A stretch of 64,000 nt of DNA, taken from positions 124,001-188,000 of the IMG/VR virus record IMGVR_UViG_3300032268_000832; one strand, given 5' to 3'. How positions within the stretch are numbered: position 1 is the first letter of the stretch; each line of letters opens with the position of its first letter. Below are positions 1-64,000 of this stretch, piece after piece. The position numbers were made by a program, and so were the translations under genes. The notes under the pieces were generated by a model. That model searched no databases and was not told the DNA's origin. It saw nothing but the letters and a program-made list of their open reading frames with translations.

Positions 1-35
1 TTGGTAGTTTAATATTTATATATAAAAGAAATATT

Positions 36-3000
36 ATGCCATTATTTTATGACACGGCTTCGCCAACACCAACTTCTAGAAATACAATCAATAGTGTTTC
101 AATTGATATTAGAGATTTTCTATTACAAAAAAATTTATTACCAACATATCCAACATTATCAACTAGTTTAAATGGTAGTCCACGTATTGGTCAACCAGTA
201 TTAGATACTGAAACTAATTTCCTTAATTTTTACCCTCAACAAAGACTTGAAGGTAATACATCAAGTTTAGACATACTAGGAAGCATTTTAAACGGTCAAG
301 GTGTTGGTTTGGGTGCTGGAGGTTCAATCGAACCTAATTTTGACGTTAGAGGGTCTCTATTAGGTCGTGTGTTAGGTTCTACAGGTATTTTAAGTGATAC
401 TAAGATAGGTACTATTGGTGCAAAGCAATTAGCGTTAGCTTTAGCTAATAATGCAGCGTTCAATGTTCAACAAGAAATATTAGGTACATTAAATGTAAGA
501 GAAAACATTTATTCACTTATCAAAGATGGAGATTTAGCTGGTTTCAGACCTAATTATAAAATCACGGTACCAAAATCTACAGGTGGTCAAATATTAAATG
601 GTATCACAAGAGTATTAGGGTTTCAAATACCAAGAAGTTATTTAGATGAAAGTGGTTCTATATTCCAAACAGAAAATGGTGATGCGGCAAATATAGTAAG
701 AGCTAATGCTATGATTGAAAACACTGGTAAGGGTCAAGTAGCTGCGTTAATTTCGTCTATGTTGAATAATTTAAGTGCTAATGAAGTTAATGGAAGTGTA
801 GAAATAAATCCTTTTAGAAGTGGTTATTCACCAGCATTCAATGATAAAAAAGGAGAACCGATGAGTGACCCTAAAATTTATGCTTATTATCTAACCAATG
901 GTCAAGGAACTGTTAATGGTGGTGTAAGTAAATTATTAGGTAATATAGGTGATTATATGCCTAGTCTTAGTTATCTTAGAGAACAAATGACTAGTGATTC
1001 TGGTTTTAAATCACCTGAAGAATTGTTTATTGGTACTGGTCAATTTTTTAATTCTGGATACGATAAAAGAACTATTAGTAGAATAGGATTTTCATGGGCT
1101 AGTGAACAACCAGATGCTGTTAACTCTTTAGCTGGTTTAGATAATACTTCAGATTTTGAATTTTTAACAGGTGTTGATACTAATAACATAAAAGGTGATA
1201 AAAAATCATTATTGGTTAAAACACAGAAATTATTCAATAGTAAAGGTATGAAAAACATTGTCACTGTTAAAGGTGATATGGAAAAAAATTCAACACAAAT
1301 ACAAACAGCTAATGGTAATGGTTTTTCTAAAGGTAGCGCTGTTTTAAAAGCAGAAATGTATGATTTAGAAAAAGGTATTTATATAGGTAAAGAAAATGCC
1401 ACAGCTGATGAAACATATTGTAGAAGTTGGACAACGTTAGACAGATATGATAGTGTAAGTAAATTGATTAGAAACAAGGCGTTATATACAGACCCAAATG
1501 TTGCGTATAGATTTCAAACACAAAACAGTGTGTTAGATGGTCCTTTTGTTAAAATAGCACCATACGCAAATGAAATTGAAGACCCTAAAAAATTCATGTT
1601 ATCAATTGAAAATCTTGCTTGGAAAGATGAAGTTCAAAATTTACCAGAATGTGAACAAGGTCCAGGTGATTTAATATCAGGTGAAAGAGGTAGAATTATG
1701 TGGTTCCCACCATATGATATCCAATTTAGTGAAAATAACACAGTCAATTGGGAAGAAACTAATTTCATTGGTAGAGGTGAACCTATATATACATATAATA
1801 ATACAAAAAGAAGTGGAAATTTATCTTTTAAAATAGTTGTTGACCACCCAAGTTATTATAATGCTTTTAATGCTAGAAAAAACCAAACAGGTTCACCTGA
1901 TGATAATTATATAGCATCATTTTTTGCTGGTTGTGTTGATGTTGATAGAAGATGGGCAGATAAATTAATGTCAACACAAACCGTTAATGAAATAATATCT
2001 AATAAAATAGAAACCCCTCAAAAAAGAGAAAGCCCTAAAAATCCAGATGCTCCTAAACCATGTAATGTTTATTTTCTTAATGACGTTAGGAAATATAATT
2101 CAGATTATGAAGATGGTTATTTATCTGGAACTACAACACCTATTAATTATGTTACAAACCCACAAGGTGAAGGACAAGGTGTAGGTTATTATAAAGCTGA
2201 TATTACACAAAAATTATATAATGGTATAACTAGGTCGTGGTTAGATAATAAAAACTTTGGGTTAAACGCTGGTAGAGACAGCGAATGTGAAACATCAGTT
2301 GTTAATGACTTTAAATACAATGGTTATAACGACCCTAATTGGCACACAGCTATGGTTGAGTTTTTAAAATCTTGTCCATGGGCTGTTGTTAATGTTACTG
2401 GATATGCTAGCCCACAAGGTTTTGAAGAATCTAATAAGAGATTAGCTGACCTTAGAGCGGATGGTATAATAGAAACGCTTAAAAGTACATGGGGTTCTCA
2501 ATTAGGTCTTAACAGTACCCAAATAGAACAGAGATTTAAAAAAATAGGTGCAAAAATACTTAAAGAAAACTCTTTTGGTGATAAAAAATGTGTTGTCCAA
2601 ACAAAATCAAACCCAAATCCACCAACAGATACTGAAGGATGTAAATTAGGTAGAAAAGTTGAAATTTCAATTGTTTTTGATGAGAATTTAAAAGCTGAAA
2701 TTGAAAAATCGTTAGCGCCTTTACCACCTAAAATAACTTATAGTAACACTAGACTAACAGGTGAGTTAAAAAATAAATTTTACACTGAGTGTGATTATTT
2801 TGAACGTTTAACTGAAAACGACCCTTTTGTTTTTGATAGTATTAGAGAAAAAATTAGATACTTTCACCCAGCGTTCCATTCAACCACACCAGAAGGTCTT
2901 AATTCTAGACTTACATTTTTATTACAATGTACTAGACAAGGACCGACATTAGAAAAACAAGGTGCAAATAATTTAGCGTTTGGTAGACCACCAGTTTGTA

Positions 3001-3941
3001 TTCTTAGAATTGGTGATTTTTATAACACAAAAATTGTTATTGATAATGTTAATATTAGTTATGAACCATTGGTATGGGACCTTAACCCAGAAGGTGTTGG
3101 TGTTCAACCTATGATTGCTAATGTTGATATAACGTTTAACTTTTTAGGAGGTTCAACTCTTATGGGTCCATTAAATAAATTACAAAATGCGTTATCGTTT
3201 AACTATTTTGCTAATACACATGTATATGACCCAAGAGCTGATTATATTTCTAGAGGTAAAGATGTATTTAAACAAGAATTTGTAGATGACGAAGAAGGTA
3301 ACCCAGTTTTAGTTGCAAAAAAAATACCTTCATATAATATAATAGATGGTGTGTCATATAAAGAATATACTGATATAACTAATAAACTAACGGAAACTGA
3401 TTTAGGAGTTACAGACCAACCATTAGACCAAATAAAAGATGAAGCTTTTGTTAATTCTGGTACAATAAATAATGAAACTGAAACACCTACAACTTCAAAT
3501 GTTGATGATAATCAAATTGTGAATAGTATAAAACTTGTAAATTATTTAAAATATACTACAACAGACGATATTTTAACGTTATTGTTAACGTATAATAAAG
3601 AATTTGATATACCTTTTAACCTTAAAGATGAAAACCCTAAAACGTATAAAGGACAAGTTTATTTAATAAATGGTATGTCTAAAATTAATATTGGTTTTGT
3701 TTCAGTTGTTTCTAATGGTTTAAATAATGGTGTTTTAGTAAGTACTAATAGTGGTGCTGAAATATCAATATCACCAAATATAAAAAATGACCAAACGTTT
3801 AACGTTATTTTAGTTTTTGATGATGAAACAATTTCAAACAACGTAAAAGATTTGTTTACTAAATCTGGAATCATGTTAAAACTTGAATGGGAAACTGGTG
3901 GGTCATCACAATGTAACTTTAATAACAACAATGGAATATAA
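36..3941 (+). CDS. Baseplate/tail-tube-initiator-like protein (T4 gp48/gp54 / CIS tube-like fold) with an inserted OmpA-like peptidoglycan-binding domain
   Basis: Tube-like motifs WFPPYDIQFSE..NWEETNFIGRGEPIYTYNNTKRSGNLSF and RPPVCILRIGDFYNTKIVIDNVNISYE..PMIANVDITF flank an OmpA-C-like segment (VYF...VNVTGYASPQG..SNKRLADLRA...GRKVEISI). Directly upstream of gp53-like and hub genes. Confidence 0.6.
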   Translation: MPLFYDTASPTPTSRNTINSVSIDIRDFLLQKNLLPTYPTLSTSLNGSPRIGQPVLDTETNFLNFYPQQRLEGNTSSLDILGSILNGQGVGLGAGGSIEPNFDVRGSLLGRVLGSTGILSDTKIGTIGAKQLALALANNAAFNVQQEILGTLNVRENIYSLIKDGDLAGFRPNYKITVPKSTGGQILNGITRVLGFQIPRSYLDESGSIFQTENGDAANIVRANAMIENTGKGQVAALISSMLNNLSANEVNGSVEINPFRSGYSPAFNDKKGEPMSDPKIYAYYLTNGQGTVNGGVSKLLGNIGDYMPSLSYLREQMTSDSGFKSPEELFIGTGQFFNSGYDKRTISRIGFSWASEQPDAVNSLAGLDNTSDFEFLTGVDTNNIKGDKKSLLVKTQKLFNSKGMKNIVTVKGDMEKNSTQIQTANGNGFSKGSAVLKAEMYDLEKGIYIGKENATADETYCRSWTTLDRYDSVSKLIRNKALYTDPNVAYRFQTQNSVLDGPFVKIAPYANEIEDPKKFMLSIENLAWKDEVQNLPECEQGPGDLISGERGRIMWFPPYDIQFSENNTVNWEETNFIGRGEPIYTYNNTKRSGNLSFKIVVDHPSYYNAFNARKNQTGSPDDNYIASFFAGCVDVDRRWADKLMSTQTVNEIISNKIETPQKRESPKNPDAPKPCNVYFLNDVRKYNSDYEDGYLSGTTTPINYVTNPQGEGQGVGYYKADITQKLYNGITRSWLDNKNFGLNAGRDSECETSVVNDFKYNGYNDPNWHTAMVEFLKSCPWAVVNVTGYASPQGFEESNKRLADLRADGIIETLKSTWGSQLGLNSTQIEQRFKKIGAKILKENSFGDKKCVVQTKSNPNPPTDTEGCKLGRKVEISIVFDENLKAEIEKSLAPLPPKITYSNTRLTGELKNKFYTECDYFERLTENDPFVFDSIREKIRYFHPAFHSTTPEGLNSRLTFLLQCTRQGPTLEKQGANNLAFGRPPVCILRIGDFYNTKIVIDNVNISYEPLVWDLNPEGVGVQPMIANVDITFNFLGGSTLMGPLNKLQNALSFNYFANTHVYDPRADYISRGKDVFKQEFVDDEEGNPVLVAKKIPSYNIIDGVSYKEYTDITNKLTETDLGVTDQPLDQIKDEAFVNSGTINNETETPTTSNVDDNQIVNSIKLVNYLKYTTTDDILTLLLTYNKEFDIPFNLKDENPKTYKGQVYLINGMSKINIGFVSVVSNGLNNGVLVSTNSGAEISISPNIKNDQTFNVILVFDDETISNNVKDLFTKSGIMLKLEWETGGSSQCNFNNNNGI

Positions 3942-3951
3942 AAAATAAATT

Positions 3952-4269
3952 ATGGCAGAATACTACGATAGATATAAATCATTTAGAAATAACTCTGGGG
4001 TTGAACCAATCCCAGGTATTACAATACCTTTTTCAAGTTCAGATAAATCGGTTGTTTATAAAAAAGGGGAAAGTAGACTTGACAAAATAAGTAATGTTTA
4101 TTATAATAACCCGTACAGTGGTTGGTTAATAATGCAAGCTAACCCAGAATTTGGTGGTTTAGAATTTAACATACCAGATGGTGCTGTTATTAGAGTACCA
4201 TTTCCTTTTAACGAAGCGATAAGTCGTTACTCAACCCAAGTTTTAAATTATAAACAATTATATGGATAA
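3952..4269 (+). CDS. Baseplate wedge gp53/LysM-like (tail X-like) protein
   Basis: YKKGESRLDKISNVYYNNPYSGWLIMQANP...IPDGAVIRVP matches the LysM-like gp53/gpX pattern; 105 aa, between the tube-like and hub genes. Confidence 0.7.
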   Translation: MAEYYDRYKSFRNNSGVEPIPGITIPFSSSDKSVVYKKGESRLDKISNVYYNNPYSGWLIMQANPEFGGLEFNIPDGAVIRVPFPFNEAISRYSTQVLNYKQLYG

Positions 4270-7200
4270 TCAACCTAAAATAGGGTGCCGTTTTGGTACT
4301 GGCACTGGAGATAGAACAAAAATTATAGACCCTAACGCGTTTTATGGTGAAACAAACTCATCTAGAAACATACCAGTTAGGACTGAAGATTTAACAATTT
4401 CAGTTAAATTAACAACAACAAAAAAATCTAGAACAACTATTGCTACTAGTGAAGATGAAAACACCGTTGTTAAAGAACAAAAAGGTGCTACTATAAATTT
4501 TATTGAAGGTTCTGATATTAATGGTAAAAAAGTGTTAACAACAAAGTACACTCAATTAACAACAGTATTTGACAAAGATGAGTTTAACCCAGAAACATTT
4601 GGTATTACTAATATTGATATAGATTATAATACTTCATACACACCAGTAATTAAAATTGATTTTGTTGATGTTAAAGGGTCTTCTATTTTTCAAAACGAAG
4701 AATCGTTAACACAAGATAATTCACAAAATAAATATACAACATTTTTTGAATTTCCTTATCCAATGTTTGAGTTGGAAGTAAAAGGTTATTATGGTCAACC
4801 AGTAACGTATTGTTTACATATGACTAAGTTTAACTCTAAATTTAATTCACAAACTGGTAATTTTGAAATTAGTTGTGAGTTTATTGGGTATACATATGCC
4901 TTATTATCAGACATGCTTGTTGGTGTTTTAAAAGTTATTCATTTAACAAATATTGGTGAGACTATATTTAATAATTACAACACAGAAAGAACAGACAAAG
5001 GTAAACAACCTATTTTAAATTTAGTTGAATTAAGAAAAAAAATAGCTGATATAAGTGAGGAAATACAAAAAGCTGCTGCAACTTCATCTGAATCAAAAGA
5101 TATAGTTTCGTTTCAAGAATCTAACAATTTATTATCTAGTTTAAATTTAAATTTAGCTAATTTAAACGACCAATTTTCTATAACAAAAAAAGATAATACA
5201 ACAGAAACGACTGAATATAGTTTTGTTGTTATGGATAATACACCTTTTTCTAATGAAAAAAATGCAAATTATAATGCGATAAATGCCGAGATAAAAGAAA
5301 CAATAAAAAAATATAACGATTTAAAAATTAATGGCTTATCAATAAATGAAAATGAATTTGCGTCACCAACAATTATAACTGAATTAACTTTAGATAAATT
5401 AGAACCAGACTATGATTTACAAATTGGTATTTATAAAGACGCCTCGGAAATAGAATCTTTTAAAAAGGATTTAAAAAATTATATAAAAAACAATTTTAAT
5501 TTAGCATCAAACGTAACATTTAGAGCGTTTGATTTAAGGTCTAGATATAAAATACTTGAAATTCAAAAATCTTTATCTGAAACTAGTTTAAAAGACGCTA
5601 ATAGAGCGTTAGCTATTCAGATAAAAGACAAGGTTGCTGTTACTTTAGGTTTTGAACCAACTGTTAGAAATATGGTTGAAATATTCACTAATTTAATTGA
5701 AGTTTTCATGGAAACTATATGGACAGTTTCAAATAAAGCTGAAAACAATGTCAAAAGAAAAGAATTATTACAAACAGCTTTTGGTCAAGATTTAAACAAA
5801 AGTGATTATACCGAAAAAATTAATTATTGGCCTTGGCCAGATTATAGAGAAAAAGATAGTAAAACAAACGCTTATGTTGATACGTATTTAGGTTCATGTC
5901 CTGAATTAAAAAATAATATATCAGACATAGACGAATTAGTTTTTATTGACGATTTATTAAAAGCGTTCCTAACAGCTAACAAACAACAAAAAGAATCAGA
6001 TTTATTAAATGCTGGTGATGAAACATTATTTATACCAACAAATCCTTTAGATACTAAGGTTTTTGGTGTTAGCGGTAATCCTTATGCTAAAAAAGATATA
6101 ATAAACACACAACAAGCTTTAAGAACTGTTTTGGTTAGAGCTATGACATTTTTAGGTTATTCCAATGACCAAGATTATTTAACTGCTGGTGAAGATGGTG
6201 AAATACAAACAATGGCTAAATTAGAAGCTAGAATGTTATATGATGCGTTATTAAATCCTACAGTAAAATCATTATTTAATAAAATAGAACAAGATAACAT
6301 AAAAAAAACAATTGGTAAGATTTCTGGTAGTGATAGATATGTGATTGGTGAGACAACGCGAGGTGATTATTATTACAACTATGTCAACAAAGAAGATGGT
6401 GGTTTATTAAATGATTTTAAATTATTACCTATTGGTTTTGATATTGAAGGTGAAGATTTAGAAACTGCTTATCAAAGTGAACCATTTGCTAGGACTTATA
6501 TTGAACAAGATAAATTAAGAGAATATGCTAGTTCTGGTAAAATATTTTTAACAAACTATGGTGGTGGTTTAAACGCTTTAGGTTCTGATTCTGTTGATAA
6601 CGCTAAATCTAATGATGGTGGTATTTATATAGAAATAAAACAACCATCAGATATAATCCCAACTACAACTGAAAGCTTATATGATACAAATTTAAAAACA
6701 GAAATGGTTTTAGATTTAAAAGCTTTAAAAGAAGATTCAATTGCTAGTGCAGGTTTTAATGTTTTTGGAGGTAATTATGGAATTTCAGATTATAGTAATA
6801 TTAATTTTGGTGAAGAGTTTAAAACGAGTCAACCAAAATCAATGTTTATTTTTTATGAACAAAATAGTATCCTAAATGGTTTAGGGTTATCTAGAAAAGC
6901 GTCTAAAAATTTAAAAAGTGATTATGATTTTAATAAAACGGGTAATATAAATTTATCTAATACATACGAAGAAAGAAATATAGATATACAAAGTATATTA
7001 GAAACAGGTAAATACAAAGGTAGCTACGCTAAACCTTTACATAAAGATTATGGTTCTAATTGGAGTTTATCTAGAAATATGGATAGTAGTGATGTAAGTT
7101 ATCCTTTTATAAGTCAATATTTAGATATTAGCGATGGTAGAAGAAAAACAATTTCTCTTTTTGGTAGTAAATTTTATTATTTTCAGAAAAATAATGTTAT

Positions 7201-10200
7201 TAATTTTTATGATAATAGACAATCATCGATTGCAGAAAAATATGTTAGAGGTTTATTGTTTTTAAACACATTACCGTTTAAAATATATGAAACTGGTAAC
7301 GTTGTCAATAACCCAAGTGGTACAGTAAAAAATAATAAAAACAATCCTTTTCAAGTACCTGAAATACGACATTTATTTGACATAAACGCTGGTTTTATAC
7401 ATACACCTAAATTATGGGTAGCCTATGTTGGTGGTTTATTGTGGTGGTTATCTGAAGAAGACCCAAAAGTTTCTGGAACTAAAATAATTGGTGGTGGTAG
7501 AGGTAAGACGGACCCTATTATTTGGAGAAAAGATTGTGGAAATGATTCAGGTAATTGGGCGTGTAAACCTACTAAAAATCAATATTTACCTAAAATGTTA
7601 ATGTTAGACCCTGAAGATATTGAAAGTGATAGTATACTACTTAATTTACCTAGACAAGTACAAGATAAATTTAAAGAAGTATTTTTTGAATTTATTAATG
7701 GTGAAGGTGAAACGTCATTTACTAACATAGCGTCTAAATTAGAAATTTACGATGGTACTGGGTTAGGATTTTGTAATTTAGTTAATAGATTTTCACAACC
7801 AGATTTACCAAATACTTTTATAAAAAAAACAAATGTTTCTAGTAATTACGTAAAAGGTAGTGACATAACAGATAATTTTAAAAATTATGATAATTATAAT
7901 GTTATTTTACCTGTTTATAGTGATATAGGTGGTGCAGAGTATTTAAGTTCAATATATTTGGAATTAAAAGATGATTCAGATATTGTAGGTAAATTAAAAG
8001 ACATTTTTAAAGAAGAATTAATAATTGTAAACACTGGTTATAAAATTTGGAATCCAAAAAAATATGCTCAATACAGACAAGGTGTTACAATAAAAAAAGA
8101 TGTTTATGGTGAATATTTTAAAACGTTTACAGAAGAAATAAAAGCTTTAACTGAAGGTACGACAATACAAGGTGAGGAAGAAAAACAACTAAATGAAGTT
8201 TTCGGTATGAGTAATAAAAACGACATTAAATTAATGTTGTATAAACACTGTAAAAACATTTATGATAAATGGGTTGGTGGTGTTCAAGATATTAACAACG
8301 TTATTTTCCAATGTGGTGATAATTCTAGAACTGATAGTAATAGAAAACAAACAGACACGGCTTTATCTGATAAATATGGTTCAGGCAAACCTAGATTAAT
8401 TGATAGTTTTAGATTTGTAACTAGGTCTTTTAGAGATATTGGTGACGAATTATTTATCGACCCTAGACCTGTTGAAGAGCAAATATCAGATTTTCCTAAC
8501 ACATCTAGTTATAGTGTAATTAGTGGTTTATTAAATGATAATAAATTTGAGTTTCACTCGTTACCAACTTTTATCAATTATAGAGATGATAAAATGTTAG
8601 AATCTGTTTTTACACCGCAAGAATATAATAATTCAATAACATCATGCGGTCCAACATTTGTTTGTGTTTATACAGGACAACATTCGAAAAGTTTAGATAT
8701 TAAATCTGGAAGATACCCAAATGATGGTTTTGATATGCGCTGTAATTCAACAACAATTCCAGACGATTTTAAAAACGCCTTACAACCATATGAGGACCCA
8801 GTTGCTGTTTTTGAGGTTAATTATTCGCAGCAAAATCAAAATATATTTAAAGACATAACTTTGGACCAAAGCGAATTTTCTGAAACTGAAGAATCTTTAA
8901 AGATTGTACAAGATATATCTATGAACGGGTTTGAAAATAAACCAACATATGCTGGTCAAAACATGTATAATATATATGGTGTTAGAAGTTATAGTGCTGA
9001 AATAGAAATGTTAGGGAATCCAATGATTCAACCTATGATGTATTTTCAATTAAATAACATACCAATGTTCCATGGTGCTTATATGATTATAAGAACTAGA
9101 CATAATATTAAACCTAATCACATGACAACATGGTTTACTGGTAGTAGGATTAGAGCTATTGAAACACCATTATTTGATGTTGCCGATGCGTATATGAGTT
9201 TAATCGAAACTTTAAACTTATCTGAAGTTAAGGGTGGTTCTACTACAGTTAGAGGAACTGGAGGTATGGTATTTGGTCAAAATTGTGGTGAGTTTAAATT
9301 AACTAAACCTATTGTAGATGGCGCTGAAGGTTTTTATAAAAGTAAACCAATTAGAGATTTAGTTGCAATTGTTGAAAGTAGAGGTGATTATAACGCTTAT
9401 AATAATGGTATTGCTGGTTCTAAAGGTACAGGAAACTATATACCATCACAAATGACCGTTTCTCAAATAAAATCAGCACAAGCAAAAACAGGTAACGATA
9501 GAATATTTGCAGTTGGTAAATATCAATTAATACCTAAAACTTTTGACACCATGGTAAAAACTTTAGGGTTTTCTGATAGTACAGTTTTCAATGCTGAAAA
9601 CCAAGAGAAAGCTGGTGAATGGTTAATATTAAAAGGAGCTGGTTATAGAAATGGTTTAATAAACTATTTCAAAACAGGTAGTTTGGGTAAAGAAAAAGAT
9701 TTACAAAACGCCATAACTGATTTAGCGTTAGAATTTGCATCTTTTCCATCTTATTATGGTGTAACTACTTCACAAGCGGCCTCTAGAGTTAACCCAATTG
9801 GTTATAATTCAAAAACAGCTTTATACGGTGGTTCAGCTGGAAATGCGGCGTCTGCTGTTTTTTGTGCATACGATGTTGCTGAAGCTTTAATTGAAACTTG
9901 GAAAAATTATAATCCTAATAAAACACCAGAATTTACTTTAGAAAAATTAAAAAATACGTCAACAATACAAACAGATAACGATAATTCTATAAAATTAACA
10001 GCGAATGATAAATCAACAGCTATTATTATGGGTGATTCAACTGTGGGTGTGATTAATTCTGTACCTAATGGTTTACAAAAAAATAAAATAGACATTTCTT
10101 TTAATAAAGTTGGTGAAACTGTTAATTGGTTAATCAGTAAATTGAAAGAATTTGGTAAAGATGGTAAAAAATATGGTAATACTAAATACGTTTTTGTGTC

Positions 10201-10513
10201 AATAGGTACAAATGATGGTTATGTTGTAAGTGATAGTAGTAAAAAGAAAATTAGTGAATTAAATGAATTGATAAAAAAAATATACCCAAATGCTAAAAGA
10301 GTTGTAATACCAGGTACTTACGGTTGGGGTAATGTAAATGATAAAACCAAACAGAATCAAGATAATTATTATAAAATATTTACTGATTTAGGGTTTACTT
10401 ATCAATATCCAAACGCTAGTGCTTTGGCGTCTACGGATGCTAAAGCTCATGATTCAAAATCTGATTGGTTTGTTAAATCAACTAAAAAAATTGTTGATAT
10501 AAAAAATGCGTAA
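4262..10513 (+). CDS. Giant baseplate hub protein (gp27/gp44-like) with C-terminal lysozyme-like and SGNH-hydrolase domains
   Basis: Hub-like N-terminus (FGITNIDI..PVIKIDFVDVKG..YPMFELEVKGYYG) and hub C-terminal motif YSAEIEMLGNPMIQP..FHGAYMIIRTRHNI..MTTWFTG. Then lysozyme-like LVAIVESRGDYNAYN..AVGKYQLIPKT..FNAENQEKA and SGNH-like IIMGDST..SIGTND..DAKAH. Confidence 0.65.
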   Translation: MDNQPKIGCRFGTGTGDRTKIIDPNAFYGETNSSRNIPVRTEDLTISVKLTTTKKSRTTIATSEDENTVVKEQKGATINFIEGSDINGKKVLTTKYTQLTTVFDKDEFNPETFGITNIDIDYNTSYTPVIKIDFVDVKGSSIFQNEESLTQDNSQNKYTTFFEFPYPMFELEVKGYYGQPVTYCLHMTKFNSKFNSQTGNFEISCEFIGYTYALLSDMLVGVLKVIHLTNIGETIFNNYNTERTDKGKQPILNLVELRKKIADISEEIQKAAATSSESKDIVSFQESNNLLSSLNLNLANLNDQFSITKKDNTTETTEYSFVVMDNTPFSNEKNANYNAINAEIKETIKKYNDLKINGLSINENEFASPTIITELTLDKLEPDYDLQIGIYKDASEIESFKKDLKNYIKNNFNLASNVTFRAFDLRSRYKILEIQKSLSETSLKDANRALAIQIKDKVAVTLGFEPTVRNMVEIFTNLIEVFMETIWTVSNKAENNVKRKELLQTAFGQDLNKSDYTEKINYWPWPDYREKDSKTNAYVDTYLGSCPELKNNISDIDELVFIDDLLKAFLTANKQQKESDLLNAGDETLFIPTNPLDTKVFGVSGNPYAKKDIINTQQALRTVLVRAMTFLGYSNDQDYLTAGEDGEIQTMAKLEARMLYDALLNPTVKSLFNKIEQDNIKKTIGKISGSDRYVIGETTRGDYYYNYVNKEDGGLLNDFKLLPIGFDIEGEDLETAYQSEPFARTYIEQDKLREYASSGKIFLTNYGGGLNALGSDSVDNAKSNDGGIYIEIKQPSDIIPTTTESLYDTNLKTEMVLDLKALKEDSIASAGFNVFGGNYGISDYSNINFGEEFKTSQPKSMFIFYEQNSILNGLGLSRKASKNLKSDYDFNKTGNINLSNTYEERNIDIQSILETGKYKGSYAKPLHKDYGSNWSLSRNMDSSDVSYPFISQYLDISDGRRKTISLFGSKFYYFQKNNVINFYDNRQSSIAEKYVRGLLFLNTLPFKIYETGNVVNNPSGTVKNNKNNPFQVPEIRHLFDINAGFIHTPKLWVAYVGGLLWWLSEEDPKVSGTKIIGGGRGKTDPIIWRKDCGNDSGNWACKPTKNQYLPKMLMLDPEDIESDSILLNLPRQVQDKFKEVFFEFINGEGETSFTNIASKLEIYDGTGLGFCNLVNRFSQPDLPNTFIKKTNVSSNYVKGSDITDNFKNYDNYNVILPVYSDIGGAEYLSSIYLELKDDSDIVGKLKDIFKEELIIVNTGYKIWNPKKYAQYRQGVTIKKDVYGEYFKTFTEEIKALTEGTTIQGEEEKQLNEVFGMSNKNDIKLMLYKHCKNIYDKWVGGVQDINNVIFQCGDNSRTDSNRKQTDTALSDKYGSGKPRLIDSFRFVTRSFRDIGDELFIDPRPVEEQISDFPNTSSYSVISGLLNDNKFEFHSLPTFINYRDDKMLESVFTPQEYNNSITSCGPTFVCVYTGQHSKSLDIKSGRYPNDGFDMRCNSTTIPDDFKNALQPYEDPVAVFEVNYSQQNQNIFKDITLDQSEFSETEESLKIVQDISMNGFENKPTYAGQNMYNIYGVRSYSAEIEMLGNPMIQPMMYFQLNNIPMFHGAYMIIRTRHNIKPNHMTTWFTGSRIRAIETPLFDVADAYMSLIETLNLSEVKGGSTTVRGTGGMVFGQNCGEFKLTKPIVDGAEGFYKSKPIRDLVAIVESRGDYNAYNNGIAGSKGTGNYIPSQMTVSQIKSAQAKTGNDRIFAVGKYQLIPKTFDTMVKTLGFSDSTVFNAENQEKAGEWLILKGAGYRNGLINYFKTGSLGKEKDLQNAITDLALEFASFPSYYGVTTSQAASRVNPIGYNSKTALYGGSAGNAASAVFCAYDVAEALIETWKNYNPNKTPEFTLEKLKNTSTIQTDNDNSIKLTANDKSTAIIMGDSTVGVINSVPNGLQKNKIDISFNKVGETVNWLISKLKEFGKDGKKYGNTKYVFVSIGTNDGYVVSDSSKKKISELNELIKKIYPNAKRVVIPGTYGWGNVNDKTKQNQDNYYKIFTDLGFTYQYPNASALASTDAKAHDSKSDWFVKSTKKIVDIKNA

Positions 10514-10530
10514 ATTAAAAATATTTTTAG

Positions 10531-10538
10531 TATATTTG
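10531..10538 (+). promoter_or_regulatory. Bacteroidota-type -7 box (TATATTTG)
   Basis: TAGTATATTTGCA ending 4 nt before ATG 10543; matches TAnnTTTG. Confidence 0.55.
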
Positions 10539-10542
10539 CAAT

Positions 10543-11139
10543 ATGAAAATTGCCAATATAGTTTCTACAACACAAATTAATCTTTCAGAAGATTTTAATG
10601 TGGTACAATCCATGGATGAAATAATCCATGGATTACCTACATTGATAATTGGTTTTGACGTTACAGACAAATTGTATCCAAACTATGATGTTGGTGAAAT
10701 AAAGGTTGAAGATAATGTTTATTGGACAACAAAACGAACAGAAAATAGAGATAAACACAATATTGAATTAGAATGGTTTAAATATTTTGTTTATAATGAA
10801 TTAATAAAAGATATAAATTACATATTTGTTGACCCAATACAATACAAGAGAAAATCTTTTTTAAAAATCCTTAAAAAAATATATTTAACTTCAAATAAAA
10901 TTACCTATCAACATAAAGACATGTTGTATATTTATGGTGATAATTTTATATTTGGGGTTGATTTAAAATTATTAAAATACATCGGGTTAGATATCAACAA
11001 AATAAAAGACAAAATATTTAAGCTAAGCTCAGTGTTTTTGGGTGAAACCGACATATTTATAGAATATAAAAATATAATCGAAGATTTAGATAATCAAGTT
11101 CGATTTTTACCGTTTTTATATTCTATTAGAAATGAATAA
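10543..11139 (+). CDS. Hypothetical protein
   Basis: 198-aa ORF preceded by a TAnnTTTG box; no motif recognised. Confidence 0.6.
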   Translation: MKIANIVSTTQINLSEDFNVVQSMDEIIHGLPTLIIGFDVTDKLYPNYDVGEIKVEDNVYWTTKRTENRDKHNIELEWFKYFVYNELIKDINYIFVDPIQYKRKSFLKILKKIYLTSNKITYQHKDMLYIYGDNFIFGVDLKLLKYIGLDINKIKDKIFKLSSVFLGETDIFIEYKNIIEDLDNQVRFLPFLYSIRNE

Positions 11140-11527
11140 AGAAATATTATTAGCCTCGTTTATTTTCCCAGAAAGAGTTGATTGGTTTTTAGAATACCTA
11201 AAAACCAGTTTTGATATTGATAAAGTATTTTGCTACAAAAACCTAGATGATGAATCTAAGGTTATTATGACTTTTAGAATAACTGTAAACACAGAAAAAC
11301 CACTTAAATTTAAAGATTTATTTCCAAATGCCGTTATCATACATAAAAAAGGTGATGCGCTATACACTATAAATGCTATAAATAAATTAATAGAAGAAAA
11401 ATATCCAGAGTCTATAGGTAATATAGATAACAAAAACGTAAAAATAGATTGGTCAGAATATCAAAATAAGTTTATATTGATTAATAATGAAAAACTTTGT
11501 ATTTTTAATATAAAAAGAGTTTTTTAA
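11132..11527 (+). CDS. Hypothetical protein
   Basis: 131-aa ORF overlapping the previous gene by 8 nt. Confidence 0.6.
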   Translation: MNKEILLASFIFPERVDWFLEYLKTSFDIDKVFCYKNLDDESKVIMTFRITVNTEKPLKFKDLFPNAVIIHKKGDALYTINAINKLIEEKYPESIGNIDNKNVKIDWSEYQNKFILINNEKLCIFNIKRVF

Positions 11528-11579
11528 TTAGTTTATGATATTTATAAGTAAACATAAGAGATTATAAACTATTTTTATT

Positions 11580-11768
11580 ATGGAAAACAATAAAAACGAA
11601 AAGAAAACAGCTGAAGATTTAAACAAAACTTTAGATGGATATTTAAACACTCAAAACCAAGACATGGATTGTAGTTCAGGTGTTTGTGTAATTAAAGGTG
11701 ATAAAAGCCTTATTGAAAGAATAAACAAAAAAATCATAACAGAAGACGGTAGACAATTATTATTCTAA
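11580..11768 (+). CDS. Small hypothetical protein (possible virion/head-associated)
   Basis: 62 aa; preceded by ATATTTAT at 11538; TAATG coupling to the next gene. Confidence 0.55.
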   Translation: MENNKNEKKTAEDLNKTLDGYLNTQNQDMDCSSGVCVIKGDKSLIERINKKIITEDGRQLLF

Positions 11769-12553
11769 TGAAAAAGAAAGTTACGTTTAACCCAGAATTA
11801 ATAAAAGAGGAAGCTAAACGCTTTAAACTTTTAACCGAATATTCTTTTTATCACGAAGAAAATGTTATGTCACCATCAGCCACACCAGAAAAACCTGTTA
11901 TCTTAGGTGGTGAGTTAGAAGAGGCTGAAGAAGAACCACAAGCAGGTGAAGAACAAGAAGAATTAGGTTTTGACCAAGCGGCAGGTATGGAAGACCAAAC
12001 TCCAGCTGAAACTGGTGGTGAAGAAATGCCAGCTCCAGAAGAAGATACAGATATGGATTTCGGCGCACCAGCTCCAGAAGGTGGTGAAGAAATGCCATTT
12101 GAAGAACCAGCGCCAGAAGAAGACGATATAGAAATTGACGTTACTTCTTTGGTTGACGGAACTGAAGATGCTAAAAAAGCTGCTATTAAAGCAATGAAAG
12201 TATCTAAGAATTCTAGCGAAAAATTAATGGATAAATTATCTGATTTAGAAGCTAGGTTGACTAGAATGGATTCTGTAGCGGATAAAATTGAAAATTTGGA
12301 AAAAGAAATCGTTAAGAGAAACCCAACACCAGTTGAAAAATTGGAAATGCGTTCATTAAGTTCATACCCTTATAATATTAAATTAAGTGATTATTGGTCA
12401 GAAAAAGAAGGTCCTTATGATGTTATGGATAAAAAAGAAAAAGAATACGTGTTAACCAATGATGATATAGATTCAAATTATAATTATTCACAAATAAAAG
12501 ACACTTTCGATAAACCATTAGAAGACCAAGGTTATGAAGAAGAAGAAATGTAA
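11768..12553 (+). CDS. Acidic, partly coiled-coil protein; candidate head scaffold/internal protein
   Basis: E/P/G-rich disordered middle (GGEEMP twice), coiled coil LMDKLSDLEARL..IENLEKEI, N-terminal IKE/LTE motifs. Confidence 0.5.
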   Translation: MKKKVTFNPELIKEEAKRFKLLTEYSFYHEENVMSPSATPEKPVILGGELEEAEEEPQAGEEQEELGFDQAAGMEDQTPAETGGEEMPAPEEDTDMDFGAPAPEGGEEMPFEEPAPEEDDIEIDVTSLVDGTEDAKKAAIKAMKVSKNSSEKLMDKLSDLEARLTRMDSVADKIENLEKEIVKRNPTPVEKLEMRSLSSYPYNIKLSDYWSEKEGPYDVMDKKEKEYVLTNDDIDSNYNYSQIKDTFDKPLEDQGYEEEEM

Positions 12554-12562
12554 AAATAATAT

Positions 12563-12590
12563 AAACCCCTAAGAAATTAGGGGTTTTTTT
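12563..12590 (+). terminator. Intrinsic terminator
   Basis: AAACCCCTAA-GAAA-TTAGGGGTTT followed by a T tract. Confidence 0.85.
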
Positions 12591-12615
12591 ATTTATAAAA
12601 AAAATATCATAAAAA

Positions 12616-12745
12616 TTTGTTATATTGTTATTTTTTTAGTATATTTGTATATAAAAGAATTTAAAAATATAAAAAAACGTATAAAATAACGATAAAATTT
12701 TTAATTGTAAACACTTGACTTTTATTATTTTTGTTAGTATATTTG
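12616..12745 (+). promoter_or_regulatory. Tandem Bacteroidota-type promoters for the SSB/replication operon
   Basis: TTTG(12616-19)-N20-TATATTTG(12640-47) and TTGACT(12715-20)-N17-TATATTTG(12738-45). Confidence 0.7.
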
Positions 12746-12790
12746 TATAAGTTTAATATTAGTAAATAACGTAAATTATATATATTTAAA

Positions 12791-13687
12791 ATGAGTGAAC
12801 AAATGAATGCTTTAGACGCTATGTTAGCACAGTACGAGAAGAATAATGCTCCTAAGTACGAAAAACAAGAAGCGAAAACCTATGATTTGAAGAATTACTT
12901 CAACACTTACATTCCAGAAGGTGTTAAAAGTGGTACTAAAACAATCAGAATCTTACCAACTAAAAATGGTAGTCCTTTTGTAGAAATGTATGGTCACAAA
13001 GTAATGGTTGACGGAGAATGGAAAACATTCCCATGTCTTAAACATGAAAAAGGTGAGGCTTGTCCTTTCTGCGAAGCTCGTCAAGAATTGTTAGCGACTG
13101 GAAAAGACTCTGACAAAGAATTGGCAAAAAAATACAATGCACGTTTAATGTACGTTGTAAAAGTTATCGATAGAGATAAAGAAGAAGAAGGTGTTAAATT
13201 CTGGAGATTTAATCACGACTACACTAAAGGTGGTGTTTATGACAAATTATTTGCTATGATTAGTGCCTTGAAAAAAGACGTGACTAGTCCAGAGACTGGT
13301 AGAGACATTGTGGTTACTATTTCTAGAAACCAAAACAATGTTCCTGTAGTTTCAGGAATCCAAGCGTTAGACCCTTCTGTATTATCTGAGGATGAAACTA
13401 AGACTAGCGATTGGTTATCTGACGAAAGAACTTGGGAAGATGTTTATTCAGTTAGAACTTATGATTATTTAGCTATCATCGTAAGAGGTTACACTCCAGT
13501 ATGGGACAAAGATGAAAAATGTTTTGTTGCCAAAGAGTTAATCAACGAAAGTGAAGCTAAAAACAAATTAGAATCTGAGTTGACTATGGGTATTGAGAAT
13601 GTTAAATCTAACATTCAAGCTCAAGTAGCTACTGAAACATCAACACAAGCTTCTACTGAAGAAGATGACGATGATTTACCTTTCTAA
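12791..13687 (+). CDS. Single-stranded DNA-binding protein, T4 gp32-like
   Basis: IRILP..PFVEMYGH..CLKHEKGEACPFCE Zn site, YVVKVIDRD, GRDIVV, acidic tail EEDDDDLPF. Confidence 0.85.
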   Translation: MSEQMNALDAMLAQYEKNNAPKYEKQEAKTYDLKNYFNTYIPEGVKSGTKTIRILPTKNGSPFVEMYGHKVMVDGEWKTFPCLKHEKGEACPFCEARQELLATGKDSDKELAKKYNARLMYVVKVIDRDKEEEGVKFWRFNHDYTKGGVYDKLFAMISALKKDVTSPETGRDIVVTISRNQNNVPVVSGIQALDPSVLSEDETKTSDWLSDERTWEDVYSVRTYDYLAIIVRGYTPVWDKDEKCFVAKELINESEAKNKLESELTMGIENVKSNIQAQVATETSTQASTEEDDDDLPF

Positions 13688-13704
13688 TCTAAGAAAGCGT
13701 ATTA

Positions 13705-13739
13705 ACCAAAATGGAGTGAGAAATTGCTCCATTTTTGGT
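13705..13739 (+). terminator. Hairpin/terminator after SSB
   Basis: ACCAAAATGGAG...CTCCATTTTTGGT inverted repeat. Confidence 0.6.
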
Positions 13740-13771
13740 CTAAAATAACAAGGGAATAATAATATTTAAAA

Positions 13772-14881
13772 ATGGCGGTAAAACCTACCAAAACAAGTAA
13801 AACAACAATTGCAAAAAAAGAATTTAATTTAGATGATTTTAAAGAAAGTGAAGGATTAGACAATGTTGTCAAAGACAAAGAATTATCATGGATTCCATTA
13901 TCAGAAGCATTCCATGACGCATTAAAGATTCCAGGTATTCCAATTGGATTCTTTACCAGTTTTAGAGGTTATTCGAACACTGGAAAATCAACTGCAATGT
14001 ATGAAGGTGTTGCTGGTTGTCAAAAATTAGGTATCCTACCTATTATCTACGAAACAGAAGGTAACTGGAACTGGGAACATGCTAGAAACATCGGAGTTAA
14101 ATACGAAGAAGTTGTTGATGAAGAAACAGGTGAAATAACAAATTACAAGGGTGATTTTATCTTTATGAGAAACTCAGATTTGTTAAAGCGTTATCAAAAT
14201 TATGACCATCAACATAGCAAAATGGGTACTAAACCATTAAGATATGAACCAGTAGTTGAAGATATATCAACACACATGCATTATATCTTAGATAAACAAC
14301 AAGAAGGTGTGTTACCAAGAGACGTAGCTTTCTTTTGGGATTCAGTAGGTTCAATCAACTGTTTCAAAGGAGCTACTTCAAAAACAACAAATAACCAATG
14401 GACTGCTGGTGCTTTGGCGAATTGTTTTAAATCTCTTATCAATTACAGAATCCCAGCGTCTAGAAACGAAGATTCACCTTATACCGCTACATTTGCTGTG
14501 GTACAACAAATATGGCTTGATAATGAAAATAAAGTTATCAAACACAAAGGTGGTGAAGCTTTCTTCTATTCTCCAAGACTTATTGTTCACTTCGGTGGTA
14601 TATTAACACATAGTACTGAGAAACTTAAAGCTACATTAGGTGGTGAGGAATATGAATTTGGTGTTGAGACTCGCGTTAGATGCGAAAAGAACCAAGTAAA
14701 TGGTGTTGTTCAGAAGGGTAAAATCGCTTCTACACCACATGGGTATTGGGCCCCAGATAAAATTAATGATTACAAAGACCAACACAAAGAGTTTATCAAA
14801 GCTCATTTGAATACTGAGTATGATGATTTTATCATTGAGAAAGAAGAAATTGGGTTAACTGGCAAAGACATGTCAGCTTAA
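13772..14881 (+). CDS. uvsX: RecA/UvsX-like recombinase
   Basis: Walker A GYSNTGKST, YETEG, Walker B FFWDSVGS, KGGEAFFY, KNQV. Confidence 0.85.
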   Translation: MAVKPTKTSKTTIAKKEFNLDDFKESEGLDNVVKDKELSWIPLSEAFHDALKIPGIPIGFFTSFRGYSNTGKSTAMYEGVAGCQKLGILPIIYETEGNWNWEHARNIGVKYEEVVDEETGEITNYKGDFIFMRNSDLLKRYQNYDHQHSKMGTKPLRYEPVVEDISTHMHYILDKQQEGVLPRDVAFFWDSVGSINCFKGATSKTTNNQWTAGALANCFKSLINYRIPASRNEDSPYTATFAVVQQIWLDNENKVIKHKGGEAFFYSPRLIVHFGGILTHSTEKLKATLGGEEYEFGVETRVRCEKNQVNGVVQKGKIASTPHGYWAPDKINDYKDQHKEFIKAHLNTEYDDFIIEKEEIGLTGKDMSA

Positions 14882-14908
14882 TAGTATTAACATTTAAAAA
14901 GAAATGTC

Positions 14909-15961
14909 GTGAATAAAAGACCACCTAAGAATGGTGAAATAAGACAAAAAATACAAAACACTTTATTGGTAGACGGAAATGCCCTGTTCAAATCAGGGTA
15001 TTTCGGCGCCAAAGGTGAGTACAACTACAAAGGAGAACATATTGGTGGTATTTACCAATTCCTAACCATGGTAAGAAAATTATTAACTGAGAACATGTAT
15101 CATAAAGTATATGTTTTTTGGGATGGTAATTTTAGTGGTAAATTAAGATATGAAATATATAGCCCCTACAAGAGCAGTAGAGGGAAAGACTACTTAAATG
15201 GCACGCAACCAATAGACGAAGATGAACTTCGCGAAAGAAGAGTTGTGATGCAATATCTAGAAGAATTATTTATTAGACAATTAAAACATGAGGTCGTTGA
15301 AAGTGATGACTTCATAGCTTATTATTGTCTAAACAAAAAACAAAATGAAAAAATAACAATATGTACCAATGATACGGACATGGCGCAATTAATTTCTGAA
15401 GATGTTAGAATTTATTTCCTACGTTTAAAAAATTATGTTGATAATGTCAATTTTTCTTCGTATTTTTGTTATCATTTAGAAAATGCCGCTTTGGTAAAAT
15501 CAATGGTTGGAGATAATTCAGATTCAATCAAAGGTATTAAGAGTTTAGGTGAAGATACGTTGGTAAAACACTTCCCAGAATTAAAAGAACGAAAAGTAAG
15601 TTTAACCCAAATAATTGAAAGAGCAAAAGAAATACAAAAAGAAAGAGCTGAGCAAAAAAAGAAACCTCTAGCTGTATTAGACAACATTATCAATAGAGTA
15701 ACGGATAGTGTATTGGGTGATAAAATCTATGAAATAAATTATAAATTAGTAGATTTAAAAAATCCATTTATGACAAAAGATAGCGAAAGAGAGTTAGAAC
15801 TTCTAATTGAAGGTGATTTAGACCCAAATGGTCGAAGCATCAAGAATGTTCTTAGTTACATGGAAAAAGATGGTTTAAGAAAATTGATAGGTGAAACTAG
15901 ATATGAAAACTACCTTATACCATTTAAAGAATTAATTACTAGAGAAACAAAAACAATTTAA
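14909..15961 (+). CDS. 5'-3' exonuclease / flap endonuclease (PolI N-terminal, T4 RNase H-like)
   Basis: LLVDGNAL, VFWDG, YKSSR, ESDDFIA, TNDTDMAQL, GDNSDSIKGIKSLGEDT; GTG start. Confidence 0.9.
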   Translation: MNKRPPKNGEIRQKIQNTLLVDGNALFKSGYFGAKGEYNYKGEHIGGIYQFLTMVRKLLTENMYHKVYVFWDGNFSGKLRYEIYSPYKSSRGKDYLNGTQPIDEDELRERRVVMQYLEELFIRQLKHEVVESDDFIAYYCLNKKQNEKITICTNDTDMAQLISEDVRIYFLRLKNYVDNVNFSSYFCYHLENAALVKSMVGDNSDSIKGIKSLGEDTLVKHFPELKERKVSLTQIIERAKEIQKERAEQKKKPLAVLDNIINRVTDSVLGDKIYEINYKLVDLKNPFMTKDSERELELLIEGDLDPNGRSIKNVLSYMEKDGLRKLIGETRYENYLIPFKELITRETKTI

Positions 15962-15964
15962 AAA

Positions 15965-16480
15965 ATGAGCGATTATAATAAAAACGAAGAATTGAGATAT
16001 CAATTCATTTTATATATCAATGACCATATTGTGTGTCAAAGATATTTTAACATTTTTGATTTTAATGAAGAATCATTAGAATCTATGGAATTAAAAGAAT
16101 TAATGGCATCTATTGCTGGAATGAATAACGGACAACATGGTTCTTTAGGAATCATACCGCGTTATTTACAAAAAAAGTCATTAACTTATTTGTGGGACAA
16201 TTACAACCCATATATGCAACAAACTGAAGACAACATTAGAAATGTTGTTGATAGAAAAGACAACTTTCAATTTGAAATTAAAATTGATGATAAGTGTGTT
16301 GCTAAAACTGAATTTAGTGGAAACAATTTTCCACCTAAAATTAGATACGCTGTCGATGTTAGAGAAATAATCCCAGAGATTATGAGTGAAATCAGAACGT
16401 ATTTAAGTCAAAAAACTTACACGATTGACAGTAAAACAAAGCCTTGGAAAAAATCTCAAAAAGAATTTTTGGTAAAGTAG
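15965..16480 (+). CDS. Hypothetical protein in replication cluster
   Basis: 171-aa ORF between the exonuclease and helicase; no motif recognised. Confidence 0.6.
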   Translation: MSDYNKNEELRYQFILYINDHIVCQRYFNIFDFNEESLESMELKELMASIAGMNNGQHGSLGIIPRYLQKKSLTYLWDNYNPYMQQTEDNIRNVVDRKDNFQFEIKIDDKCVAKTEFSGNNFPPKIRYAVDVREIIPEIMSEIRTYLSQKTYTIDSKTKPWKKSQKEFLVK

Positions 16481-16500
16481 TTATTCATACTACTTTACCA
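16470..16500. repeat. Perfect 12-bp inverted repeat upstream of the helicase
   Basis: TGGTAAAGTAGT-tattcat-ACTACTTTACCA, no U tract, abutting ATATTTAT at 16500. Confidence 0.7.
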
Positions 16501-16536
16501 TATTTATAATTACACAGTTTTAAAAACTATATATAA

Positions 16537-17985
16537 ATGGCAAAACAATTAAGAGAAGATTTTTCATATTTAGGTAACGAATACCAATACAAATTAATAT
16601 TACAATTACTAACGGACCGCAGGTTTGCTAACTCAATTATAGACATTATTGACCCAAAATACTTTAAAGATACAAATTTAAGTTTAATAGTTTCTACTAT
16701 AATTGATGCAAAAGAACAAGACGATACGATTATAGATAAACAAGGTTTAGAATATCGTTTATTGGAAAAAATTCCAGACGAGTTAAACAGAAGAGCCTTG
16801 ATTTCAGAATTGAGAAAAATAGAAAACTCTAATTTAAATGATAGTATCTATGTTCAAGAATCAGCTATGAAATTCTGTAAACAACAAGAATTAAAAAAAT
16901 CAGTTGGTGAAATTTCTAGAATTATTGAAAATGGTGATATTGACAGTTATGATGAATGTGAAAAAATACTTAGAAAAGCTTTAGAACATGGTGATTCTAG
17001 AGATGATGTAGTTGATGTTTTGGAAAATGTTGATAATGTTTTAGTTGATGATTTCCGTAACCCTATACCAACAGGAATTGAAGGTTTAGATGAAGTTATG
17101 GATGGTGGTTTATCTAAGGGTGAATTGGCGGTTATCTTAGCACCTTTTGGTGTTGGAAAAACAACAATGATAACAAAAATTGCTAACACAGCTATGAATT
17201 TAGGTAAAAATGTATTACAAATTTTCTTTGAAGATAATCCAAAAGTAATTCAAAGAAAACATTTAGCTTGTTGGTCTGGTTATGAATTAAACGATTTGTC
17301 TTTACATAAAGACAAACTTAAAGAAATGGTTGAACTTATGAAAAGTAAACAAGGTGTTCTTAAACTTAAAAAGTTTTCAAGTGATGGAACAACTATACCA
17401 GTAATAAGAAATTATATAAGAAAGCTTTCAGCTCAAGGGTTTAGACCAGATATCGTATTATTAGATTATATTGATTGTGTTGAACCATCTAAAAAATTTA
17501 CAGATGCTAATGTCGGTGAAGGTAGCGTAATGAGACAATTTGAATCATTATTATCCGAATTTGATATAGCTGGATGGACAGCCGTTCAAGGTAATAGAAG
17601 TTCAATTAAAGCCGATGTTGTTGAATCTGACCAAATAGGTGGTTCAATCAAAAAAGGTCAAATTGGTCACTTCATAGTATCGATAGCTAAATCATTAGAC
17701 CAAAAAGAAAGTGGTACTGCTACAATGGCAATACTAAAATCTAGATTTGGTAAAGACGGTATTGTTTTCCAAGACATTAGATTTGATAACGCTAGAATTC
17801 AAATTGACATGGGTGAAAACAAAGGCGGTAGAACGTACTCAGAGCAAAAGGAACACAAGAAGGTTAGTGAACAACAAAGGGTTAGAGAAATTTATGAACA
17901 AAAACAAAACAGAGATAACATCTTGAATAAAGAGGTTGTTTTAAACACATTAATTAACGAGAATTTAAACAAAGAAGAAATTTAA
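16537..17985 (+). CDS. dnaB: Replicative DNA helicase (DnaB/gp41-like)
   Basis: IPTGIEGLDEVMDGGLSKGELAVILAPFGVGKTT, VLLDYID, WTAVQGNR, ILKSRFG. Confidence 0.9.
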   Translation: MAKQLREDFSYLGNEYQYKLILQLLTDRRFANSIIDIIDPKYFKDTNLSLIVSTIIDAKEQDDTIIDKQGLEYRLLEKIPDELNRRALISELRKIENSNLNDSIYVQESAMKFCKQQELKKSVGEISRIIENGDIDSYDECEKILRKALEHGDSRDDVVDVLENVDNVLVDDFRNPIPTGIEGLDEVMDGGLSKGELAVILAPFGVGKTTMITKIANTAMNLGKNVLQIFFEDNPKVIQRKHLACWSGYELNDLSLHKDKLKEMVELMKSKQGVLKLKKFSSDGTTIPVIRNYIRKLSAQGFRPDIVLLDYIDCVEPSKKFTDANVGEGSVMRQFESLLSEFDIAGWTAVQGNRSSIKADVVESDQIGGSIKKGQIGHFIVSIAKSLDQKESGTATMAILKSRFGKDGIVFQDIRFDNARIQIDMGENKGGRTYSEQKEHKKVSEQQRVREIYEQKQNRDNILNKEVVLNTLINENLNKEEI

Positions 17986-17987
17986 AC

Positions 17988-18941
17988 ATGTATTTAAAAG
18001 ACAGTACCGTAAAAAAAAGATATTCTATTTTCCCAATCATACATAATGATTTGTGGCAAATGTATAAAAAAGCTGAAGCCCAGACTTGGGTAGCTGAAGA
18101 AATTGATTTAAGTAAAGATGATTTCGAGGGTCTAAAAGACGCTGAAAAAACATACTTAAAAAACATATTGGCATTTTTTGCCATATCGGATGGTCTAGTT
18201 ATTGACAATCTAGCAACTAACTTCTTAAACGAAGTTGAGTTGTTAGAAGCTCAGTATTTCTATGGTCATCAAACATTTATAGAACAAGTCCACGCAAATG
18301 GATATTCACTATTAATTGAAACCTATATTAAAAATTTAGTCGAAAGAGAAGAGTTATTCGATGCTATGGAAACTAACCAAGCGGTTGCTAAAAAAGCAAC
18401 ATGGGCTGAAAATTGGATTCACCATCCGTCTTTTGGTCATAGATTAGTTGCATTTGCTTGTGTAGAGGGTATTTCATTCGCGAGTGTATTTTCTGGAGTG
18501 TTTTGGTTTAGAAGTAAGAATAAAATGCCAGGTTTAGGTGGTATGAACGAATTAATTTTAAGAGATGAAACATTCCATTACGAGTTTGCACTTAACTTGT
18601 ATAAAAATTATTTGAAAGATGATTACAAACTTTCAAAAGAGGAACTTAGAAACATAATTTTAGGTTGTTACGAAATAGAAAAAGTATTTGTTGAAGATAG
18701 TATGCCAGATGGGTTACAAGGGATGACAAAAGATGATATGGTTCGTTACGTGCAATATGTAACAGATATCGTTCTTAATGATTTTGGTTGCGATGTAGAA
18801 TTCAATGTAACAAATCCTTTAGACTATATGGCTAGAATTGGTTTATCAGCTAAAAATAATTTCTTTGAAAAAAGAGATGGTGAGTATACTAGAGTTGAAA
18901 TACCTACAACCACTGAAGGAATGTTTGACGCAGATTTTTAA
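17988..18941 (+). CDS. nrdB: Ribonucleotide reductase class Ia beta subunit
   Basis: WVAEEIDLSKD, FFAISDGLV, EQVHANGYS, VEGISF, RDETFH, NFFEKR. Confidence 0.95.
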   Translation: MYLKDSTVKKRYSIFPIIHNDLWQMYKKAEAQTWVAEEIDLSKDDFEGLKDAEKTYLKNILAFFAISDGLVIDNLATNFLNEVELLEAQYFYGHQTFIEQVHANGYSLLIETYIKNLVEREELFDAMETNQAVAKKATWAENWIHHPSFGHRLVAFACVEGISFASVFSGVFWFRSKNKMPGLGGMNELILRDETFHYEFALNLYKNYLKDDYKLSKEELRNIILGCYEIEKVFVEDSMPDGLQGMTKDDMVRYVQYVTDIVLNDFGCDVEFNVTNPLDYMARIGLSAKNNFFEKRDGEYTRVEIPTTTEGMFDADF

Positions 18942-18954
18942 TTAATAATAAAAT

Positions 18955-21111
18955 ATGAAAATAGTAAAAAGAGACAAAACGACACAGGCGTTTACGCCTA
19001 ACAAAATTCTAACTAGAATTAAAACACAAGCCAAGGGGTTAAAAATTGATTCTGATGTGTTGTTCCAAGAAGTAATTCCGTTAATTACAGATAATATTAC
19101 AACAACTGAAATTGACGAAGTCATTGCTTTCAAAGCTGCTGATAAAATTATACAACACCCAGATTATTCGTTATTAGGTGGTCGTATATTATTAAGCCGC
19201 CAATCAAAATTAATAGGTAAAGAACTACAACCAGTAGACTTAACTTATGATTTCTTTGCAGCAACAACATTCTTGAGTAAATACTCAATGAGAGATGAAA
19301 AGAAAACACCATTGGAATTACCGTCATGTATGTACGAAAGAGTAGGCATGCACTTACACGGTGATAATGATATTGACAGAGAAGAATTATTAGAAGAATT
19401 AAAATCTAAAAGAGGTAACTTTGCAACACCAACATATACAAATGCTGGTATTGAAAAAAGAGGTGGTATGATTAGCTGTAACCTTACACATTTAGAAGAT
19501 GATTCTTTCGAAGGTATCGAAGAAACGCTTAAGAAGATTTCTGCGGCATCTAAAGAAGGTTCTGGTATTGGTTTATTAATTGACCCACTTCGTAGCAAAG
19601 AGAGCATGGTAGAGTCATTTCAAGGCAACGCTGGTGGTGTTGTGAGACTTGCCGATATGGTTCAATCTAAAATGAGATTTTATAAACAAGGTTCTCGTTC
19701 TGGAAGTTGCGCGTTATATATATCTTTATGGCATAGAGATATTATGGATTTCTTAGAATTAACTTTACCAATTGGTTCAGCTGAATTAAGAACCAAAGAT
19801 TTATTTACGTCAATCATTGTAAATGATTTGTTTATGGATAAATTGGAGAAAGGTGAAGATTGGTATTTGTTTTGTCCTAACGATATTAAAAAAGCTGGTT
19901 TAAAACCATTATATAATTTACATGGTGAAAAGTTCAACGCTGAATATCAAAAAGCTGTTGATTTAGGTATAGGTAAAAAAGTTAATCCTAAGGATATTTT
20001 TGATGCTATCATTAAATCACAAGTTGAAAGTGGTAGACCTTATGTTATGTTCAAAGACAACGCGAACAAACGTAATATGCAAGATAATATCGGGCCTATA
20101 AAACAATCAAACTTATGTATTGAGGTAATGCAAGCGTCTAAACCAAAATACACACCACAATGTACATTAGCATCTGTTAACTTAGCTGAACACGATACGT
20201 TAGAAACTATCGCGCAAACAACTAGAGTTCTTGTTAGAGCACTTAACAAAGTGATTGACAAAAACAAATGGAGTGATAATTGGAGCGAGAAAGCTGGTTT
20301 AGACCAAAGAGCGTTAGCTATTGGTGTTGCAGGTTTAGCTGATTTCTTTGCTAAAAAGAAAATATCTTTTGAGAGCGAAGAAGCTAAACAATGGAATAAA
20401 GATATATTCGAAACAATGTACAAAACAGCTGTTATTGAATCTATGTTATTGGCAGAAGAAAAAGGTGAGAATTATCCAGCATGGGAAGGTAGTCGATACT
20501 CTAAAGGTGAGACATATATTGAAGGTTGGTCACCAAAACCTGAGGGTGAACCAATTCCTATGTATAACAGTTTGTTATTAGGTTTGATGCCAACAGCTTC
20601 ATCAGCAATTTTGTTAGGTGTGTTTGAATCATTTGAACCAGCAACTGCAAATTTGTTTACCAGAAGAGTTGGTCAAGGGGAATTTTTAGTTGTTAACAAA
20701 TATTTGGTTAATGAATTAATTGAAAATAATCTTTGGGATTCAACCATAATTGATAAAGTAATTAAAAATCAAGGTAGTGTTCAAAACATTGTTGAAATTC
20801 CAGAAGAGATTAGAAATAGATATAAAGATGTTTGGGAAATTCCACAAAGAGTATTGTTAGATTTATCGATAATTAGAAATAAATATGTTGACCAATCTCA
20901 ATCACTTAATGTTTATCATTCTGATGCAAAATACGGTAAAATAGCCAGCGCGCTTATGTACGCATGGAAAGGTGGGCTTAAAACTGGTGTTTATTACACT
21001 AGAACTAAATCTAAATTAGAAGCGAATTCTAAATTAGCTAGTAATCAAATAGCAAACCAAGTTGAAAAACCAAAAGATTCTCAATTTGAATGCTTTGGGT
21101 GTTCAGCTTAA
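18955..21111 (+). CDS. nrdA: Ribonucleotide reductase class Ia alpha subunit with ATP cone
   Basis: MKIVKRD ATP cone, ATPTYTNAG, SNLCIE, CTLASVNL, MPTASSA, DQSQSLN, KTGVYY, C-terminal CFGCSA. Confidence 0.95.
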   Translation: MKIVKRDKTTQAFTPNKILTRIKTQAKGLKIDSDVLFQEVIPLITDNITTTEIDEVIAFKAADKIIQHPDYSLLGGRILLSRQSKLIGKELQPVDLTYDFFAATTFLSKYSMRDEKKTPLELPSCMYERVGMHLHGDNDIDREELLEELKSKRGNFATPTYTNAGIEKRGGMISCNLTHLEDDSFEGIEETLKKISAASKEGSGIGLLIDPLRSKESMVESFQGNAGGVVRLADMVQSKMRFYKQGSRSGSCALYISLWHRDIMDFLELTLPIGSAELRTKDLFTSIIVNDLFMDKLEKGEDWYLFCPNDIKKAGLKPLYNLHGEKFNAEYQKAVDLGIGKKVNPKDIFDAIIKSQVESGRPYVMFKDNANKRNMQDNIGPIKQSNLCIEVMQASKPKYTPQCTLASVNLAEHDTLETIAQTTRVLVRALNKVIDKNKWSDNWSEKAGLDQRALAIGVAGLADFFAKKKISFESEEAKQWNKDIFETMYKTAVIESMLLAEEKGENYPAWEGSRYSKGETYIEGWSPKPEGEPIPMYNSLLLGLMPTASSAILLGVFESFEPATANLFTRRVGQGEFLVVNKYLVNELIENNLWDSTIIDKVIKNQGSVQNIVEIPEEIRNRYKDVWEIPQRVLLDLSIIRNKYVDQSQSLNVYHSDAKYGKIASALMYAWKGGLKTGVYYTRTKSKLEANSKLASNQIANQVEKPKDSQFECFGCSA

Positions 21112-21130
21112 CGATTAAAAATAAAGATAT

Positions 21131-21159
21131 AAAAAGGAGCTTATAAGGCTCCTTTTTTT
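21131..21159 (+). terminator. Intrinsic terminator
   Basis: AAAAAGGAGC-ttataag-GCTCCTTTTTTT. Confidence 0.85.
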
Positions 21160-21218
21160 ATTTCACATATTTACTAATAAAAATAGTTTATTATAATATT
21201 TATGAAATAAAGAACATT

Positions 21219-21605
21219 ATGGCCAACGGAGTATACATAAACATTAATTACCCCTTCAAAGATAGTCCTAAAGGGTTTTTCTTAGACTTAACGGAAACTG
21301 ATAACAAAGCGGTTAAAGCTGATTTGTTACACTTACTATTAACTAGAAAAGGACAAAGACTCTATAACCCAGAATTTGGGACTAGTTTATTAGAATACAT
21401 ATACGAACCCTATGACGGTTTAACATTTAATGATGTTAAAAACGAAATAGAAACATCGGTTAAAAAATACTTACCACAAGTTAGGTTAAATGATTTGACA
21501 GTAGAACCATCACCTTTGAATGAATATGCTGTTTTAGTTACAATAGATTACACAATAACAGATGATATATTTGAATCATCTGACTTAATACAAATAAATT
21601 TATAA
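21219..21605 (+). CDS. Baseplate wedge protein gp25-like
   Basis: LLHLLLTRKGQRLYNPEFGTSLLEYIYEP..IETSVKKYLPQVRL. Confidence 0.9.
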   Translation: MANGVYININYPFKDSPKGFFLDLTETDNKAVKADLLHLLLTRKGQRLYNPEFGTSLLEYIYEPYDGLTFNDVKNEIETSVKKYLPQVRLNDLTVEPSPLNEYAVLVTIDYTITDDIFESSDLIQINL

Positions 21606-21606
21606 A

Positions 21607-23427
21607 ATGGCAAACCAAGGAATAAATTACGGTTACAGAAACTTTGCAGACATAAGAAGCGGTTTAGTCGATATGGCTAGACAATATTACCCAGATATTT
21701 TTAATGATTTTAATGATGCGTCTGTAGGTATGATGTTATTAGAATTAAATGCAGCTGTTGGTGATATGCTTTCTTTTAACACTGATAGAATGTTTCAAGA
21801 AACTCAAATAGATTATGCACAGCAAACTAAATCCGTTTTATCTATGGCTAGAACGTTTGGTTTAAAAATTCCTGGTAAAAGACCATCTGTAACAATAGTC
21901 GATTTTAGTGTTACAGTTCCAGTTCTAGGTGATTCATTTGACATTTCATACGCACCAATCATTAACGCTGGTTCTCAAGTTACAGGTGCTGGTAAAATAT
22001 TTGAAAATTTATACGATATAGATTTTTCAAATCCATTCAACACCAATGGTATACCTAACAGATTAATTATACCAAACTTTAATTCAAATGGAACTCTTAT
22101 AAATTATACTCTAACTAAAAGAGAAATAGTTACAAATGGTTTTACTAGAATCTTTAAAAAAGTAATCAATATTTCAGATGTAAGACCATTTTTAGAAGTA
22201 ATTTTACCAGAAGATAATGTTTTATCAATAGATTCAATTATTACCTTAGATGGTACTAATATAAACACAATACCATCATTAAGTCAGTTTTCAAACCAAA
22301 GTCTTAGATGGTATGAAGTTGATGCGTTAGCTGAAAATAAAGTTTTTGTTGAGGATTATAATAAAATAACTGATAATTCAGGTGTAAAACCAGGTAAATG
22401 GATTACAGTTGATAAAAAATTTATTACTGAATATACCGATTTAGGTTTTACAAAAATAATATTTGGTTCTGGTACTAAAGACACTAGTAGTTTATGTGAT
22501 TTTGATTCAAACATTCCTTTAGTTAATCAAATAGGTGATTTTATAAATAATTTCTCTTTAGGTCAAACACCAACAGCAAACACAACGATGTTTATTAAAT
22601 ATAGAGTTGGTGGTGGTTCAGATACAAATGTTGGACCTAATGTTTTAAAGAGTGTTGGTTTATTAAACTTTACAATAAATGGTGCTAATAAAAATACAAA
22701 TTTAGCTGTTAAAAACTCTTTAACTGTAAATAATTCATTCCCAGCACTTGGTGGTAGAAATGCACCTAGCGTTGATGAAATTAGATACATGACAAAATAT
22801 AACTTTGCATCACAGAATAGAGCGGTTACCATTAAGGATTACCAAGCTATTATTTCTAAAATGCCGAGTCAATTCGGGGTACCATTCAGAATGGGTGTAA
22901 TGGAAGAACAAAACAAAATTAAAATTTACACAATAGGTTTAGACCAGTTTAATAAATTGAATAACAATTCAACTAGCGCGCTAAGAGATAATATGGCAAC
23001 ATATTTATCAGATTTTAGAATGATGAATGATTACGTTCAAATAACTGATGGTAAAATCATAAACTTAAGTTTTGAAATAGATTTATATATCGATAAAAAA
23101 CAACCTCAAGCACAGATTATTTCTGAAGTTATTAACAATGTTACTACTTATTTAGATGTCAATAAATATGATATGGGTGATAATGTTTATTTATCTCCTA
23201 TGATTGAAACAATTAATAATGTTGGTGGTGTTTTAAACGTAATTGACGTAAGGGTTTATAACAAAGTAGGTGAGGGTAAATATAGTTTAAATGAAATTTC
23301 ACAACCATATTTAGACACTGAAACTAGACAAATAGATATCAGTGGTAAATATACATTATTCGGAGAACCGACTTCAATGTTTGAAATAAAATATCCAACA
23401 ACAGATATTATGGTTAGGGTTAAATAA
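21607..23427 (+). CDS. Baseplate wedge protein gp6 / baseplate J-like
   Basis: DFNDASVGMMLLELNAAVGDMLSF..SVLSMARTFG, IIFGSG, YRVGGG..NVG, QNRAVTIKDY. Confidence 0.9.
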   Translation: MANQGINYGYRNFADIRSGLVDMARQYYPDIFNDFNDASVGMMLLELNAAVGDMLSFNTDRMFQETQIDYAQQTKSVLSMARTFGLKIPGKRPSVTIVDFSVTVPVLGDSFDISYAPIINAGSQVTGAGKIFENLYDIDFSNPFNTNGIPNRLIIPNFNSNGTLINYTLTKREIVTNGFTRIFKKVINISDVRPFLEVILPEDNVLSIDSIITLDGTNINTIPSLSQFSNQSLRWYEVDALAENKVFVEDYNKITDNSGVKPGKWITVDKKFITEYTDLGFTKIIFGSGTKDTSSLCDFDSNIPLVNQIGDFINNFSLGQTPTANTTMFIKYRVGGGSDTNVGPNVLKSVGLLNFTINGANKNTNLAVKNSLTVNNSFPALGGRNAPSVDEIRYMTKYNFASQNRAVTIKDYQAIISKMPSQFGVPFRMGVMEEQNKIKIYTIGLDQFNKLNNNSTSALRDNMATYLSDFRMMNDYVQITDGKIINLSFEIDLYIDKKQPQAQIISEVINNVTTYLDVNKYDMGDNVYLSPMIETINNVGGVLNVIDVRVYNKVGEGKYSLNEISQPYLDTETRQIDISGKYTLFGEPTSMFEIKYPTTDIMVRVK

Positions 23428-23490
23428 GTATTTCCTTATATTAAAAAAATCAATATATTTAACCATAATATTAAATAAAATAAATGAAAA

Positions 23491-23838
23491 ATGAGTTGTA
23501 ATTGTAAAACAAAAAATTATCCAACAAATCAAAAATCTTTAAATAAAACATTAACTAAAAATAATACAAATATTGTTCTTAGAATATTTGCCTTCAGTTT
23601 AGGATTATTGTTATTACCAATAATAATGATGGCTGTAATATGGTTTATGTTTGAATTATTAATGTTGAACAAAGAAATTGATATGAAAAAAATAGCCAAT
23701 ATGATGACTTCAAAAATAAAACCATTTAACGAAGATTATGAAGACGATTATGATGAAGAAGATGATGATGATGAATTTACAGAAGAAAACTATGAGATGT
23801 TAGACGTAGAAGAAATAACACCAATAACAAGCAAATAA
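23491..23838 (+). CDS. Small membrane protein with acidic C-terminus
   Basis: MSCNCK start, hydrophobic IFAFSLGLLLLPIIMMAVIWFMFELLML, D/E-rich tail. Confidence 0.6.
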   Translation: MSCNCKTKNYPTNQKSLNKTLTKNNTNIVLRIFAFSLGLLLLPIIMMAVIWFMFELLMLNKEIDMKKIANMMTSKIKPFNEDYEDDYDEEDDDDEFTEENYEMLDVEEITPITSK

Positions 23839-23839
23839 A

Positions 23840-26800
23840 ATGTCAAATAACAGTATAAGAATAAGAACAACAACAGACAATAAGGATAAATTTGTCAAAG
23901 TAAAATTAGACCAAGAATTTGATTTTATTGAAGTTTTATCACTTAAAATCACACAAGAAGAAGTTTATAGAAATTTTTGTGCTGATTATGGTGTTGTTGT
24001 TGGTAGAGTGTTTATAAATAATGGGTTTGGTATCCCTAATGCTAGGGTTAGTATTTTTATACCTATAGATGATATAGATAAAAATGACCCAATACTAAAA
24101 GGGTTGTATCCTTATGAGCTAGTTACCGATAAAGATATAGATGGTAAGAGATATAACCTTCTACCAAAAAATAGTGAAACTGACAATGATTGTTTCACAC
24201 CAGTTGGTACTTTTCCAAACAAAAGAGAAGTTTTAGACGACCCAGAAATGGGTCATGTTTATTGTAAATATTATAAATTTACCACATCGACAAACTATGC
24301 TGGTGATTATATGATATTTGGCGTACCAGTTGGTAATTATACTGTTCATGTTGACGCGGATATTTCTGATATAGGTATAGCCTCACAGAGACCTTACGAT
24401 AGCATTAGTCAAGGAGCACCTATCCAAATGTTTGATAGTCCAACAAAATTTAAAGGCGGTACTAATTTAGATAAACTAGTACAAGTAAAAACAGTAAATG
24501 CTGGTGTTAATGTTCAACCATTTTGGGGTTCTGTTGAAAATTGTGAAATCGGTATAAGTAGAATAGATTTAGACTTAAATTACACTATAACACCTTCAGC
24601 TATCTTTATGGGTGGTGCCTTTGGTGATAGCGATAAAAATAGTGTTAACAAAAATTGTAGACCTAGAAAAAGCATGGGTAAAATTTGTGAACAAAACACT
24701 AGTGAAGGAACTATTGAAATGATACGAAAAACCCTAGATGGTAAAATAGAAAAATTAGATATTGAGGGTGGTCGTTTAATGGATGAAAATGGTTCATGGG
24801 CCTATCAAGTACCTATGAACTTAGATTATTATTATACAAACGAATTTGGTGATTTAGTATTATCAGAAGACCCAAATAAAGGTATACCTACTAGAGCTAA
24901 TGTTAGGTTTAAAATTGCTATGGATGAAAGTGGTGGTTTAGGTAGACTTAGAACAAAAGCGAATTATCTAATCCCACACAACCCAACAGCTGGTAAACCA
25001 GATGAGATTGATTATGAATTTGGTGAATTAACCAAAGACAGTAGTTTTAGAGATTTATATTGGAATAAAATTTATTCAGTTTCTAACTTCATATCTAGAT
25101 ATCAAAAAAATAAAAGTTTTAGCGCAGTTAAAAATAGAAATTTTGTTGGGTTAAAAGATGTTGATGATTGTGTTGGAGATAAATTACCTGTACCTTTTAA
25201 TAGGGTTAATACAGTGTTTAACCCATTGTTTTTTATTATATGTTTAATTATGAAGATTATCGAGTTTATAATGTTTATTATAAATTCGACTATTATTGTT
25301 ATAGTAAATGCAATTGTAAGTGTAATTAGAAGTATTTTAGGTCTTTTATGTAGTGCGCATAGAAAATTAAAGAAAATTGGTATTAGATTTTTTAAAATTT
25401 TCTGTACTTTATATGATAGGGTTAACTATGTCCCATGTTTATACGCTAAATGTCCTTATGAGGAATCTTTTGTTTATTACTTTGCGCCAGGTTGTTCAGG
25501 AAAAGGTAAAGATAGAATAGATGACGATGGCGTACCAGTAAAAACAACTTTAGGGTTATTATCTAATTGTGTTGCTGCTTCTATGGCAGAAGCTCTTAAC
25601 TTATTTCAATTTGATTTTTATAATGATTGGTTAAATGGTTCGTTATATTATTATTTAATAAAATTTAAAAAAAGACGTAGACAAGAAAAATATTGTAATT
25701 ATGATTGTTCTGGTGGTGATTGTAAATCAAGTATGCTTATAGACACATGTTATACCGATGAAAATAGTTATAAGAGTACAAGTTTTAGAGAAGGTGTTGT
25801 TAAAAAATACAACAACGAATTATTCTACGCCCCATCTAACAAAACAGCAACAGTTAAATTATACGCAACTGAAATTATTAATCTAGGTTCTGTTTTTAAT
25901 TGTGATTGGCAAGGAGTACCTAAAATTCAAAATTATCTAGTACCAACAACATATATTATCCCACCAATAATCGATGAATATTCTGATGAAAACCCTAGTT
26001 GGACAGAAACTAGTGGACAAGTAGATATTGGGCGTGGTTTTGGTGGTGTATTTTTTGATATATCATGTGCTGGTTTATCTTCAGATAAACAACAATGCTT
26101 AAATATAAGGCATGCATGTGAATTTGGTGTTGACTTAGACGAAATAGATGAAACTGATAATGGAGTGGTTTTACAACCAAATCACATTATAGGTTCTGCT
26201 GAAATAAATTCAGAATATGGTAAATACGTTAGAGATGTTTTCTTTTTATTAAATAATGTGACAAATAATATAAACGTAAATTTAAACCCATCACCAACAA
26301 CTAATTTTAATACAAATAATGTGGGTGACTACAATTTCGCATTAATTGGCGACAATGGTAGTGATTATGTTAATTTTAGAGGTTATTTGGATAATAGTTC
26401 GTTTTCGCAACCTAAACATTCTTATTATTTCTATTTTGGGTCAACTCCAGGTTCAACTGGTTTAGACAAAATGAATAACAATTTTTTCACTAAATGTTTT
26501 CCAACATTAACCGTTGAATTTTTTATTCGTATTGATAATACTGATGCTATTAGTGCTAACAATGTTAATGATGGTAGTGCTACTTTTACAATAGTATCTG
26601 GCGTTGGTCCGTTTACTTATATTGTAAGTGGTCCTAATGGGTATAATTCTAGTGGAATATTAACAGAACCAAATCTAACACAATCGTTAAATGGTTTAGC
26701 ACAAGGTTCTTATATCATTAACGTTACAGACTCTTCTGGCGTTTCTATTTCACAATCATTTGAAATTTCAGGACCAACACCTTTATATGCATCGGCAATT

Positions 26801-28306
26801 GTTAGTGAAAATAACACAGCAATTTCATCACCGTATAATGGGCAAATAACAATAACATCTGTTGGTGGTGGTAATGGTACTTATACTGCATGGTTATACA
26901 ATTCTAGTAATTCATTAGTATCGATAGGAACGTGTCAAGCAAACGGTGCTTCATCAAATCCAACTTCAGTTACCCAAACACCTATAAGTTTTTGTGGCTT
27001 ACCTTCGGATATATTAACAAATACTAGTTCAACACATAGTGGACATACTGGTTACTATATTATTGTGAAAGATACAAGTTCACCACAACAACAATATATT
27101 ATATACGATTTAAATGTTGGTGGTGTTACTGGATTAAATATTGTAATAACTTCTGTAAACCCAACTTGTTTTGACTCAAGTAATGGTAAAATAACCATGG
27201 CAATTACAGGTGGTATTGAACCATATTTAATTGAAACAACATTAAATAACGAACCATTGTTCAATGGTTTAACTTCTAATATTTTAAGTCAAGGTATTTA
27301 CACAACAACTGTTACTGATAGTTCATCACCTGCTCAAATAGTGACAAGAACCACAACTCTTTTACCTACTGAACCAGAAATGAAACTTGAACCAGACTTA
27401 GTTTTATTACCACAACAGTGTGACCCTAATAATTACACAATCTATTTAGATGTAATTAACGGTGGTCAAAATAATCTAAATCAAAATTACACACAAGTAA
27501 ATGGTGTTACTCGTTGTTATTTACAATTTAATTATGATGGTAATGAAAATAGTGAGGGTAACCCAATTTGGACTTCACCACTACCGTTTACATATTTAAA
27601 TAACCCTACAGCTTCTGGACCTTTTAGAGTTAAAGTGACAATACCTAGAAATAGTATAACAGCAGGTGTTGCTATTAGGTTATCTAACTCACAAGGTACA
27701 TGTGGTAGTAATTATAGTGAAGATGGGACAGATTTTGATGTTTCACAAATGAAATTACCACCAAACGTATTATCTGTTGATGTTAATAATGTGGATAATA
27801 CTAGACAATGTGAGATTAATTTTGTTACATTCAAATTTAATATAAGTCATTTAAATGTGTTTGCAACATATAGAGCACCATATATTTTGGAATATCAAAT
27901 AGCTGGACAAACTGGTGTGTTCGGAACACCGACAATATATCAAACATCTATAACACAAAACCAACAACCTATTAGAATTTCGGTACCAAGTAATACATCA
28001 AATTTACCAAGTAATAAATGTAGTATTAAATTTAGAGTAACAGATAATGTAAATTGTCAATCAACATGGTTAACGATAAGTAATATAACTCTACCAACAA
28101 ATTCAATAACACCAAACTGGTCTCAAAGTACTGTAAGTGGTCAATGTATTAGAAGATATAGTTTATCTGGAGGTATCGCACCATATACGGTAACTAATGG
28201 TTTCTTACCAAACACACCATACGTAGTGTCATGTCAACCAAACGCTACTAGTGTTAGTGGATTAGATAATGTTGGTTGTCCATTTAATTTTACATATACA
28301 CAATAA
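23840..28306 (+). CDS. Large Cys-rich putative virion protein with internal hydrophobic segment and SprB-like repeats
   Basis: N-terminal prealbumin/carboxypeptidase-regulatory-like motif (VVGRV..GIPNARVSIF..TNYAGDYMIFGVPVGNYTVHV), hydrophobic stretch ~25215-25350, SprB-like repeats ~26550-27350; located in the baseplate operon. Confidence 0.55.
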   Translation: MSNNSIRIRTTTDNKDKFVKVKLDQEFDFIEVLSLKITQEEVYRNFCADYGVVVGRVFINNGFGIPNARVSIFIPIDDIDKNDPILKGLYPYELVTDKDIDGKRYNLLPKNSETDNDCFTPVGTFPNKREVLDDPEMGHVYCKYYKFTTSTNYAGDYMIFGVPVGNYTVHVDADISDIGIASQRPYDSISQGAPIQMFDSPTKFKGGTNLDKLVQVKTVNAGVNVQPFWGSVENCEIGISRIDLDLNYTITPSAIFMGGAFGDSDKNSVNKNCRPRKSMGKICEQNTSEGTIEMIRKTLDGKIEKLDIEGGRLMDENGSWAYQVPMNLDYYYTNEFGDLVLSEDPNKGIPTRANVRFKIAMDESGGLGRLRTKANYLIPHNPTAGKPDEIDYEFGELTKDSSFRDLYWNKIYSVSNFISRYQKNKSFSAVKNRNFVGLKDVDDCVGDKLPVPFNRVNTVFNPLFFIICLIMKIIEFIMFIINSTIIVIVNAIVSVIRSILGLLCSAHRKLKKIGIRFFKIFCTLYDRVNYVPCLYAKCPYEESFVYYFAPGCSGKGKDRIDDDGVPVKTTLGLLSNCVAASMAEALNLFQFDFYNDWLNGSLYYYLIKFKKRRRQEKYCNYDCSGGDCKSSMLIDTCYTDENSYKSTSFREGVVKKYNNELFYAPSNKTATVKLYATEIINLGSVFNCDWQGVPKIQNYLVPTTYIIPPIIDEYSDENPSWTETSGQVDIGRGFGGVFFDISCAGLSSDKQQCLNIRHACEFGVDLDEIDETDNGVVLQPNHIIGSAEINSEYGKYVRDVFFLLNNVTNNINVNLNPSPTTNFNTNNVGDYNFALIGDNGSDYVNFRGYLDNSSFSQPKHSYYFYFGSTPGSTGLDKMNNNFFTKCFPTLTVEFFIRIDNTDAISANNVNDGSATFTIVSGVGPFTYIVSGPNGYNSSGILTEPNLTQSLNGLAQGSYIINVTDSSGVSISQSFEISGPTPLYASAIVSENNTAISSPYNGQITITSVGGGNGTYTAWLYNSSNSLVSIGTCQANGASSNPTSVTQTPISFCGLPSDILTNTSSTHSGHTGYYIIVKDTSSPQQQYIIYDLNVGGVTGLNIVITSVNPTCFDSSNGKITMAITGGIEPYLIETTLNNEPLFNGLTSNILSQGIYTTTVTDSSSPAQIVTRTTTLLPTEPEMKLEPDLVLLPQQCDPNNYTIYLDVINGGQNNLNQNYTQVNGVTRCYLQFNYDGNENSEGNPIWTSPLPFTYLNNPTASGPFRVKVTIPRNSITAGVAIRLSNSQGTCGSNYSEDGTDFDVSQMKLPPNVLSVDVNNVDNTRQCEINFVTFKFNISHLNVFATYRAPYILEYQIAGQTGVFGTPTIYQTSITQNQQPIRISVPSNTSNLPSNKCSIKFRVTDNVNCQSTWLTISNITLPTNSITPNWSQSTVSGQCIRRYSLSGGIAPYTVTNGFLPNTPYVVSCQPNATSVSGLDNVGCPFNFTYTQ

Positions 28307-28312
28307 TATAAC

Positions 28313-30100
28313 ATGAGTACAGAAAGAACAAAACAAAGATTAGGTAATCAAACATCAAAACAATCGGTAAATACCGATACATACCTCAATATAAACATTG
28401 AAGGTAAAGAAAGGTTATTACCAACGAATCAAATAAACCATATTTTAAATGTTGCTGAACAATTTAATAAAGAAAGACAATCTTGTAGTTTTTATAAGGT
28501 TTTAGGTACCATTAACTCTACGGTTAGTAATTGTTTGTTTAATCTAACTGACACTAGTATAAACAATTCATTTACATATGCTGCGTTTAACACATTACCA
28601 TTTTTAAGTAGGTCATATCCTCAAGATTTAGATTTAAACGATGAGGAAGACTTAACTTATTCTAAATCTATTGATTATTACTTAAAAGAAAGAGATGGTT
28701 GGTTTGGTTATTATGACCCAGATGTTTCTAAAAAATCATTGTGTAGTTTTTTTGATATGGAACCAAAAAGAGAAAGGTTTTCATTTTTATTAGATTATAA
28801 CCCATATAAGAGTACAAATAGCTCAGATAGTGTTAAGAACTGGGAGTTAACAATAACATACCCATCTTCATCAGACACAGGACATACCATGGTAAGAAAT
28901 GGTTTATTGGTTGTTGATTCTAAACCAATAATACTTTCTGAAAGACAAATGGTTTGTTTTGCAGTTACATGTAAACACAATTTATCTTCTGGTGATGTAG
29001 TTGAAATTACCAACACTAATGGATATAATGGTGAACATGTTGTTTATAGTGTAGGTTTAGAAAATGGTGATTTAAAAGATTATTATTTTGTAATAGACTT
29101 ACCAGCAAACGGCACCATCAGTAACAACACTAGAATAAATAAAATAGTTGATAATGTTAAGGTTAATTATTATTTTAGAAAATTTTCTAAAATAAAAACT
29201 AGAAATTCAAATATAATAGAAACGGATGATTATGAGACTTACCAAGCTGGTTTTAGTGAGAATTTTTATAATGACCCTATTATCCAATTTGTTTTTAATG
29301 AAGAAATAGATGTTTCTGGGTTAAAAGATAATTTAGGGAGACCATTATCTGAATTTTTTCTAACGATTTTTAAAACAAATAGTAATAATTTATTTACTAG
29401 TGTTAAATCTGGTATAGAAGCACCTTTCATTTCTAATTTGAATAATAGTGATGTTTTAACATATTTGAGAGATATTCCAGTAATACAAAAAATACATAAT
29501 GGTGGTAATTTACCTTATATTTCACATAACCCATTAGAAACATTAAATGGGTTACCAGATAGTTTTTATGGTGATATTGTTGAATATAACAACACAACAT
29601 TATTAGAAACTGTTTTAGCTGACGTACAACATAGGTTTAATACTATCAATAGAGAACAAACTAATAATATTCAAGAATATTTTTCAACAACAACTAGTTC
29701 AACTCAATTAGCTCAAACTAGGTCTTTAAATTTAGGGCCTAGACAAGAAGGGTATTTTTATAAACCTCACCATTCTATTAAAATAAGAAATTTTTCTAAT
29801 TACATAGAAGAAGCCGATAGTTTAGTAGACGGTATTCCAACGTATGCAACACTTAGAAATGATGGTAAATACGTTTGGAGAGATTTACTTTCAATAGGTT
29901 TTAATGATGGTGATGATAATAGTTTAGATTACCCATTCTTAAATGGTTCGCATTATAGATATCAAAATTATTGTTTTAATTTAAAAAGACAAGACCCTTA
30001 CGCGCAATGGGGTTTATTATATACAAAATTCCCTTCAGACGCGACAGGTGATAGAATAACAGATAGATTCACAGTAAAAAGTTCAGACGATGTTTGCTAA
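28313..30100 (+). CDS. Putative virion structural protein
   Basis: 595 aa within the baseplate/tail block; HNLSSGDVVEI beta-barrel-like motif. Confidence 0.5.
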   Translation: MSTERTKQRLGNQTSKQSVNTDTYLNINIEGKERLLPTNQINHILNVAEQFNKERQSCSFYKVLGTINSTVSNCLFNLTDTSINNSFTYAAFNTLPFLSRSYPQDLDLNDEEDLTYSKSIDYYLKERDGWFGYYDPDVSKKSLCSFFDMEPKRERFSFLLDYNPYKSTNSSDSVKNWELTITYPSSSDTGHTMVRNGLLVVDSKPIILSERQMVCFAVTCKHNLSSGDVVEITNTNGYNGEHVVYSVGLENGDLKDYYFVIDLPANGTISNNTRINKIVDNVKVNYYFRKFSKIKTRNSNIIETDDYETYQAGFSENFYNDPIIQFVFNEEIDVSGLKDNLGRPLSEFFLTIFKTNSNNLFTSVKSGIEAPFISNLNNSDVLTYLRDIPVIQKIHNGGNLPYISHNPLETLNGLPDSFYGDIVEYNNTTLLETVLADVQHRFNTINREQTNNIQEYFSTTTSSTQLAQTRSLNLGPRQEGYFYKPHHSIKIRNFSNYIEEADSLVDGIPTYATLRNDGKYVWRDLLSIGFNDGDDNSLDYPFLNGSHYRYQNYCFNLKRQDPYAQWGLLYTKFPSDATGDRITDRFTVKSSDDVC

Positions 30101-30944
30101 TAAATACAAATTAAATATAAATAATTTCAATACGGGTAGTACTGAACAATACATAACAATCCCAATTGGGACTCAATTTCAAATTGTTGATAATTCAGAA
30201 TTGATTGACAGGGTGTTTGTTGCAACAGAAGTAGAAAATTCTATTAACAAAATATTGGATTATGATAGAGTTAGATACATGCCACTAACACAAAACGATG
30301 AATTAGTTTCAGAAATAACTTATGATTTAAGTTTATTAGATTCAAATAATATATACACTAGTTTTTATGGTGGTATTGGTTTTCAATATGATGATGTTAA
30401 ATTTAGAAAGAATGCTTTTAGCAACAGTTTTTTAAGGTTAGGTATTTATGATACTGATGACCCTATGACACAAAATTTAGTGGGTTATACTACATTGTAT
30501 AGTAGACTTAGAACGGTTGATTTGGAAAGTGGAACTACGACTACGATAGCTGGTTTACCTAAACCAATAAATCAAATACCGATTAATTTTACGGTTGAAA
30601 ACCCTATTATTAATAAAAGAGGTTTTTCAGAAGGTTTCCACATTTATTATTATAAAGATTCTTTAAATATTGGTGAAAGTAAATATTTATATATAAAAGC
30701 TAATTTTAATAATGCCAAGACAGGTAAGTCAGTTAATTTAATGGTTAAAAACGCGCCACAAACAGTTAGCAACTTAGTGCATGAATTATATACTAGAATA
30801 ATAATAACTAGAACAACAACTGGTTATTATTATAAATTTGATGAAACATATCAAGGTAATACGACAACACCAAACATAACAAACAATATAACAATAGACG
30901 GTAATAGTGTTACTGTTAAATTATACCAAGTAGCTGCATTGTAA
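30090..30944 (+). CDS. Putative virion structural protein
   Basis: 284 aa, overlapping or coupled with neighbours in the tail block. Confidence 0.5.
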   Translation: MFANKYKLNINNFNTGSTEQYITIPIGTQFQIVDNSELIDRVFVATEVENSINKILDYDRVRYMPLTQNDELVSEITYDLSLLDSNNIYTSFYGGIGFQYDDVKFRKNAFSNSFLRLGIYDTDDPMTQNLVGYTTLYSRLRTVDLESGTTTTIAGLPKPINQIPINFTVENPIINKRGFSEGFHIYYYKDSLNIGESKYLYIKANFNNAKTGKSVNLMVKNAPQTVSNLVHELYTRIIITRTTTGYYYKFDETYQGNTTTPNITNNITIDGNSVTVKLYQVAAL

Positions 30945-31813
30945 TGGAAGTAATAAAAAGAAAAATATTATTAGAAGAAGGGATTGATAGAAACTATGGT
31001 AGTAAAACATGGGGTACTGTCACAGCTACTACTTTTTATTTAAACATTCAACTAAATCAAACTATAGATGATATGGGAATGTTTACTGATTTACCTTTTA
31101 TATCTAAGGATGGTAGTTCTGTTAATTATGATTTGTTGGTTGATAAATTAAATGAAGAAGGTATATCGTTCCCGTTTATGAATGGTGTTATTCCAATAAA
31201 TTTTGATAGCTTATTATCACCAACCGATAAAGTTACATTAAAATTACCACAAAAAACATTACCACAATATTATTTATATGGTAACAACCCATTAACTGGT
31301 TCTACAGATTCAAAAATAGATGATGTTCGTTCCTATAAACAAAATCAACCATACATAGTTGGTTTTGATATCAAAAAAGAAACATATTCTAATTACTTAG
31401 GTAATTCAATAAATGGTGTTAATAGAGTCACTAGCGTTGGTGAACCTAAAATATATGTCTTTGACGCAGTTAATGATTTAAACATAGGTACGGACAATCA
31501 AATTTATGGTATTCAATATAAAGATTTTTCTGCGGCAACAACAACAATATTAAACAGTGAGGGTATTGACTTTCCAACATCATCTTTTAGATTTATAACA
31601 CAAGGTTGGAACCAAACAAATACATCATTAGCAGCGTTAACTAAAGAAGAGTTTTTATTAGGAATAATTTCTCGTCCAGAAGTTGAAAACGATGTATTTA
31701 TTGATAGAGGTGTCACACCAGTATTAGATTATCATTTGAGGTTATCTGAAATAAAGAATTTAGGTCAATTACAACAATACGGAAACGGTTATTATAGAAT
31801 TGATACGATATAA
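30944..31813 (+). CDS. Putative virion structural protein
   Basis: 289 aa, TAATG coupling; C-terminal PEVENDVFIDRG..LSEIKNLGQLQQYGNGYY. Confidence 0.5.
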   Translation: MEVIKRKILLEEGIDRNYGSKTWGTVTATTFYLNIQLNQTIDDMGMFTDLPFISKDGSSVNYDLLVDKLNEEGISFPFMNGVIPINFDSLLSPTDKVTLKLPQKTLPQYYLYGNNPLTGSTDSKIDDVRSYKQNQPYIVGFDIKKETYSNYLGNSINGVNRVTSVGEPKIYVFDAVNDLNIGTDNQIYGIQYKDFSAATTTILNSEGIDFPTSSFRFITQGWNQTNTSLAALTKEEFLLGIISRPEVENDVFIDRGVTPVLDYHLRLSEIKNLGQLQQYGNGYYRIDTI

Positions 31814-31834
31814 AATAAAAATAAAAACAAAAAA

Positions 31835-32773
31835 ATGGCAACAGGAACATACGGAATAGTAAGACCAGCAGACGTTTTACCAGAAGACGTGCAAATATTT
31901 TATAGTTTTTCTCCAACTAGAGAATCACAAGGTACGGAATTAAGGGAGTTAAACCCAAATGAGGTTTTAATACCAATAAGTAACCCTAATTACAGAAACC
32001 CTGATTTAAACACTAATAATACAAACACTGGTTTTGAAATATTTGGTGGGTTATACACACTTAAATTACCAGTAAACACTTTTGGTGTTAAAGGTTACTA
32101 TACTATTATGATTAAACCAGTGGAAATAAGAACAACTATTGTAGATGTGGGTGTATTATCTGCTTACCCAGACATTAAAGGGTTAGTTTTTGATTTATCA
32201 ACAGTTGAGTCTAGATTTTTACCTAAATTTGAAAACAATGGATTGGTTGGTTATAGAATAGAATATATTAACCCAAACCCTACTGGGGACAACATAAAAC
32301 TTAATAATTTTTTTAGAGTAATCACATCTAATAATCGTTCAGAACCTGTAAACCAAAATTTAACTGATACGGTTCAAAAAGCTATTAGATATCGATTTAA
32401 CGATAATTCAACTTTAACTTTTTGTACTGTTTCACCAGCATCTGCTTCAAATGTTAAACCTAATGTATTACCGTTTATCGGTCAACCAAACCAAAATGTT
32501 ATTATAACAAATACATACTTCAACCCAATTATGATTGAAGTTGAAATGGTTGAGCACGATATTGAAACACTTGCATTTGCATTATTTGGAAATCAATCGA
32601 AATCACTTGAAGACGGTATTTATACTATATACAACTTCACTAATCAAATTTATAAACAATACAATTTATACGAAGTTAAAGACCAATTTACTGGGAAACC
32701 ATTATTTGAGGTTAGAGAACAAAGAAACAATATTGATTTTTCTAAAAATTTTAATAATATATCACAAGTTTAA
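31835..32773 (+). CDS. Putative virion structural protein
   Basis: 312 aa in the tail block; no catalytic motif. Confidence 0.5.
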   Translation: MATGTYGIVRPADVLPEDVQIFYSFSPTRESQGTELRELNPNEVLIPISNPNYRNPDLNTNNTNTGFEIFGGLYTLKLPVNTFGVKGYYTIMIKPVEIRTTIVDVGVLSAYPDIKGLVFDLSTVESRFLPKFENNGLVGYRIEYINPNPTGDNIKLNNFFRVITSNNRSEPVNQNLTDTVQKAIRYRFNDNSTLTFCTVSPASASNVKPNVLPFIGQPNQNVIITNTYFNPIMIEVEMVEHDIETLAFALFGNQSKSLEDGIYTIYNFTNQIYKQYNLYEVKDQFTGKPLFEVREQRNNIDFSKNFNNISQV

Positions 32774-32781
32774 TATAAAAA

Positions 32782-35700
32782 ATGGCTAACGAAAACATAA
32801 AAGTTGCTGGGTATGTTAAAAAAACAATATACAACGGTAACATAGAATATAGAAATTACAATCCAGACCTTGTAGGTTTACAACTTACTAGCGATGGTGG
32901 TACTCCATTATTTACAATGGGTAATTTCAATATTACAACTAATGTAGACCCTAAGACAGATAAGAATTTTATAACAAAACAATTTTCTGATTTTGTAACA
33001 TTAGATGGGTTAAACTTGACAGTTAGCCAAAGTGAAACATTATTAAATAATAACGCGACAGTTTTTTTAAATGTTGATAAATCAAAATTATCATACTACG
33101 CAACATTTGGTTCATTAACTGAATTTATGCGTGTTGGTTTGGAAAATATAATAATTAACTGGCCAGCATCTATTTATACGTCACCAATTAAAACCTTAGA
33201 CACTGGTTTTGAAATAACTGGTAATACTTATGAAAATTATTCTTACAATGAAATAACAAACGTAGCATCATTTAGAATACCTACTAATTTTATTGTTAAT
33301 CCATACAATATAAATTATTTAACAAACGGTGATATTAGCGGTACTTTTAACGAATCAAACACGTTAAGAAATTTGGTAACAAACTATGATTCATATGCGT
33401 TATTATATAATACAGTAGAATATGATGTAGTCGGTTTTACTGGTACAACTAGTACTGTAAATGACTACATATATTTTGAAATTAAAAACAATCCATTTAC
33501 CGCAACTAGTAGTGCGTTTAGTTTTCACATTAAACCAAAAAGTATAATTTGTGATAACTTTTTTAACACGTTAGATGAATTTGAATATTATTTATTAAAT
33601 AGACAATCATTACCTATATACACTGCAACATTTAAATATCCGTTAAGAACGGATTTTGGTGTTTTGTTATACACAGAAACTTCTGTAACATGGCCTACAA
33701 CGGATGGTTATAACTTAGATTATTCAACCGATTATTACGAAACGTATGCTACTTCATTATTTAATTTAGCCAATGACAGCGATTTAATTAACAGTAATTT
33801 AATGACTAGATTTTTAGTTAGTGAATCTATTACTGGTTTTGATACGATGCCATATTATTTATCTGACGAAGACCAAGATACTTCTGGTGGTAAAGTTAAT
33901 AAATTACTTAACATTTATGGTGTTTCTTACGATGATTTAAATAGATACATTGAAGGTATTTCATTTGCAAATACCGTTACATATAATAAATTAGATAACA
34001 CACCAGATGTTTATTTAAAAAACATAGCTAGAGTTATGGGTTGGGAGTTAATAGAATCGGTTATAAGCAACGATTTATTAACAGACTATATAAAGTCTAG
34101 TGAATCATCTTTTAGTGGCCAATCGGTAGGTTTAACACCAGTAGAAGCTGATATTGAATTATGGAGAAGAATAATACTAAACACACCATGGATTTGGAAA
34201 TCAAAAGGTACTAGAAAAACTATTGAGTTTTTACTTAGATTTATAGGAACCCCAAATGGTTTGATTACATTCAATGAACATGTATATAAAGCAGATAAAC
34301 CAATAGATATGGAATTGTTCTTAACAATTTTGGAATTAAATGGTTTAGATACTGATATTACAAATTATCCAGTTGACAGTGAAGGTTATCCTAGATTTTT
34401 CGCTGATACAAATGACATGTATTTTCAAGGTAATGGTTTATGGTATAGAGAAACCAGTGGTGTTAATTCTGTTTTAGATATAACAGCTGGTAACAACCCA
34501 CATATAGGTCCTTATGATAGAGGTTATAAATACTTTAATCAATTAAGAACGCTTATCCCAGATTTTACACCAGTAACTATAACATCAAATACAGTTACTA
34601 CAACATCTCAAGATTTATTTACAAATTATAACACAGGTGAGATTACTGATTACGATGGGGCTATATATGTAGATGTTCAAAATTTAAATGGTTCTAATTT
34701 ATCTGATTGTATAACATACACAACAGAAATAATTAAAGACCCCAAACCAGAAGATATAATAACCGAATGCGGTTGCCCATGTGAATCTATAAAAGATGAA
34801 TCTTTAAGTATTTGTTTAAAAACAGAAAAAACACCAATAGTTGAAGATGAATGTTATGCTAGTTATACTGAAGACCCAAAAACAGGTTTATATGTATTTG
34901 TACAATATTATGAAGACAATCAAGGTAATGATACAAATTATATCTATAAGACAGAATTTATAGATAGGGACTGTTGTTCAGCACCACCAATTGAAGGTTT
35001 TTCTATGTATAATGATGTTTATGATAGTGTTGAAGATACTATTTCTTCAGGTTATGTGTGTTGTAAAAAAGGTGTCGATTGTGCGTGTAATGTTGCTAAA
35101 GATTGGATTATTTCACAATCTCCAATACAAATAAATGGTGAAAATTATTTAAAATTTATAACACTTAACGGTTTTGGAAATAATGTTGTTGTTGGTGCCG
35201 ACTCTAGTCTTTGTCCATCTGTTAATTCAGCAGGTTACGGTCAACTATGGGCAACACCTGTAAATAATATTATAGACCCATACACTGGTTTAGTTGGTTT
35301 TGGTTGTAAATTAACACAATATGGTTTAGCGAATATTAATATATTATATACAGCTTATCAAGACAAAATTAAAAAAGACGCAGGGTGTGGATATGTTTTC
35401 CCAGATGTAGAATCAGAACCAGAACCAGTAACATGTATAGCTCCAACATTAACCCAAGTGGCATGGCAAGACTATGGTGGTTATAGATATATATGGACAC
35501 TACAACAAAGACCATGTAATAGAGGGACACTTAGATTACAATATTCTTTAAACGGCATTGATTTTAGCGATTTTGAGATTGAAACCAGCACAAACCCATC
35601 AATCGATGGTTCATTAGCTTATACAGTTTCAATTGATGATAATCTTTTTGATGGTTTGTTTGTTTATTTTAGATTAAATGTGACATATGAAATAAGTAGC

Positions 35701-36084
35701 GACTGTAACGAACCGTTTACTGACTGTACAGTATCTTCAAATATATTAACAATTGATAATAGAAAAGAAAAAGACTATGTAAGTATAAAAAGAGGTGATT
35801 TTTCAGCTTCTGATAGTGAACTTGGTGTGGCAACAGGAATACCTACCCCTACACAATTAGGTGTAGTTTGTAATAACACTAATAATTACTTTGATTGTAT
35901 ATTATATCCACAAAATATTGGACGATTCACAATAGGTGACAGGGTAAAAATTTCTGAAAATGAGGTGTTTATAGGTAACAATAAATGGGTGGTTTTAGAT
36001 TATCAAGACCAAGGTTATTGGAAAAGACCTTGCAAAGTTGATAACGACGGTTATATAACACTTGTATCCCAAGTTTCATGTTAA
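32782..36084 (+). CDS. Baseplate wedge gp7 / P2 gpI-like protein with Cys-rich C-terminal extension
   Basis: YLKNIARVMGWEL..ELWRRIILNTPWIWKSKGTRKTIEFLLRFIG core; CGCPC and CCKKGVDCAC downstream. Confidence 0.6.
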   Translation: MANENIKVAGYVKKTIYNGNIEYRNYNPDLVGLQLTSDGGTPLFTMGNFNITTNVDPKTDKNFITKQFSDFVTLDGLNLTVSQSETLLNNNATVFLNVDKSKLSYYATFGSLTEFMRVGLENIIINWPASIYTSPIKTLDTGFEITGNTYENYSYNEITNVASFRIPTNFIVNPYNINYLTNGDISGTFNESNTLRNLVTNYDSYALLYNTVEYDVVGFTGTTSTVNDYIYFEIKNNPFTATSSAFSFHIKPKSIICDNFFNTLDEFEYYLLNRQSLPIYTATFKYPLRTDFGVLLYTETSVTWPTTDGYNLDYSTDYYETYATSLFNLANDSDLINSNLMTRFLVSESITGFDTMPYYLSDEDQDTSGGKVNKLLNIYGVSYDDLNRYIEGISFANTVTYNKLDNTPDVYLKNIARVMGWELIESVISNDLLTDYIKSSESSFSGQSVGLTPVEADIELWRRIILNTPWIWKSKGTRKTIEFLLRFIGTPNGLITFNEHVYKADKPIDMELFLTILELNGLDTDITNYPVDSEGYPRFFADTNDMYFQGNGLWYRETSGVNSVLDITAGNNPHIGPYDRGYKYFNQLRTLIPDFTPVTITSNTVTTTSQDLFTNYNTGEITDYDGAIYVDVQNLNGSNLSDCITYTTEIIKDPKPEDIITECGCPCESIKDESLSICLKTEKTPIVEDECYASYTEDPKTGLYVFVQYYEDNQGNDTNYIYKTEFIDRDCCSAPPIEGFSMYNDVYDSVEDTISSGYVCCKKGVDCACNVAKDWIISQSPIQINGENYLKFITLNGFGNNVVVGADSSLCPSVNSAGYGQLWATPVNNIIDPYTGLVGFGCKLTQYGLANINILYTAYQDKIKKDAGCGYVFPDVESEPEPVTCIAPTLTQVAWQDYGGYRYIWTLQQRPCNRGTLRLQYSLNGIDFSDFEIETSTNPSIDGSLAYTVSIDDNLFDGLFVYFRLNVTYEISSDCNEPFTDCTVSSNILTIDNRKEKDYVSIKRGDFSASDSELGVATGIPTPTQLGVVCNNTNNYFDCILYPQNIGRFTIGDRVKISENEVFIGNNKWVVLDYQDQGYWKRPCKVDNDGYITLVSQVSC

Positions 36085-36121
36085 TAATTAAATTAAATAT
36101 ATTTATAATAAAAAGAAAAAA

Positions 36122-39100
36122 ATGCCTTTAACAAAACAAGATATTAGTGATGTAAATGCTAAATGTACTAAGATTTGGAATAACATATTAAACTATGGTG
36201 GTGGGAATATAGTGTATGTACCAGATGGTACAATATATGCTGATATAGCTAATGGTGATGGAACGTTTACTAATTACGAAATAACACAAACGTGTTGTAA
36301 AATATTAGCAAAATCAGCTACTGATAACCCAAACACACCTAGCAACGTAAACCCACAGAACATATACTTTGATTTAGATGAACAAAAATGTAGATGGTCA
36401 GAAGAACCTAAAAATGCATGCTCAACTGAAAACACACCAATTAAAATAGTGTTAAACCCAGTTGGTAATGATGGCGCTTTTTTTACATTAACTGAAAACG
36501 ATATATGTTCTTTAAAGGTAAAATTTAATTATTTATTTAAAATAAATTGTGAAGTGTTAAAAGATATTATAAGCGGTCCAGCCGCCAACCCATCTTTTAA
36601 TGTAGCGTCAAATGATGAGTTATTAATTTTAAGACAATCAAAATTTGAATTAGAATCAAATTCTTTTGATATAAATAACGAATTAGATAATTTAGTACAA
36701 CAAAACGCTAAATTAAATTATTCTATTGTATGTAATGAATTCCCAACAAACGATGAAGTTCTTCAATCAACACCAGAAACAAAAATAAGTGCTTCACAAA
36801 CTTTACCGTTTACTAACACTGGATTTGGTTCATTAACAAACACAACCGATTTATCGTTAACAAATACTAAAGTAGGTCCAGTATACAAAACAAAAACTGT
36901 TAATTTTTGTTTAACTGAAATTGGTTTAGATAGTTGGAGACAAGTAATTGGTGAAGATAATTATTCAGGTTTTATAAACGGTATTGCTGATAGTTACACA
37001 TGTTTAGATGTGGTGTCTATATATGAGTTAAACAAAACTGCTGTATTAAACAACCAACCAGAATTATTATTTGAATGTAACACACCTTTCGGTGAAAAAA
37101 CTAGAACATTAAATAGAATTGAAGAATTATCTAAACTTAAAATAGAAAACAAAACAAAACAAGACAATGTTGATGTTAAAATTAAAAATATAACAGATAT
37201 AAAAGACACAAACGTTTGCTCAACATTATTAGGTCAATTTGAAAATTTAAGCGCAACAGTAACCTTAGACTTAGTAAATGATAACGGCACAACAACTCAA
37301 ATTTACTCACAAACTCTTTTTAATCGAATAGGTAACTTATATAATTATTTAAGTGAAAATACAGATAACAGTGGGTTTCTTGTATGTGGTGAAGCTTCAG
37401 AAACAGAAACATGGGCATCTGGGTGTACTGGTTTAATTTATCCAGAATTTACAAATGGTGTTTTAACCGTTGACCCAGAATCAGACAATATAAATGTGTC
37501 TATTTGTCAAATAGTTAAAGAAACATTATATAGTGAATTATACAATAACTCAGGGTTAGTCTCAACATCTGATTTCAATCAATCATTATCACCAAATGCG
37601 TTTAATTCAAATTGGTTAACATATGAAACAACAATTGATGACCAAGCTATAATAACTGGTATCACAAATAATCAAATAAAATTAAATGTGATTATTAACA
37701 GTTCATGTGGTAATTTATGTCTTTTAGTTGACCAAATTAATATGACAAAAGTTTGTGAAGATGCTAATAGAACAAATATATTTATTAGCCAATCACCAGG
37801 ATTTAATTTAACTAGAGTTATCGATAATAAAAAATCTTGGCTTCAAGCTGACTCATATACCGAAAGAGATTTCCACATTGGAAATTATAACGATGCTAAT
37901 CAAATTCGTCAAACAGAATACACTGTTGATGAAGAAAGGTTAATATTAAACACTAAAGAAATAGATTTAACCATGAATATGGCGTCAGCTATTGAAAATG
38001 ATGTTTGGTGTTATTTGGTTGATAACCCTAATTTATTAACAGGTCAAACATGTAGTTCAAACACAAGTTTAACACCAACAGATATTTATGGTAACCCAAT
38101 CATTTTACCTACTGCGCAAACATTAACAGATGTGTCGGTAATTATAGGGGATGCTACAAACTATTTATATAGTTGTATTGCGGCGGCGCCTTATCCAAAA
38201 ATAGATATATGTTATCCAGAGATAGAAAACCAAGTATGTGGTGATACTTTAAAAATTTTATTAGATAATGGTAATAAAAGTCTTTGGGTTACATGTCAGG
38301 ATGGGCAATTAGGTTTTTATTATATAAGCGCAAATACAAACACACAAAACACTATTTTTAATATAACACAATCTACCTTAGACCCAATAAGTTTAAAAAT
38401 AGATTTATTTAAATTGCGTGTTAGTGATGATGGTGGTATGTTTTATTCTGAAGATTGTTTAAGTGATATTTTAGTTAATTTTGTATTTAATGGTTCTAGT
38501 TTAGGTGCTTTAACTTCTTATATAGAAGTTATAAATGATTTTATAGTTAAAACTAATTCAGACCATCCGTTATATGAAGCTTTTTGGAACTCAGATGGTA
38601 CGTGTAATTTTTGTAATAATACATGTGGTGATAAAAGAATTGATTTCTCTGGATTTATGTCAACAAATATATCTGAAATTAAAACGTTAGAATCATTTGA
38701 TGATTTAATGATATCAGAATTGATTGATGTTAAAAATAGAAAAACACTTTCTAGCTACCCATCGCTTAGAGCAGTATATGATAGGTATATGGATGCTACA
38801 GAATATGGTTTAACAAATAGTAATGAATTTGATTACTATAAGATGGACCAATTTACTAGTCTTGTAAAAACATATTGGGATGATTTGATTGAACAAGTTG
38901 TTCCATCAACAACTATTTGGGGTAATGTTAAAGTTTATACAAACACCCTATTCGACCAACAAAAATTCAAGTATAGAAGCTATACTACATTGTTATGTAA
39001 CAGTCCTTTAAACTTCACAACATTACCAAGTCCGATAAATGGTTCTGATGGTCAATGTAAAGATATTGAAATAATAGTTCAAAATGTACAAACAACGTCA

Positions 39101-39793
39101 GGTGTTACATCTTACACGTCAAATAAACAAACGTTCAATAGTGTTTGTATATCACAAATGAATTGGGGTTCTGAGTTTGTTGGTAATGTTGATATAAGAG
39201 ATGGTAGTAATAATTATATTAATAACGATACTTTTTGTAATACCTGTGATAAAAATATTAGGTGGTATAACATGGTTGATAGACCAGAATTTATAATGGA
39301 AGCTTTAGTGTGTTACCCTATTGGTACAACCGCGGTTACGTTTTCAATCAGTACTTTAACAGTAAATGATACATCCTTCGTAACAACACCTTTAAGTTCA
39401 ACAACGATAACACCTAATAATGTTAATCTTGTCAGAGCTGAAAATAACATCATATCTGGTTGTACTAGTGGTGGTATAACTGGTTGGACATACACTAATT
39501 TTGTTGATTTCTTAAACGACACCTTTACTAATTTAGGTTTAACTGAATATAAAGCAATAATTTCCTTAAAAGAAAAACAAGGTGTTGGTAATGAGTGTAG
39601 TATGAATGGTTTTTATATAAGTTACCCTAAAAATGATGTTTTTTCAATTGTAATTGAGAGTGATAGTGATGTTAGTACAATATGTAATTATACAAATATA
39701 GGTCTTTTTCTTATAAAAGGTAATAAAAATTATTATTGTAGCACTGCCGACAATATAGGTTATGACTGTTTAAAAAATATCGTAAATGAATAA
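36122..39793 (+). CDS. Large Cys-rich putative baseplate/tail protein
   Basis: 1223 aa; LILNTKEIDL and YWDDLIEQVVPSTTIWG motifs; preceded by ATATTTAT at 36099. Confidence 0.5.
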   Translation: MPLTKQDISDVNAKCTKIWNNILNYGGGNIVYVPDGTIYADIANGDGTFTNYEITQTCCKILAKSATDNPNTPSNVNPQNIYFDLDEQKCRWSEEPKNACSTENTPIKIVLNPVGNDGAFFTLTENDICSLKVKFNYLFKINCEVLKDIISGPAANPSFNVASNDELLILRQSKFELESNSFDINNELDNLVQQNAKLNYSIVCNEFPTNDEVLQSTPETKISASQTLPFTNTGFGSLTNTTDLSLTNTKVGPVYKTKTVNFCLTEIGLDSWRQVIGEDNYSGFINGIADSYTCLDVVSIYELNKTAVLNNQPELLFECNTPFGEKTRTLNRIEELSKLKIENKTKQDNVDVKIKNITDIKDTNVCSTLLGQFENLSATVTLDLVNDNGTTTQIYSQTLFNRIGNLYNYLSENTDNSGFLVCGEASETETWASGCTGLIYPEFTNGVLTVDPESDNINVSICQIVKETLYSELYNNSGLVSTSDFNQSLSPNAFNSNWLTYETTIDDQAIITGITNNQIKLNVIINSSCGNLCLLVDQINMTKVCEDANRTNIFISQSPGFNLTRVIDNKKSWLQADSYTERDFHIGNYNDANQIRQTEYTVDEERLILNTKEIDLTMNMASAIENDVWCYLVDNPNLLTGQTCSSNTSLTPTDIYGNPIILPTAQTLTDVSVIIGDATNYLYSCIAAAPYPKIDICYPEIENQVCGDTLKILLDNGNKSLWVTCQDGQLGFYYISANTNTQNTIFNITQSTLDPISLKIDLFKLRVSDDGGMFYSEDCLSDILVNFVFNGSSLGALTSYIEVINDFIVKTNSDHPLYEAFWNSDGTCNFCNNTCGDKRIDFSGFMSTNISEIKTLESFDDLMISELIDVKNRKTLSSYPSLRAVYDRYMDATEYGLTNSNEFDYYKMDQFTSLVKTYWDDLIEQVVPSTTIWGNVKVYTNTLFDQQKFKYRSYTTLLCNSPLNFTTLPSPINGSDGQCKDIEIIVQNVQTTSGVTSYTSNKQTFNSVCISQMNWGSEFVGNVDIRDGSNNYINNDTFCNTCDKNIRWYNMVDRPEFIMEALVCYPIGTTAVTFSISTLTVNDTSFVTTPLSSTTITPNNVNLVRAENNIISGCTSGGITGWTYTNFVDFLNDTFTNLGLTEYKAIISLKEKQGVGNECSMNGFYISYPKNDVFSIVIESDSDVSTICNYTNIGLFLIKGNKNYYCSTADNIGYDCLKNIVNE

Positions 39794-40094
39794 AACAATA
39801 ATAAAAGGTAGAGAAAGATTAAATAGAGGTAAACTTAATAGTTTTGCTGAATTACCTATTGATAAACAAGAAATTTTTAAAAAAATAAAAGAAAGTTTAA
39901 AAAAATATTTAACTACTGAAGTTTTTGTTTTTGGTAGTTATAATCATGGTTATTGGGATGAAGAATCTGATTATGACGTTATTGTATTTAATGAAATACA
40001 CACCGACATTAGAGATAAAATTAGAGAAGAAGTTGGTGTTAAAGTGGATGTAATGTTTGGTAAAAATAACATAGGATATATTCCAATACCATAA
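39786..40094 (+). CDS. Minimal nucleotidyltransferase (Pol-beta superfamily, MNT-like)
   Basis: VFVFGSYNHGYWDEESDYDVIV = hG[S]x8-10DxD signature, plus third acidic strand KVDVM; 102 aa. Confidence 0.8.
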   Translation: MNKTIIKGRERLNRGKLNSFAELPIDKQEIFKKIKESLKKYLTTEVFVFGSYNHGYWDEESDYDVIVFNEIHTDIRDKIREEVGVKVDVMFGKNNIGYIPIP

Positions 40095-40105
40095 TATTTA
40101 TTAGT

Positions 40106-40348
40106 ATGATACAATTAATACAAAACATACAAGGTAATTTTATAACCGAAATAAAGGGTGAGATAACTTATGCAAAAAGTATTGAAGCTGATATACAAAG
40201 AGAAGATTATATAAATATATACGCTTTTACCGCTTTTTTACAAAATTTATCACAAACACCAATCACTAATAGATTAGCTAAACCGTTTACGTTTGGTTAC
40301 ACTCCACCAATTGGTATAACAGAACAAAACATAGACATCAATTATTAA
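40106..40348 (+). CDS. Small hypothetical protein
   Basis: 80 aa; ATATTTAT at 40094 directly upstream. Confidence 0.5.
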   Translation: MIQLIQNIQGNFITEIKGEITYAKSIEADIQREDYINIYAFTAFLQNLSQTPITNRLAKPFTFGYTPPIGITEQNIDINY

Positions 40349-40353
40349 TTAAA

Positions 40354-41883
40354 ATGAGATATCAAGAAAGAATATACCCACAAACAAATGTAAGTGCTTT
40401 GAGAAACAAAGATATAACCATATTTAATATGAGTTCAGATATCTGTGTTTTCAATGCACCATCATATTATATTAGTGGTGCGACAACCTTAGATTGTACT
40501 GTATTAAGTGCAACATCTGTTAGTGGATACTCTCATATAATTTCAGGTGAAACTCAAAATATACCATTAAAAATTACTTTTACCTCAAATACTGAAAGCT
40601 TTACAATTAACAACGCAATTTTTAATTATAAATTATATAAATTTGAAGAAAATAATAATAGTTTTACTGCAATACCTAGTTATTCGTCAAACAATATATA
40701 TTATTCTTCATTAACTAGTAGCGCGACAACACAATTAATTCCATCATCTGGATTAACACTAGATGCTGAATATATGATAAAAGGGTTCTATAGTTTTTCA
40801 GCATGTACTGATTACATGGGTAAATTAGGTTATACAATAGACACATCTAAATATGTTGGTGGTTCAGAATACGGTATCTATAATAAAAATTTTGATTATT
40901 ATTTTGCTGTTATTGAAGCTGCTGCTACACCACAATTCAGTTATAATGCTAGTAATAGTGTGGCCAACAGTTCTTTACAACAATCTTACTTACCAATAAA
41001 TTATTACACAATTTATCCTGACATTGACCAATTAAATATTAATTTTGATGAAGAAGAATTTGAAGATGGTAACGAATTAATACCAGAACAAAATAACACA
41101 ATGATAGGGATACCTGCTCAAATAGACACACCTTTTATATTAACTTTAAATGGTTTAGTTCTAGCACCAAATGCTGATTATACTTATTCTGGTAATAGTA
41201 TTGTGTATTTAAATGCACCTTTGGACCCTGAAGATGTTGTGACTATAATTTATACTTCATCTTCACCAAACACGTTAAAAAATGACATTATTGAAATAAA
41301 TAGTGTGATACCTAGTGGAGCAACAAATGGACAAGGGGATTATTTAGTATACTACAACACCACTACCAACAGATACGAATTATTCACATCGGCTAAACCA
41401 ATAGATTTTAGTAAAGTTTTACTTATGATTAATGGTGTTATGTTGGCGAATGGGATTGATTTTTACCAATCAACATCAAACCCTAGAAGAATAATACTTA
41501 ATGGTGATGTTGTTTTAAATGACATCATAACTATATCTTATTTTCCAGATGGTGTTGTTGGTGATATAATAACTGAAAGTCCATCAGCTTCATGGTCAGT
41601 CACACCAACACCAAATAAGGTTAATGGATATTTTACATTACAATTATCTACAGATGTTGATTTTAAAAATATTGTTTATTCGTCAATAACTGACTATTAC
41701 GTTGGTTCACCTTTTTATAGTGTTGATTTCCCAGTTTCTGGTTACACTTATGGTGATAGGTTATTTTATAGAGTTAAAAATGATAAAAATTATGAGACTA
41801 TTTGTGGCAACATTATCAATAGTTATTCATATAGTGATATAATACCAATAACAATTGCAACGAATTCGATAAATTCATATTAA
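40354..41883 (+). CDS. Putative virion protein with Ig-like repeats and C-terminal FN3-like domain
   Basis: Two repeats LNGLVLAPNADY..DVVTIIY / INGVMLANGIDF..DIITISY; C-terminal ASWS..YFTLQLSTDVDF..FYRVKN. Confidence 0.5.
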   Translation: MRYQERIYPQTNVSALRNKDITIFNMSSDICVFNAPSYYISGATTLDCTVLSATSVSGYSHIISGETQNIPLKITFTSNTESFTINNAIFNYKLYKFEENNNSFTAIPSYSSNNIYYSSLTSSATTQLIPSSGLTLDAEYMIKGFYSFSACTDYMGKLGYTIDTSKYVGGSEYGIYNKNFDYYFAVIEAAATPQFSYNASNSVANSSLQQSYLPINYYTIYPDIDQLNINFDEEEFEDGNELIPEQNNTMIGIPAQIDTPFILTLNGLVLAPNADYTYSGNSIVYLNAPLDPEDVVTIIYTSSSPNTLKNDIIEINSVIPSGATNGQGDYLVYYNTTTNRYELFTSAKPIDFSKVLLMINGVMLANGIDFYQSTSNPRRIILNGDVVLNDIITISYFPDGVVGDIITESPSASWSVTPTPNKVNGYFTLQLSTDVDFKNIVYSSITDYYVGSPFYSVDFPVSGYTYGDRLFYRVKNDKNYETICGNIINSYSYSDIIPITIATNSINSY

Positions 41884-41940
41884 TATTCTTTACAATTGCA
41901 TATTTATAATTAAAATAAAGATAAAAGACAAAACAAAATT

Positions 41941-44088
41941 ATGAGTTATATAATACAAAGTACTAGCCCGTTTGTTAGCATTAAATTAACACAAAAAGGT
42001 AGAGAACAATTAGCACAAGGTAAATTAAATTTTACATATTGGGCTGTTGGTGATTCTGAATTAAATTATGTTAGGGAAGCTAACGTAGACGCAAACCCAA
42101 CAGATGTTTCATTATCTGCAACAAGTGTTGTTATGAGACCAGTAGATAGAGAACCTAATCTTAAATATTTTGTTAAACCTAGCAATGCGTCTAGTCCTTT
42201 AAACACTATAGATGCAAGCGTTTTAAATGTTATCAAAGCACAAGTAAACAATGCTGCGACAGAAAGAGGGTTTTTCTCTAATTCTGGTGGTACATATACA
42301 ACTTTAACTGGTAGTACTTATACACCATTCACAACCACTGTGTCAAATAATGTATTAACTGGTGGCACTGTATTAAACATAACAATACCAACTGGAAGCA
42401 CAATTAACGTTGGTGATTTAATTTTGTTAAAATCGTCTAATACTAGTGCTGGTAACATAACAGTTAACGCGAACACAAAACCACTACCTAATTTATGGTA
42501 TAAGGTTCAATCAGTAGGTACGAATACTTTAACTTTAGATAGAAACTTACCTAATTTTTCTTCACAAACAACCACTAATCAAGTTATTGTTTATAGAGGT
42601 GGTGAGGTTTATAATACAATAGCAACTGGTAATACAACAGCTTATTGGGATACTGGTACTTTATCTTTTGATTCAGCTAACAATGTAACATGTTCAGATG
42701 TTCCCGTTTGGAATATGAATAATGTTTGGTGTGAAAATATAGCTGGTATCACTGGTTTAACATCTACAAATTTATATGAAGATTACACTAAATTTGGTTC
42801 TTATAATTTCTTAGGACAAAAACAACCATATTTTGAAATTGATTGTGAATCTGATAGCACAACAGGTCCAGCAACATGTGATGGTGTTGGCTTAAGTTAT
42901 TTAGACGATGTAAGCAAATCTATATCAATAGTTCATTATACAAATAACACAATTTCTAATTTATATGGTGAATATTTTTACACCGATTTAACGTCAGGTA
43001 AATATTTAAACATTACATTACCTGACTTGATGTATCATAGAACAACAGGTGCCACTGCTAGTGGTACTAGTATGGGTATGAATTTTATAGGGTCTGGTAG
43101 TACTAAATACATAACAAATACTGATATTGAATATATTGATTTAATAGAAGACCCAACAAAAATAAACACTGGGTTAACAGCTAATGTTGTTGGTAAAGTA
43201 TTCCCACAACTAAAAACAGTTGTGTTTACTGATGATGAAATTGTTTCAGCTATGTCATACAAATCAAATAGAAACTGGACATTACCAGAATTATCAGCAG
43301 TGTTACAAGCACCATCTGGTGGTACTTCTACAGGTGTGTTAGCAGTTGGTGAAACTATGTATATTTCATACGCATTAGAAAACAATTATAATAGCGGTTT
43401 AACTACTTCACTATCATGTCAAAAATACATAAAAATTACAAACAACACATCAACAGCAAAAGATGTTGCATTTAGAATAAATGGGACTGATTTATTAACT
43501 TATATGCGTAAGATAGAAAACGTTGGTTATGATGGGTATGGTTTTTATGCTGATACATTTAAGTTATTGTATCAAATAGTTGCTGAATCAACAACAAGAC
43601 CAGCATCTGGTAGTTGGAAACAATATGATTTTACATCAACAGCTATCACATCTGTTGCTAACAAAACGATAGACCCTAAATTATTAGAAAATCAAAACTC
43701 TAATATTACTGGTTTTATTTTAGATAAATTAAAAGATAACAACGCAACAACATACAATGCGATACAATCTTTAAATTTACCAGCAAATACAAACCCTACT
43801 TATTTACAATTTGGTGATGAAAGATTTTTCTATGGTAATTTAACAACGTACATTGGTGCAACAATTTACAAAACAATTTTTAACATTACGGTAAATGCGG
43901 GTCAGTTTAACTCTACTACAAACCCAACTAGAAGTACTAATCCAGCTACTAACCCAGCTACAATAAAAATAACTGAGGTTGGTATTTATGATTCTAGTAA
44001 TAATTTAGTTTGTATTGGTAAATTATCAACACCTATTCCTTTATCTGGAGGTAACACAATAATGCTAGAATTAAGTATGGATTTTTAA
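41941..44088 (+). CDS. Tail-collar / fibre-attachment-like protein
   Basis: N-terminal LTQKGREQLAQG..YWAVGDSE and C-terminal ITEVGIYDSSNNLVCIGKLSTPI, resembling the P2 gpH N-terminal/DUF3751-like fold. Confidence 0.6.
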   Translation: MSYIIQSTSPFVSIKLTQKGREQLAQGKLNFTYWAVGDSELNYVREANVDANPTDVSLSATSVVMRPVDREPNLKYFVKPSNASSPLNTIDASVLNVIKAQVNNAATERGFFSNSGGTYTTLTGSTYTPFTTTVSNNVLTGGTVLNITIPTGSTINVGDLILLKSSNTSAGNITVNANTKPLPNLWYKVQSVGTNTLTLDRNLPNFSSQTTTNQVIVYRGGEVYNTIATGNTTAYWDTGTLSFDSANNVTCSDVPVWNMNNVWCENIAGITGLTSTNLYEDYTKFGSYNFLGQKQPYFEIDCESDSTTGPATCDGVGLSYLDDVSKSISIVHYTNNTISNLYGEYFYTDLTSGKYLNITLPDLMYHRTTGATASGTSMGMNFIGSGSTKYITNTDIEYIDLIEDPTKINTGLTANVVGKVFPQLKTVVFTDDEIVSAMSYKSNRNWTLPELSAVLQAPSGGTSTGVLAVGETMYISYALENNYNSGLTTSLSCQKYIKITNNTSTAKDVAFRINGTDLLTYMRKIENVGYDGYGFYADTFKLLYQIVAESTTRPASGSWKQYDFTSTAITSVANKTIDPKLLENQNSNITGFILDKLKDNNATTYNAIQSLNLPANTNPTYLQFGDERFFYGNLTTYIGATIYKTIFNITVNAGQFNSTTNPTRSTNPATNPATIKITEVGIYDSSNNLVCIGKLSTPIPLSGGNTIMLELSMDF

Positions 44089-44100
44089 TATAATAAAAAA

Positions 44101-45303
44101 ATGGGATATAACAATACAGCCACAACACTTACATTAACTGCTAAATTAACACCGATAGGCAGACAAAAAATGATTTCAACAAATAATGGTTTAATAAAAA
44201 CTTTTAGTTTGGGTGATTCAGATGCTAACTACTACACCAATCTATTATTAGGAACAGGTGAAGTACCTAGTATAGCTGGTGATATAGGTGTTAATAACAC
44301 TAACAATAATAGTACAACTAAAGTTACAGGTATTAAAAATCCACTTATAGTTAATACTAGTGGATTACTAACTAAATCTGTAGGTACACAATCTACAAAT
44401 ATTTTAACAGAATCAGAATTAATTGGTTACACAACAATAAGTGGTAGTAATTTAAATTTTTCTGTTATCAATAGAACAGATTATACTACTGATAGTAAAA
44501 CAAATTTATATTATTCTTTCGGGTTACCGATAAACGATACAAACTTTACCACATTTACATCAACAACGGCAACAAATAACGGATACGCGAATACAGCATT
44601 TAGTGGGTTCGCGGTTAATAAAATTGTGGCAATTGCTATTAACGATTCTACTTATGGTGAATTGATAGATGGTAAATCTTTAAAAATTGAATTACCAACT
44701 AGTGCTGGAACATATACTATTTATTCTACTTATCAGTATAACACACAACCATTAAATATAATGGATAGTTTGTTAACCGATGGTAACCTTAAAAGTAGTA
44801 TGTTTGGTAACAATGTATCTATGTTAGTTTGTGATTCAATAAAAAAACCAAATGGTGGTGATTCTAGTTTAAGTTGGGCTACTGGTTACAACACAAACAG
44901 ACCTTTTAGTTATAACGGTAAAAAAGCATATAATTATCAAACAAATACAAATTTATCATTAACAGCGGATACCTTAGTTGGTATAGCGTATTTAGATAAA
45001 GGTTTTATCGTTATTACGGACCCTACAATCGTTAATAATTTTACATCATCAGCTAGTACAGCAACAACAGTTAGTTTCGATAGTCAATCAACAGGTGTTT
45101 ACCAAATAGTTAATTGTATTGCTGATAGAGGTGAATTTGGGTCATCAACTAACCCTACATTTGAATTTGATGATATCCCTAGAATTTCTGAAGTTGGTTT
45201 ATATGATGATGTTGGTAATTTAATAGCTTATGCTAAACCTGACCGACAAATATCTAAAAATATAAATGAATTTTTAGCTCTTTCAATAAAAATTAGTGTT
45301 TAA
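44101..45303 (+). CDS. Tail-collar / fibre-attachment-like protein (paralogue of previous gene)
   Basis: LTPIGRQKM..FSLGDSDANY and ISEVGLYDDVGNLIAYAKPDRQISK. Confidence 0.6.
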   Translation: MGYNNTATTLTLTAKLTPIGRQKMISTNNGLIKTFSLGDSDANYYTNLLLGTGEVPSIAGDIGVNNTNNNSTTKVTGIKNPLIVNTSGLLTKSVGTQSTNILTESELIGYTTISGSNLNFSVINRTDYTTDSKTNLYYSFGLPINDTNFTTFTSTTATNNGYANTAFSGFAVNKIVAIAINDSTYGELIDGKSLKIELPTSAGTYTIYSTYQYNTQPLNIMDSLLTDGNLKSSMFGNNVSMLVCDSIKKPNGGDSSLSWATGYNTNRPFSYNGKKAYNYQTNTNLSLTADTLVGIAYLDKGFIVITDPTIVNNFTSSASTATTVSFDSQSTGVYQIVNCIADRGEFGSSTNPTFEFDDIPRISEVGLYDDVGNLIAYAKPDRQISKNINEFLALSIKISV

Positions 45304-45330
45304 GACTTTATTTTTCACAATAAAGTCTTA
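45301..45330. repeat. Inverted repeat at the tail/recombination module boundary (possible terminator)
   Basis: TAAGACTTTATT-tttcac-AATAAAGTCTTA. Confidence 0.6.
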
Positions 45331-45350
45331 AATTACTATAAAAAAGTTAT

Positions 45351-46007
45351 ATGGAAGAAAAAGAACCACAATTTTTATTAGCATTGGATGTATCTACATC
45401 TACTATAGGTATTGCACTTTTTGAGGACAAAGGTAATAAGGGTGATATTAAACTATTACACCATGTCAGTCCTAAAGTTAAACCAAAACCTACAGATAAA
45501 ATGGAAGAACTTTTTAGAAAAGTTGAAATTTTTGAAAGTGAGTTCTTATCAAATTATGCTGATTTTGGTATAACTAAAGTAATCATTGAAGAACCTCTTC
45601 TTCAATCAAATAACGTATATACAATTGCAACTCTTTTAAGGTTCAATGGTATGATATCTAAATCGGTATACGATACATTGGGTGTTGTTCCAGAATTTAT
45701 TTCATCTTATGATGCTCGTAAATACGCTTTTCCAGATTTAATGGCGGTTAGAACTACTAAAAAAGATGGTACACCCTTAACAGAAAAACAAATATCAAAA
45801 AACACACCAGTTCTTTTTGGTGGTTACCCTTTTGATATTGATAAAAAATATGTTTTATGGGAAAAAGTTGCTGAATTAGAACCACAGATTAGTTGGTTTT
45901 ATGATAAAAACAACAAACTTAAAAAAGAAACTTTTGATACTTCAGATGCCTACGTATGTGGTCTAGCTTATTTCAACAAAAGAAATTTAGAAAATGAAAA
46001 TAAATAA
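45351..46007 (+). CDS. ruvC: RuvC-like Holliday junction resolvase
   Basis: LALDVSTSTIGIALF, VIIEEPL, FDTSDAYVCG (D/E/D/D catalytic set). Confidence 0.8.
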   Translation: MEEKEPQFLLALDVSTSTIGIALFEDKGNKGDIKLLHHVSPKVKPKPTDKMEELFRKVEIFESEFLSNYADFGITKVIIEEPLLQSNNVYTIATLLRFNGMISKSVYDTLGVVPEFISSYDARKYAFPDLMAVRTTKKDGTPLTEKQISKNTPVLFGGYPFDIDKKYVLWEKVAELEPQISWFYDKNNKLKKETFDTSDAYVCGLAYFNKRNLENENK

Positions 46008-46010
46008 ATT

Positions 46011-46042
46011 ATTGTAAATATAATTTTTTATTAGTATATTTG
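46011..46042 (+). promoter_or_regulatory. Bacteroidota-type promoter for primase
   Basis: ATTG(46011-14)-N20-TATATTTG(46035-42); ATG 4 nt downstream. Confidence 0.65.
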
Positions 46043-46046
46043 CTAG

Positions 46047-46988
46047 ATGAATTACTTAGCTAGCATATTTGAAAGTTTTTTAGGTGACCCTAGAAAACAC
46101 AACCACGATACTGGACAGATAGCCTTTGACTGTCCAGCATGCTCTGCTGATAAAGGTTTATATAATGGTGATGGTAAGGGTAATTTAGAACTCAATTACC
46201 ATAAAGGTGTATATAAATGCTGGGTTTGTTACGAAACAAATCACATGTACGGTTCTTTAGAAAATCTAGTTAAAAAATACGGAACTAAAAGTCACCTAAG
46301 AGAATATAATTTATTCAAACCAGAATACAACTACAATGGTTCTAAAAATTCAGAAAAAATAATTGTTAGATTACCAGAAGGTTATAAAAAATTATCAGAA
46401 TGTACCAAACTTGATTACAAATCAGATTTAGCTATAAAATATTTAAAAGATAGAGGTATTACCGATGAAATTATAAAAGAATATAATATCGGTTATACAA
46501 TATCTGGTGACTTCCAAAATAGGATAATAATACCTTCTTATGATTCTGATGGTAATGTTAATTATTTTATAGCTAGATGGTTTTTAAATAAAAAAACCAA
46601 AGTAAAATATCTTAACCCTCATGCTGAAAAATATGAAATAATATTTAATGAGAATAAAATAAATTGGGACACAACGATTTATTTAGTTGAAGGTGCGACT
46701 GACCATATTGTTGTACCTAATTCAATACCATTATTAGGTAAATTTATTAGTGATAAATTAAAATATCTATTACACGAAAAAGCTAAAGCGTTTGTTGTTA
46801 TATTATTAGATAGTGACGCTTATGATGATGCTGAAAGACTTTATTGGGAATTAAATACTGGTGATTTAAAAGACCGTATAAAAATATGTACACCACCAGA
46901 TGGTTATGACCCTTCCAGTGTATTTCAATATTTGGGTAATAGTGGTATTGTTAAGTTATTAATGAGTAGTCACAAATTAAAAGAATAA
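46047..46988 (+). CDS. DNA primase (DnaG-type, Zn finger + TOPRIM)
   Basis: CPAC..CWVC, YLKDRGI..YNIGY, RIIIPSY, KYLNP, IYLVEGATD, LLDSDA. Confidence 0.9.
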   Translation: MNYLASIFESFLGDPRKHNHDTGQIAFDCPACSADKGLYNGDGKGNLELNYHKGVYKCWVCYETNHMYGSLENLVKKYGTKSHLREYNLFKPEYNYNGSKNSEKIIVRLPEGYKKLSECTKLDYKSDLAIKYLKDRGITDEIIKEYNIGYTISGDFQNRIIIPSYDSDGNVNYFIARWFLNKKTKVKYLNPHAEKYEIIFNENKINWDTTIYLVEGATDHIVVPNSIPLLGKFISDKLKYLLHEKAKAFVVILLDSDAYDDAERLYWELNTGDLKDRIKICTPPDGYDPSSVFQYLGNSGIVKLLMSSHKLKE

Positions 46989-47020
46989 TTTGCATTTGGT
47001 ATAAAAATTTAGTATATTTG
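46989..47020 (+). promoter_or_regulatory. Bacteroidota-type promoter
   Basis: TTTG(46989-92)-N20-TATATTTG(47013-20). Confidence 0.7.
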
Positions 47021-47036
47021 TAATAAACTAAAAATT

Positions 47037-47819
47037 ATGTCAAATGCTAAACTATGGGTTGGTCCAGTCTACTTGGAACCAATTGAACACAAATATCATC
47101 ACAGAGAAACTGGTAAAATTTATAAATCAGTTACAACTACACTTACATCAATCGAACCACACTTTGACTCTGAAGCTGTATCGGCCGCTATTGTCAATCA
47201 ACCAAACAATGTAAAACAAGAACGATATATTGGTTTAACGCAACAACAAATACTTGATTATTGGCAAATGCTTAATGATGAAGCGAATGTGTATGGTACA
47301 AAGGTTCACGATATTGTTGAAAGATATTTGTTGGCCAACAAATGGTATTTTCCAGATGACACAGAAGAAGGTAAGTTTGAACAAAAAGTGATTGATGGTT
47401 TTAATGACTTGAAAATTGATGAAGGTATTGCAATGTGGCCAGAAAGAATTATGTTCTCTGAACAATATGAATTAGCTGGTATGTCTGACCTTATTATTGA
47501 TATTGATGATACTTACTTTGATGTTTGGGACTGGAAAACCAACAGAGAATTCAACTTCTTTAACCAATACGGTTATGAAACTCTTTTCAAACCATTCGAC
47601 CACTTACAAGCATGTCAATGGTCAATTTATACATTACAATTAAGTGTGTATGCTTACATGTATGAATTAGAATTTCCACATAGAAAATGTAGACAAATCT
47701 GTATTGGTTATTGGGATAAAGAAAAAATGAGTTTCCAAAAAATACAAATAATGTATCTTAAACATGAAGCCAAGAAGCTTATTGAGATGCACCACTATAA
47801 CTTAATGAAAAATGCATAA
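47037..47819 (+). CDS. PD-(D/E)XK exonuclease (Cas4/RecB-like phage nuclease)
   Basis: YKSVTT, GTKVHDIVE, PERIMF..LAGMSDL..DWKTN, YTLQLSVYAYM. Confidence 0.8.
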   Translation: MSNAKLWVGPVYLEPIEHKYHHRETGKIYKSVTTTLTSIEPHFDSEAVSAAIVNQPNNVKQERYIGLTQQQILDYWQMLNDEANVYGTKVHDIVERYLLANKWYFPDDTEEGKFEQKVIDGFNDLKIDEGIAMWPERIMFSEQYELAGMSDLIIDIDDTYFDVWDWKTNREFNFFNQYGYETLFKPFDHLQACQWSIYTLQLSVYAYMYELEFPHRKCRQICIGYWDKEKMSFQKIQIMYLKHEAKKLIEMHHYNLMKNA

Positions 47820-48081
47820 CAGAAGTTTATATGAACCCTTTAATGATGAACAATTATATAAAATTGTTCATGATGGTTGGTCAGAATTTAAAGTTGCTTT
47901 AACTCATGAATTAAAACATGGTACCGACCAAGTATTAACGTTATTAATGCAAAGCACTGCTAGTATTCTAATAATGGATAGAGAAGAATTATTAGATATG
48001 ATAGGTTTAATGGATAAATACATTTACAAATTAAATAAATACAACGAAGAAAATGGTAAAGAAGATAATACATCTCGCTGA
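47812..48081 (+). CDS. Hypothetical protein
   Basis: 89-aa ORF overlapping both neighbours. Confidence 0.5.
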   Translation: MHNRSLYEPFNDEQLYKIVHDGWSEFKVALTHELKHGTDQVLTLLMQSTASILIMDREELLDMIGLMDKYIYKLNKYNEENGKEDNTSR

Positions 48082-48865
48082 TATTCACATTAGAACTTTT
48101 CGCATGCACGAAGAGTATATGTCAGTATTCAAAAAATTAATTTCTGATTTAACAGATTTGTTAACAGAATATAAAAAAGAAGAAATTAGGGTGGTAATTG
48201 CTGGGGACTTAGTTCACCAAAAAATTGTAATCTCGAATGAGCAACTTATGCTTGGAACATGGTTTATTAGAAAACTTGAAGAAATAGCACCAGTTATTAT
48301 AATAGCTGGGAATCATGATTTGTTAGAAAATAATAAAGACCGTATGGATTCTATATCACCAATGGTTCAATTTTTATTCGACAAAAATGTGAATTACTTC
48401 AAAGAATCAAAGTGTTATTTAGATGATAACATCGTATGGTGTGTTTATTCTATTTTTGAAGAAAATTCTAGACCAGATATTGAAGGTGCTAGAGCTCAAT
48501 TTGGTGATGACAAAACATATATCGGTTTATATCACGCACCAGTACTCAACGCTAAAACAGATATAGGTTACGAGATTGACCATGGTGCTGCGTTGGAAGA
48601 GTTCGAGGGTTGTGATATGGTTATGCTTGGTGATATTCACAAAAGACAATCGTTCAACCATAAGGGGATACCAATAGCATATCCATCAAGTCTGATACAA
48701 CAAAACTTTGGTGAGAATGTAAGTAAACATGGATTCTTATTATGGGATGTTAAAACCAAAACATTTACAGAGCATGATGTTGAAAACAAAGCACCATTCT
48801 ATCAATTTAAAATAAAGTCCCTTGAAGACCTCGATAACGGGACAGAGGTATTAACTAATTTATAA
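48053..48865 (+). CDS. Mre11/SbcD/gp47-like metallophosphoesterase nuclease (core domain only)
   Basis: HLADIH, AGDLVH, IAGNHD, GLYH, LGDIH, YPSSLIQQNFGE; ends shortly after the nuclease core. Confidence 0.9.
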   Translation: MVKKIIHLADIHIRTFRMHEEYMSVFKKLISDLTDLLTEYKKEEIRVVIAGDLVHQKIVISNEQLMLGTWFIRKLEEIAPVIIIAGNHDLLENNKDRMDSISPMVQFLFDKNVNYFKESKCYLDDNIVWCVYSIFEENSRPDIEGARAQFGDDKTYIGLYHAPVLNAKTDIGYEIDHGAALEEFEGCDMVMLGDIHKRQSFNHKGIPIAYPSSLIQQNFGENVSKHGFLLWDVKTKTFTEHDVENKAPFYQFKIKSLEDLDNGTEVLTNL

Positions 48866-49095
48866 TGACATTAAACGAATTAAAAAAGTTTGTAAATGGA
48901 CTACCAGAAGAAATGGGTGAATGGTCTGTTGTAAACGGAGAAGTTGGGTATTTAGACCCTAGTGATGATAATTCTATGGTATATAGAATTGACAAACCAA
49001 TAATTGCTTTGTTTGTGGACCAAAGCTCACAAGAGATATGTTTATTCCATCAAACGCAAGAAGATGTAACAAATATGTTAGATGGAGGTGAATAA
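48865..49095 (+). CDS. Hypothetical protein
   Basis: 76 aa, TAATG-coupled. Confidence 0.5.
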   Translation: MTLNELKKFVNGLPEEMGEWSVVNGEVGYLDPSDDNSMVYRIDKPIIALFVDQSSQEICLFHQTQEDVTNMLDGGE

Positions 49096-49501
49096 AGAAT
49101 TAAACGATGAAATCTGGAACTATTGTAGAGCAAACAATATAACGAATATAGATGAATTTATGTTGAAATGTTTAAAACAAGGTTTCACATCTGAAAAGTT
49201 TGGTGCAACACCAACCACAAAAGAAAAAATTGTTGAGAAAGAGGTTGAAAAGATTGTAGAAGTACCTATTGAAAAAATTGTAGAAGTAATTGTTGAGAAA
49301 GAAGTTTTCATAACTGATAACAAAGAAATGAAAAAACTAACCAAAGAGATTGATAAGTTAAACGGTGTGATAAAAACAACAGCTGAAAACAAAGATAAAG
49401 CTATAGGTGAATTAGCTGCTCTTGAAATTGAACACAAAAAGTTAAAAATAGAATTAGAACAAGAAAAAAAGAAAAAGAAAACAGATTTGTATGGCGAATA
49501 A
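49082..49501 (+). CDS. Coiled-coil protein with EKIVE repeats
   Basis: KEKIVEKEVEKIVEVPIEKIVEVIVEKEV followed by a coiled coil. Confidence 0.55.
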   Translation: MEVNKELNDEIWNYCRANNITNIDEFMLKCLKQGFTSEKFGATPTTKEKIVEKEVEKIVEVPIEKIVEVIVEKEVFITDNKEMKKLTKEIDKLNGVIKTTAENKDKAIGELAALEIEHKKLKIELEQEKKKKKTDLYGE

Positions 49502-51866
49502 CACACAACACATGACTGACAATTTAAATTTGTTATCATCAAACGCTAAGATTAAAATCTATTGGGATGATTTACCTCATAATTATAGTCGCGAAGCTAA
49601 GAATAAAATTAAAAATTATTTTGCTTCTAAGTATGGTTTTAACAAAAACAATATAAATATTGTTTACCGTCCAGTTAAAAGAACGGCAAATGGTGACGTT
49701 ATTGAAATTACTGGTGCTGGTATTGAAAACATCATGGATGTTAATTACCAAAGAAGTCTTATGCGAGAGTATTTAGACAGAGAGGGTAAAAACATTGATT
49801 TTAATAGAATCGTTGCTTTAGATGAGAAAGTAAACGGTGAGTTAAATATCGATTTAAATAATATCCAACATAAGACTTGGTCTATAAAATGGATAATGAT
49901 TGATAATTTTTTATCTTTTGGTGAACAAAATTATGTTCCATTTACAAAACTTAAAGGGTTGACTATTGTTAATTCAGTCCCTAGTAATCAAGGTGGTAAA
50001 ACGTCACTTACAATTGACGCTATTAAATTTTTATTACATGGTAACACAACTAAGACCGATACCAACGAACAAATATTTAATCAATTTTCAGATAAGAATG
50101 AATTGGTTGTTAGAGGTATGATTGAAATTGAAAATGAAGAAACAATCATTGAGCGTAAAATGAGAAGAACCGCCAAAAAAGGTGGTGGTTGGACAGTTAC
50201 CAATAAAGTAAACTACTATAAGATTTTACCAGATGGTGATGAGGAAGAATTAAATGAAGAGGACGCTAAACAAACGACTAAAAAAATAAAAGATAGTATT
50301 GGTTCTGAAAAAGATTTTGAAATGCTTGTATTAGCAACTGAAAAAAACTTAGATGAACTTATTGGTCTTACAACAACTGAATCTGGTAAAGTATTAACTA
50401 GATTAATTGGTTTAGAAGTTTTAGAATTGAAAGAAACCATTTCTCGTTCAATGTATAATGAATTTGCTAAAAAGAAAAAATCTAACGAATATGATGTTAT
50501 TACATTAAAACAAGAAATTGAAGACCACGAAACTAAAATTCAAGATTTACAAGATTTAGAACAAACACTTAACGAAAGTCTAGAAACTTATAAAAATAAA
50601 ATTAAAGAGCTAGAAGATGAACGAGATGGGTTATTATCAAATAAACAAACAATTGATGTAACTATATCAGAAATGAATCCAGAGTCCCTAGAAGAGACTA
50701 TTAAGGTGTTAACTAAAAAAGGTGTCACGATTAACAATAAAGTGTCTGTAATCAAAGAAGAATTGGTTAAAATAGGTGATATAAGTTTTAACGAAGACAT
50801 TCATCACCAGCTAACAAAACATTCAGCTTCTTTAAATACAAAATTAGCTTTAAAAGAAGCTGAGATTAAAAGATTACAAAAAGTTATTTCAAGTTTAATA
50901 GCTGGTGGTATATGTCAGTCATGTAATAGAAAACTTGATGATGTAGATAATTCAGAACACATAGCGAGTCATGAGTTAGAGATTGAAAAATTATTAAAAG
51001 AGGTTGAACAAACCGAAAAAGAATTAAAATTAACTGAATCTGAACTAACATCGTTAAACACAACTAAAAAATTAGTTGATGAAAAAAATAAAAAAGAGTT
51101 AGATATTGATAGGTTTGAGGTTGAAATGGGTGGTTTAAGAAATAAAATCATAGAAAAGAAAAATGACCTTAAAAAATACAATTTAAATTTAGATTCAATT
51201 ACTTTGAATAGAAAATTAGATATTCAGATTACTAAAATAAAAACAGATTTGAATGTTGAGAATTATTCTAAAGATGAAACTATTAAAAAAATTGAAAGAA
51301 TCCAATCTGACTTAAAAATTAACGCTGAAAGCATAGTTAACAAAAATAAGTTAATAACAACGATTCAGAAAGAAGAAGAAATTGATAAAATTTTCAAACT
51401 ATACATTGAATTAGTTGGTAAAAAAGGTATTAGTAAATTAGTTTTACGTTCTGTATTGCCGATAATTAATTCTGAATTACAAAGATTGTTAGAAGATGTT
51501 GTAGATTTTGAAGTTGAGATATTTATTAATGATAAGAATGATGTTCATTTCATGTTAACCAAGGATAATGTTCAAAAATTATTAAAATCTGGGTCTGGGT
51601 TTGAAAAAACAGCTGCTAGTTTAGCGCTAAGAGCCGTATTAGGTAAATTATCAACATTACCTATGCCTAATTTTATAACCTTTGATGAAGTGTTAGGTAA
51701 AGTAGCGCCAGAGAACTTAGAGAAATTAAAAACATTATTTGATAAAATAAAAGACATGTATGAGATTGTTTTCTTTATAACACATAACGATTTAGTTAAA
51801 GACTGGTCGACAAAAAATATCACGGTAGTGAAAAACAATAACATTTCAACAGTTAAGATATCATAA
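49491..51866 (+). CDS. Rad50/SbcC/gp46-like SMC ATPase with ~125-aa N-terminal extension
   Basis: IDNFLSFGE, Walker A variant SNQGGKTS, Zn hook CQSC, signature GSGFEKT, Walker B ITFDEV, ITHN. Confidence 0.9.
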   Translation: MANNTQHMTDNLNLLSSNAKIKIYWDDLPHNYSREAKNKIKNYFASKYGFNKNNINIVYRPVKRTANGDVIEITGAGIENIMDVNYQRSLMREYLDREGKNIDFNRIVALDEKVNGELNIDLNNIQHKTWSIKWIMIDNFLSFGEQNYVPFTKLKGLTIVNSVPSNQGGKTSLTIDAIKFLLHGNTTKTDTNEQIFNQFSDKNELVVRGMIEIENEETIIERKMRRTAKKGGGWTVTNKVNYYKILPDGDEEELNEEDAKQTTKKIKDSIGSEKDFEMLVLATEKNLDELIGLTTTESGKVLTRLIGLEVLELKETISRSMYNEFAKKKKSNEYDVITLKQEIEDHETKIQDLQDLEQTLNESLETYKNKIKELEDERDGLLSNKQTIDVTISEMNPESLEETIKVLTKKGVTINNKVSVIKEELVKIGDISFNEDIHHQLTKHSASLNTKLALKEAEIKRLQKVISSLIAGGICQSCNRKLDDVDNSEHIASHELEIEKLLKEVEQTEKELKLTESELTSLNTTKKLVDEKNKKELDIDRFEVEMGGLRNKIIEKKNDLKKYNLNLDSITLNRKLDIQITKIKTDLNVENYSKDETIKKIERIQSDLKINAESIVNKNKLITTIQKEEEIDKIFKLYIELVGKKGISKLVLRSVLPIINSELQRLLEDVVDFEVEIFINDKNDVHFMLTKDNVQKLLKSGSGFEKTAASLALRAVLGKLSTLPMPNFITFDEVLGKVAPENLEKLKTLFDKIKDMYEIVFFITHNDLVKDWSTKNITVVKNNNISTVKIS

Positions 51867-51881
51867 TTTACACTAAAAAAG

Positions 51882-51912
51882 TTGTAAATTAAAGAAAAAA
51901 ATCATATCTTTG
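51882..51912 (+). promoter_or_regulatory. Bacteroidota-type promoter
   Basis: TTG(51882-84)-N20-TATCTTTG(51905-12). Confidence 0.6.
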
Positions 51913-51928
51913 TAAAAAAACTTATATT

Positions 51929-52438
51929 ATGAAATTCAGAAATTATTGTATTGTTGTTATTGGTGATACTAAAGCTGTTTATCCTGAAGTTGACAAGGTA
52001 AGTGAAGGTAAACCAAATTTTTTAGATGGTAAGGGTATGATTATATCAACCTTCACTTCTTTTATGGACCCAATAGAATTAACCGATTATTTTACTTTTA
52101 ATAATAGGAATTTTTTATTATTTGATTTAAACAAAGATAATTCAGGATATTGTATAAACAAAAAAGATATTCATGAATCTTTATTTGGTTTTTTAAGGGA
52201 TATGGATGAAGAAACATTAAAACATAAATCGGAAGATTTTTTAAATGTATTAAAAAATGAAGATGTTATCGTAACAGCGAAAACAGAAAATATAATAACT
52301 AAATGTGTGGTCACTGAGAAAGAAATAGAGAAAATGACCAAAAACCAAAAGCAAGCATTATTCGACAAGATAATTGATGCTGGGGTTGAAAATCTAACAG
52401 AAGAAGATAAAAAAATATTGGATTTGTTAGTAAAATAA
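51929..52438 (+). CDS. Hypothetical protein
   Basis: 169 aa; C-terminal LFDKIIDAGVENLTEEDKKIL small helical motif. Confidence 0.6.
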   Translation: MKFRNYCIVVIGDTKAVYPEVDKVSEGKPNFLDGKGMIISTFTSFMDPIELTDYFTFNNRNFLLFDLNKDNSGYCINKKDIHESLFGFLRDMDEETLKHKSEDFLNVLKNEDVIVTAKTENIITKCVVTEKEIEKMTKNQKQALFDKIIDAGVENLTEEDKKILDLLVK

Positions 52439-52479
52439 ATGATAAAACCCTTGACTTTTAAGGGTTTTATCATTATAAT
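52439..52479 (+). promoter_or_regulatory. Sigma-gene promoter embedded in a perfect 14-bp inverted repeat
   Basis: ATGATAAAACCCTT-gactttt-AAGGGTTTTATCAT (52439-52473) containing TTGACT(52451-56)-N17-TATAAT(52474-79). Confidence 0.6.
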
Positions 52480-52520
52480 TTATTGTTAAATAACAATAAA
52501 CAGAAAAAAGAAAAGTATTA

Positions 52521-53342
52521 ATGAGTAAAAAATTTTTAAACTACAATGCAGATGATACCATATCAAAATATTTTAAAGAAATAAAAAAATCAACTGTGTT
52601 AACTCCAGACAAAGAAGTTGAGTTAGCAATAAGAATAAAAAAAGGTGACCAGTTAGCGATAGATGAATTAGTTAATGCAAATTTAAAATTTGTTATTTCA
52701 ATTGCCAAAGATTATCAAGGTCAAGGTTTAACGTTATCTGATTTAATAAGTGAGGGTAATTACGGATTAATTAAAGCTGCAACTAGATTTGACCATACAA
52801 GAGGTTTTAAATTTATATCTTATGCTGTTTGGTGGGTTAAACAATCAATAATTCAAAGTTTAAATGATAACGCTAGAGTTGTAAGATTACCAGCAAATGT
52901 TATCAATAAAATTTCAAAACTAAATAAAGAGTTTGGTAATGGTGAGGATAATGAAGATGAATTAATGCGTGAAATGTCTAGTTTTGATGAGTCGTTATTA
53001 AATTACCCTAAAACATCATCTCTTAATCAAAATGTAAATGAAGACGGTGGTGAGATAATCGATTTAATTATTGGTGATGAGTTAGAAAATAAATTAGAAG
53101 ATGTTGAAATATCAGACATAGTTAAAATAGAATTGAACAACATACTATCTATTTTAGATGAAAGAGAAAGAATGATAATTGAATCTTATTTTGGTATTAA
53201 TAACGAACATGATGGTATGACACTTGAAGCTATCGGTGACAAATATGATTTAACGAAAGAAAGAATCAGACAAATCAAAGAAAAAGCAATAAGAAAATTA
53301 AGACATAACACAAAAAAGTTACAAAGTCTTATTAATTTATAA
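52521..53342 (+). CDS. Phage-encoded RNA polymerase sigma-70 factor (RpoD-like, lacking region 1.1)
   Basis: ANLKFVISIAKDY..DLISEGNYGLIKAATRFDHTRGFKFISYAVWWVKQSI, RVVRLP, MTLEAIG..LTKERIRQIKEKAIRKLR. Confidence 0.95.
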   Translation: MSKKFLNYNADDTISKYFKEIKKSTVLTPDKEVELAIRIKKGDQLAIDELVNANLKFVISIAKDYQGQGLTLSDLISEGNYGLIKAATRFDHTRGFKFISYAVWWVKQSIIQSLNDNARVVRLPANVINKISKLNKEFGNGEDNEDELMREMSSFDESLLNYPKTSSLNQNVNEDGGEIIDLIIGDELENKLEDVEISDIVKIELNNILSILDERERMIIESYFGINNEHDGMTLEAIGDKYDLTKERIRQIKEKAIRKLRHNTKKLQSLINL

Positions 53343-53372
53343 CAAATAAGTTTAAATCTATATTTATTAAAT

Positions 53373-54785
53373 ATGAAGTTCAAACTTAAATATGTCATGT
53401 TAGGTCTAGCTCTCGCTGTTGCTGGTTGCGCAGCATACTTTTCAGTATGGGGTCTTAGCCAACTATTTGCAGGTGCTAGCGTGTCTGTTATTATAATGGC
53501 GTCAGTATTAGAATTAGGTAAATTAGTAACAACAACAGCCTTACACACTTATTGGAACAAGTTAGCCAAAACACTTAGAATTTATTTAGCGATAAGTGTT
53601 GTTATATTAATGGTTATCACATCCGCTGGTATCTATGGGTTTCTTTCAAACGCTTACCAATCAACAGCAAATAAGTTAGAAATCCATGAAGGTGAGTTAG
53701 GTGTTTTAGATGCTAAAAAAGCAACCTTTGAAAAAAGTGTAGTTGATAATCAAAAATTAATAGACACTAAAACAAAGCGTTTAGACCAACTATCTAACTT
53801 AAGAAGTAGTCAAGAATCTAGATTAGATAATTCTGGTTCTAATAGAGCTAAAAATAGCGTTAGAGGTGATATTAAGTCTGCTGATAGTGAAATACAAAAA
53901 TTAAACACTGAAATAGATGTGTTAAATGCTAAAAACATTGTACTTTCAGATTCTATAAACGCATACAATGTTAAAGCAATTGAATTGAAATCTGGTAGTT
54001 CAGTCGCTGCTGAAGTTGGTCCTTTAAAATACATTGCCCAATTAACTGGTATCTCTATGGCTAGTGTTGTTAATTATTTGATATTACTTTTAATTTTTGT
54101 TTTTGACCCATTAGCAGTTGCTTTGGTTCTTATTACAAACAAAGTTTTTCAAATTGAAAAAGAAGAAGAAGATGAAACTAAAAAAATATTAGAAGATATA
54201 GTTGAAGTGTTAAATAATGAAGATGAAAAAAATGTTGAAGTACAAAATGAACCAAATTATAATAAATTCGAATATAAATCACCTGGAGTATCTACTAGAG
54301 AGCATGATAACGATGTTTTAGAAGAACCAATCGAATTTTCAGATGATGAAACAATTGAACAACCAATTTTTGAGAATATAATAGACCCAGTTGATGAACT
54401 TATCATAGATGGAGAATCTGGAGAAATTAAATTCCCAGAAAAACCTTTAGAAATAAATCAAGAAGTGTTCTTACCATCACCACAAGAAAAAGAAGAAGAT
54501 GAGGAAGAATATGATGAATCACATGCGTTAGATATGGTTATGAACCACATTTTAGGTGATTATGAAGAAGTGGTTGAAGTTGAAAATGAAGTTGCTAAAG
54601 TAGAAGAAGAAGTTGCTGTAGTTGAAGAAGAGATTTTACCAATTGAAGAAGAAAATTTAAACGCTAAAGGTAAGATAACCTTAGAAGAAATTAAAGAAGT
54701 TAAAGAAAGAAATAGAGGTTTTTCGGTAAACATTCCAGAACCAAAAAGAAATAATTTAATTCAAAGAATAACTGGGAAACGTTAA
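53373..54785 (+). CDS. Multi-pass membrane protein with coiled coil and acidic tail
   Basis: Three N-terminal hydrophobic helices, coiled coil, EVGPLKYIA..LLIFVFDPLAVALVL, E-rich C-terminus. Confidence 0.65.
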   Translation: MKFKLKYVMLGLALAVAGCAAYFSVWGLSQLFAGASVSVIIMASVLELGKLVTTTALHTYWNKLAKTLRIYLAISVVILMVITSAGIYGFLSNAYQSTANKLEIHEGELGVLDAKKATFEKSVVDNQKLIDTKTKRLDQLSNLRSSQESRLDNSGSNRAKNSVRGDIKSADSEIQKLNTEIDVLNAKNIVLSDSINAYNVKAIELKSGSSVAAEVGPLKYIAQLTGISMASVVNYLILLLIFVFDPLAVALVLITNKVFQIEKEEEDETKKILEDIVEVLNNEDEKNVEVQNEPNYNKFEYKSPGVSTREHDNDVLEEPIEFSDDETIEQPIFENIIDPVDELIIDGESGEIKFPEKPLEINQEVFLPSPQEKEEDEEEYDESHALDMVMNHILGDYEEVVEVENEVAKVEEEVAVVEEEILPIEEENLNAKGKITLEEIKEVKERNRGFSVNIPEPKRNNLIQRITGKR

Positions 54786-55396
54786 TGGTTTTAGATGAAA
54801 AAACATATGTGTTATCTGAAAATAATTATATTAAAGAGGAAACAAAAAAAACACAAATAGTAATAGGTCATACGTTTAATGACCAAATGAAACATTTTTT
54901 TGGGTGGAAACACCGATATAATGGAAAATATAAAAAAACAGCTGCATTTACTATAGATGCGGCTGGTTTTGTTTATAAACATTTCGAACCAAAATTTAAA
55001 TCTGATTTTTTTAATTCAGACGATTTAAACGACAAATCAATTATAATCCTTTTAGAAAACTATGGTTCTTTAAGCAAAGTTGTTGAAAAAAATCAATACA
55101 TTACGTGGTTAGGTGATATTTATAATAAACCAAAAGAGGTAATAGATAAGCGCTGGAGAAATAACAAATATTGGGATTCATATACTACAGAACAATTTAA
55201 TTCGTGTTTAGAATTAATTAAAGATTTGTGTGATGAGTTTAATATACCTAAAAAAGTTATTAGTCATAATACAAAAATAGATAATTTTTTTGATTATTCT
55301 GGTGTGTTATATAAAAGCAATTTGGATAAAAATTTTACAGATTTAAACCCATCATGGGGTTTTGAGATATTTAAAGAAAAACTAGAAGAACTATGA
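54785..55396 (+). CDS. N-acetylmuramoyl-L-alanine amidase-like (Amidase_2 fold), possibly degenerate
   Basis: QIVIGHT, AAFTIDAAGFVY, NDKSIIILLEN, YTTEQFNSCLELIKDLCDEFNIP, TDLNP. Confidence 0.6.
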   Translation: MVLDEKTYVLSENNYIKEETKKTQIVIGHTFNDQMKHFFGWKHRYNGKYKKTAAFTIDAAGFVYKHFEPKFKSDFFNSDDLNDKSIIILLENYGSLSKVVEKNQYITWLGDIYNKPKEVIDKRWRNNKYWDSYTTEQFNSCLELIKDLCDEFNIPKKVISHNTKIDNFFDYSGVLYKSNLDKNFTDLNPSWGFEIFKEKLEEL

Positions 55397-55890
55397 AAGA
55401 ACGTATAAACGAACATGACATGACAAAAAAAATGATGTCTATGATAAGAGGTGGTTATCAAAATGTTTTGGTAAAAGAAAATAGCGATGACGTTAAAGCT
55501 GTCGAGATTGAAAAAAACACACCGATTTATAAAGATGAGTTAAAAAAATTAAAAGAGATAGTTTACCCTATTGCTGTGATAAAATCTATCACGGTTTCAA
55601 AACAAGGTGATTCTAGAAACGTTAACATGAAAGTTGTGTTTTTAGAAGGTGATGAAGGTAGTGGTGTAAACAATAACCAATCAGACAGACAACAAATGCC
55701 AACTTGGGTTAACCAAGATAATCGTTCTGGTGTATATTTTGAAATGGATTTAATTAAAGGTTTTGAGGACCCTATTGTTAAAAACGTTTCTAACCCTAAA
55801 TTACCAGAAATATTAAATAAATTAGAAGGTTATTATGATGTTTGGGCAACAGAATGGGCTAAACAAAATATTGATGATTATTTAAAATAA
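55393..55890 (+). CDS. Hypothetical protein (possible head-internal)
   Basis: 165 aa; INE and VKE motifs near the N-terminus. Confidence 0.5.
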   Translation: MKERINEHDMTKKMMSMIRGGYQNVLVKENSDDVKAVEIEKNTPIYKDELKKLKEIVYPIAVIKSITVSKQGDSRNVNMKVVFLEGDEGSGVNNNQSDRQQMPTWVNQDNRSGVYFEMDLIKGFEDPIVKNVSNPKLPEILNKLEGYYDVWATEWAKQNIDDYLK

Positions 55891-55897
55891 TAGTATT

Positions 55898-56260
55898 ATG
55901 AATTTATTACAATTAAACAAACAAAACGTTTTATTAGGTATTATAATCGTTTTAGCGTTATACAACATTATTAACACCAATGGTATTAAAACAGATGTAA
56001 AAGCGTATAAAGATAAAATAGAATCAATACAAACAAAGGTTGACTCAGCTCAAGTTGTTGATAAAAACATATCGACCAAAATAGATTCAGTAAAAGAAAA
56101 TGTGATTTCTATTACAAAAGAAATACAACATATAGATAACACAATAACAATAGTAAAAAATCAAACAAATGAAAAAGTTAATAATATTGATAAGCTTTCT
56201 AATGCTGAGCTTGAGCAGTTTTTCACAAGTAGATACAACGAAAACAATTTTACCAAATAA
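55898..56260 (+). CDS. N-terminally anchored coiled-coil protein (i-spanin-like candidate)
   Basis: TM VLLGIIIVLALYNII followed by a coiled coil; overlaps the next gene by 92 nt. Confidence 0.5.
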   Translation: MNLLQLNKQNVLLGIIIVLALYNIINTNGIKTDVKAYKDKIESIQTKVDSAQVVDKNISTKIDSVKENVISITKEIQHIDNTITIVKNQTNEKVNNIDKLSNAELEQFFTSRYNENNFTK

Positions 56261-56570
56261 AATTCTAAGGTTAGTAGCTAAGGATTTACTTAGATACGAC
56301 GGTTGCAAAATTGAGTTAGAATTGACTAAAGAAAAAATCTTAAAACTTCAAGAAAGAGAAGCTCAAAAAGATACTATAATTTCATTGTATAAAGATAAAG
56401 ATGAAAACAATAAGTTTATCATTCACCAAAAAGATTTGCAAATAAACCAATACGAACATTTAACTGATGATTTACACAAAGAATTAAAAGGTCAAAAGGT
56501 TAAATCATTTTTTTGGAAAGCTGGTACTTTTTTAGGTATTATAACAACATCTTTCCTTTTGATAAAATAA
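56169..56570 (+). CDS. Signal-peptide coiled-coil protein with C-terminal TM (spanin-partner candidate)
   Basis: MKKLIILISFLMLSLSSFS|Q signal peptide, coiled coil, C-terminal FFWKAGTFLGIITTSFLLIK. Confidence 0.5.
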   Translation: MKKLIILISFLMLSLSSFSQVDTTKTILPNKILRLVAKDLLRYDGCKIELELTKEKILKLQEREAQKDTIISLYKDKDENNKFIIHQKDLQINQYEHLTDDLHKELKGQKVKSFFWKAGTFLGIITTSFLLIK

Positions 56571-56590
56571 AATTAAATGAAAACAAAAAT

Positions 56591-56613
56591 AAAGCCCGTT
56601 TTGGGCTTTTTTT
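56591..56613 (+). terminator. Intrinsic terminator
   Basis: AAAGCCC-gtttt-GGGCTTTTTTT. Confidence 0.8.
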
Positions 56614-56647
56614 ATTTATTGTAAATATTTATTAATAAAATATAACT

Positions 56648-56899
56648 ATGAATAAAAATAGTAAAAAAATAAACGAAGATATTACCAAATCTGATATTTC
56701 AAAAGAGATTAAGGTCTACATGGATTCAACAACTTTTAAAAATAAAGTTGAAAAAATAGTTAAAGATAGACTTAAAAATGATAAAGAATTAGAAGATAAA
56801 GTTGTTGAAATTACTAAAAACGTATTGACACAATTATATAAAACTCTTTGGGTTAAAAGAGGTGTCTGGAGAGACTCATTATCAAATAAAAACGCATAA
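56648..56899 (+). CDS. Small hypothetical protein (possible head-internal)
   Basis: 83 aa; KKINE near the N-terminus; ATATTTAT at 56625. Confidence 0.55.
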   Translation: MNKNSKKINEDITKSDISKEIKVYMDSTTFKNKVEKIVKDRLKNDKELEDKVVEITKNVLTQLYKTLWVKRGVWRDSLSNKNA

Positions 56900-56901
56900 C
56901 C

Positions 56902-58230
56902 ATGAAAAAAATAAAAATAACAAAAGAACAATATGAGAACCTAACTAAAATAGGTATCATAAAAGAAGGTGAAGATGTAATAACTAAAAGCTTTAGGAGA
57001 AGTATGGCTGGTAAGGATATACGTAATTTAAAATATGTACCAGAAGAGAAAGTTATTTTTGGTGATAAACTTAATTTAAAAAAACCATTACCAGGAATAA
57101 AAAACTCAATACATGAAGAAGTTAATTCTTTATTAGAATACATCTACGGTTTAAATGAAGAATTCTCAACATTTTGGGAAAATCATAATTTAACCTACGA
57201 AGACTTATGTGAAGCATTAGAATCTAAGGGTTATTTAGTAAAAAAAGAAGGTTCTTACAAAGTATCTAAAAAAATGGGTGATGTTAATTCCGTAAAAGAA
57301 GCTATATCACAAACACTTTCAGAAATGATTACACCAATCGATGAAGATTATCCAGCTGGAGCTGAATTTGATTCTAAAGCACCATACAATAGAGGTGAAT
57401 TAAACAAAATGTCAGGACAAAAATCTACTAAAAAATATGTTGATTTACAATATATGAACTTAGAAATGGCTATATTAAAAGATTTAAACACTGGTGAATT
57501 ATATGTGTTTGATTATGGACAAATGGACCCAAAAATATTTGAACCATATGTTGATAAATATGGTGAATTAGATTCTGTTGGTGATATAGAATTTAACGAT
57601 GATTTTGATATTGATGATGAGGTATTAGAAAACTATGTTAACGATAATTTTCAAGAAATGTCTAAGGGTGAGGGTGTTGAAGACTTTGAAAAAAACAGAA
57701 TGGATTTAGTGTTAATTGATGAAGAATTAAAAGATGAGTTATTGTATTTATACGACAAAGACAGTAAATTAGTTATGGTTTTAGAACCGATAGCTGAAAG
57801 TACTGGAGCAGCATCTTCTGGTGCTTATACTGCTTTATTCTCACCTTCAAATCAAAAACCAGAAGAATACAATGAAAAAAAATTACCACCAGTAGTTACT
57901 GAAACAGACACAGCAAGTGTTGGTAATATAGGTTATGATAACCCAGGTTTTGTTGGTATTTCAAGAGATGGTAAATTCCCAACCAACCCAAAAAAAACTA
58001 AAGCTCAAAAAAACACACAATGGGCTGGTGGTTCATTTGTTGAATTCGATGATTGTACGAAGTTAAATAATAACAAAGAAGCGCAGAAGGGTAAATGTAG
58101 TACAGGGGCTGCTAACAATGTTGTTAAATTAAAGAGCACCAAAAGTAATATTAACGCACCATCATTATCTGAAGGTAAAAAATACACGATTTATAAGTTA
58201 GATAGACTTGTTAAAAAAAATAACATATAA
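56902..58230 (+). CDS. Hypothetical protein, candidate head-internal/processed protein
   Basis: MKKIKITKEQY start; recurring [ILV]-x-E motifs (IKE, IDE, IAE, VTE, LSE) separating segments. Confidence 0.55.
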   Translation: MKKIKITKEQYENLTKIGIIKEGEDVITKSFRRSMAGKDIRNLKYVPEEKVIFGDKLNLKKPLPGIKNSIHEEVNSLLEYIYGLNEEFSTFWENHNLTYEDLCEALESKGYLVKKEGSYKVSKKMGDVNSVKEAISQTLSEMITPIDEDYPAGAEFDSKAPYNRGELNKMSGQKSTKKYVDLQYMNLEMAILKDLNTGELYVFDYGQMDPKIFEPYVDKYGELDSVGDIEFNDDFDIDDEVLENYVNDNFQEMSKGEGVEDFEKNRMDLVLIDEELKDELLYLYDKDSKLVMVLEPIAESTGAASSGAYTALFSPSNQKPEEYNEKKLPPVVTETDTASVGNIGYDNPGFVGISRDGKFPTNPKKTKAQKNTQWAGGSFVEFDDCTKLNNNKEAQKGKCSTGAANNVVKLKSTKSNINAPSLSEGKKYTIYKLDRLVKKNNI

Positions 58231-58287
58231 AGTATGATATCACAGTTTTTATATAAAACTGTGATATTTATTATAAAATACATTGAA

Positions 58288-60003
58288 ATGGATAAAAATA
58301 ACATTAAAAAACAATTAGTTAAAAGATTTGTAAACGAAGCTACTCCTGGTATTGATGTAACAAAAGCTATTTTAACTAAATCTAAAGCGTTTAATGATGA
58401 AGGTTTAAAAGACATCGAGAAAAATCTTAAAGCTGCTGATAAAGGTCAAAAGAAATCTGCTTCTAAAACCAAGGACATGGCGCAAAACAAATTCAACTAC
58501 AATTCTGATTTTGAGAAAGAGTATCACCAAGAAATGGAGATAATGAATGGTCCAGAAATGAATGAATATGATAGAGACCCAGACAAAATGTTCAAAGAAA
58601 GAGCAAAAAGAGCAATAGAAGGTCACCCAACTATGGGTAATAGTCCAGACTATGCTAATGTTGTTCCAGAACAACAAGGGTTTACAGGACCAACTTTTGG
58701 TAAAAAATTGGTTCAAGCTATTAAAGACTCAAATAAAAAGAGAGAAGACGCTGTTAAGGGTATTATTAGTTTTGGTGACGACATTGAAACAGTACCAGAT
58801 AATTATGCACCAATGGCTAAATTTTCATCTTTGTCTGAGAGTGAAGACAAAACAAAAATGGATGACCCAGATGATATGTCACAATCAGACGCTTCTGGTG
58901 ATGACTACGAAAAAGCTAGCAGAGAAATCGCTATGAAAGATAAAACTAACAATAAATCACAAATAAAAGAAGGAATGAAAAGATTAAAATTCAAACAAGA
59001 ATTCAAAGGTGTTGGAAACGCTTTGAAGCTTATCCCTGAATCATATAGAGTTGATAACAAAGTATTTGAAATGACTGACGGTGTTGAGTCATATAGAATG
59101 CGTTGGGAGGGAACACTTACTGAAGGTAAAGCGATTGTGCTTATGGCTTCTGACAAAACCTTGGTTAACGAGGATATGCAAAAAATGAAACACCTTATGG
59201 GGTATAAATCTCAAGATACTCTTGGAACAGTTAAAGGTAAATCTAGAATTGATGAAAATGTTATTTTCTCTGATATCTGGAAAAAATCTGTAGTTCTTAT
59301 TGAAGGTGAAGATATTGAATCACAAAAAGCTCCAGAGAAAAAAACTGACGAAAAAGTTGCTCAAGCTGGTGAAGCTAAAAAACATGTTAAGGGTTCAGAA
59401 ACCACTGACAAAGGCACAAAAGCACCTGCTGCTAAAACTGGTTCAGCTGATTCATTAGAAAAAGTTAAAAAACAAGCACCAGACGCTAAAAAACACGTAC
59501 AAGGTAGTGTTGAGAAAAAAGTAGGATTAGGTCTTGGTGACCAATCTGAAGGTGAAGGTGAATGGGACCAAATAGATGTACCACAAGCAGCTGCTCATGG
59601 TAATCCATCAAAAACTACATATGCTGCAAAACCAGCTACAGGTGAATGGGATAAAGCTAAACCAGCTCACGCGGCAGACGCTAAAAAACATGTTCACATG
59701 AAAGAAGGTATCCAATTAGGTGAAAGTTATTTCGCACCAATGGATGAAGCATGGATGGAAGAAATGATGAATGGTGGTATGGGTGAAAACTACATGGGTG
59801 AAGAAGAAGAATACGTTGATTACACAATGGGTAGAGACGATGAAGACCAATTACCAAACCCTCCAAGAGAACTTAATATCCCTATGGATGAAGAAATGGA
59901 TTCTTTATATGAATTTGAAGAAGAAGAAAAAGACATGGATGAAATGGATTCATTGATGGAAGGTGAAGAAGAAGACGAAGAAGACTACGAAGACGAAGAA
60001 TAA
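58288..60003 (+). CDS. Large charged protein with internal repeats and acidic tail; candidate head-internal/scaffold protein
   Basis: Start moved from 58234 to ATG 58288 because ATATTTAT lies at 58264; AKKHV x3, GEWD x2, poly-E tail. Confidence 0.6.
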   Translation: MDKNNIKKQLVKRFVNEATPGIDVTKAILTKSKAFNDEGLKDIEKNLKAADKGQKKSASKTKDMAQNKFNYNSDFEKEYHQEMEIMNGPEMNEYDRDPDKMFKERAKRAIEGHPTMGNSPDYANVVPEQQGFTGPTFGKKLVQAIKDSNKKREDAVKGIISFGDDIETVPDNYAPMAKFSSLSESEDKTKMDDPDDMSQSDASGDDYEKASREIAMKDKTNNKSQIKEGMKRLKFKQEFKGVGNALKLIPESYRVDNKVFEMTDGVESYRMRWEGTLTEGKAIVLMASDKTLVNEDMQKMKHLMGYKSQDTLGTVKGKSRIDENVIFSDIWKKSVVLIEGEDIESQKAPEKKTDEKVAQAGEAKKHVKGSETTDKGTKAPAAKTGSADSLEKVKKQAPDAKKHVQGSVEKKVGLGLGDQSEGEGEWDQIDVPQAAAHGNPSKTTYAAKPATGEWDKAKPAHAADAKKHVHMKEGIQLGESYFAPMDEAWMEEMMNGGMGENYMGEEEEYVDYTMGRDDEDQLPNPPRELNIPMDEEMDSLYEFEEEEKDMDEMDSLMEGEEEDEEDYEDEE

Positions 60004-60012
60004 AAAAAAATT

Positions 60013-60043
60013 AAAACCCTCTAAAATTTAGAGGGTTTTTTTT
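60013..60043 (+). terminator. Intrinsic terminator
   Basis: AAAACCCTCTAAA-a-TTTAGAGGGTTTTTTTT. Confidence 0.85.
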
Positions 60044-60079
60044 GTTTTACAAAATATTTATATAAAAACAATATATATT

Positions 60080-60694
60080 ATGAGTATCTCAAAACTACAA
60101 GAAAAAATCGGTGTACAAGCCGATGGAGCCTTCGGGCCTAACACGCTAAAAAAAGCAATGGCGTTTTATAACATGACACCAGAAAGAGCAGCACATTTCT
60201 TTGGGCAAACTTCACATGAAACTGGTGGTTTCGCAAAATTCAGCGAAAATTTAAATTATTCAGCACAAGGATTACAAGGTATCTTTGGTAAGTATTTCCC
60301 AGGTACGCTTGAGGAATCTTACGCTCGTCAACCAGAAAAGATTGCAAACAGAGTTTACGCATCTAGAATGGGTAACGGAGATGAGAAATCTGGCGATGGA
60401 TGGAAATTCAGAGGTAGAGGAGCGCTTCAATTAACTGGTAAGGATAATTACAAATTATTCTCTGAAAGCCTTAAAAGACCTGAAATTATGACAAACCCAG
60501 ATTTAGTTGCTGGAGAGTTAGCTTTTGAATCAGCTATTTTCTTTTTCAATAAAAACAAATTATGGGATATTTGCGACAAAGGTGTTAACGATGCTTCAAT
60601 TTTAGCGTTAACCAAAAGAATTAACGGTGGAACTCACGGTCTAGATGATAGAACTGAGAAAACAAAAAAATACTACGGTTGGTTAACAGCATAA
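60080..60694 (+). CDS. Glycoside hydrolase family 19 endolysin with short N-terminal PG-binding-like motif
   Basis: LQEKIGVQADGAFGPNT; AHFFGQTSHETGGF..ENLNYS; GDGWKFRGRGALQLTGKDNY; TKRINGGTHGLDDR. Confidence 0.9.
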   Translation: MSISKLQEKIGVQADGAFGPNTLKKAMAFYNMTPERAAHFFGQTSHETGGFAKFSENLNYSAQGLQGIFGKYFPGTLEESYARQPEKIANRVYASRMGNGDEKSGDGWKFRGRGALQLTGKDNYKLFSESLKRPEIMTNPDLVAGELAFESAIFFFNKNKLWDICDKGVNDASILALTKRINGGTHGLDDRTEKTKKYYGWLTA

Positions 60695-60748
60695 CCAAAA
60701 AGTATTTATTTTTCTAATGTTATTCATATATTATAATAAAACATTAGA

Positions 60749-61225
60749 ATGAATGAAAATTACGATAAATCTAGATTTCTAGCGTACATACATCAGCCCA
60801 TGAGTTGGGAAGCCATTCAAATGATATACACTAAAAATAATATACTATTTCAAAAGTGTGAACTCTTTAATGATTTTGTTAAGAGTTTATTATTGAAGGT
60901 TTTCGAAACTTACATGGGCGATGATGTTACGAATCAAAACGAACAACTTAACCATTTTAATTGGTGTTGGGTTAAAACCCTTGAGGGTTTTGAAGGTGAA
61001 GGTTTTTTATTTAATAATGATAATCTATATCATTATTTTTTAGAATTTTGTTTTGAAGTATTTTATTCCAATAAAGATAAATCAAAACAAGGATTTGAAA
61101 TAGGTATTTTAAATATTTGGAATGACCTATTTAATTACAATAAAACAAAAACAAATTCAGATGTTGATGCGTTGGTTGAGATATATTCATTAATGGATAT
61201 TTCATTAAAAACCAATAAAAAATGA
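60749..61225 (+). CDS. Hypothetical protein
   Basis: 158-aa ORF; no motif recognised. Confidence 0.6.
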   Translation: MNENYDKSRFLAYIHQPMSWEAIQMIYTKNNILFQKCELFNDFVKSLLLKVFETYMGDDVTNQNEQLNHFNWCWVKTLEGFEGEGFLFNNDNLYHYFLEFCFEVFYSNKDKSKQGFEIGILNIWNDLFNYNKTKTNSDVDALVEIYSLMDISLKTNKK

Positions 61226-61271
61226 GTTTTACTATTTATTTTTAAAAATAAATGTTTAGTTTTAGGTAATT

Positions 61272-61499
61272 ATGGAAACTAATAGAACAATACAAGCTTT
61301 ATTGATGAGTTATTCCACTGACCAACTTATGGTTGAAGATGATTTGGAAAGAGCTATCAATGATAAAAATAAACCTCTAACTGAAAAATTAATTGAGGTT
61401 AAACGATTGTTGGTAAAATTAACAACAATTGAACAAAGCGTGGTTAAACTACAAGCTATGCTACAAAATAACAATAATAATGATTTAAAAAAAGATTAA
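61272..61499 (+). CDS. Hypothetical coiled-coil protein
   Basis: 75-aa ORF. Confidence 0.5.
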   Translation: METNRTIQALLMSYSTDQLMVEDDLERAINDKNKPLTEKLIEVKRLLVKLTTIEQSVVKLQAMLQNNNNNDLKKD

Positions 61500-61501
61500 A
61501 A

Positions 61502-61681
61502 ATGGAAAATTTTAACGAATTAAAAGAAACATTATTAGCATTAGAAGAAGATGTTAATAAATTTTATGAAAAAAACAATAAAGCAGCTGGTGTAAGACTT
61601 AGAAAAGGATTGCAAGATATCAAAGCTATGGCTCAAACTATTAGAGTAGACGTTTCTACTAAAAATAAAGAATCTAAATAA
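61502..61681 (+). CDS. Histone H1-like (Hc1-family) small DNA-binding protein; not in ORF track
   Basis: Manual translation MENFNELKETLLALEEDVNKFYEKNNKAAGVRLRKGLQDIKAMAQTIRVDVSTKNKESK*; NKAAGxRxRK is the Hc1 / Bacteroidota 'histone H1' signature. Confidence 0.8.
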   Translation: MENFNELKETLLALEEDVNKFYEKNNKAAGVRLRKGLQDIKAMAQTIRVDVSTKNKESK

Positions 61682-61688
61682 TAAAAAT

Positions 61689-61901
61689 ATGTTTGAAGTT
61701 TTACTTAATAAATTATTTATGTTTTTGTTTTTCGTTTCATTACTAAATTCAATTAGACATGCATATTATTTTATCCAAGCAATTGTTTCATCAACTGAGG
61801 AACAACAATTAAAATATGTGATTTCAAAAACATCATTAATATTGTTAGGTTTATCAATAGGATATATTTTATCTGTTATTTTTACAGGTATTAAAATTTA
61901 A
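61689..61901 (+). CDS. Small two-TM membrane protein
   Basis: 70 aa with two hydrophobic segments. Confidence 0.55.
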   Translation: MFEVLLNKLFMFLFFVSLLNSIRHAYYFIQAIVSSTEEQQLKYVISKTSLILLGLSIGYILSVIFTGIKI

Positions 61902-61905
61902 AAAT

Positions 61906-62574
61906 ATGTCAAGTATTCAAAAAGCTTTAGATTCATTACAGCCTTATGTTATAGGTATTAGGTATCTAGAAGGATTACCTTTAATTGATACAGTGTTTAA
62001 AGAAGGGTGGACAGTTCCAGAGGACCCAGCAATCACTAAAGTTAAGGGTGATGAAGGAATGAATTACTATATGATTTATAGTGAAAAAAAAGGGATTGGG
62101 ATTGATGAATTATTGTCTTTTGTTGATAAAACAATTAAATTAAATCTTGAAAGAGAAAAAAAACATGAATTATTAAGAGTTAAAGTTGAAGAACTTAAAA
62201 AATTATTTAAAGAAAATTCATTAACAAAACTTTCTAGATTAAAATTTAGTTTTTCAGAAGAAGACATAGTGCCGTCTTTAGGTGAGTTTGATTTAAACAT
62301 AGACGAAGATGTTGAACCACAAGACATCCAACCAAGTGAAAATTATCAAGAACCTATTATCTATACTTCTGAAATGATAGACAATATGGGTGTTGAAGAA
62401 ATGTCTGAAACAATGACAACTCCACAATACTTAGATGAAAACGGAAAACCAATTCAATTTACAGAAGAAGAATTGGAAATGATGGAAGAAGAAGCGAGAG
62501 CTGAAAGAAATCGAAAAATGTTTAAAAACAAAAAAAACGGGATGGCTAGCAAAATAGAGTTACCACCTAGATAA
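61906..62574 (+). CDS. Hypothetical protein
   Basis: 222 aa with coiled coil and acidic C-terminus. Confidence 0.6.
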   Translation: MSSIQKALDSLQPYVIGIRYLEGLPLIDTVFKEGWTVPEDPAITKVKGDEGMNYYMIYSEKKGIGIDELLSFVDKTIKLNLEREKKHELLRVKVEELKKLFKENSLTKLSRLKFSFSEEDIVPSLGEFDLNIDEDVEPQDIQPSENYQEPIIYTSEMIDNMGVEEMSETMTTPQYLDENGKPIQFTEEELEMMEEEARAERNRKMFKNKKNGMASKIELPPR

Positions 62575-62606
62575 AAAAAAGCCTTAGAAATTTCTAAGGC
62601 TTTTTT
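62575..62606. terminator. Bidirectional terminator between convergent genes
   Basis: AAAAAAGCCTTAGAAA-TTTCTAAGGCTTTTTT with A/T tracts on both sides. Confidence 0.85.
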
Positions 62607-62622
62607 AATTAAAACAATAACA

Positions 62623-62958
62623 TTAAGAAAATGCTCTTTCAAGTAACTCTTGAAAAGTATGTATCAACCAGACTCCTCCAGCTGATAATAATCCGTTTAG
62701 GAAAATCACTAAATAAAAATCGGTTACGCCCATAGAGCCAACAGGTGTTAAATCTGAATAACCAAAATAAATAAAAATGAACGATATCGCAAAACCCATC
62801 CATGTACCTAAGCACATAAAACAAGTGAATAGTTTATGTAAACTATAACCACCAGTCCCATATTTACTTAAGAAATTTCTGAAACTTTCGAATAAAGACC
62901 CATAAATTAAATTATTACATGCCCCATAACAAATCAGTAAAAAAACAATTGTATTCAT
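62623..62958 (-). CDS. Membrane protein with CxxC motif (DUF1360-like)
   Basis: Three hydrophobic segments, LFTCFMCLGTWMG. Only credible minus-strand gene; has its own promoter and a shared terminator. Confidence 0.65.
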   Translation of the reverse strand: MNTIVFLLICYGACNNLIYGSLFESFRNFLSKYGTGGYSLHKLFTCFMCLGTWMGFAISFIFIYFGYSDLTPVGSMGVTDFYLVIFLNGLLSAGGVWLIHTFQELLERAFS

Positions 62959-62967
62959 AATTTTTAT

Positions 62968-62998
62968 TAAATATAAACATAATATATAAATTAGTCAA
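62968..62998 (-). promoter_or_regulatory. Promoter for the minus-strand membrane gene
   Basis: On the - strand TTGACT(62998-93)-N17-TATATTTA(62975-68); back-to-back with + strand ATATTTAT at 62998. Confidence 0.55.
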
Positions 62999-63018
62999 TA
63001 TTTATAATAAAAAAAAAC

Positions 63019-63192
63019 ATGAAGAATTTTATAAAAAAATTACTTAGAGAAACCATAGATAGAATCATAAAATGTAAAAAATGTGGTTGGTCTTGGAAAG
63101 AATCTGAATCTTCAAAAGAAGATTTGTATGTTTGTCATAAATGTGGGTTTGATAATGAATCAAATTATATTGACAAAAACAAAAATAACTAG
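63019..63192 (+). CDS. Small Zn-ribbon protein; not in ORF track
   Basis: Manual translation MKNFIKKLLRETIDRIIKCKKCGWSWKESESSKEDLYVCHKCGFDNESNYIDKNKNN*; two CxxC pairs; ATATTTAT upstream. Confidence 0.7.
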   Translation: MKNFIKKLLRETIDRIIKCKKCGWSWKESESSKEDLYVCHKCGFDNESNYIDKNKNN

Positions 63193-63200
63193 TATATTTA
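63170..63200 (+). promoter_or_regulatory. Promoter TTGACA-N17-TATATTTA
   Basis: TTGACA 63170-75 and TATATTTA 63193-200; ATG at 63213. Confidence 0.55.
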
Positions 63201-63212
63201 ATAAAAAAAAAT

Positions 63213-63428
63213 ATGGACGATAAAATAATAAGTAGAGAACAGTCGTTGGCTGATAAAGATGTGTTGGTTGAAAAATATAAAACAGCACTTAAAAAAACAC
63301 AATTTATAAACGAAGTTAAAAACGGCCTTGGTGATGAGATTAAAAAGAACCCAAAACCTAAAGTGATTAAAAAAAGCTTCACATCAAAAATAATATCAGC
63401 AATAAAAAAAGTGTTTACTAAATTTTAA
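63213..63428 (+). CDS. Hypothetical basic protein
   Basis: 71-aa ORF. Confidence 0.55.
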   Translation: MDDKIISREQSLADKDVLVEKYKTALKKTQFINEVKNGLGDEIKKNPKPKVIKKSFTSKIISAIKKVFTKF

Positions 63429-63429
63429 T

Positions 63430-63663
63430 ATGAACTTTGATAAATTAATTGAAACAGTTTCCGAAATATTCGAAAATGAGAAAATAGAAAAAAATGGTCT
63501 GGTGCTAACCTACCAATTACATCCAAAAGCCCACTTGTCGATGAACTTAGAATTACTACAAAAAACACAAGGTGTTAATACCAATTTTGAACCAGTTGAT
63601 GAATTTGAAGTTGAAATTAGTGGTATTTTAATAAAATTTGTTAAAAAAAATTACGAAGAATAA
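63430..63663 (+). CDS. Hypothetical protein
   Basis: 77-aa ORF. Confidence 0.55.
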   Translation: MNFDKLIETVSEIFENEKIEKNGLVLTYQLHPKAHLSMNLELLQKTQGVNTNFEPVDEFEVEISGILIKFVKKNYEE

Positions 63664-63694
63664 AAAAAAGTAGTATATTTGCCAAAAATAATTA

Positions 63695-64000
63695 ATGGCA
63701 AAGACAAAGAAAATACTTGAAGACTTTGGTGATTACGATTATGTAGTCGGATTAGACGAGGTTGGTCGTGGAGCTGGCGCTGGGCCAGTTGTAACAGCAG
63801 CTGTGATAATGCCTAAGGGTTTTAAATCAGAACTAATAAGAGATAGCAAACAACTTACCGAAAAACAACGCAAAGACGCATACAAATTAATTATGGATAA
63901 TGCGATTGATGTTGTATGCGAAGCTGTCTCAGCCATTGATATCAACGAAATAGGTATCAACCCAGCAACATTCAAAGCAATGCACCTATGTTTAGATAAA
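63695..64000 (+). CDS. rnhB: Ribonuclease HII (5' part, truncated by window end); not in ORF track
   Basis: MAKTKKILEDFGDYDYVVGLDEVGRGAGAGPVVTAAVIMP..IRDSKQLTEKQR; DEVGRG and DSK motifs; TATATTTG at 63674. Confidence 0.9.
   Translation, partial: MAKTKKILEDFGDYDYVVGLDEVGRGAGAGPVVTAAVIMPKGFKSELIRDSKQLTEKQRKDAYKLIMDNAIDVVCEAVSAIDINEIGINPATFKAMHLCLDK

What the first reader, a model, noticed from the sequence alone, without database searches (positions are those of the whole stretch)
12..63681. Two-class promoter code: host-type TAnnTTTG vs candidate late ATATTTATW, alongside a host-like phage sigma-70
Seen: TATATTTG/TATCTTTG at 10531, 12640, 12738, 46035, 47013, 51905 and 63674, five of them with TTG exactly 20 nt upstream, mostly before DNA-metabolism genes (SSB, primase, nuclease, RNase HII). 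A different 8-mer, ATATTTAT, sits 4-34 nt upstream of starts at 12, 11538, 16500, 21196, 36099, 40094, 41900, 53360, 56625, 58264, 60054 and 62998. These genes are mostly baseplate, tail, head-internal and lysis genes; DnaB is the exception. Known: TAnnTTTG with an upstream TTTG is the Bacteroidota primary-sigma promoter. Inference: the late box is the host -7 element with its terminal G changed to A and no evident -33 requirement. The phage sigma (52521), which resembles the Bacteroidota housekeeping sigma with substitutions around regions 2.4/3.0 (WWVKQSIIQSLNDNARVVRLPAN), may have been retuned to read it. That would be a minimal early-to-late switch unlike T4 gp55. Note TATTTATA is also the reverse complement of the T4 late box TATAAATA.
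Basis: partly seen in the sequence, partly recalled or inferred. Interest (0 to 1): 0.72.

Follow-up and report, generated by a model that had tools for sequence, protein, structure and literature searches.

The report
Two promoter classes in jumbo phage
This freshwater giant phage really does mark its genes with two different promoter signals, but the "late" signal ATATTTAT is an old feature of the whole phage lineage.

Summary
All 12 ATATTTAT and 7 TAT(A/C)TTTG sites exist. Eleven of 20 plus-strand ATATTTAT copies lie in the 3.2% of the window that is intergenic (0.9 expected).

Across the 306-kb phage genome there are two classes. Class I is TTG-N19-21-TAT(A/C)TTTG, the Bacteroidota sigma-A type. 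Class II is ATATTTAT(A/T)(A/T)nTAAA with no -33 TTG, 56 sense to 4 antisense, usually 10-19 nt before the ATG.

Lake metatranscriptome contigs of the scaffold/major-capsid operon begin 12-16 nt after one class II box, with no RNA upstream.

The proposed reader is not supported. The window's sigma (s1) has DNA-contact helices almost identical to a Bacteroidota sigma-A, which fits class I. The genome holds two more sigmas outside the window: s2 (RpoD-like) and s3 (a divergent gp55-family late sigma).

Flavobacterium phage immuto and Microcystis phage Mel-JY01 have an s3 homologue and no RpoD-like sigma. Both still carry ATATTTAT, and in immuto it precedes the structural genes. A relative without s2 keeps both classes.

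Best reading: a T4-like early/late switch with a new late consensus read by s3. I rate it a new variant of a known kind. The s3 assignment is inferred, not shown.

The parts
12..19 (+). Class II (late-type) box ATATTTAT, 16 nt before the ATG at 36 (1301-aa ORF, no family hit)
10531..10538 (+). Class I -7 element TATATTTG before the ORF at 10543; no TTG at spacer 20
11538..11545 (+). Class II box, 34 nt before the ATG at 11580
12617..12647 (+). Class I promoter TTG-N20-TATATTTG, the distal one of a tandem pair before the SSB gene
12715..12745 (+). Class I promoter TTGAC..-N20-TATATTTG, proximal, before the SSB gene (12791-13687)
16500..16507 (+). Class II box, 29 nt before the DnaB-like helicase gene (16537), which is followed by RNR small and large subunits. 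This is a replication operon under the late-type box.
21196..21203 (+). Class II box, 15 nt before the gp25-like baseplate wedge gene (21219), followed by a gp6-like wedge gene
36099..36106 (+). Class II box, 15 nt before the 1223-aa ORF at 36122
40094..40101 (+). Class II box only 4 nt before the ATG at 40106 (ATATTTATtagtATG). This implies a leaderless or near-leaderless mRNA.
41900..41907 (+). Class II box, 33 nt before the 715-aa ORF at 41941
46012..46042 (+). Class I promoter TTG-N20-TATATTTG before the DNA primase gene (46047)
46990..47020 (+). Class I promoter TTG-N20-TATATTTG before the exonuclease gene (47037), followed by SbcD/SbcC-like genes
51882..51912 (+). Class I promoter TTG-N20-TATCTTTG before the 169-aa ORF at 51929, the gene upstream of s1
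52451..52479 (+). s1's own upstream signal: a terminator-like hairpin whose stem holds TTGACT, then N17-TATAAT. In relatives the same place reads TTGAC-N19-TATATTT(G/A/AT).
52521..53342 (+). s1: phage RpoD-like sigma, 273 aa, with regions 1.2, 2 and 4. It is 50% identical to a Bacteroidota chromosomal sigma, and its DNA-contact helices are nearly the same as that sigma's.
53360..53367 (+). Class II box, 5 nt before the ATG of a predicted lipoprotein gene (53373). The box is kept in relatives while the flanks diverge; the gap to the ATG ranges from 4 to 17 nt.
56625..56632 (+). Class II box after a terminator hairpin, 15 nt before the ATG at 56648
58264..58271 (+). Class II box after a hairpin, 16 nt before the in-frame ATG at 58288, the likely true start of the 58234-60003 ORF
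60054..60061 (+). Class II box after a terminator, 18 nt before the endolysin gene (60080)
62998..63005 (+). Class II box, 13 nt before a 57-aa ORF at 63019
63674..63681 (+). Class I -7 element TATATTTG before the ORF at 63695; no TTG at spacer 20

Best explanation
The window is part of a 306-kb freshwater jumbo phage with a T4-type (gp23) capsid, probably infecting a Bacteroidota host. It uses two promoter classes.

Class I is TTG-N19-21-TAT(A/C)TTTG(C/T)A with an A-rich upstream tract. This is the Bacteroidota sigma-A promoter. It drives the early region (genome 0-20 kb), the tRNA/small-gene region (180-306 kb) and replication genes. It is read by host sigma-A and probably also by the phage's own sigma-A-like s1 (window 52521-53342), whose DNA-contact helices match the host type.

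Class II is a -10-like element without a -33 element: (non-T)ATATTTAT(A/T)(A/T)nTAAA, often with a T-rich tract 13-17 nt upstream. Transcription starts a few nucleotides downstream, giving very short or absent leaders in this host. It drives structural, lysis and some other genes.

Class II is most likely read by host core RNA polymerase carrying s3 (genome 66040-66768, minus strand, outside the window). s3 is a highly conserved, divergent two-domain sigma of the T4 gp55 'late sigma' family.

Shown: both motif classes, their geometry, strand bias and conservation across relatives; an RNA 5' boundary just downstream of one class II box; the sigma fold of s3.

For: Motifs:
- Enrichment, distance peak and orientation.
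- The genome map separates the classes: class I dominates 0-20 kb and 180-306 kb, class II dominates 20-200 kb.
- Footprint: ATATTTAT is retained downstream of the s1 orthologue while flanks diverge.

RNA:
- Contigs from two runs of one lake metatranscriptome start at genome 54360 and 54364, 12-16 nt after the box at 54341-54348. One carries the Illumina read-2 adapter at that end.
- Depth is about 0 upstream and 13-24 downstream, running through the scaffold and gp23-type capsid genes.

s1 is host-like in regions 2.4 and 4.2.

s3:
- 24 of 61 family members hit Pfam Sigma70_r2, and 14 of 61 hit PHROG 234 'late sigma transcription factor'.
- hhalign against T4 gp55 gives 59% probability, E 9e-5, collinear from the N-terminus.
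- The AF2 model has pLDDT 91. The top 50 VIA-align PDB matches are all sigma factors. Residues 14-117 fit sigma domain 2 at 2.6-3.2 A.
- s3 is the best conserved of the three sigmas: 88/80/55/54/52% identity in five relatives, against 72/67/56/53/48% for s1.

Phyletic test:
- Flavobacterium phage immuto has an s3 homologue and no Sigma70_r2/r4 or s1/s2 match. ATATTTAT is 19 sense to 1 antisense (2.4 expected) and precedes terminase, sheath, tube, hub and fibre genes.
- Microcystis phage Mel-JY01 has an s3 homologue and no r2 hit. The count is 19 to 3 (4.1 expected), with longer Shine-Dalgarno-containing leaders.
- Relative G005 lacks s2 and still has 56 to 6 (6.3 expected).
Against: - No binding or transcription assay links s3 to the box; the link is phyletic and by exclusion.
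- Every genome examined that has the box also has s3, but no s3-free relative was tested as a negative control.
- The RNA evidence is one promoter outside the window, from assembled contigs rather than 5'-end mapping. A processing site is not excluded.
- Timing is inferred from gene function only, and a DnaB-RNR operon sits behind a class II box.
- s3 seems to keep a sigma-4-like C-terminal domain, yet no conserved -35-like sequence was found beyond a weak T tract, which is absent in immuto.
- No gp33 or T4-type clamp homologue was detected.
- The role of s2 is unexplained, and no third motif class was found.
- Twelve spacers carry both classes, and 9 of 42 TATATTTA sites have a -33 TTG, so the classes overlap.
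Confidence: 0.6

Rival explanations
1. One reading: the window's RpoD-like sigma (s1) has been retuned in regions 2.4/3.0 to read ATATTTAT, giving a one-base (G to A) early-to-late switch.
For: s1 is phage-encoded, conserved in 325 related viral contigs, and sits directly upstream of a class II box. It differs from the Bacteroidota sigma at some region 3.0 positions: NDNARVV and PANVIN against AEQSRIV and PLNRVG.
Against: - The region 2.3/2.4 recognition helix and the region 4.2 helix are nearly identical to the Bacteroidota sigma, which predicts TTG/TAnnTTTG reading and a need for a -33 element.
- Phages immuto and Mel-JY01 have the box but no RpoD-like sigma.
- G/A/AT endings are interchangeable at the TTGAC-bearing s1 promoter of relatives.
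- Immuto early promoters end in TTTAGG.
Confidence: 0.07
2. The second RpoD-like sigma (s2, genome 287999-288871), whose region 2.4 is strongly altered, reads the late box.
For: In s2, region 2.4 reads FAVWWVRKLMMEYVSNYGKTVRIPAN and the end of region 4.2 is changed. Its gene has a class I promoter (TATATTTG, 25 nt upstream), as expected for a factor made early.
Against: The 96%-complete relative G005 has only one RpoD-like sigma (the s1 orthologue) but 87 upstream ATATTTAT copies. Immuto and Mel-JY01 lack s2 yet have the box.
Confidence: 0.05
3. ATATTTAT is a true promoter, but it is read by host sigma-A holoenzyme helped by a non-sigma phage activator or by RNAP modification, or by another phage factor not recognised here. 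s3 would then have another role.
For: The box shares ATATTT with the host -7 element. Hybrids with a -33 TTG exist (9 of 42 TATATTTA sites). Immuto early promoters tolerate TTTA in the -7 element. s3 was assigned only by phyletic pattern.
Against: The same box is used in a cyanobacterial phage whose host sigma-A reads a different -10 (my own knowledge of cyanobacterial promoters; box shown). s3 is a sigma by fold and family, is the most conserved of the three sigmas, and is the only sigma-like protein shared by all box-bearing genomes examined.
Confidence: 0.18
4. ATATTTAT is not a promoter but an RNA-level signal (a processing site or translation enhancer) at a fixed distance before start codons.
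For: In this genome the box lies mostly 10-19 nt before the ATG. An RNA 5' boundary from contigs cannot tell a primary end from a processed one.
Against: - The distance to the ATG ranges from 4 to about 60 nt, and from 4 to 17 nt for one orthologous gene.
- In Mel-JY01 the box lies further upstream, with a Shine-Dalgarno sequence in between.
- There is no RNA upstream of the capsid-operon box, although a gene lies directly upstream.
- About one box in seven (11 of 82) follows a strict terminator hairpin; more follow looser ones.
Confidence: 0.05

Closest known systems
T4 late transcription: late promoter TATAAATA read by gp55, with gp33 and the gp45 clamp
   Same: Both have an AT-only, -10-type box with no -35 element, placed before structural and lysis genes. 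Both have a small phage sigma related to region 2 of sigma-70. The s3 family hits PHROG 234 'late sigma transcription factor', and hhalign against gp55 gives 59% probability. Capsid (gp23), baseplate (gp25/gp6), UvsX, gp32-like and gp46/47-like genes show distant T4 kinship.
   Different: The consensus is ATATTTAT(A), not TATAAATA, which occurs only 6 times in the sense orientation. s3 is 242 aa, and its C-terminal half superposes on sigma domain 4 of ECF-type sigmas, a domain gp55 lacks. No gp33 or T4-type clamp was found. Two extra RpoD-like sigmas are present.
Bacteroidota primary-sigma promoter (-33 TTTG / -7 TAnnTTTG; B. fragilis and F. johnsoniae work, recalled from my own knowledge)
   Same: Class I sites match it: TTG-N19-21-TAT(A/C)TTTG in 67 of 80 sites. 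s1 is 50% identical to a Bacteroidota chromosomal sigma and lacks a region 1.1, as those sigmas do.
   Different: These are phage promoters, partly in near-identical repeated promoter-plus-leader modules. The phage brings its own sigma-A-like proteins.
Group 2 jumbo phages of Iyer et al. 2021 (PMC7824862): gp23-type capsid, no phage RNAP, a 'minimal' sigma plus an RpoD-like sigma plus gp33
   Same: The inventory matches: gp23 capsid, RpoD-like sigmas and a small divergent sigma. Bacteroidota hosts are listed in their subgroup 2.2.
   Different: In the passages of that paper I retrieved by term search, no promoter motifs are given. A gp33 orthologue was not found here.
Bacillus phage SPO1 sigma cascade (host sigma-A, then gp28, then gp33/34)
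   Same: Several phage sigmas redirect host core RNAP from early to later promoter classes (background in the abstract of PMC13401047, and my own knowledge).
   Different: Only two motif classes could be found for three phage sigmas, and two of the phage sigmas are close to the housekeeping type.

Membership tests
Bacteroidota sigma-A-type promoter (class I sites) | -7 element TAnnTTTG | tested here: met
   TAT(A/C)TTTG occurs 75 times in oriented upstream spacers against about 5 expected, and 68 sense to 4 antisense.
Bacteroidota sigma-A-type promoter (class I sites) | -33 TTG(TTTG) about 19-21 bp upstream of the -7 element | tested here: met
   67 of 80 sites have it. Other offsets give 5-9%. 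Five of 7 window sites have spacer 20.
Bacteroidota sigma-A-type promoter (class I sites) | Transcription starts about 7 nt downstream and depends on sigma-A | not testable with these tools
   No 5'-end data were obtained for a class I site. The RNA piece over genome 52900-53330 ran off the laid stretch.
Bacteroidota sigma-A-type promoter (class II sites, ATATTTAT) | T at the first position, G at the last position, and a -33 TTG | tested here: not met
   The first position is not T-biased and is G/C-enriched in relatives. The last position is A. The -33 TTG is present in 3 of 75 sites.
T4-type late transcription system | gp55-family late sigma encoded by the phage | tested here: met
   For s3: hhalign against T4 gp55 gives 59% probability, E 9e-5. 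Fourteen of 61 family members hit PHROG 234. The fold is that of a sigma. The sequence signal is weak; the PDB profile hit to gp55 has E 0.16.
T4-type late transcription system | -10-only late promoter with consensus TATAAATA | tested here: not met
   It is -10-only in kind, but the consensus is ATATTTAT(A). TATAAATA occurs only 6 times in the sense orientation.
T4-type late transcription system | gp33 co-activator | tested here: inconclusive
   phmmer and tblastn with T4 gp33 (residues 11-112) found nothing below E 0.19. gp33 is small and fast-evolving.
T4-type late transcription system | gp45-type sliding clamp coupling late transcription to replication | tested here: inconclusive
   Pfam DNA_PPF (PF02916) has no six-frame match. 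The record is estimated to be 86% complete, and only one clamp family was searched.
Group 1/2 (RpoD-like) sigma-70 (s1) | Regions 1.2, 2, 3 and 4 | tested here: met
   Pfam finds r1.2, r2 and r4 above their cut-offs. The alignment to SigA structures is full-length (E 1e-53). The region 3 Pfam model was not hit.
Retuned promoter specificity of s1 | Changed DNA-contact residues in region 2.4 or 4.2 relative to the host sigma | tested here: not met
   Only conservative changes were found: I/V, R/K, L/I and A/S in region 2.4; R/K, V/I and R/K in region 4.2.

The most novel reading that the evidence does not exclude
s3 may be a missing link in the gp55 family: a late sigma that still carries a sigma-4-like domain. 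It could therefore work without gp33 and without the sliding clamp, uncoupling late transcription from replication. It would read a promoter (ATATTTAT) conserved across phages of two bacterial phyla, Bacteroidota and Cyanobacteria. Meanwhile the phage's two housekeeping-like sigmas (s1, s2) would replace host sigma-A at class I promoters, so the host sigma could be shut off. That would make a three-sigma takeover by a phage with no RNA polymerase of its own.
Probability: 0.25. Interest if true: 0.75.

Novelty: new variant of a known kind. Interest (0 to 1): 0.55.

Why it matters
It gives a usable promoter grammar for a very large, almost wholly uncultured clade of freshwater jumbo phages. The s1 family appears in 325 viral contigs, and the s3 family has 1,229 clusters at 50% identity.

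The late box ATATTTAT, with its strand and distance rules, can be used in three ways:
- to call operons and true start codons;
- to sort genes of unknown function into early and late sets;
- to recognise members of the lineage.

Two cultured relatives, Flavobacterium phage immuto and Microcystis phage Mel-JY01, make the proposed sigma-promoter pair directly testable.

If s3 is a gp55 relative that kept a sigma-4 domain, it bears on how the minimal T4 late sigma evolved. It also bears on whether late transcription in these phages needs replication.

Tried and rejected
1. Whole-window counts with dinucleotide shuffles show no excess. They are rejected as a test because the signal lies in position and strand.
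2. First k-mer pass: the top words were tRNA T-loops. The 38 tRNAs were masked.
3. A third (middle) promoter class was sought in the 56 spacers without either motif. Nothing recurrent was found.
4. E. coli-type TTGAC-N17-TATAAT: the copy before s1 is the only intergenic one, so it is not a class.
5. The genome-contig scan with s1 gave no named Bacteroidota RpoD directly. One was reached through the Sporocytophaga genome.
6. The 109-aa ORF at genome 31957-32286 was considered as a gp33-like or sigma-4-like factor. It is conserved in immuto and G005, but nothing ties it to transcription, so it was dropped.
7. Idea that 7-deazaguanine DNA modification (as in immuto) silences G-containing class I promoters: there is no TGT/DpdA match in this genome, so it was dropped.
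8. Foldseek alone gave only weak E-values for s3 (0.14 and above), although the hits were sigma factors. VIA-align was needed.
9. The T tract 13-17 nt upstream of the box as a pure terminator by-product: only 11 of 82 boxes follow a strict hairpin, so it is not only that. It is weak or absent in immuto, so its role stays open.
10. Literature searches found no prior description of this late box or of transcription in these phages. The library is limited, so this is not proof of absence.

Full report
WHAT THE WINDOW IS. The window is bases 124001-188000 of a single 306,463-bp viral contig with 31% G+C. CheckV estimates 86% completeness. The contig has 38 tRNA genes and a gp23-type major capsid gene at genome 55681-57510. 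Near-identical DNA occurs mainly in lake-water metagenomes, with some from freshwater, aquatic and wastewater samples.

PHROG scans of the window found these genes:
- SSB, UvsX-like recombinase and an exonuclease;
- DnaB-like helicase and RNR small and large subunits;
- gp25- and gp6-like baseplate wedge proteins;
- a RuvC-like protein, a primase, a second exonuclease and SbcD/SbcC-like proteins;
- an endolysin and many large ORFs with no family.

The gene order SSB-recombinase-exonuclease-DnaB-RNR is shared with Flavobacterium phage vB_FspM_immuto (160 kb). By the scheme of Iyer et al. 2021 (PMC7824862), this is a 'group 2' jumbo phage: gp23 capsid, no phage RNA polymerase, phage sigma factors.

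THE OBSERVATION. Whole-window counts are not above shuffles (27 against 20.7, and 126 against 124.6). The signal is positional.
- Eleven of 20 + strand ATATTTAT copies fall in the 3.2% of the window that is intergenic, where 0.93 are expected.
- Genome-wide, 82 of 133 copies are intergenic, in 7.65% of the genome.
- 71 lie on the sense side upstream of a gene, against 10 expected.
- The 3' end of the box lies 10-19 nt before the start codon in 39 of 62 cases, and 0-4 nt before it in 9.
- In spacers between co-directional genes the box is 56 sense to 4 antisense. TAT(A/C)TTTG is 68 to 4.

TWO CLASSES, DEFINED BY MORE THAN ONE BASE. Among intergenic ATATTT/ATCTTT cores:
- TAT(A/C)TTTG has a TTG at spacer 19-21 in 67 of 80 cases.
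- (non-T)ATATTTA has it in 3 of 75 cases, which is the background rate.
- TATATTTA has it in 9 of 42 cases; these are hybrids.

Class II has further features:
- no T preference at the position of the host element's first T, which is G/C-enriched in relatives;
- A/T at the next two positions, then nTAAA;
- a T-rich tract 13-17 nt upstream.

Only 11 of 82 boxes follow a strict terminator hairpin, so the T tract is not merely a terminator tail.

Class I dominates genome 0-20 kb and 180-306 kb. The first stretch is an early region with about 15 near-identical promoter-plus-leader repeats. The second holds tRNAs and small genes. Class II dominates 20-200 kb, which holds structural and lysis genes. 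Of 228 upstream spacers, 73 have class I only, 64 class II only, 12 both and 79 neither. No third motif emerged from the spacers without either motif.

IS CLASS II A PROMOTER? The best direct evidence comes from RNA. The scaffold/capsid operon starts at genome 54409, behind a box at 54341-54348. In two runs from one lake metatranscriptome, a contig of about 2.55 kb begins at genome 54360 (X17) or 54364 (X15).
- In X17 the Illumina read-2 adapter is fused to that end, and read-1 adapter sequence lies at the 3' ends. That is the arrangement I expect for a sense transcript in a dUTP-stranded library (my own knowledge of the library design).
- Word depth is 0.02-0.33 in the 200 nt upstream and 13-24 downstream, through to the capsid stop codon. 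It is 0 in the flanking genes.

This is a sharp RNA 5' boundary 12-16 nt after the box. Standard libraries lose a few 5' nucleotides. Boxes that lie only 4-5 nt before a conserved ATG (window 40094 and 53360, with orthologues) require a start no more than about 5-6 nt after the box. I therefore place the start about 5-8 nt downstream, which is inference.

There are limits. This is one promoter outside the window, from contigs rather than 5'-end mapping, so a processing site is not excluded.

Phylogenetic footprinting supports constraint. Downstream of the s1 orthologue in relatives, ATATTTAT is retained while the hairpin, spacer and leader all diverge.

WHO READS IT? The genome encodes three sigma-like proteins.

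- It has regions 1.2, 2 and 4.
- It is 50% identical to a 291-aa chromosomal sigma of a Sporocytophaga genome (Bacteroidota), against 37-39% to other SigA/RpoD genes carried in phage-collection records.
- Its recognition segments are FISYAVWWVKQSIIQSL and LTKERIRQIKEKAIRKLRH. The Bacteroidota protein has FISYAVWWIRQSILQAL and LTRERVRQIKEKAIRRLRH.
- These residues are 90% or more conserved across 120 s1 orthologues.

A sigma with host-type 2.4 and 4.2 helices is expected to read TTG/TAnnTTTG, not a box without a -33 element.

s2 (genome 287999-288871) is 40% identical to s1. Its region 2.4 is strongly changed. A class I promoter lies 25 nt upstream of its start.

s3 (genome 66040-66768, minus strand, 242 aa) is only a marginal Sigma70_r2 hit by itself, at 21.5 bits. 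As a family, however:
- 24 of 61 members hit Sigma70_r2, and 14 of 61 hit PHROG 234 'late sigma transcription factor'.
- A profile aligns collinearly with T4 gp55: 59% probability, E 9e-5, columns 10-122 against 7-124.
- The AF2 model (pLDDT 91) gives sigma factors as all 50 top VIA-align matches. Residues 14-117 fit sigma domain 2 at 2.6-3.2 A. Full-length superpositions on two-domain ECF sigmas place the C-terminal half on domain 4.

The s3 family is large, with 1,229 clusters at 50% identity. It is better conserved among relatives than s1 or s2.

THE PHYLETIC TEST.
- Flavobacterium phage immuto has an s3 homologue (gp118, 35% identity). It has no match to s1 or s2 and no six-frame Sigma70_r2 or r4 hit. 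ATATTTAT is nevertheless 19 sense to 1 antisense in its spacers (2.4 expected). It directly precedes the terminase, tail sheath, tail tube, baseplate hub, tail fibre/spike and virion-protein genes.
- Immuto's early cluster (60.9-76.2 kb) uses about 20 copies of GTTGC-N19-TATATTTAGGTA. That is a -33 element with a -7 element containing TTTA, so TTTA is compatible with the -33-dependent class.
- Microcystis phage Mel-JY01 has capsid 43% identical, s3 homologue 28% identical, and no r2 hit. ATATTTAT is 19 to 3 (4.1 expected). It often follows terminators and is followed by longer leaders containing a Shine-Dalgarno sequence. This argues against a translational role and against derivation from the Bacteroidota -7 element.
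- Two complete jumbo relatives show both classes: G004 at 49 to 6, and G005 at 56 to 6. G005 lacks s2.

The box therefore goes with s3, not with s1 or s2. No s3-free relative was examined, so this is co-occurrence, not proof.

THE s1 PROMOTER ITSELF IS INFORMATIVE. In relatives the s1 gene is preceded by a conserved TTGAC, about 19 nt, then TATATTTG, TATATTTA or ATATTTAT, depending on the phage. In this genome it reads TTGACT-N17-TATAAT, the only intergenic E. coli-like promoter in the genome. The terminal G/A is thus interchangeable when a -33 element is present.

s3 lies deep in a tightly packed minus-strand operon. A class I promoter lies 12 kb upstream and a class II box 4 kb upstream. This is compatible with early expression followed by self-reinforcement, but that is inference. 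In immuto the s3 homologue ends the last early-promoter operon.

COMPARISON WITH KNOWN SYSTEMS. It works like T4: host-type early promoters, then an AT-only -10-type late box read by a gp55-family sigma.

It differs in several ways:
- the consensus is ATATTTAT(A), with TATAAATA occurring only 6 times in the sense orientation;
- s3 has an apparent sigma-4-like domain;
- no gp33 or T4 clamp was detected (inconclusive);
- there are two additional housekeeping-like sigmas whose division of labour is unknown.

My literature searches found no description of this box or of transcription in these phages.

VERDICT. The best model is a T4-like late switch with a new consensus read by s3 (confidence 0.6). 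I rate it a new variant of a known kind, with interest 0.55.

Noticed in passing
genome 199106-199179 and 239866-239941 (outside the window): ARAGORN calls two suppressor-like tRNAs, with anticodons CTA (reads TAG) and TCA (reads TGA), among 38 tRNAs. It also calls two odd tRNAs with 4-base anticodon calls. ORFs in the window are long and intact under table 11, and coding density is 92%, so no recoding is evident.
   Followed up: partly
genome 1-12,700 (outside the window): About 15 near-identical copies of a promoter-plus-leader module, TTTGGTAnnTTAAAATAATTGTTATATCTTTGCACTCACAAACCAATTAAATT, lie before small ORFs. This looks like an early-gene region with a conserved 5' leader.
   Followed up: partly
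genome 287999-288871 (s2) and 66040-66768 minus strand (s3), outside the window: Two further sigma genes. s2 is RpoD-like with a rewritten region 2.4, and no promoter class could be assigned to it. s3 is the gp55-family late sigma.
   Followed up: yes
window 52451-52479: A perfect E. coli-type TTGACT-N17-TATAAT overlaps a terminator-like hairpin just before the s1 gene. It is the only intergenic one in the genome. Relatives have TTGAC-N19-TATATTT(G/A) at the same place.
   Followed up: yes
genome 208805-208842, 195157-195175, 239535-239599, 250993-251055: Tandem class I then class II promoters lie before the same genes in the tRNA-rich region. Part of a repeated module, AAAAAGTTGCAAAAAAACTTGACTTGTATTAAAACAGTTCGTATCTTTGCA, is involved. 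Twelve spacers carry both classes.
   Followed up: partly
window 58234-60003: The longest-ORF start at 58234 is probably wrong. A hairpin and a class II box lie inside it, and an in-frame ATG follows at 58288.
   Followed up: partly
window 16500-21111: The DnaB-like helicase and both RNR subunits sit behind a class II box rather than a class I promoter. So class II is not purely 'structural'.
   Followed up: no
window 4262-10513: A 2083-aa ORF has a lysozyme/endolysin-like domain at residues 1695-1844 and sits next to a baseplate-wedge-like gene. It is probably a tail-associated lysin or tape-measure-type protein.
   Followed up: no
NC_055915.1 (phage immuto) 60,958-76,218: About 20 copies of an early promoter, GTTGC-N19-TATATTTAGGTATCAATAATTAAAAC, lie before small ORFs. 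There is no TAnnTTTG at all in immuto's upstream spacers, although the host is a Flavobacterium.
   Followed up: partly
genome 57685 minus strand (L120 about 4770-4800): A class I promoter on the minus strand points into the spacer after the capsid gene, towards a small uncalled ORF (ATGGAAAATAAAG...). It faces the capsid terminator.
   Followed up: no

What the first reader, a model, noticed from the sequence alone, without database searches (positions are those of the whole stretch)
26550..28290. SprB-like (gliding adhesin) repeats in a phage tail-region protein
Repeated units NDGSATFTIVSGVGPFTY..LNGLAQGSYIINVTDSSG, NGQITITSVGGGNGTY, NPTCFDSSNGKITMAITGGIEPY..GIYTTTVTDS and LSGGIAPY..DNVGC fit the SprB repeat pattern (C...G.I....GG..PY.Y...L..G.Y.V.V.D..GC). 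Known: SprB is the mobile surface adhesin of Flavobacterium gliding. Inference: the phage captured host adhesin modules for attachment to host exopolysaccharide, surfaces or the gliding/T9SS machinery.
Basis: partly seen in the sequence, partly recalled or inferred. Interest (0 to 1): 0.65.

Follow-up and report, generated by a model that had tools for sequence, protein, structure and literature searches.

The report
SprB-type Ig repeats on phage baseplate protein
A large protein encoded next to the baseplate genes of an uncultured 300-kb phage, whose host is probably a Bacteroidota bacterium, ends in six antibody-like domains, four of the SprB-repeat type common in Bacteroidota surface proteins; this is a real but fairly ordinary case of a phage carrying Ig-like adhesion domains, not a recent theft of the gliding adhesin.

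Summary
Window 26550-28290 is the C-terminal 40% of one ORF (23840-28306, +, 1488 aa).

- **SprB match.** Pfam SprB (PF13573) scores above its curated cut-off at aa 1104-1129 and weakly at aa 908-932. It hits 89 of 90 relatives.
- **Fold.** An AlphaFold model (pLDDT 92.9) shows six beta-sandwich domains.
- **Reciprocal tests.** A profile built from the phage domains finds genuine tandem SprB repeats in 175 of 201 sampled Bacteroidia genomes, against 3 of 151 Bacilli. The nearest ESM-Atlas shapes are all SprB-repeat proteins.
- **Context.** The gene follows gp25-like and gp6-like baseplate genes in an order kept across distant relatives. Those relatives keep the N-terminal part but carry other C-termini.
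- **Host.** It is probably Bacteroidota: the phage encodes a protein with a T9SS sorting domain, has no Shine-Dalgarno sites, and carries TAnnTTTG-type promoter motifs.

Not supported: recent capture from a host (25-39% identity to the best bacterial repeats; the array is conserved in at least 911 phage proteins) and any link to gliding (no T9SS sorting domain in this protein, no signal peptide).

It is most likely a baseplate-anchored protein whose Ig-like arm makes weak contacts with the host surface. This is a new member of a known kind.

The parts
23840..28306 (+). Whole gene, 1488 aa (P0001): a conserved baseplate-cassette protein with an N-terminal anchor part and a C-terminal six-domain beta-sandwich arm.
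   Evidence: ORF list and translation. At least 911 homologues at E <= 0.001, the 120 best listed at 44-98% identity and mostly near full length.
23840..25219 (+). N-terminal module, aa 1-460, the most conserved part (median 72.5% identity in the family; 33-47% in distant gut and rumen relatives). It contains a transthyretin / carboxypeptidase-regulatory-like sandwich at about aa 47-250.
25205..25372 (+). Very hydrophobic stretch, aa 456-511, modelled as one 50-residue helix (aa 462-511). Its role is unexplained: a buried core helix, an oligomerisation helix or a membrane hairpin.
   Evidence: Kyte-Doolittle 19-residue mean up to 2.83. AF2 helix 462-511 at pLDDT about 90.
25397..26479 (+). Cys-rich alpha/beta region, aa 520-880, with no recognisable family. 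It has invariant cysteines, including C619, C623 and C628.
   Evidence: No Pfam, PHROG or PDB sequence match.
26516..26773 (+).
   Evidence: Pfam SprB 15.8 bits, E 0.011. hhalign to D3 98%, E 4e-14. AF2 model.
26774..27121 (+).
   Evidence: hhalign D1~D2 93% and D2~D3 91%. Family alignment.
27122..27367 (+). The Pfam hit lies at nt 27149-27226.
   Evidence: PF13573 35.7 bits against a cut-off of 28; 42 bits when D1-D3 is scored alone.
27368..27700 (+). D4, aa 1177-1287: beta-sandwich of a second type.
   Evidence: AF2 model. hhalign D4~D5 91%.
27701..28057 (+). D5, aa 1288-1406: beta-sandwich related to D4. It ends in a D-N-V-x-C motif.
28058..28303 (+). With D4 it is one of the two least conserved domains (median 28.9% identity).
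   Evidence: hhalign D3~D6 91.5%. Per-domain identities. Absent in 20 of 121 homologues.
21219..21605 (+). gp25-like baseplate wedge gene at the start of the conserved cassette.
   Evidence: phrog_261 E 2.6e-23 and phrog_43 E 2.5e-11. Syntenic in 7 of the 8 MAG loci.
21607..23427 (+). gp6 / baseplate-J-like wedge gene directly upstream.
   Evidence: phrog_219 E 4.7e-19. tblastn to baseplate wedge genes of Flavobacterium phage immuto and to T4-like gp6. Syntenic.
23491..23838 (+). Small 115-aa ORF between the gp6-like gene and P0001, with a TM-like segment and an acidic tail.
28313..30944 (+). Downstream ORFs of 595 and 284 aa, of unknown function, syntenic with P0001 in most of the distant relatives.
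   Evidence: tblastn synteny. No Pfam or PHROG hit above threshold.

Best explanation
P0001 is a structural protein of the baseplate periphery of an uncultured jumbo myovirus-type phage (record 306 kb) whose host is probably a Bacteroidota bacterium. Its conserved N-terminal ~880 residues hold it in the baseplate. These comprise a transthyretin-like sandwich, a long hydrophobic helix and a Cys-rich domain. Its C-terminal ~600 residues form an exposed arm of six Ig/FN3-like beta-sandwich domains. Four of them (D1, D2, D3, D6) are homologous to the SprB repeat (PF13573) that builds the large T9SS-secreted surface proteins of Bacteroidota.

The arm most likely acts like other phage Ig-like domains (T4 Hoc, T5 pb10, lambda gpV C-terminus). 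It would make weak, reversible contacts with glycans or surface proteins of the host envelope, and so aid adsorption or orient the baseplate. The fast-evolving distal domains would contribute specificity.

Shown: the domain identity, the fold, the conservation gradient, the synteny and the C-terminal module exchange. Inferred: virion location, exposure of the arm and the binding function.
For: - **SprB identity.** Pfam match above cut-off. 89 of 90 relatives match. The phage-derived profile finds genuine tandem SprB repeats in 175 of 201 Bacteroidia genomes against 3 of 151 Bacilli. A phage D1+D3 HMM picks out 133 bacterial repeats of about 78 aa, spaced about 70-82 aa apart where measured. 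All 10 nearest ESM-Atlas shape clusters carry PF13573 in at least 96% of members.
- **Baseplate context.** gp25-like and gp6-like genes lie immediately upstream. The order gp25-like, gp6-like, P0001, orf595 is kept in most of 8 distant loci, with orf284 following in six.
- **Anchor plus exchangeable distal part.** Median identity falls from 72.5% (aa 1-460) to 29% (D4, D6). Gut and rumen relatives keep the N-terminus but have unrelated C-termini of 550-1450 aa with no SprB hit. Some relatives lack D5-D6 or D6. One near-identical relative has D3 replaced: N-terminus 99%, D1 98%, D3 56%.
- **Host.** A phage-encoded Cohesin + Por_Secre_tail protein. 0 of 47 genes have a Shine-Dalgarno core. A recurrent TAnnTTTG-containing motif sits upstream of genes. 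5 of 8 distant relatives were binned with Bacteroidales.
- **Proposed role of such domains.** PMC5292684, citing Fraser et al. 2006 and 2007 and Barr et al. 2013.
Against: - There is no direct evidence that the protein is in the virion. No cultured relative exists, there is no match in 50,697 deposited phage genomes, and no PHROG family matches.
- The N-terminal part has no detectable similarity to T4 gp7 or any solved baseplate protein.
- The complex prediction with the gp6-like protein gave no answer.
- The hydrophobic 50-residue segment is unusual for a soluble baseplate protein and could indicate a membrane location.
- No ligand is known for any SprB repeat, so binding is inferred by analogy only.
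Confidence: 0.6

Rival explanations
1. The phage recently captured adhesin modules from its host's gliding adhesin SprB and uses them to bind the gliding/T9SS machinery, host exopolysaccharide or inert surfaces.
For: - The repeats are homologous to SprB repeats and are nearly restricted to Bacteroidia among the genomes sampled.
- The host is probably Bacteroidota.
- The T9SS-secreted adhesins SprB and RemA are thought to be phage receptors in F. johnsoniae (PMC9804748, citing Nelson 2008 and Shrivastava 2012).
Against: - Only 25-39% identity to the best bacterial repeats among 201 genomes.
- D1, D2 and D3 are each orthologous across the phage family (clade supports 0.91-0.999). The array is fixed in 100 of 121 homologues. 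Any acquisition therefore predates the family.
- PF13573 occurs in many cargo proteins per genome, not just SprB.
- No T9SS C-terminal domain and no signal peptide in P0001 (sequence).
- The paired cysteines of the bacterial consensus are largely lost in the phage domains.
Confidence: 0.1
2. The beta-sandwich string is only a rigid spacer or stabiliser (a strut) that sets baseplate geometry or holds another fibre, with no ligand of its own.
For: - Strings of SprB-like Ig repeats build the rigid stem of the Aureispira GhpA grappling hook. These are among the best PDB shape matches: 9flw, 9flv, 9fly (bioRxiv 10.1101/2024.01.29.577165).
- The architecture is nearly constant in domain number.
- Large unknown ORFs downstream (1100 and 1223 aa) could be the true fibres.
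Against: - The distal domains evolve fastest, and D3 is swapped between near-identical phages. This pattern is more typical of host-facing parts than of struts.
- The whole C-terminal part is replaced in relatives from other habitats.
Confidence: 0.2
3. The protein is not a virion component. It would be a membrane-anchored protein of the infected cell (hydrophobic hairpin at aa 456-506) that displays the Ig-like arm, for example for superinfection exclusion or for assembly of the baseplate at the membrane.
For: - The hydrophobic segment scores far above the usual TM threshold.
- The neighbouring 115-aa ORF also has a TM-like segment.
- No virion evidence exists.
Against: - Tight, conserved synteny with baseplate wedge genes across very distant phages.
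- The size and the modular anchor-plus-variable-tip pattern are typical of tail proteins.
- AF2 models the segment as one continuous helix (aa 462-511) at pLDDT about 90.
Confidence: 0.07

Closest known systems
SprB repeat (Pfam PF13573), as found in F. johnsoniae SprB and many other Bacteroidota T9SS cargo proteins
   Same: - Same ~78-aa beta-sandwich module with the same signature positions: G..G.I, GG..PY.Y, L..G.Y.V.V.D..GC.
- Scores above the Pfam cut-off.
- Reciprocal profile hits.
- The nearest Atlas shapes are SprB-repeat proteins.
   Different: - Four repeats here rather than dozens.
- The host protein is a cytoplasmically made phage protein with no signal peptide and no type A or B T9SS C-terminal domain hit.
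- The conserved cysteine pair is mostly lost: D1 and D2 have none, D3 keeps only the first, D6 only the last.
- D2 carries a ~35-residue insertion.
- Identity to bacterial repeats is only 25-39%.
Ig-like accessory domains on phage structural proteins (T4 Hoc, T5 pb10 C-terminal domain, lambda gpV C-terminal domain; Fraser et al. 2006/2007)
   Same: - Ig-like sandwiches appended to a conserved anchoring part.
- Direct profile hit to the pb10 Ig domain (5lxk, E 5.5e-4; 8zvi) and to a putative neck-whisker protein (9occ).
- The proposed role is weak carbohydrate binding (PMC5292684).
   Different: - Those domains belong mostly to the I-set, FN3 and Big_2 classes and sit on capsids or tail tubes.
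- Here the class is SprB-type, arranged as a six-domain arm on a baseplate-cassette protein.
Aureispira GhpA grappling hook (PDB 9flw, 9flv, 9fly, 9flp)
   Same: Strings of Ig-like repeats described as similar to SprB. They are among the top Foldseek PDB matches, E 4e-11 to 1.4e-9. They are the only solved structures cited as a framework for SprB (bioRxiv 10.1101/2024.01.29.577165).
   Different: GhpA is a 5,898-aa T9SS substrate that forms heptameric hollow stems stabilised by disulfides and glycans. None of this is shown for the phage protein.
T4 gp7 / Mu gp48-type baseplate wedge protein (positional analogue)
   Same: A large multidomain protein encoded just after the gp6-like gene, in a cassette that starts with a gp25-like gene.
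   Different: No sequence or fold similarity was detected. The prediction of an interaction with the gp6-like protein gave no answer.
Other viral SprB-repeat proteins: UniProt A0A6J5LD72 and A0A6J5LDA4 ('SprB repeat', uncultured Caudovirales phage), and an all-viral ESM-Atlas cluster of 52 members
   Same: These are phage proteins with PF13573 repeats. A0A6J5LD72 is the best BFVD shape match, E 3.9e-17. The Atlas cluster is row 3.
   Different: They are about 700 aa long and lack the 880-aa N-terminal module of this family. Only 16% identity over the aligned region.

Membership tests
Pfam PF13573 SprB repeat (domain family) | Profile score at or above the curated gathering cut-off (28 bits). 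| tested here: met
   35.7 bits for the whole protein and 42 bits for aa 893-1176, driven by D3. 37 bits in the six-frame genome search. 89 of 90 relatives hit at E <= 0.01.
Pfam PF13573 SprB repeat (domain family) | Tandem modules of about 75-80 aa that fold as beta-sandwiches. | tested here: met
   D1 (86 aa), D2 (116 aa, with an insertion) and D3 (82 aa) are contiguous, and D6 (82 aa) is terminal. AF2 all-beta model at pLDDT 92.9. Bacterial repeats recovered with the phage HMM average 78 aa and are spaced about 70-82 aa apart.
Pfam PF13573 SprB repeat (domain family) | Conserved cysteine near the start and a G-C at the end of each repeat. | tested here: not met
   In the consensus comparison, the bacterial repeats keep both cysteines. 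Phage D1 and D2 have neither, D3 keeps the first and D6 keeps the last. This is a divergence within the family, not an exclusion, because the profile score is met.
Pfam PF13573 SprB repeat (domain family) | Reciprocity: a profile built from the candidate recovers accepted members. | tested here: met
   Profile A3 hits 175 of 201 Bacteroidia genomes (173 of 199 without the two unpublished genomes G183 and G097), against 3 of 151 Bacilli. The regions hit score 294-406 bits for PF13573 with 11-15 repeats each.
SprB gliding adhesin (orthologue of F. johnsoniae SprB) | C-terminal T9SS sorting domain (type B, CHU_C/TIGR04131; or type A, Por_Secre_tail). | tested here: not met
   No PF13585 or PF18962 hit in P0001 at E <= 1. 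No PF13585 anywhere in the phage record. The one PF18962 hit lies in a different gene.
SprB gliding adhesin (orthologue of F. johnsoniae SprB) | Sec signal peptide and a size of several thousand residues made of dozens of repeats. | tested here: not met
   The N-terminus is polar, with no hydrophobic leader (sequence). The protein is 1488 aa with four SprB-type domains.
SprB gliding adhesin (orthologue of F. johnsoniae SprB) | Propelled along the cell surface by the gliding motor; required for gliding. | not testable with these tools
   This needs genetics and microscopy.
Phage Ig-like accessory domains (Fraser class) | Ig/FN3-like beta-sandwich fold. | tested here: met
Phage Ig-like accessory domains (Fraser class) | Carried by a virion structural protein and exposed on the particle. 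| not testable with these tools
   The only evidence is gene context: a baseplate cassette with conserved synteny.
Phage Ig-like accessory domains (Fraser class) | Appended to a more conserved core, and variable or dispensable among relatives. | tested here: met
   Conservation gradient from 72.5% to 29%. 20 of 121 relatives lack D6 or D5-D6. Distant relatives have other C-termini.
T4 gp7-like baseplate wedge protein | Sequence or fold similarity to gp7, or a predicted complex with the gp6-like protein. | tested here: inconclusive
   No PHROG, Pfam or PDB match. The complex prediction gave no answer. Only the gene position agrees.

The most novel reading that the evidence does not exclude
The baseplate arm uses its SprB-type domains for homotypic (Ig-to-Ig) binding to the host's own SprB-like T9SS adhesins. 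These adhesins are thought to be phage receptors in Flavobacterium. The phage would latch onto long, moving surface filaments and be carried or reeled to the outer membrane. This would be receptor recognition by molecular mimicry of the receptor's own repeat.
Probability: 0.06. Interest if true: 0.8.

Novelty: new member of a known kind. Interest (0 to 1): 0.35.

Why it matters
- It gives a domain map and a testable role to a hypothetical protein family with at least 911 members. The family belongs to a widespread, uncultured clade of 200-350 kb phages from environmental metagenomes.
- It shows that the SprB repeat is one more class of Ig-like domain used by phages, alongside I-set, FN3 and Big_2.
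- The conserved baseplate cassette with an exchangeable C-terminal part marks a likely host-interaction determinant for this clade.
- The SprB-type module, the T9SS-tagged phage protein and the Bacteroidota-style expression signals together give a host prediction for phages that have no cultured representative.
- It does not reveal a new mechanism.

Tried and rejected
- **Deposited phage genomes.** tblastn of the whole protein and megablast of 12 kb against 50,697 phage genomes found no match.
- **PHROGs.** No family for P0001 or its downstream neighbours.
- **Positional analogue in a cultured phage.** Flavobacterium phage immuto has a 1265-aa hypothetical protein after its gp6-like gene. It shows no BLASTP similarity to P0001 and no Pfam hit.
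- **PDB sequence search with the N-terminal profile.** Nothing.
- **Fold searches of the N-terminal model.** Only a transthyretin/CnaB-like sandwich was recognised. The rest is unassigned, and the model is long, so it is poorly tested.
- **ESM-Atlas feature search of aa 1-880.** Only viral hypothetical clusters and generic CarboxypepD_reg clusters.
- **Domain tree of phage and bacterial repeats.** D1, D2 and D3 are each monophyletic, but the deeper order is unresolved. No donor or direction can be named.
- **Complex prediction of the gp6-like protein with P0001 aa 1-390.** No answer; this is evidence neither for nor against binding.
- There are therefore no expression or habitat data from reads.
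- **tRNAs.** None in the window.
- **Housekeeping.** No other genetic code was needed.

Full report
**What is there.** The flagged interval 26550-28290 lies inside one long ORF, 23840-28306 on the + strand, 1488 aa (P0001). The window is bases 124001-188000 of a 306,463-bp IMG/VR virus record that CheckV estimates to be 86% complete. GC content is about 29% and nearly all genes are on one strand.

**Is it SprB-like, and beyond chance?**
- Pfam PF13573 (SprB repeat, 37 positions) scores 35.7 bits against a curated cut-off of 28 (E 6.4e-9), at aa 1104-1129. A second, sub-threshold match lies at aa 908-932 (15.8 bits, E 0.011). A six-frame search of the whole phage record finds the same two places and no others.
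- The word search found at least 911 homologues. The 120 best are 44-98% identical, mostly 1270-1570 aa, on contigs up to 350 kb. 77 of these 120 carry a precomputed PF13573 hit.
- When the D1-D3 stretch of 90 relatives was scanned one by one, 89 matched SprB at E <= 0.01 (best 1.4e-17). No other Ig-type family came close: BiPBP_C 9, Por_Secre_tail 7, a PKD-like family 4.
- In the family alignment, the invariant and near-invariant columns of this region are exactly the SprB signature positions.

**Domain map.**
- An AlphaFold2 model of aa 880-1488, built with a 93-sequence alignment, has mean pLDDT 92.9 and is all-beta.
- From the strand pattern and the alignment I set six domains: D1 893-978, D2 979-1094, D3 1095-1176, D4 1177-1287, D5 1288-1406, D6 1407-1488.
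- Profile-profile comparison gives D1~D3 98% probability (E 4e-14), D1~D2 93%, D2~D3 91% and D3~D6 91.5%. D4~D5 scores 91%, with no link between the two groups.
D2 carries a ~35-residue insertion. D4 and D5 are a second kind of sandwich.

**Reciprocal and structural tests.**
- A profile made only from phage D1-D3 was run against 201 genomes sampled evenly from the class that contains a Prevotella MAG (Bacteroidia). 175 genomes had matches at E <= 0.001 (best 1.7e-26), usually many per genome, inside open frames of about 500-6000 aa. Two of these genomes (G183, G097) are unpublished. Without them the tally is 173 of 199, and no locus I used comes from them.
- The same profile against 151 genomes of the class of a Bacilli MAG matched 3, the best at 2.7e-5.
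- Four of the bacterial regions hit were scanned with Pfam. They are textbook tandem SprB arrays: 11-15 repeats in 1200 aa, 294-406 bits.
- A phage D1+D3 HMM cut 133 repeats of mean length 78 aa out of twelve bacterial segments, spaced about 70-82 aa apart in the two segments checked.
- A shape search of the ESM Atlas returned ten cluster sets. All carry PF13573 in at least 96% of members. Eight are Bacteroidota proteins, most carrying T9SS sorting domains; one is purely viral and one has no recorded taxa.
- A profile search of PDB sequences picks the Ig domain of the T5 decoration protein pb10, a chain deposited as 'Ig-like domain-containing protein' (9d7z) and a putative neck-whisker protein.
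- Foldseek also lists the Aureispira GhpA grappling-hook fragments. Their authors describe GhpA as SprB-like and say no high-resolution SprB structure exists (bioRxiv 10.1101/2024.01.29.577165).
- So 'SprB repeat' and 'generic phage Ig domain' are both true.

**Context.**
- Immediately upstream are a gp25-like gene (phrog_261, E 2.6e-23), a gp6 / baseplate-J-like gene (phrog_219, E 4.7e-19) and a 115-aa ORF.
- The N-terminal alignment found eight distant relatives (33-46% identity) on long contigs binned into MAGs. Five were labelled Bacteroidales, Paludibacteraceae or Prevotella. The others were labelled Methanobacterium, Mycoplasmatota and Bacilli, and are most likely mis-binned phage contigs.
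- The gene order gp25-like, gp6-like, P0001 homologue, orf595 homologue is kept in these loci wherever the DNA held reaches, with orf284 following in six of them.
- Only a peat-derived relative has a SprB-like C-terminus. The gut and rumen relatives (1453-2356 aa) have C-terminal parts with no Pfam hit at all.
- Within the close family, median identity to P0001 falls from 72.5% (aa 1-460) through 49.5% (aa 461-879) and about 41% (D1, D2) to 29% (D4, D6).
- One relative is 99% identical in the N-terminus and 98% in D1, but only 56% in D3. That is a domain-sized replacement.
- 100 of 121 proteins have D1-D6, 12 stop after D4, 8 stop after D5, and one has a duplication.
- This is the usual pattern of a tail protein: a conserved anchor and an exchangeable, host-facing distal part.

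**Host.**
- The phage record encodes, outside the window, a Cohesin-domain protein ending in a T9SS sorting domain (PF18962, 43.8-47.7 bits against a cut-off of 27).
- None of 47 genes in the window has a GGAG/AGGA/GAGG core within 20 nt of the start. The leaders are A-rich.
- A motif TTAGTATATTTG(C/T) recurs just upstream of the SSB, primase, exonuclease and other genes. It contains TAnnTTTG, which from my own knowledge is the -7 element of Bacteroidota promoters.
- The nearest cultured phages by the gp6-like and DnaB proteins include Flavobacterium phage immuto, at about 27% identity.
- Together these point to a Bacteroidota host.

**What is not supported.**
- The best bacterial repeats in the sample are 25-39% identical to the phage domains.
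- D1, D2 and D3 each form their own clade across the phage family (support 0.91-0.999), but the phage domains do not form one clade and the deep order is unresolved.
- Any transfer is therefore old, and its direction is unknown.
- P0001 has no signal peptide and no T9SS sorting domain hit (sequence). The cysteine pair of the bacterial consensus is mostly lost in the phage domains. This may fit folding in the cytoplasm, but that is inference.
- PF13573 is a building block of many T9SS cargo proteins (PMC7073777). It carries no implication of gliding.

**Mechanism proposed.**
- The six-sandwich arm projects outward and makes weak, multivalent contacts with envelope glycans or surface proteins. 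This role has been proposed for phage Ig-like domains in general (PMC5292684 and its references to Fraser et al. and Barr et al.).
- The fast-evolving domains D3-D6 probably tune specificity.
- T9SS adhesins are thought to be receptors of Flavobacterium phages (PMC9804748). A homotypic SprB-SprB contact therefore remains an open, more novel possibility, which I rate at about 6%.

**Unexplained.**
- The hydrophobic segment at aa 456-506 has a Kyte-Doolittle mean of up to 2.83.
- The adjacent 115-aa ORF also has a TM-like segment.
- The N-terminal 250 residues are highly conserved but poorly modelled. They may need assembly partners to fold.

**Verdict.** The 'captured gliding adhesin' story is not supported. 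This is a new member of a known kind: a phage structural protein carrying Ig-like domains, here of the SprB class. Such domains are already auto-annotated in a few uncultured phage proteins. Interest is moderate to low.

Noticed in passing
window 10527-10539, 12636-12648, 12734-12746, 46031-46043, 47009-47021, 63670-63682 (+): A recurrent motif TTAGTATATTTG(C/T), containing TAnnTTTG, lies a few to about 45 nt upstream of ORF 10543, the SSB, primase and exonuclease genes and ORF 63695. There are 14 matches at up to 2 mismatches, against 6.3 +/- 2.7 expected. It is a likely phage early/middle promoter of the Bacteroidota type.
   Followed up: partly
window, 47 gene starts on the + strand: No gene has a Shine-Dalgarno core (GGAG, AGGA or GAGG) within 20 nt upstream. 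Positions -14 to -9 are A-rich. This is translation initiation of the kind seen in Bacteroidota.
   Followed up: partly
L003:1489-3228 (-) = G000:C1 about 232619-234358, outside the window: The phage encodes a protein of at least 579 aa with a Cohesin domain (36 bits) and a C-terminal T9SS sorting domain (Por_Secre_tail, 43.8-47.7 bits). It is presumably exported by the host's type IX secretion system during infection.
   Followed up: partly
window 25205-25372 (P0001 aa 456-511) and 23491-23838 (orf115): There are two strongly hydrophobic, TM-like segments inside the baseplate cassette. One is a stretch of about 50 residues in P0001 (Kyte-Doolittle mean up to 2.83, modelled as one helix). The other is in the 115-aa ORF, followed by a very acidic tail.
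   Followed up: partly
window 25241-26068 (P0001 aa 468-743): Twelve cysteines are invariant across 90 homologues: C118 and C273 upstream, and C468-C743 in this stretch, including C619-x3-C623-x4-C628. They may form a metal site or disulfides in a phage structural protein.
   Followed up: no
P0003 compared with P0001, D3 = window 27122-27367: A relative that is 99% identical in the N-terminus and 98% in D1 is only 56% identical in D3. This indicates a domain-sized recombinational replacement of the best SprB-type domain.
   Followed up: partly
L005-L012 (MAG contigs of 6-287 kb): Distant relatives of this phage clade sit in MAG bins labelled Methanobacterium, Mycoplasmatota, Bacilli, Bacteroidales, Paludibacteraceae and Prevotella sp. 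CAG:1092. They are probably jumbo-phage contigs mis-binned as bacterial or archaeal genomes.
   Followed up: partly
window 4262-10513 (+): A 2083-aa ORF with only a weak GDSL-lipase-like hit near its C-terminus (aa 1941-2026, E 0.006, below cut-off). The other giant ORFs (1301, 1100 and 1223 aa) have no family at all.
   Followed up: no
G204:C114:156107-156697 (-), just beyond L005: In the peat-derived relative, a second open frame of 1269 aa a few genes downstream also carries weak SprB-type matches (E 4e-7 and 1.2e-4). In the window's own genome only P0001 matches.
   Followed up: no
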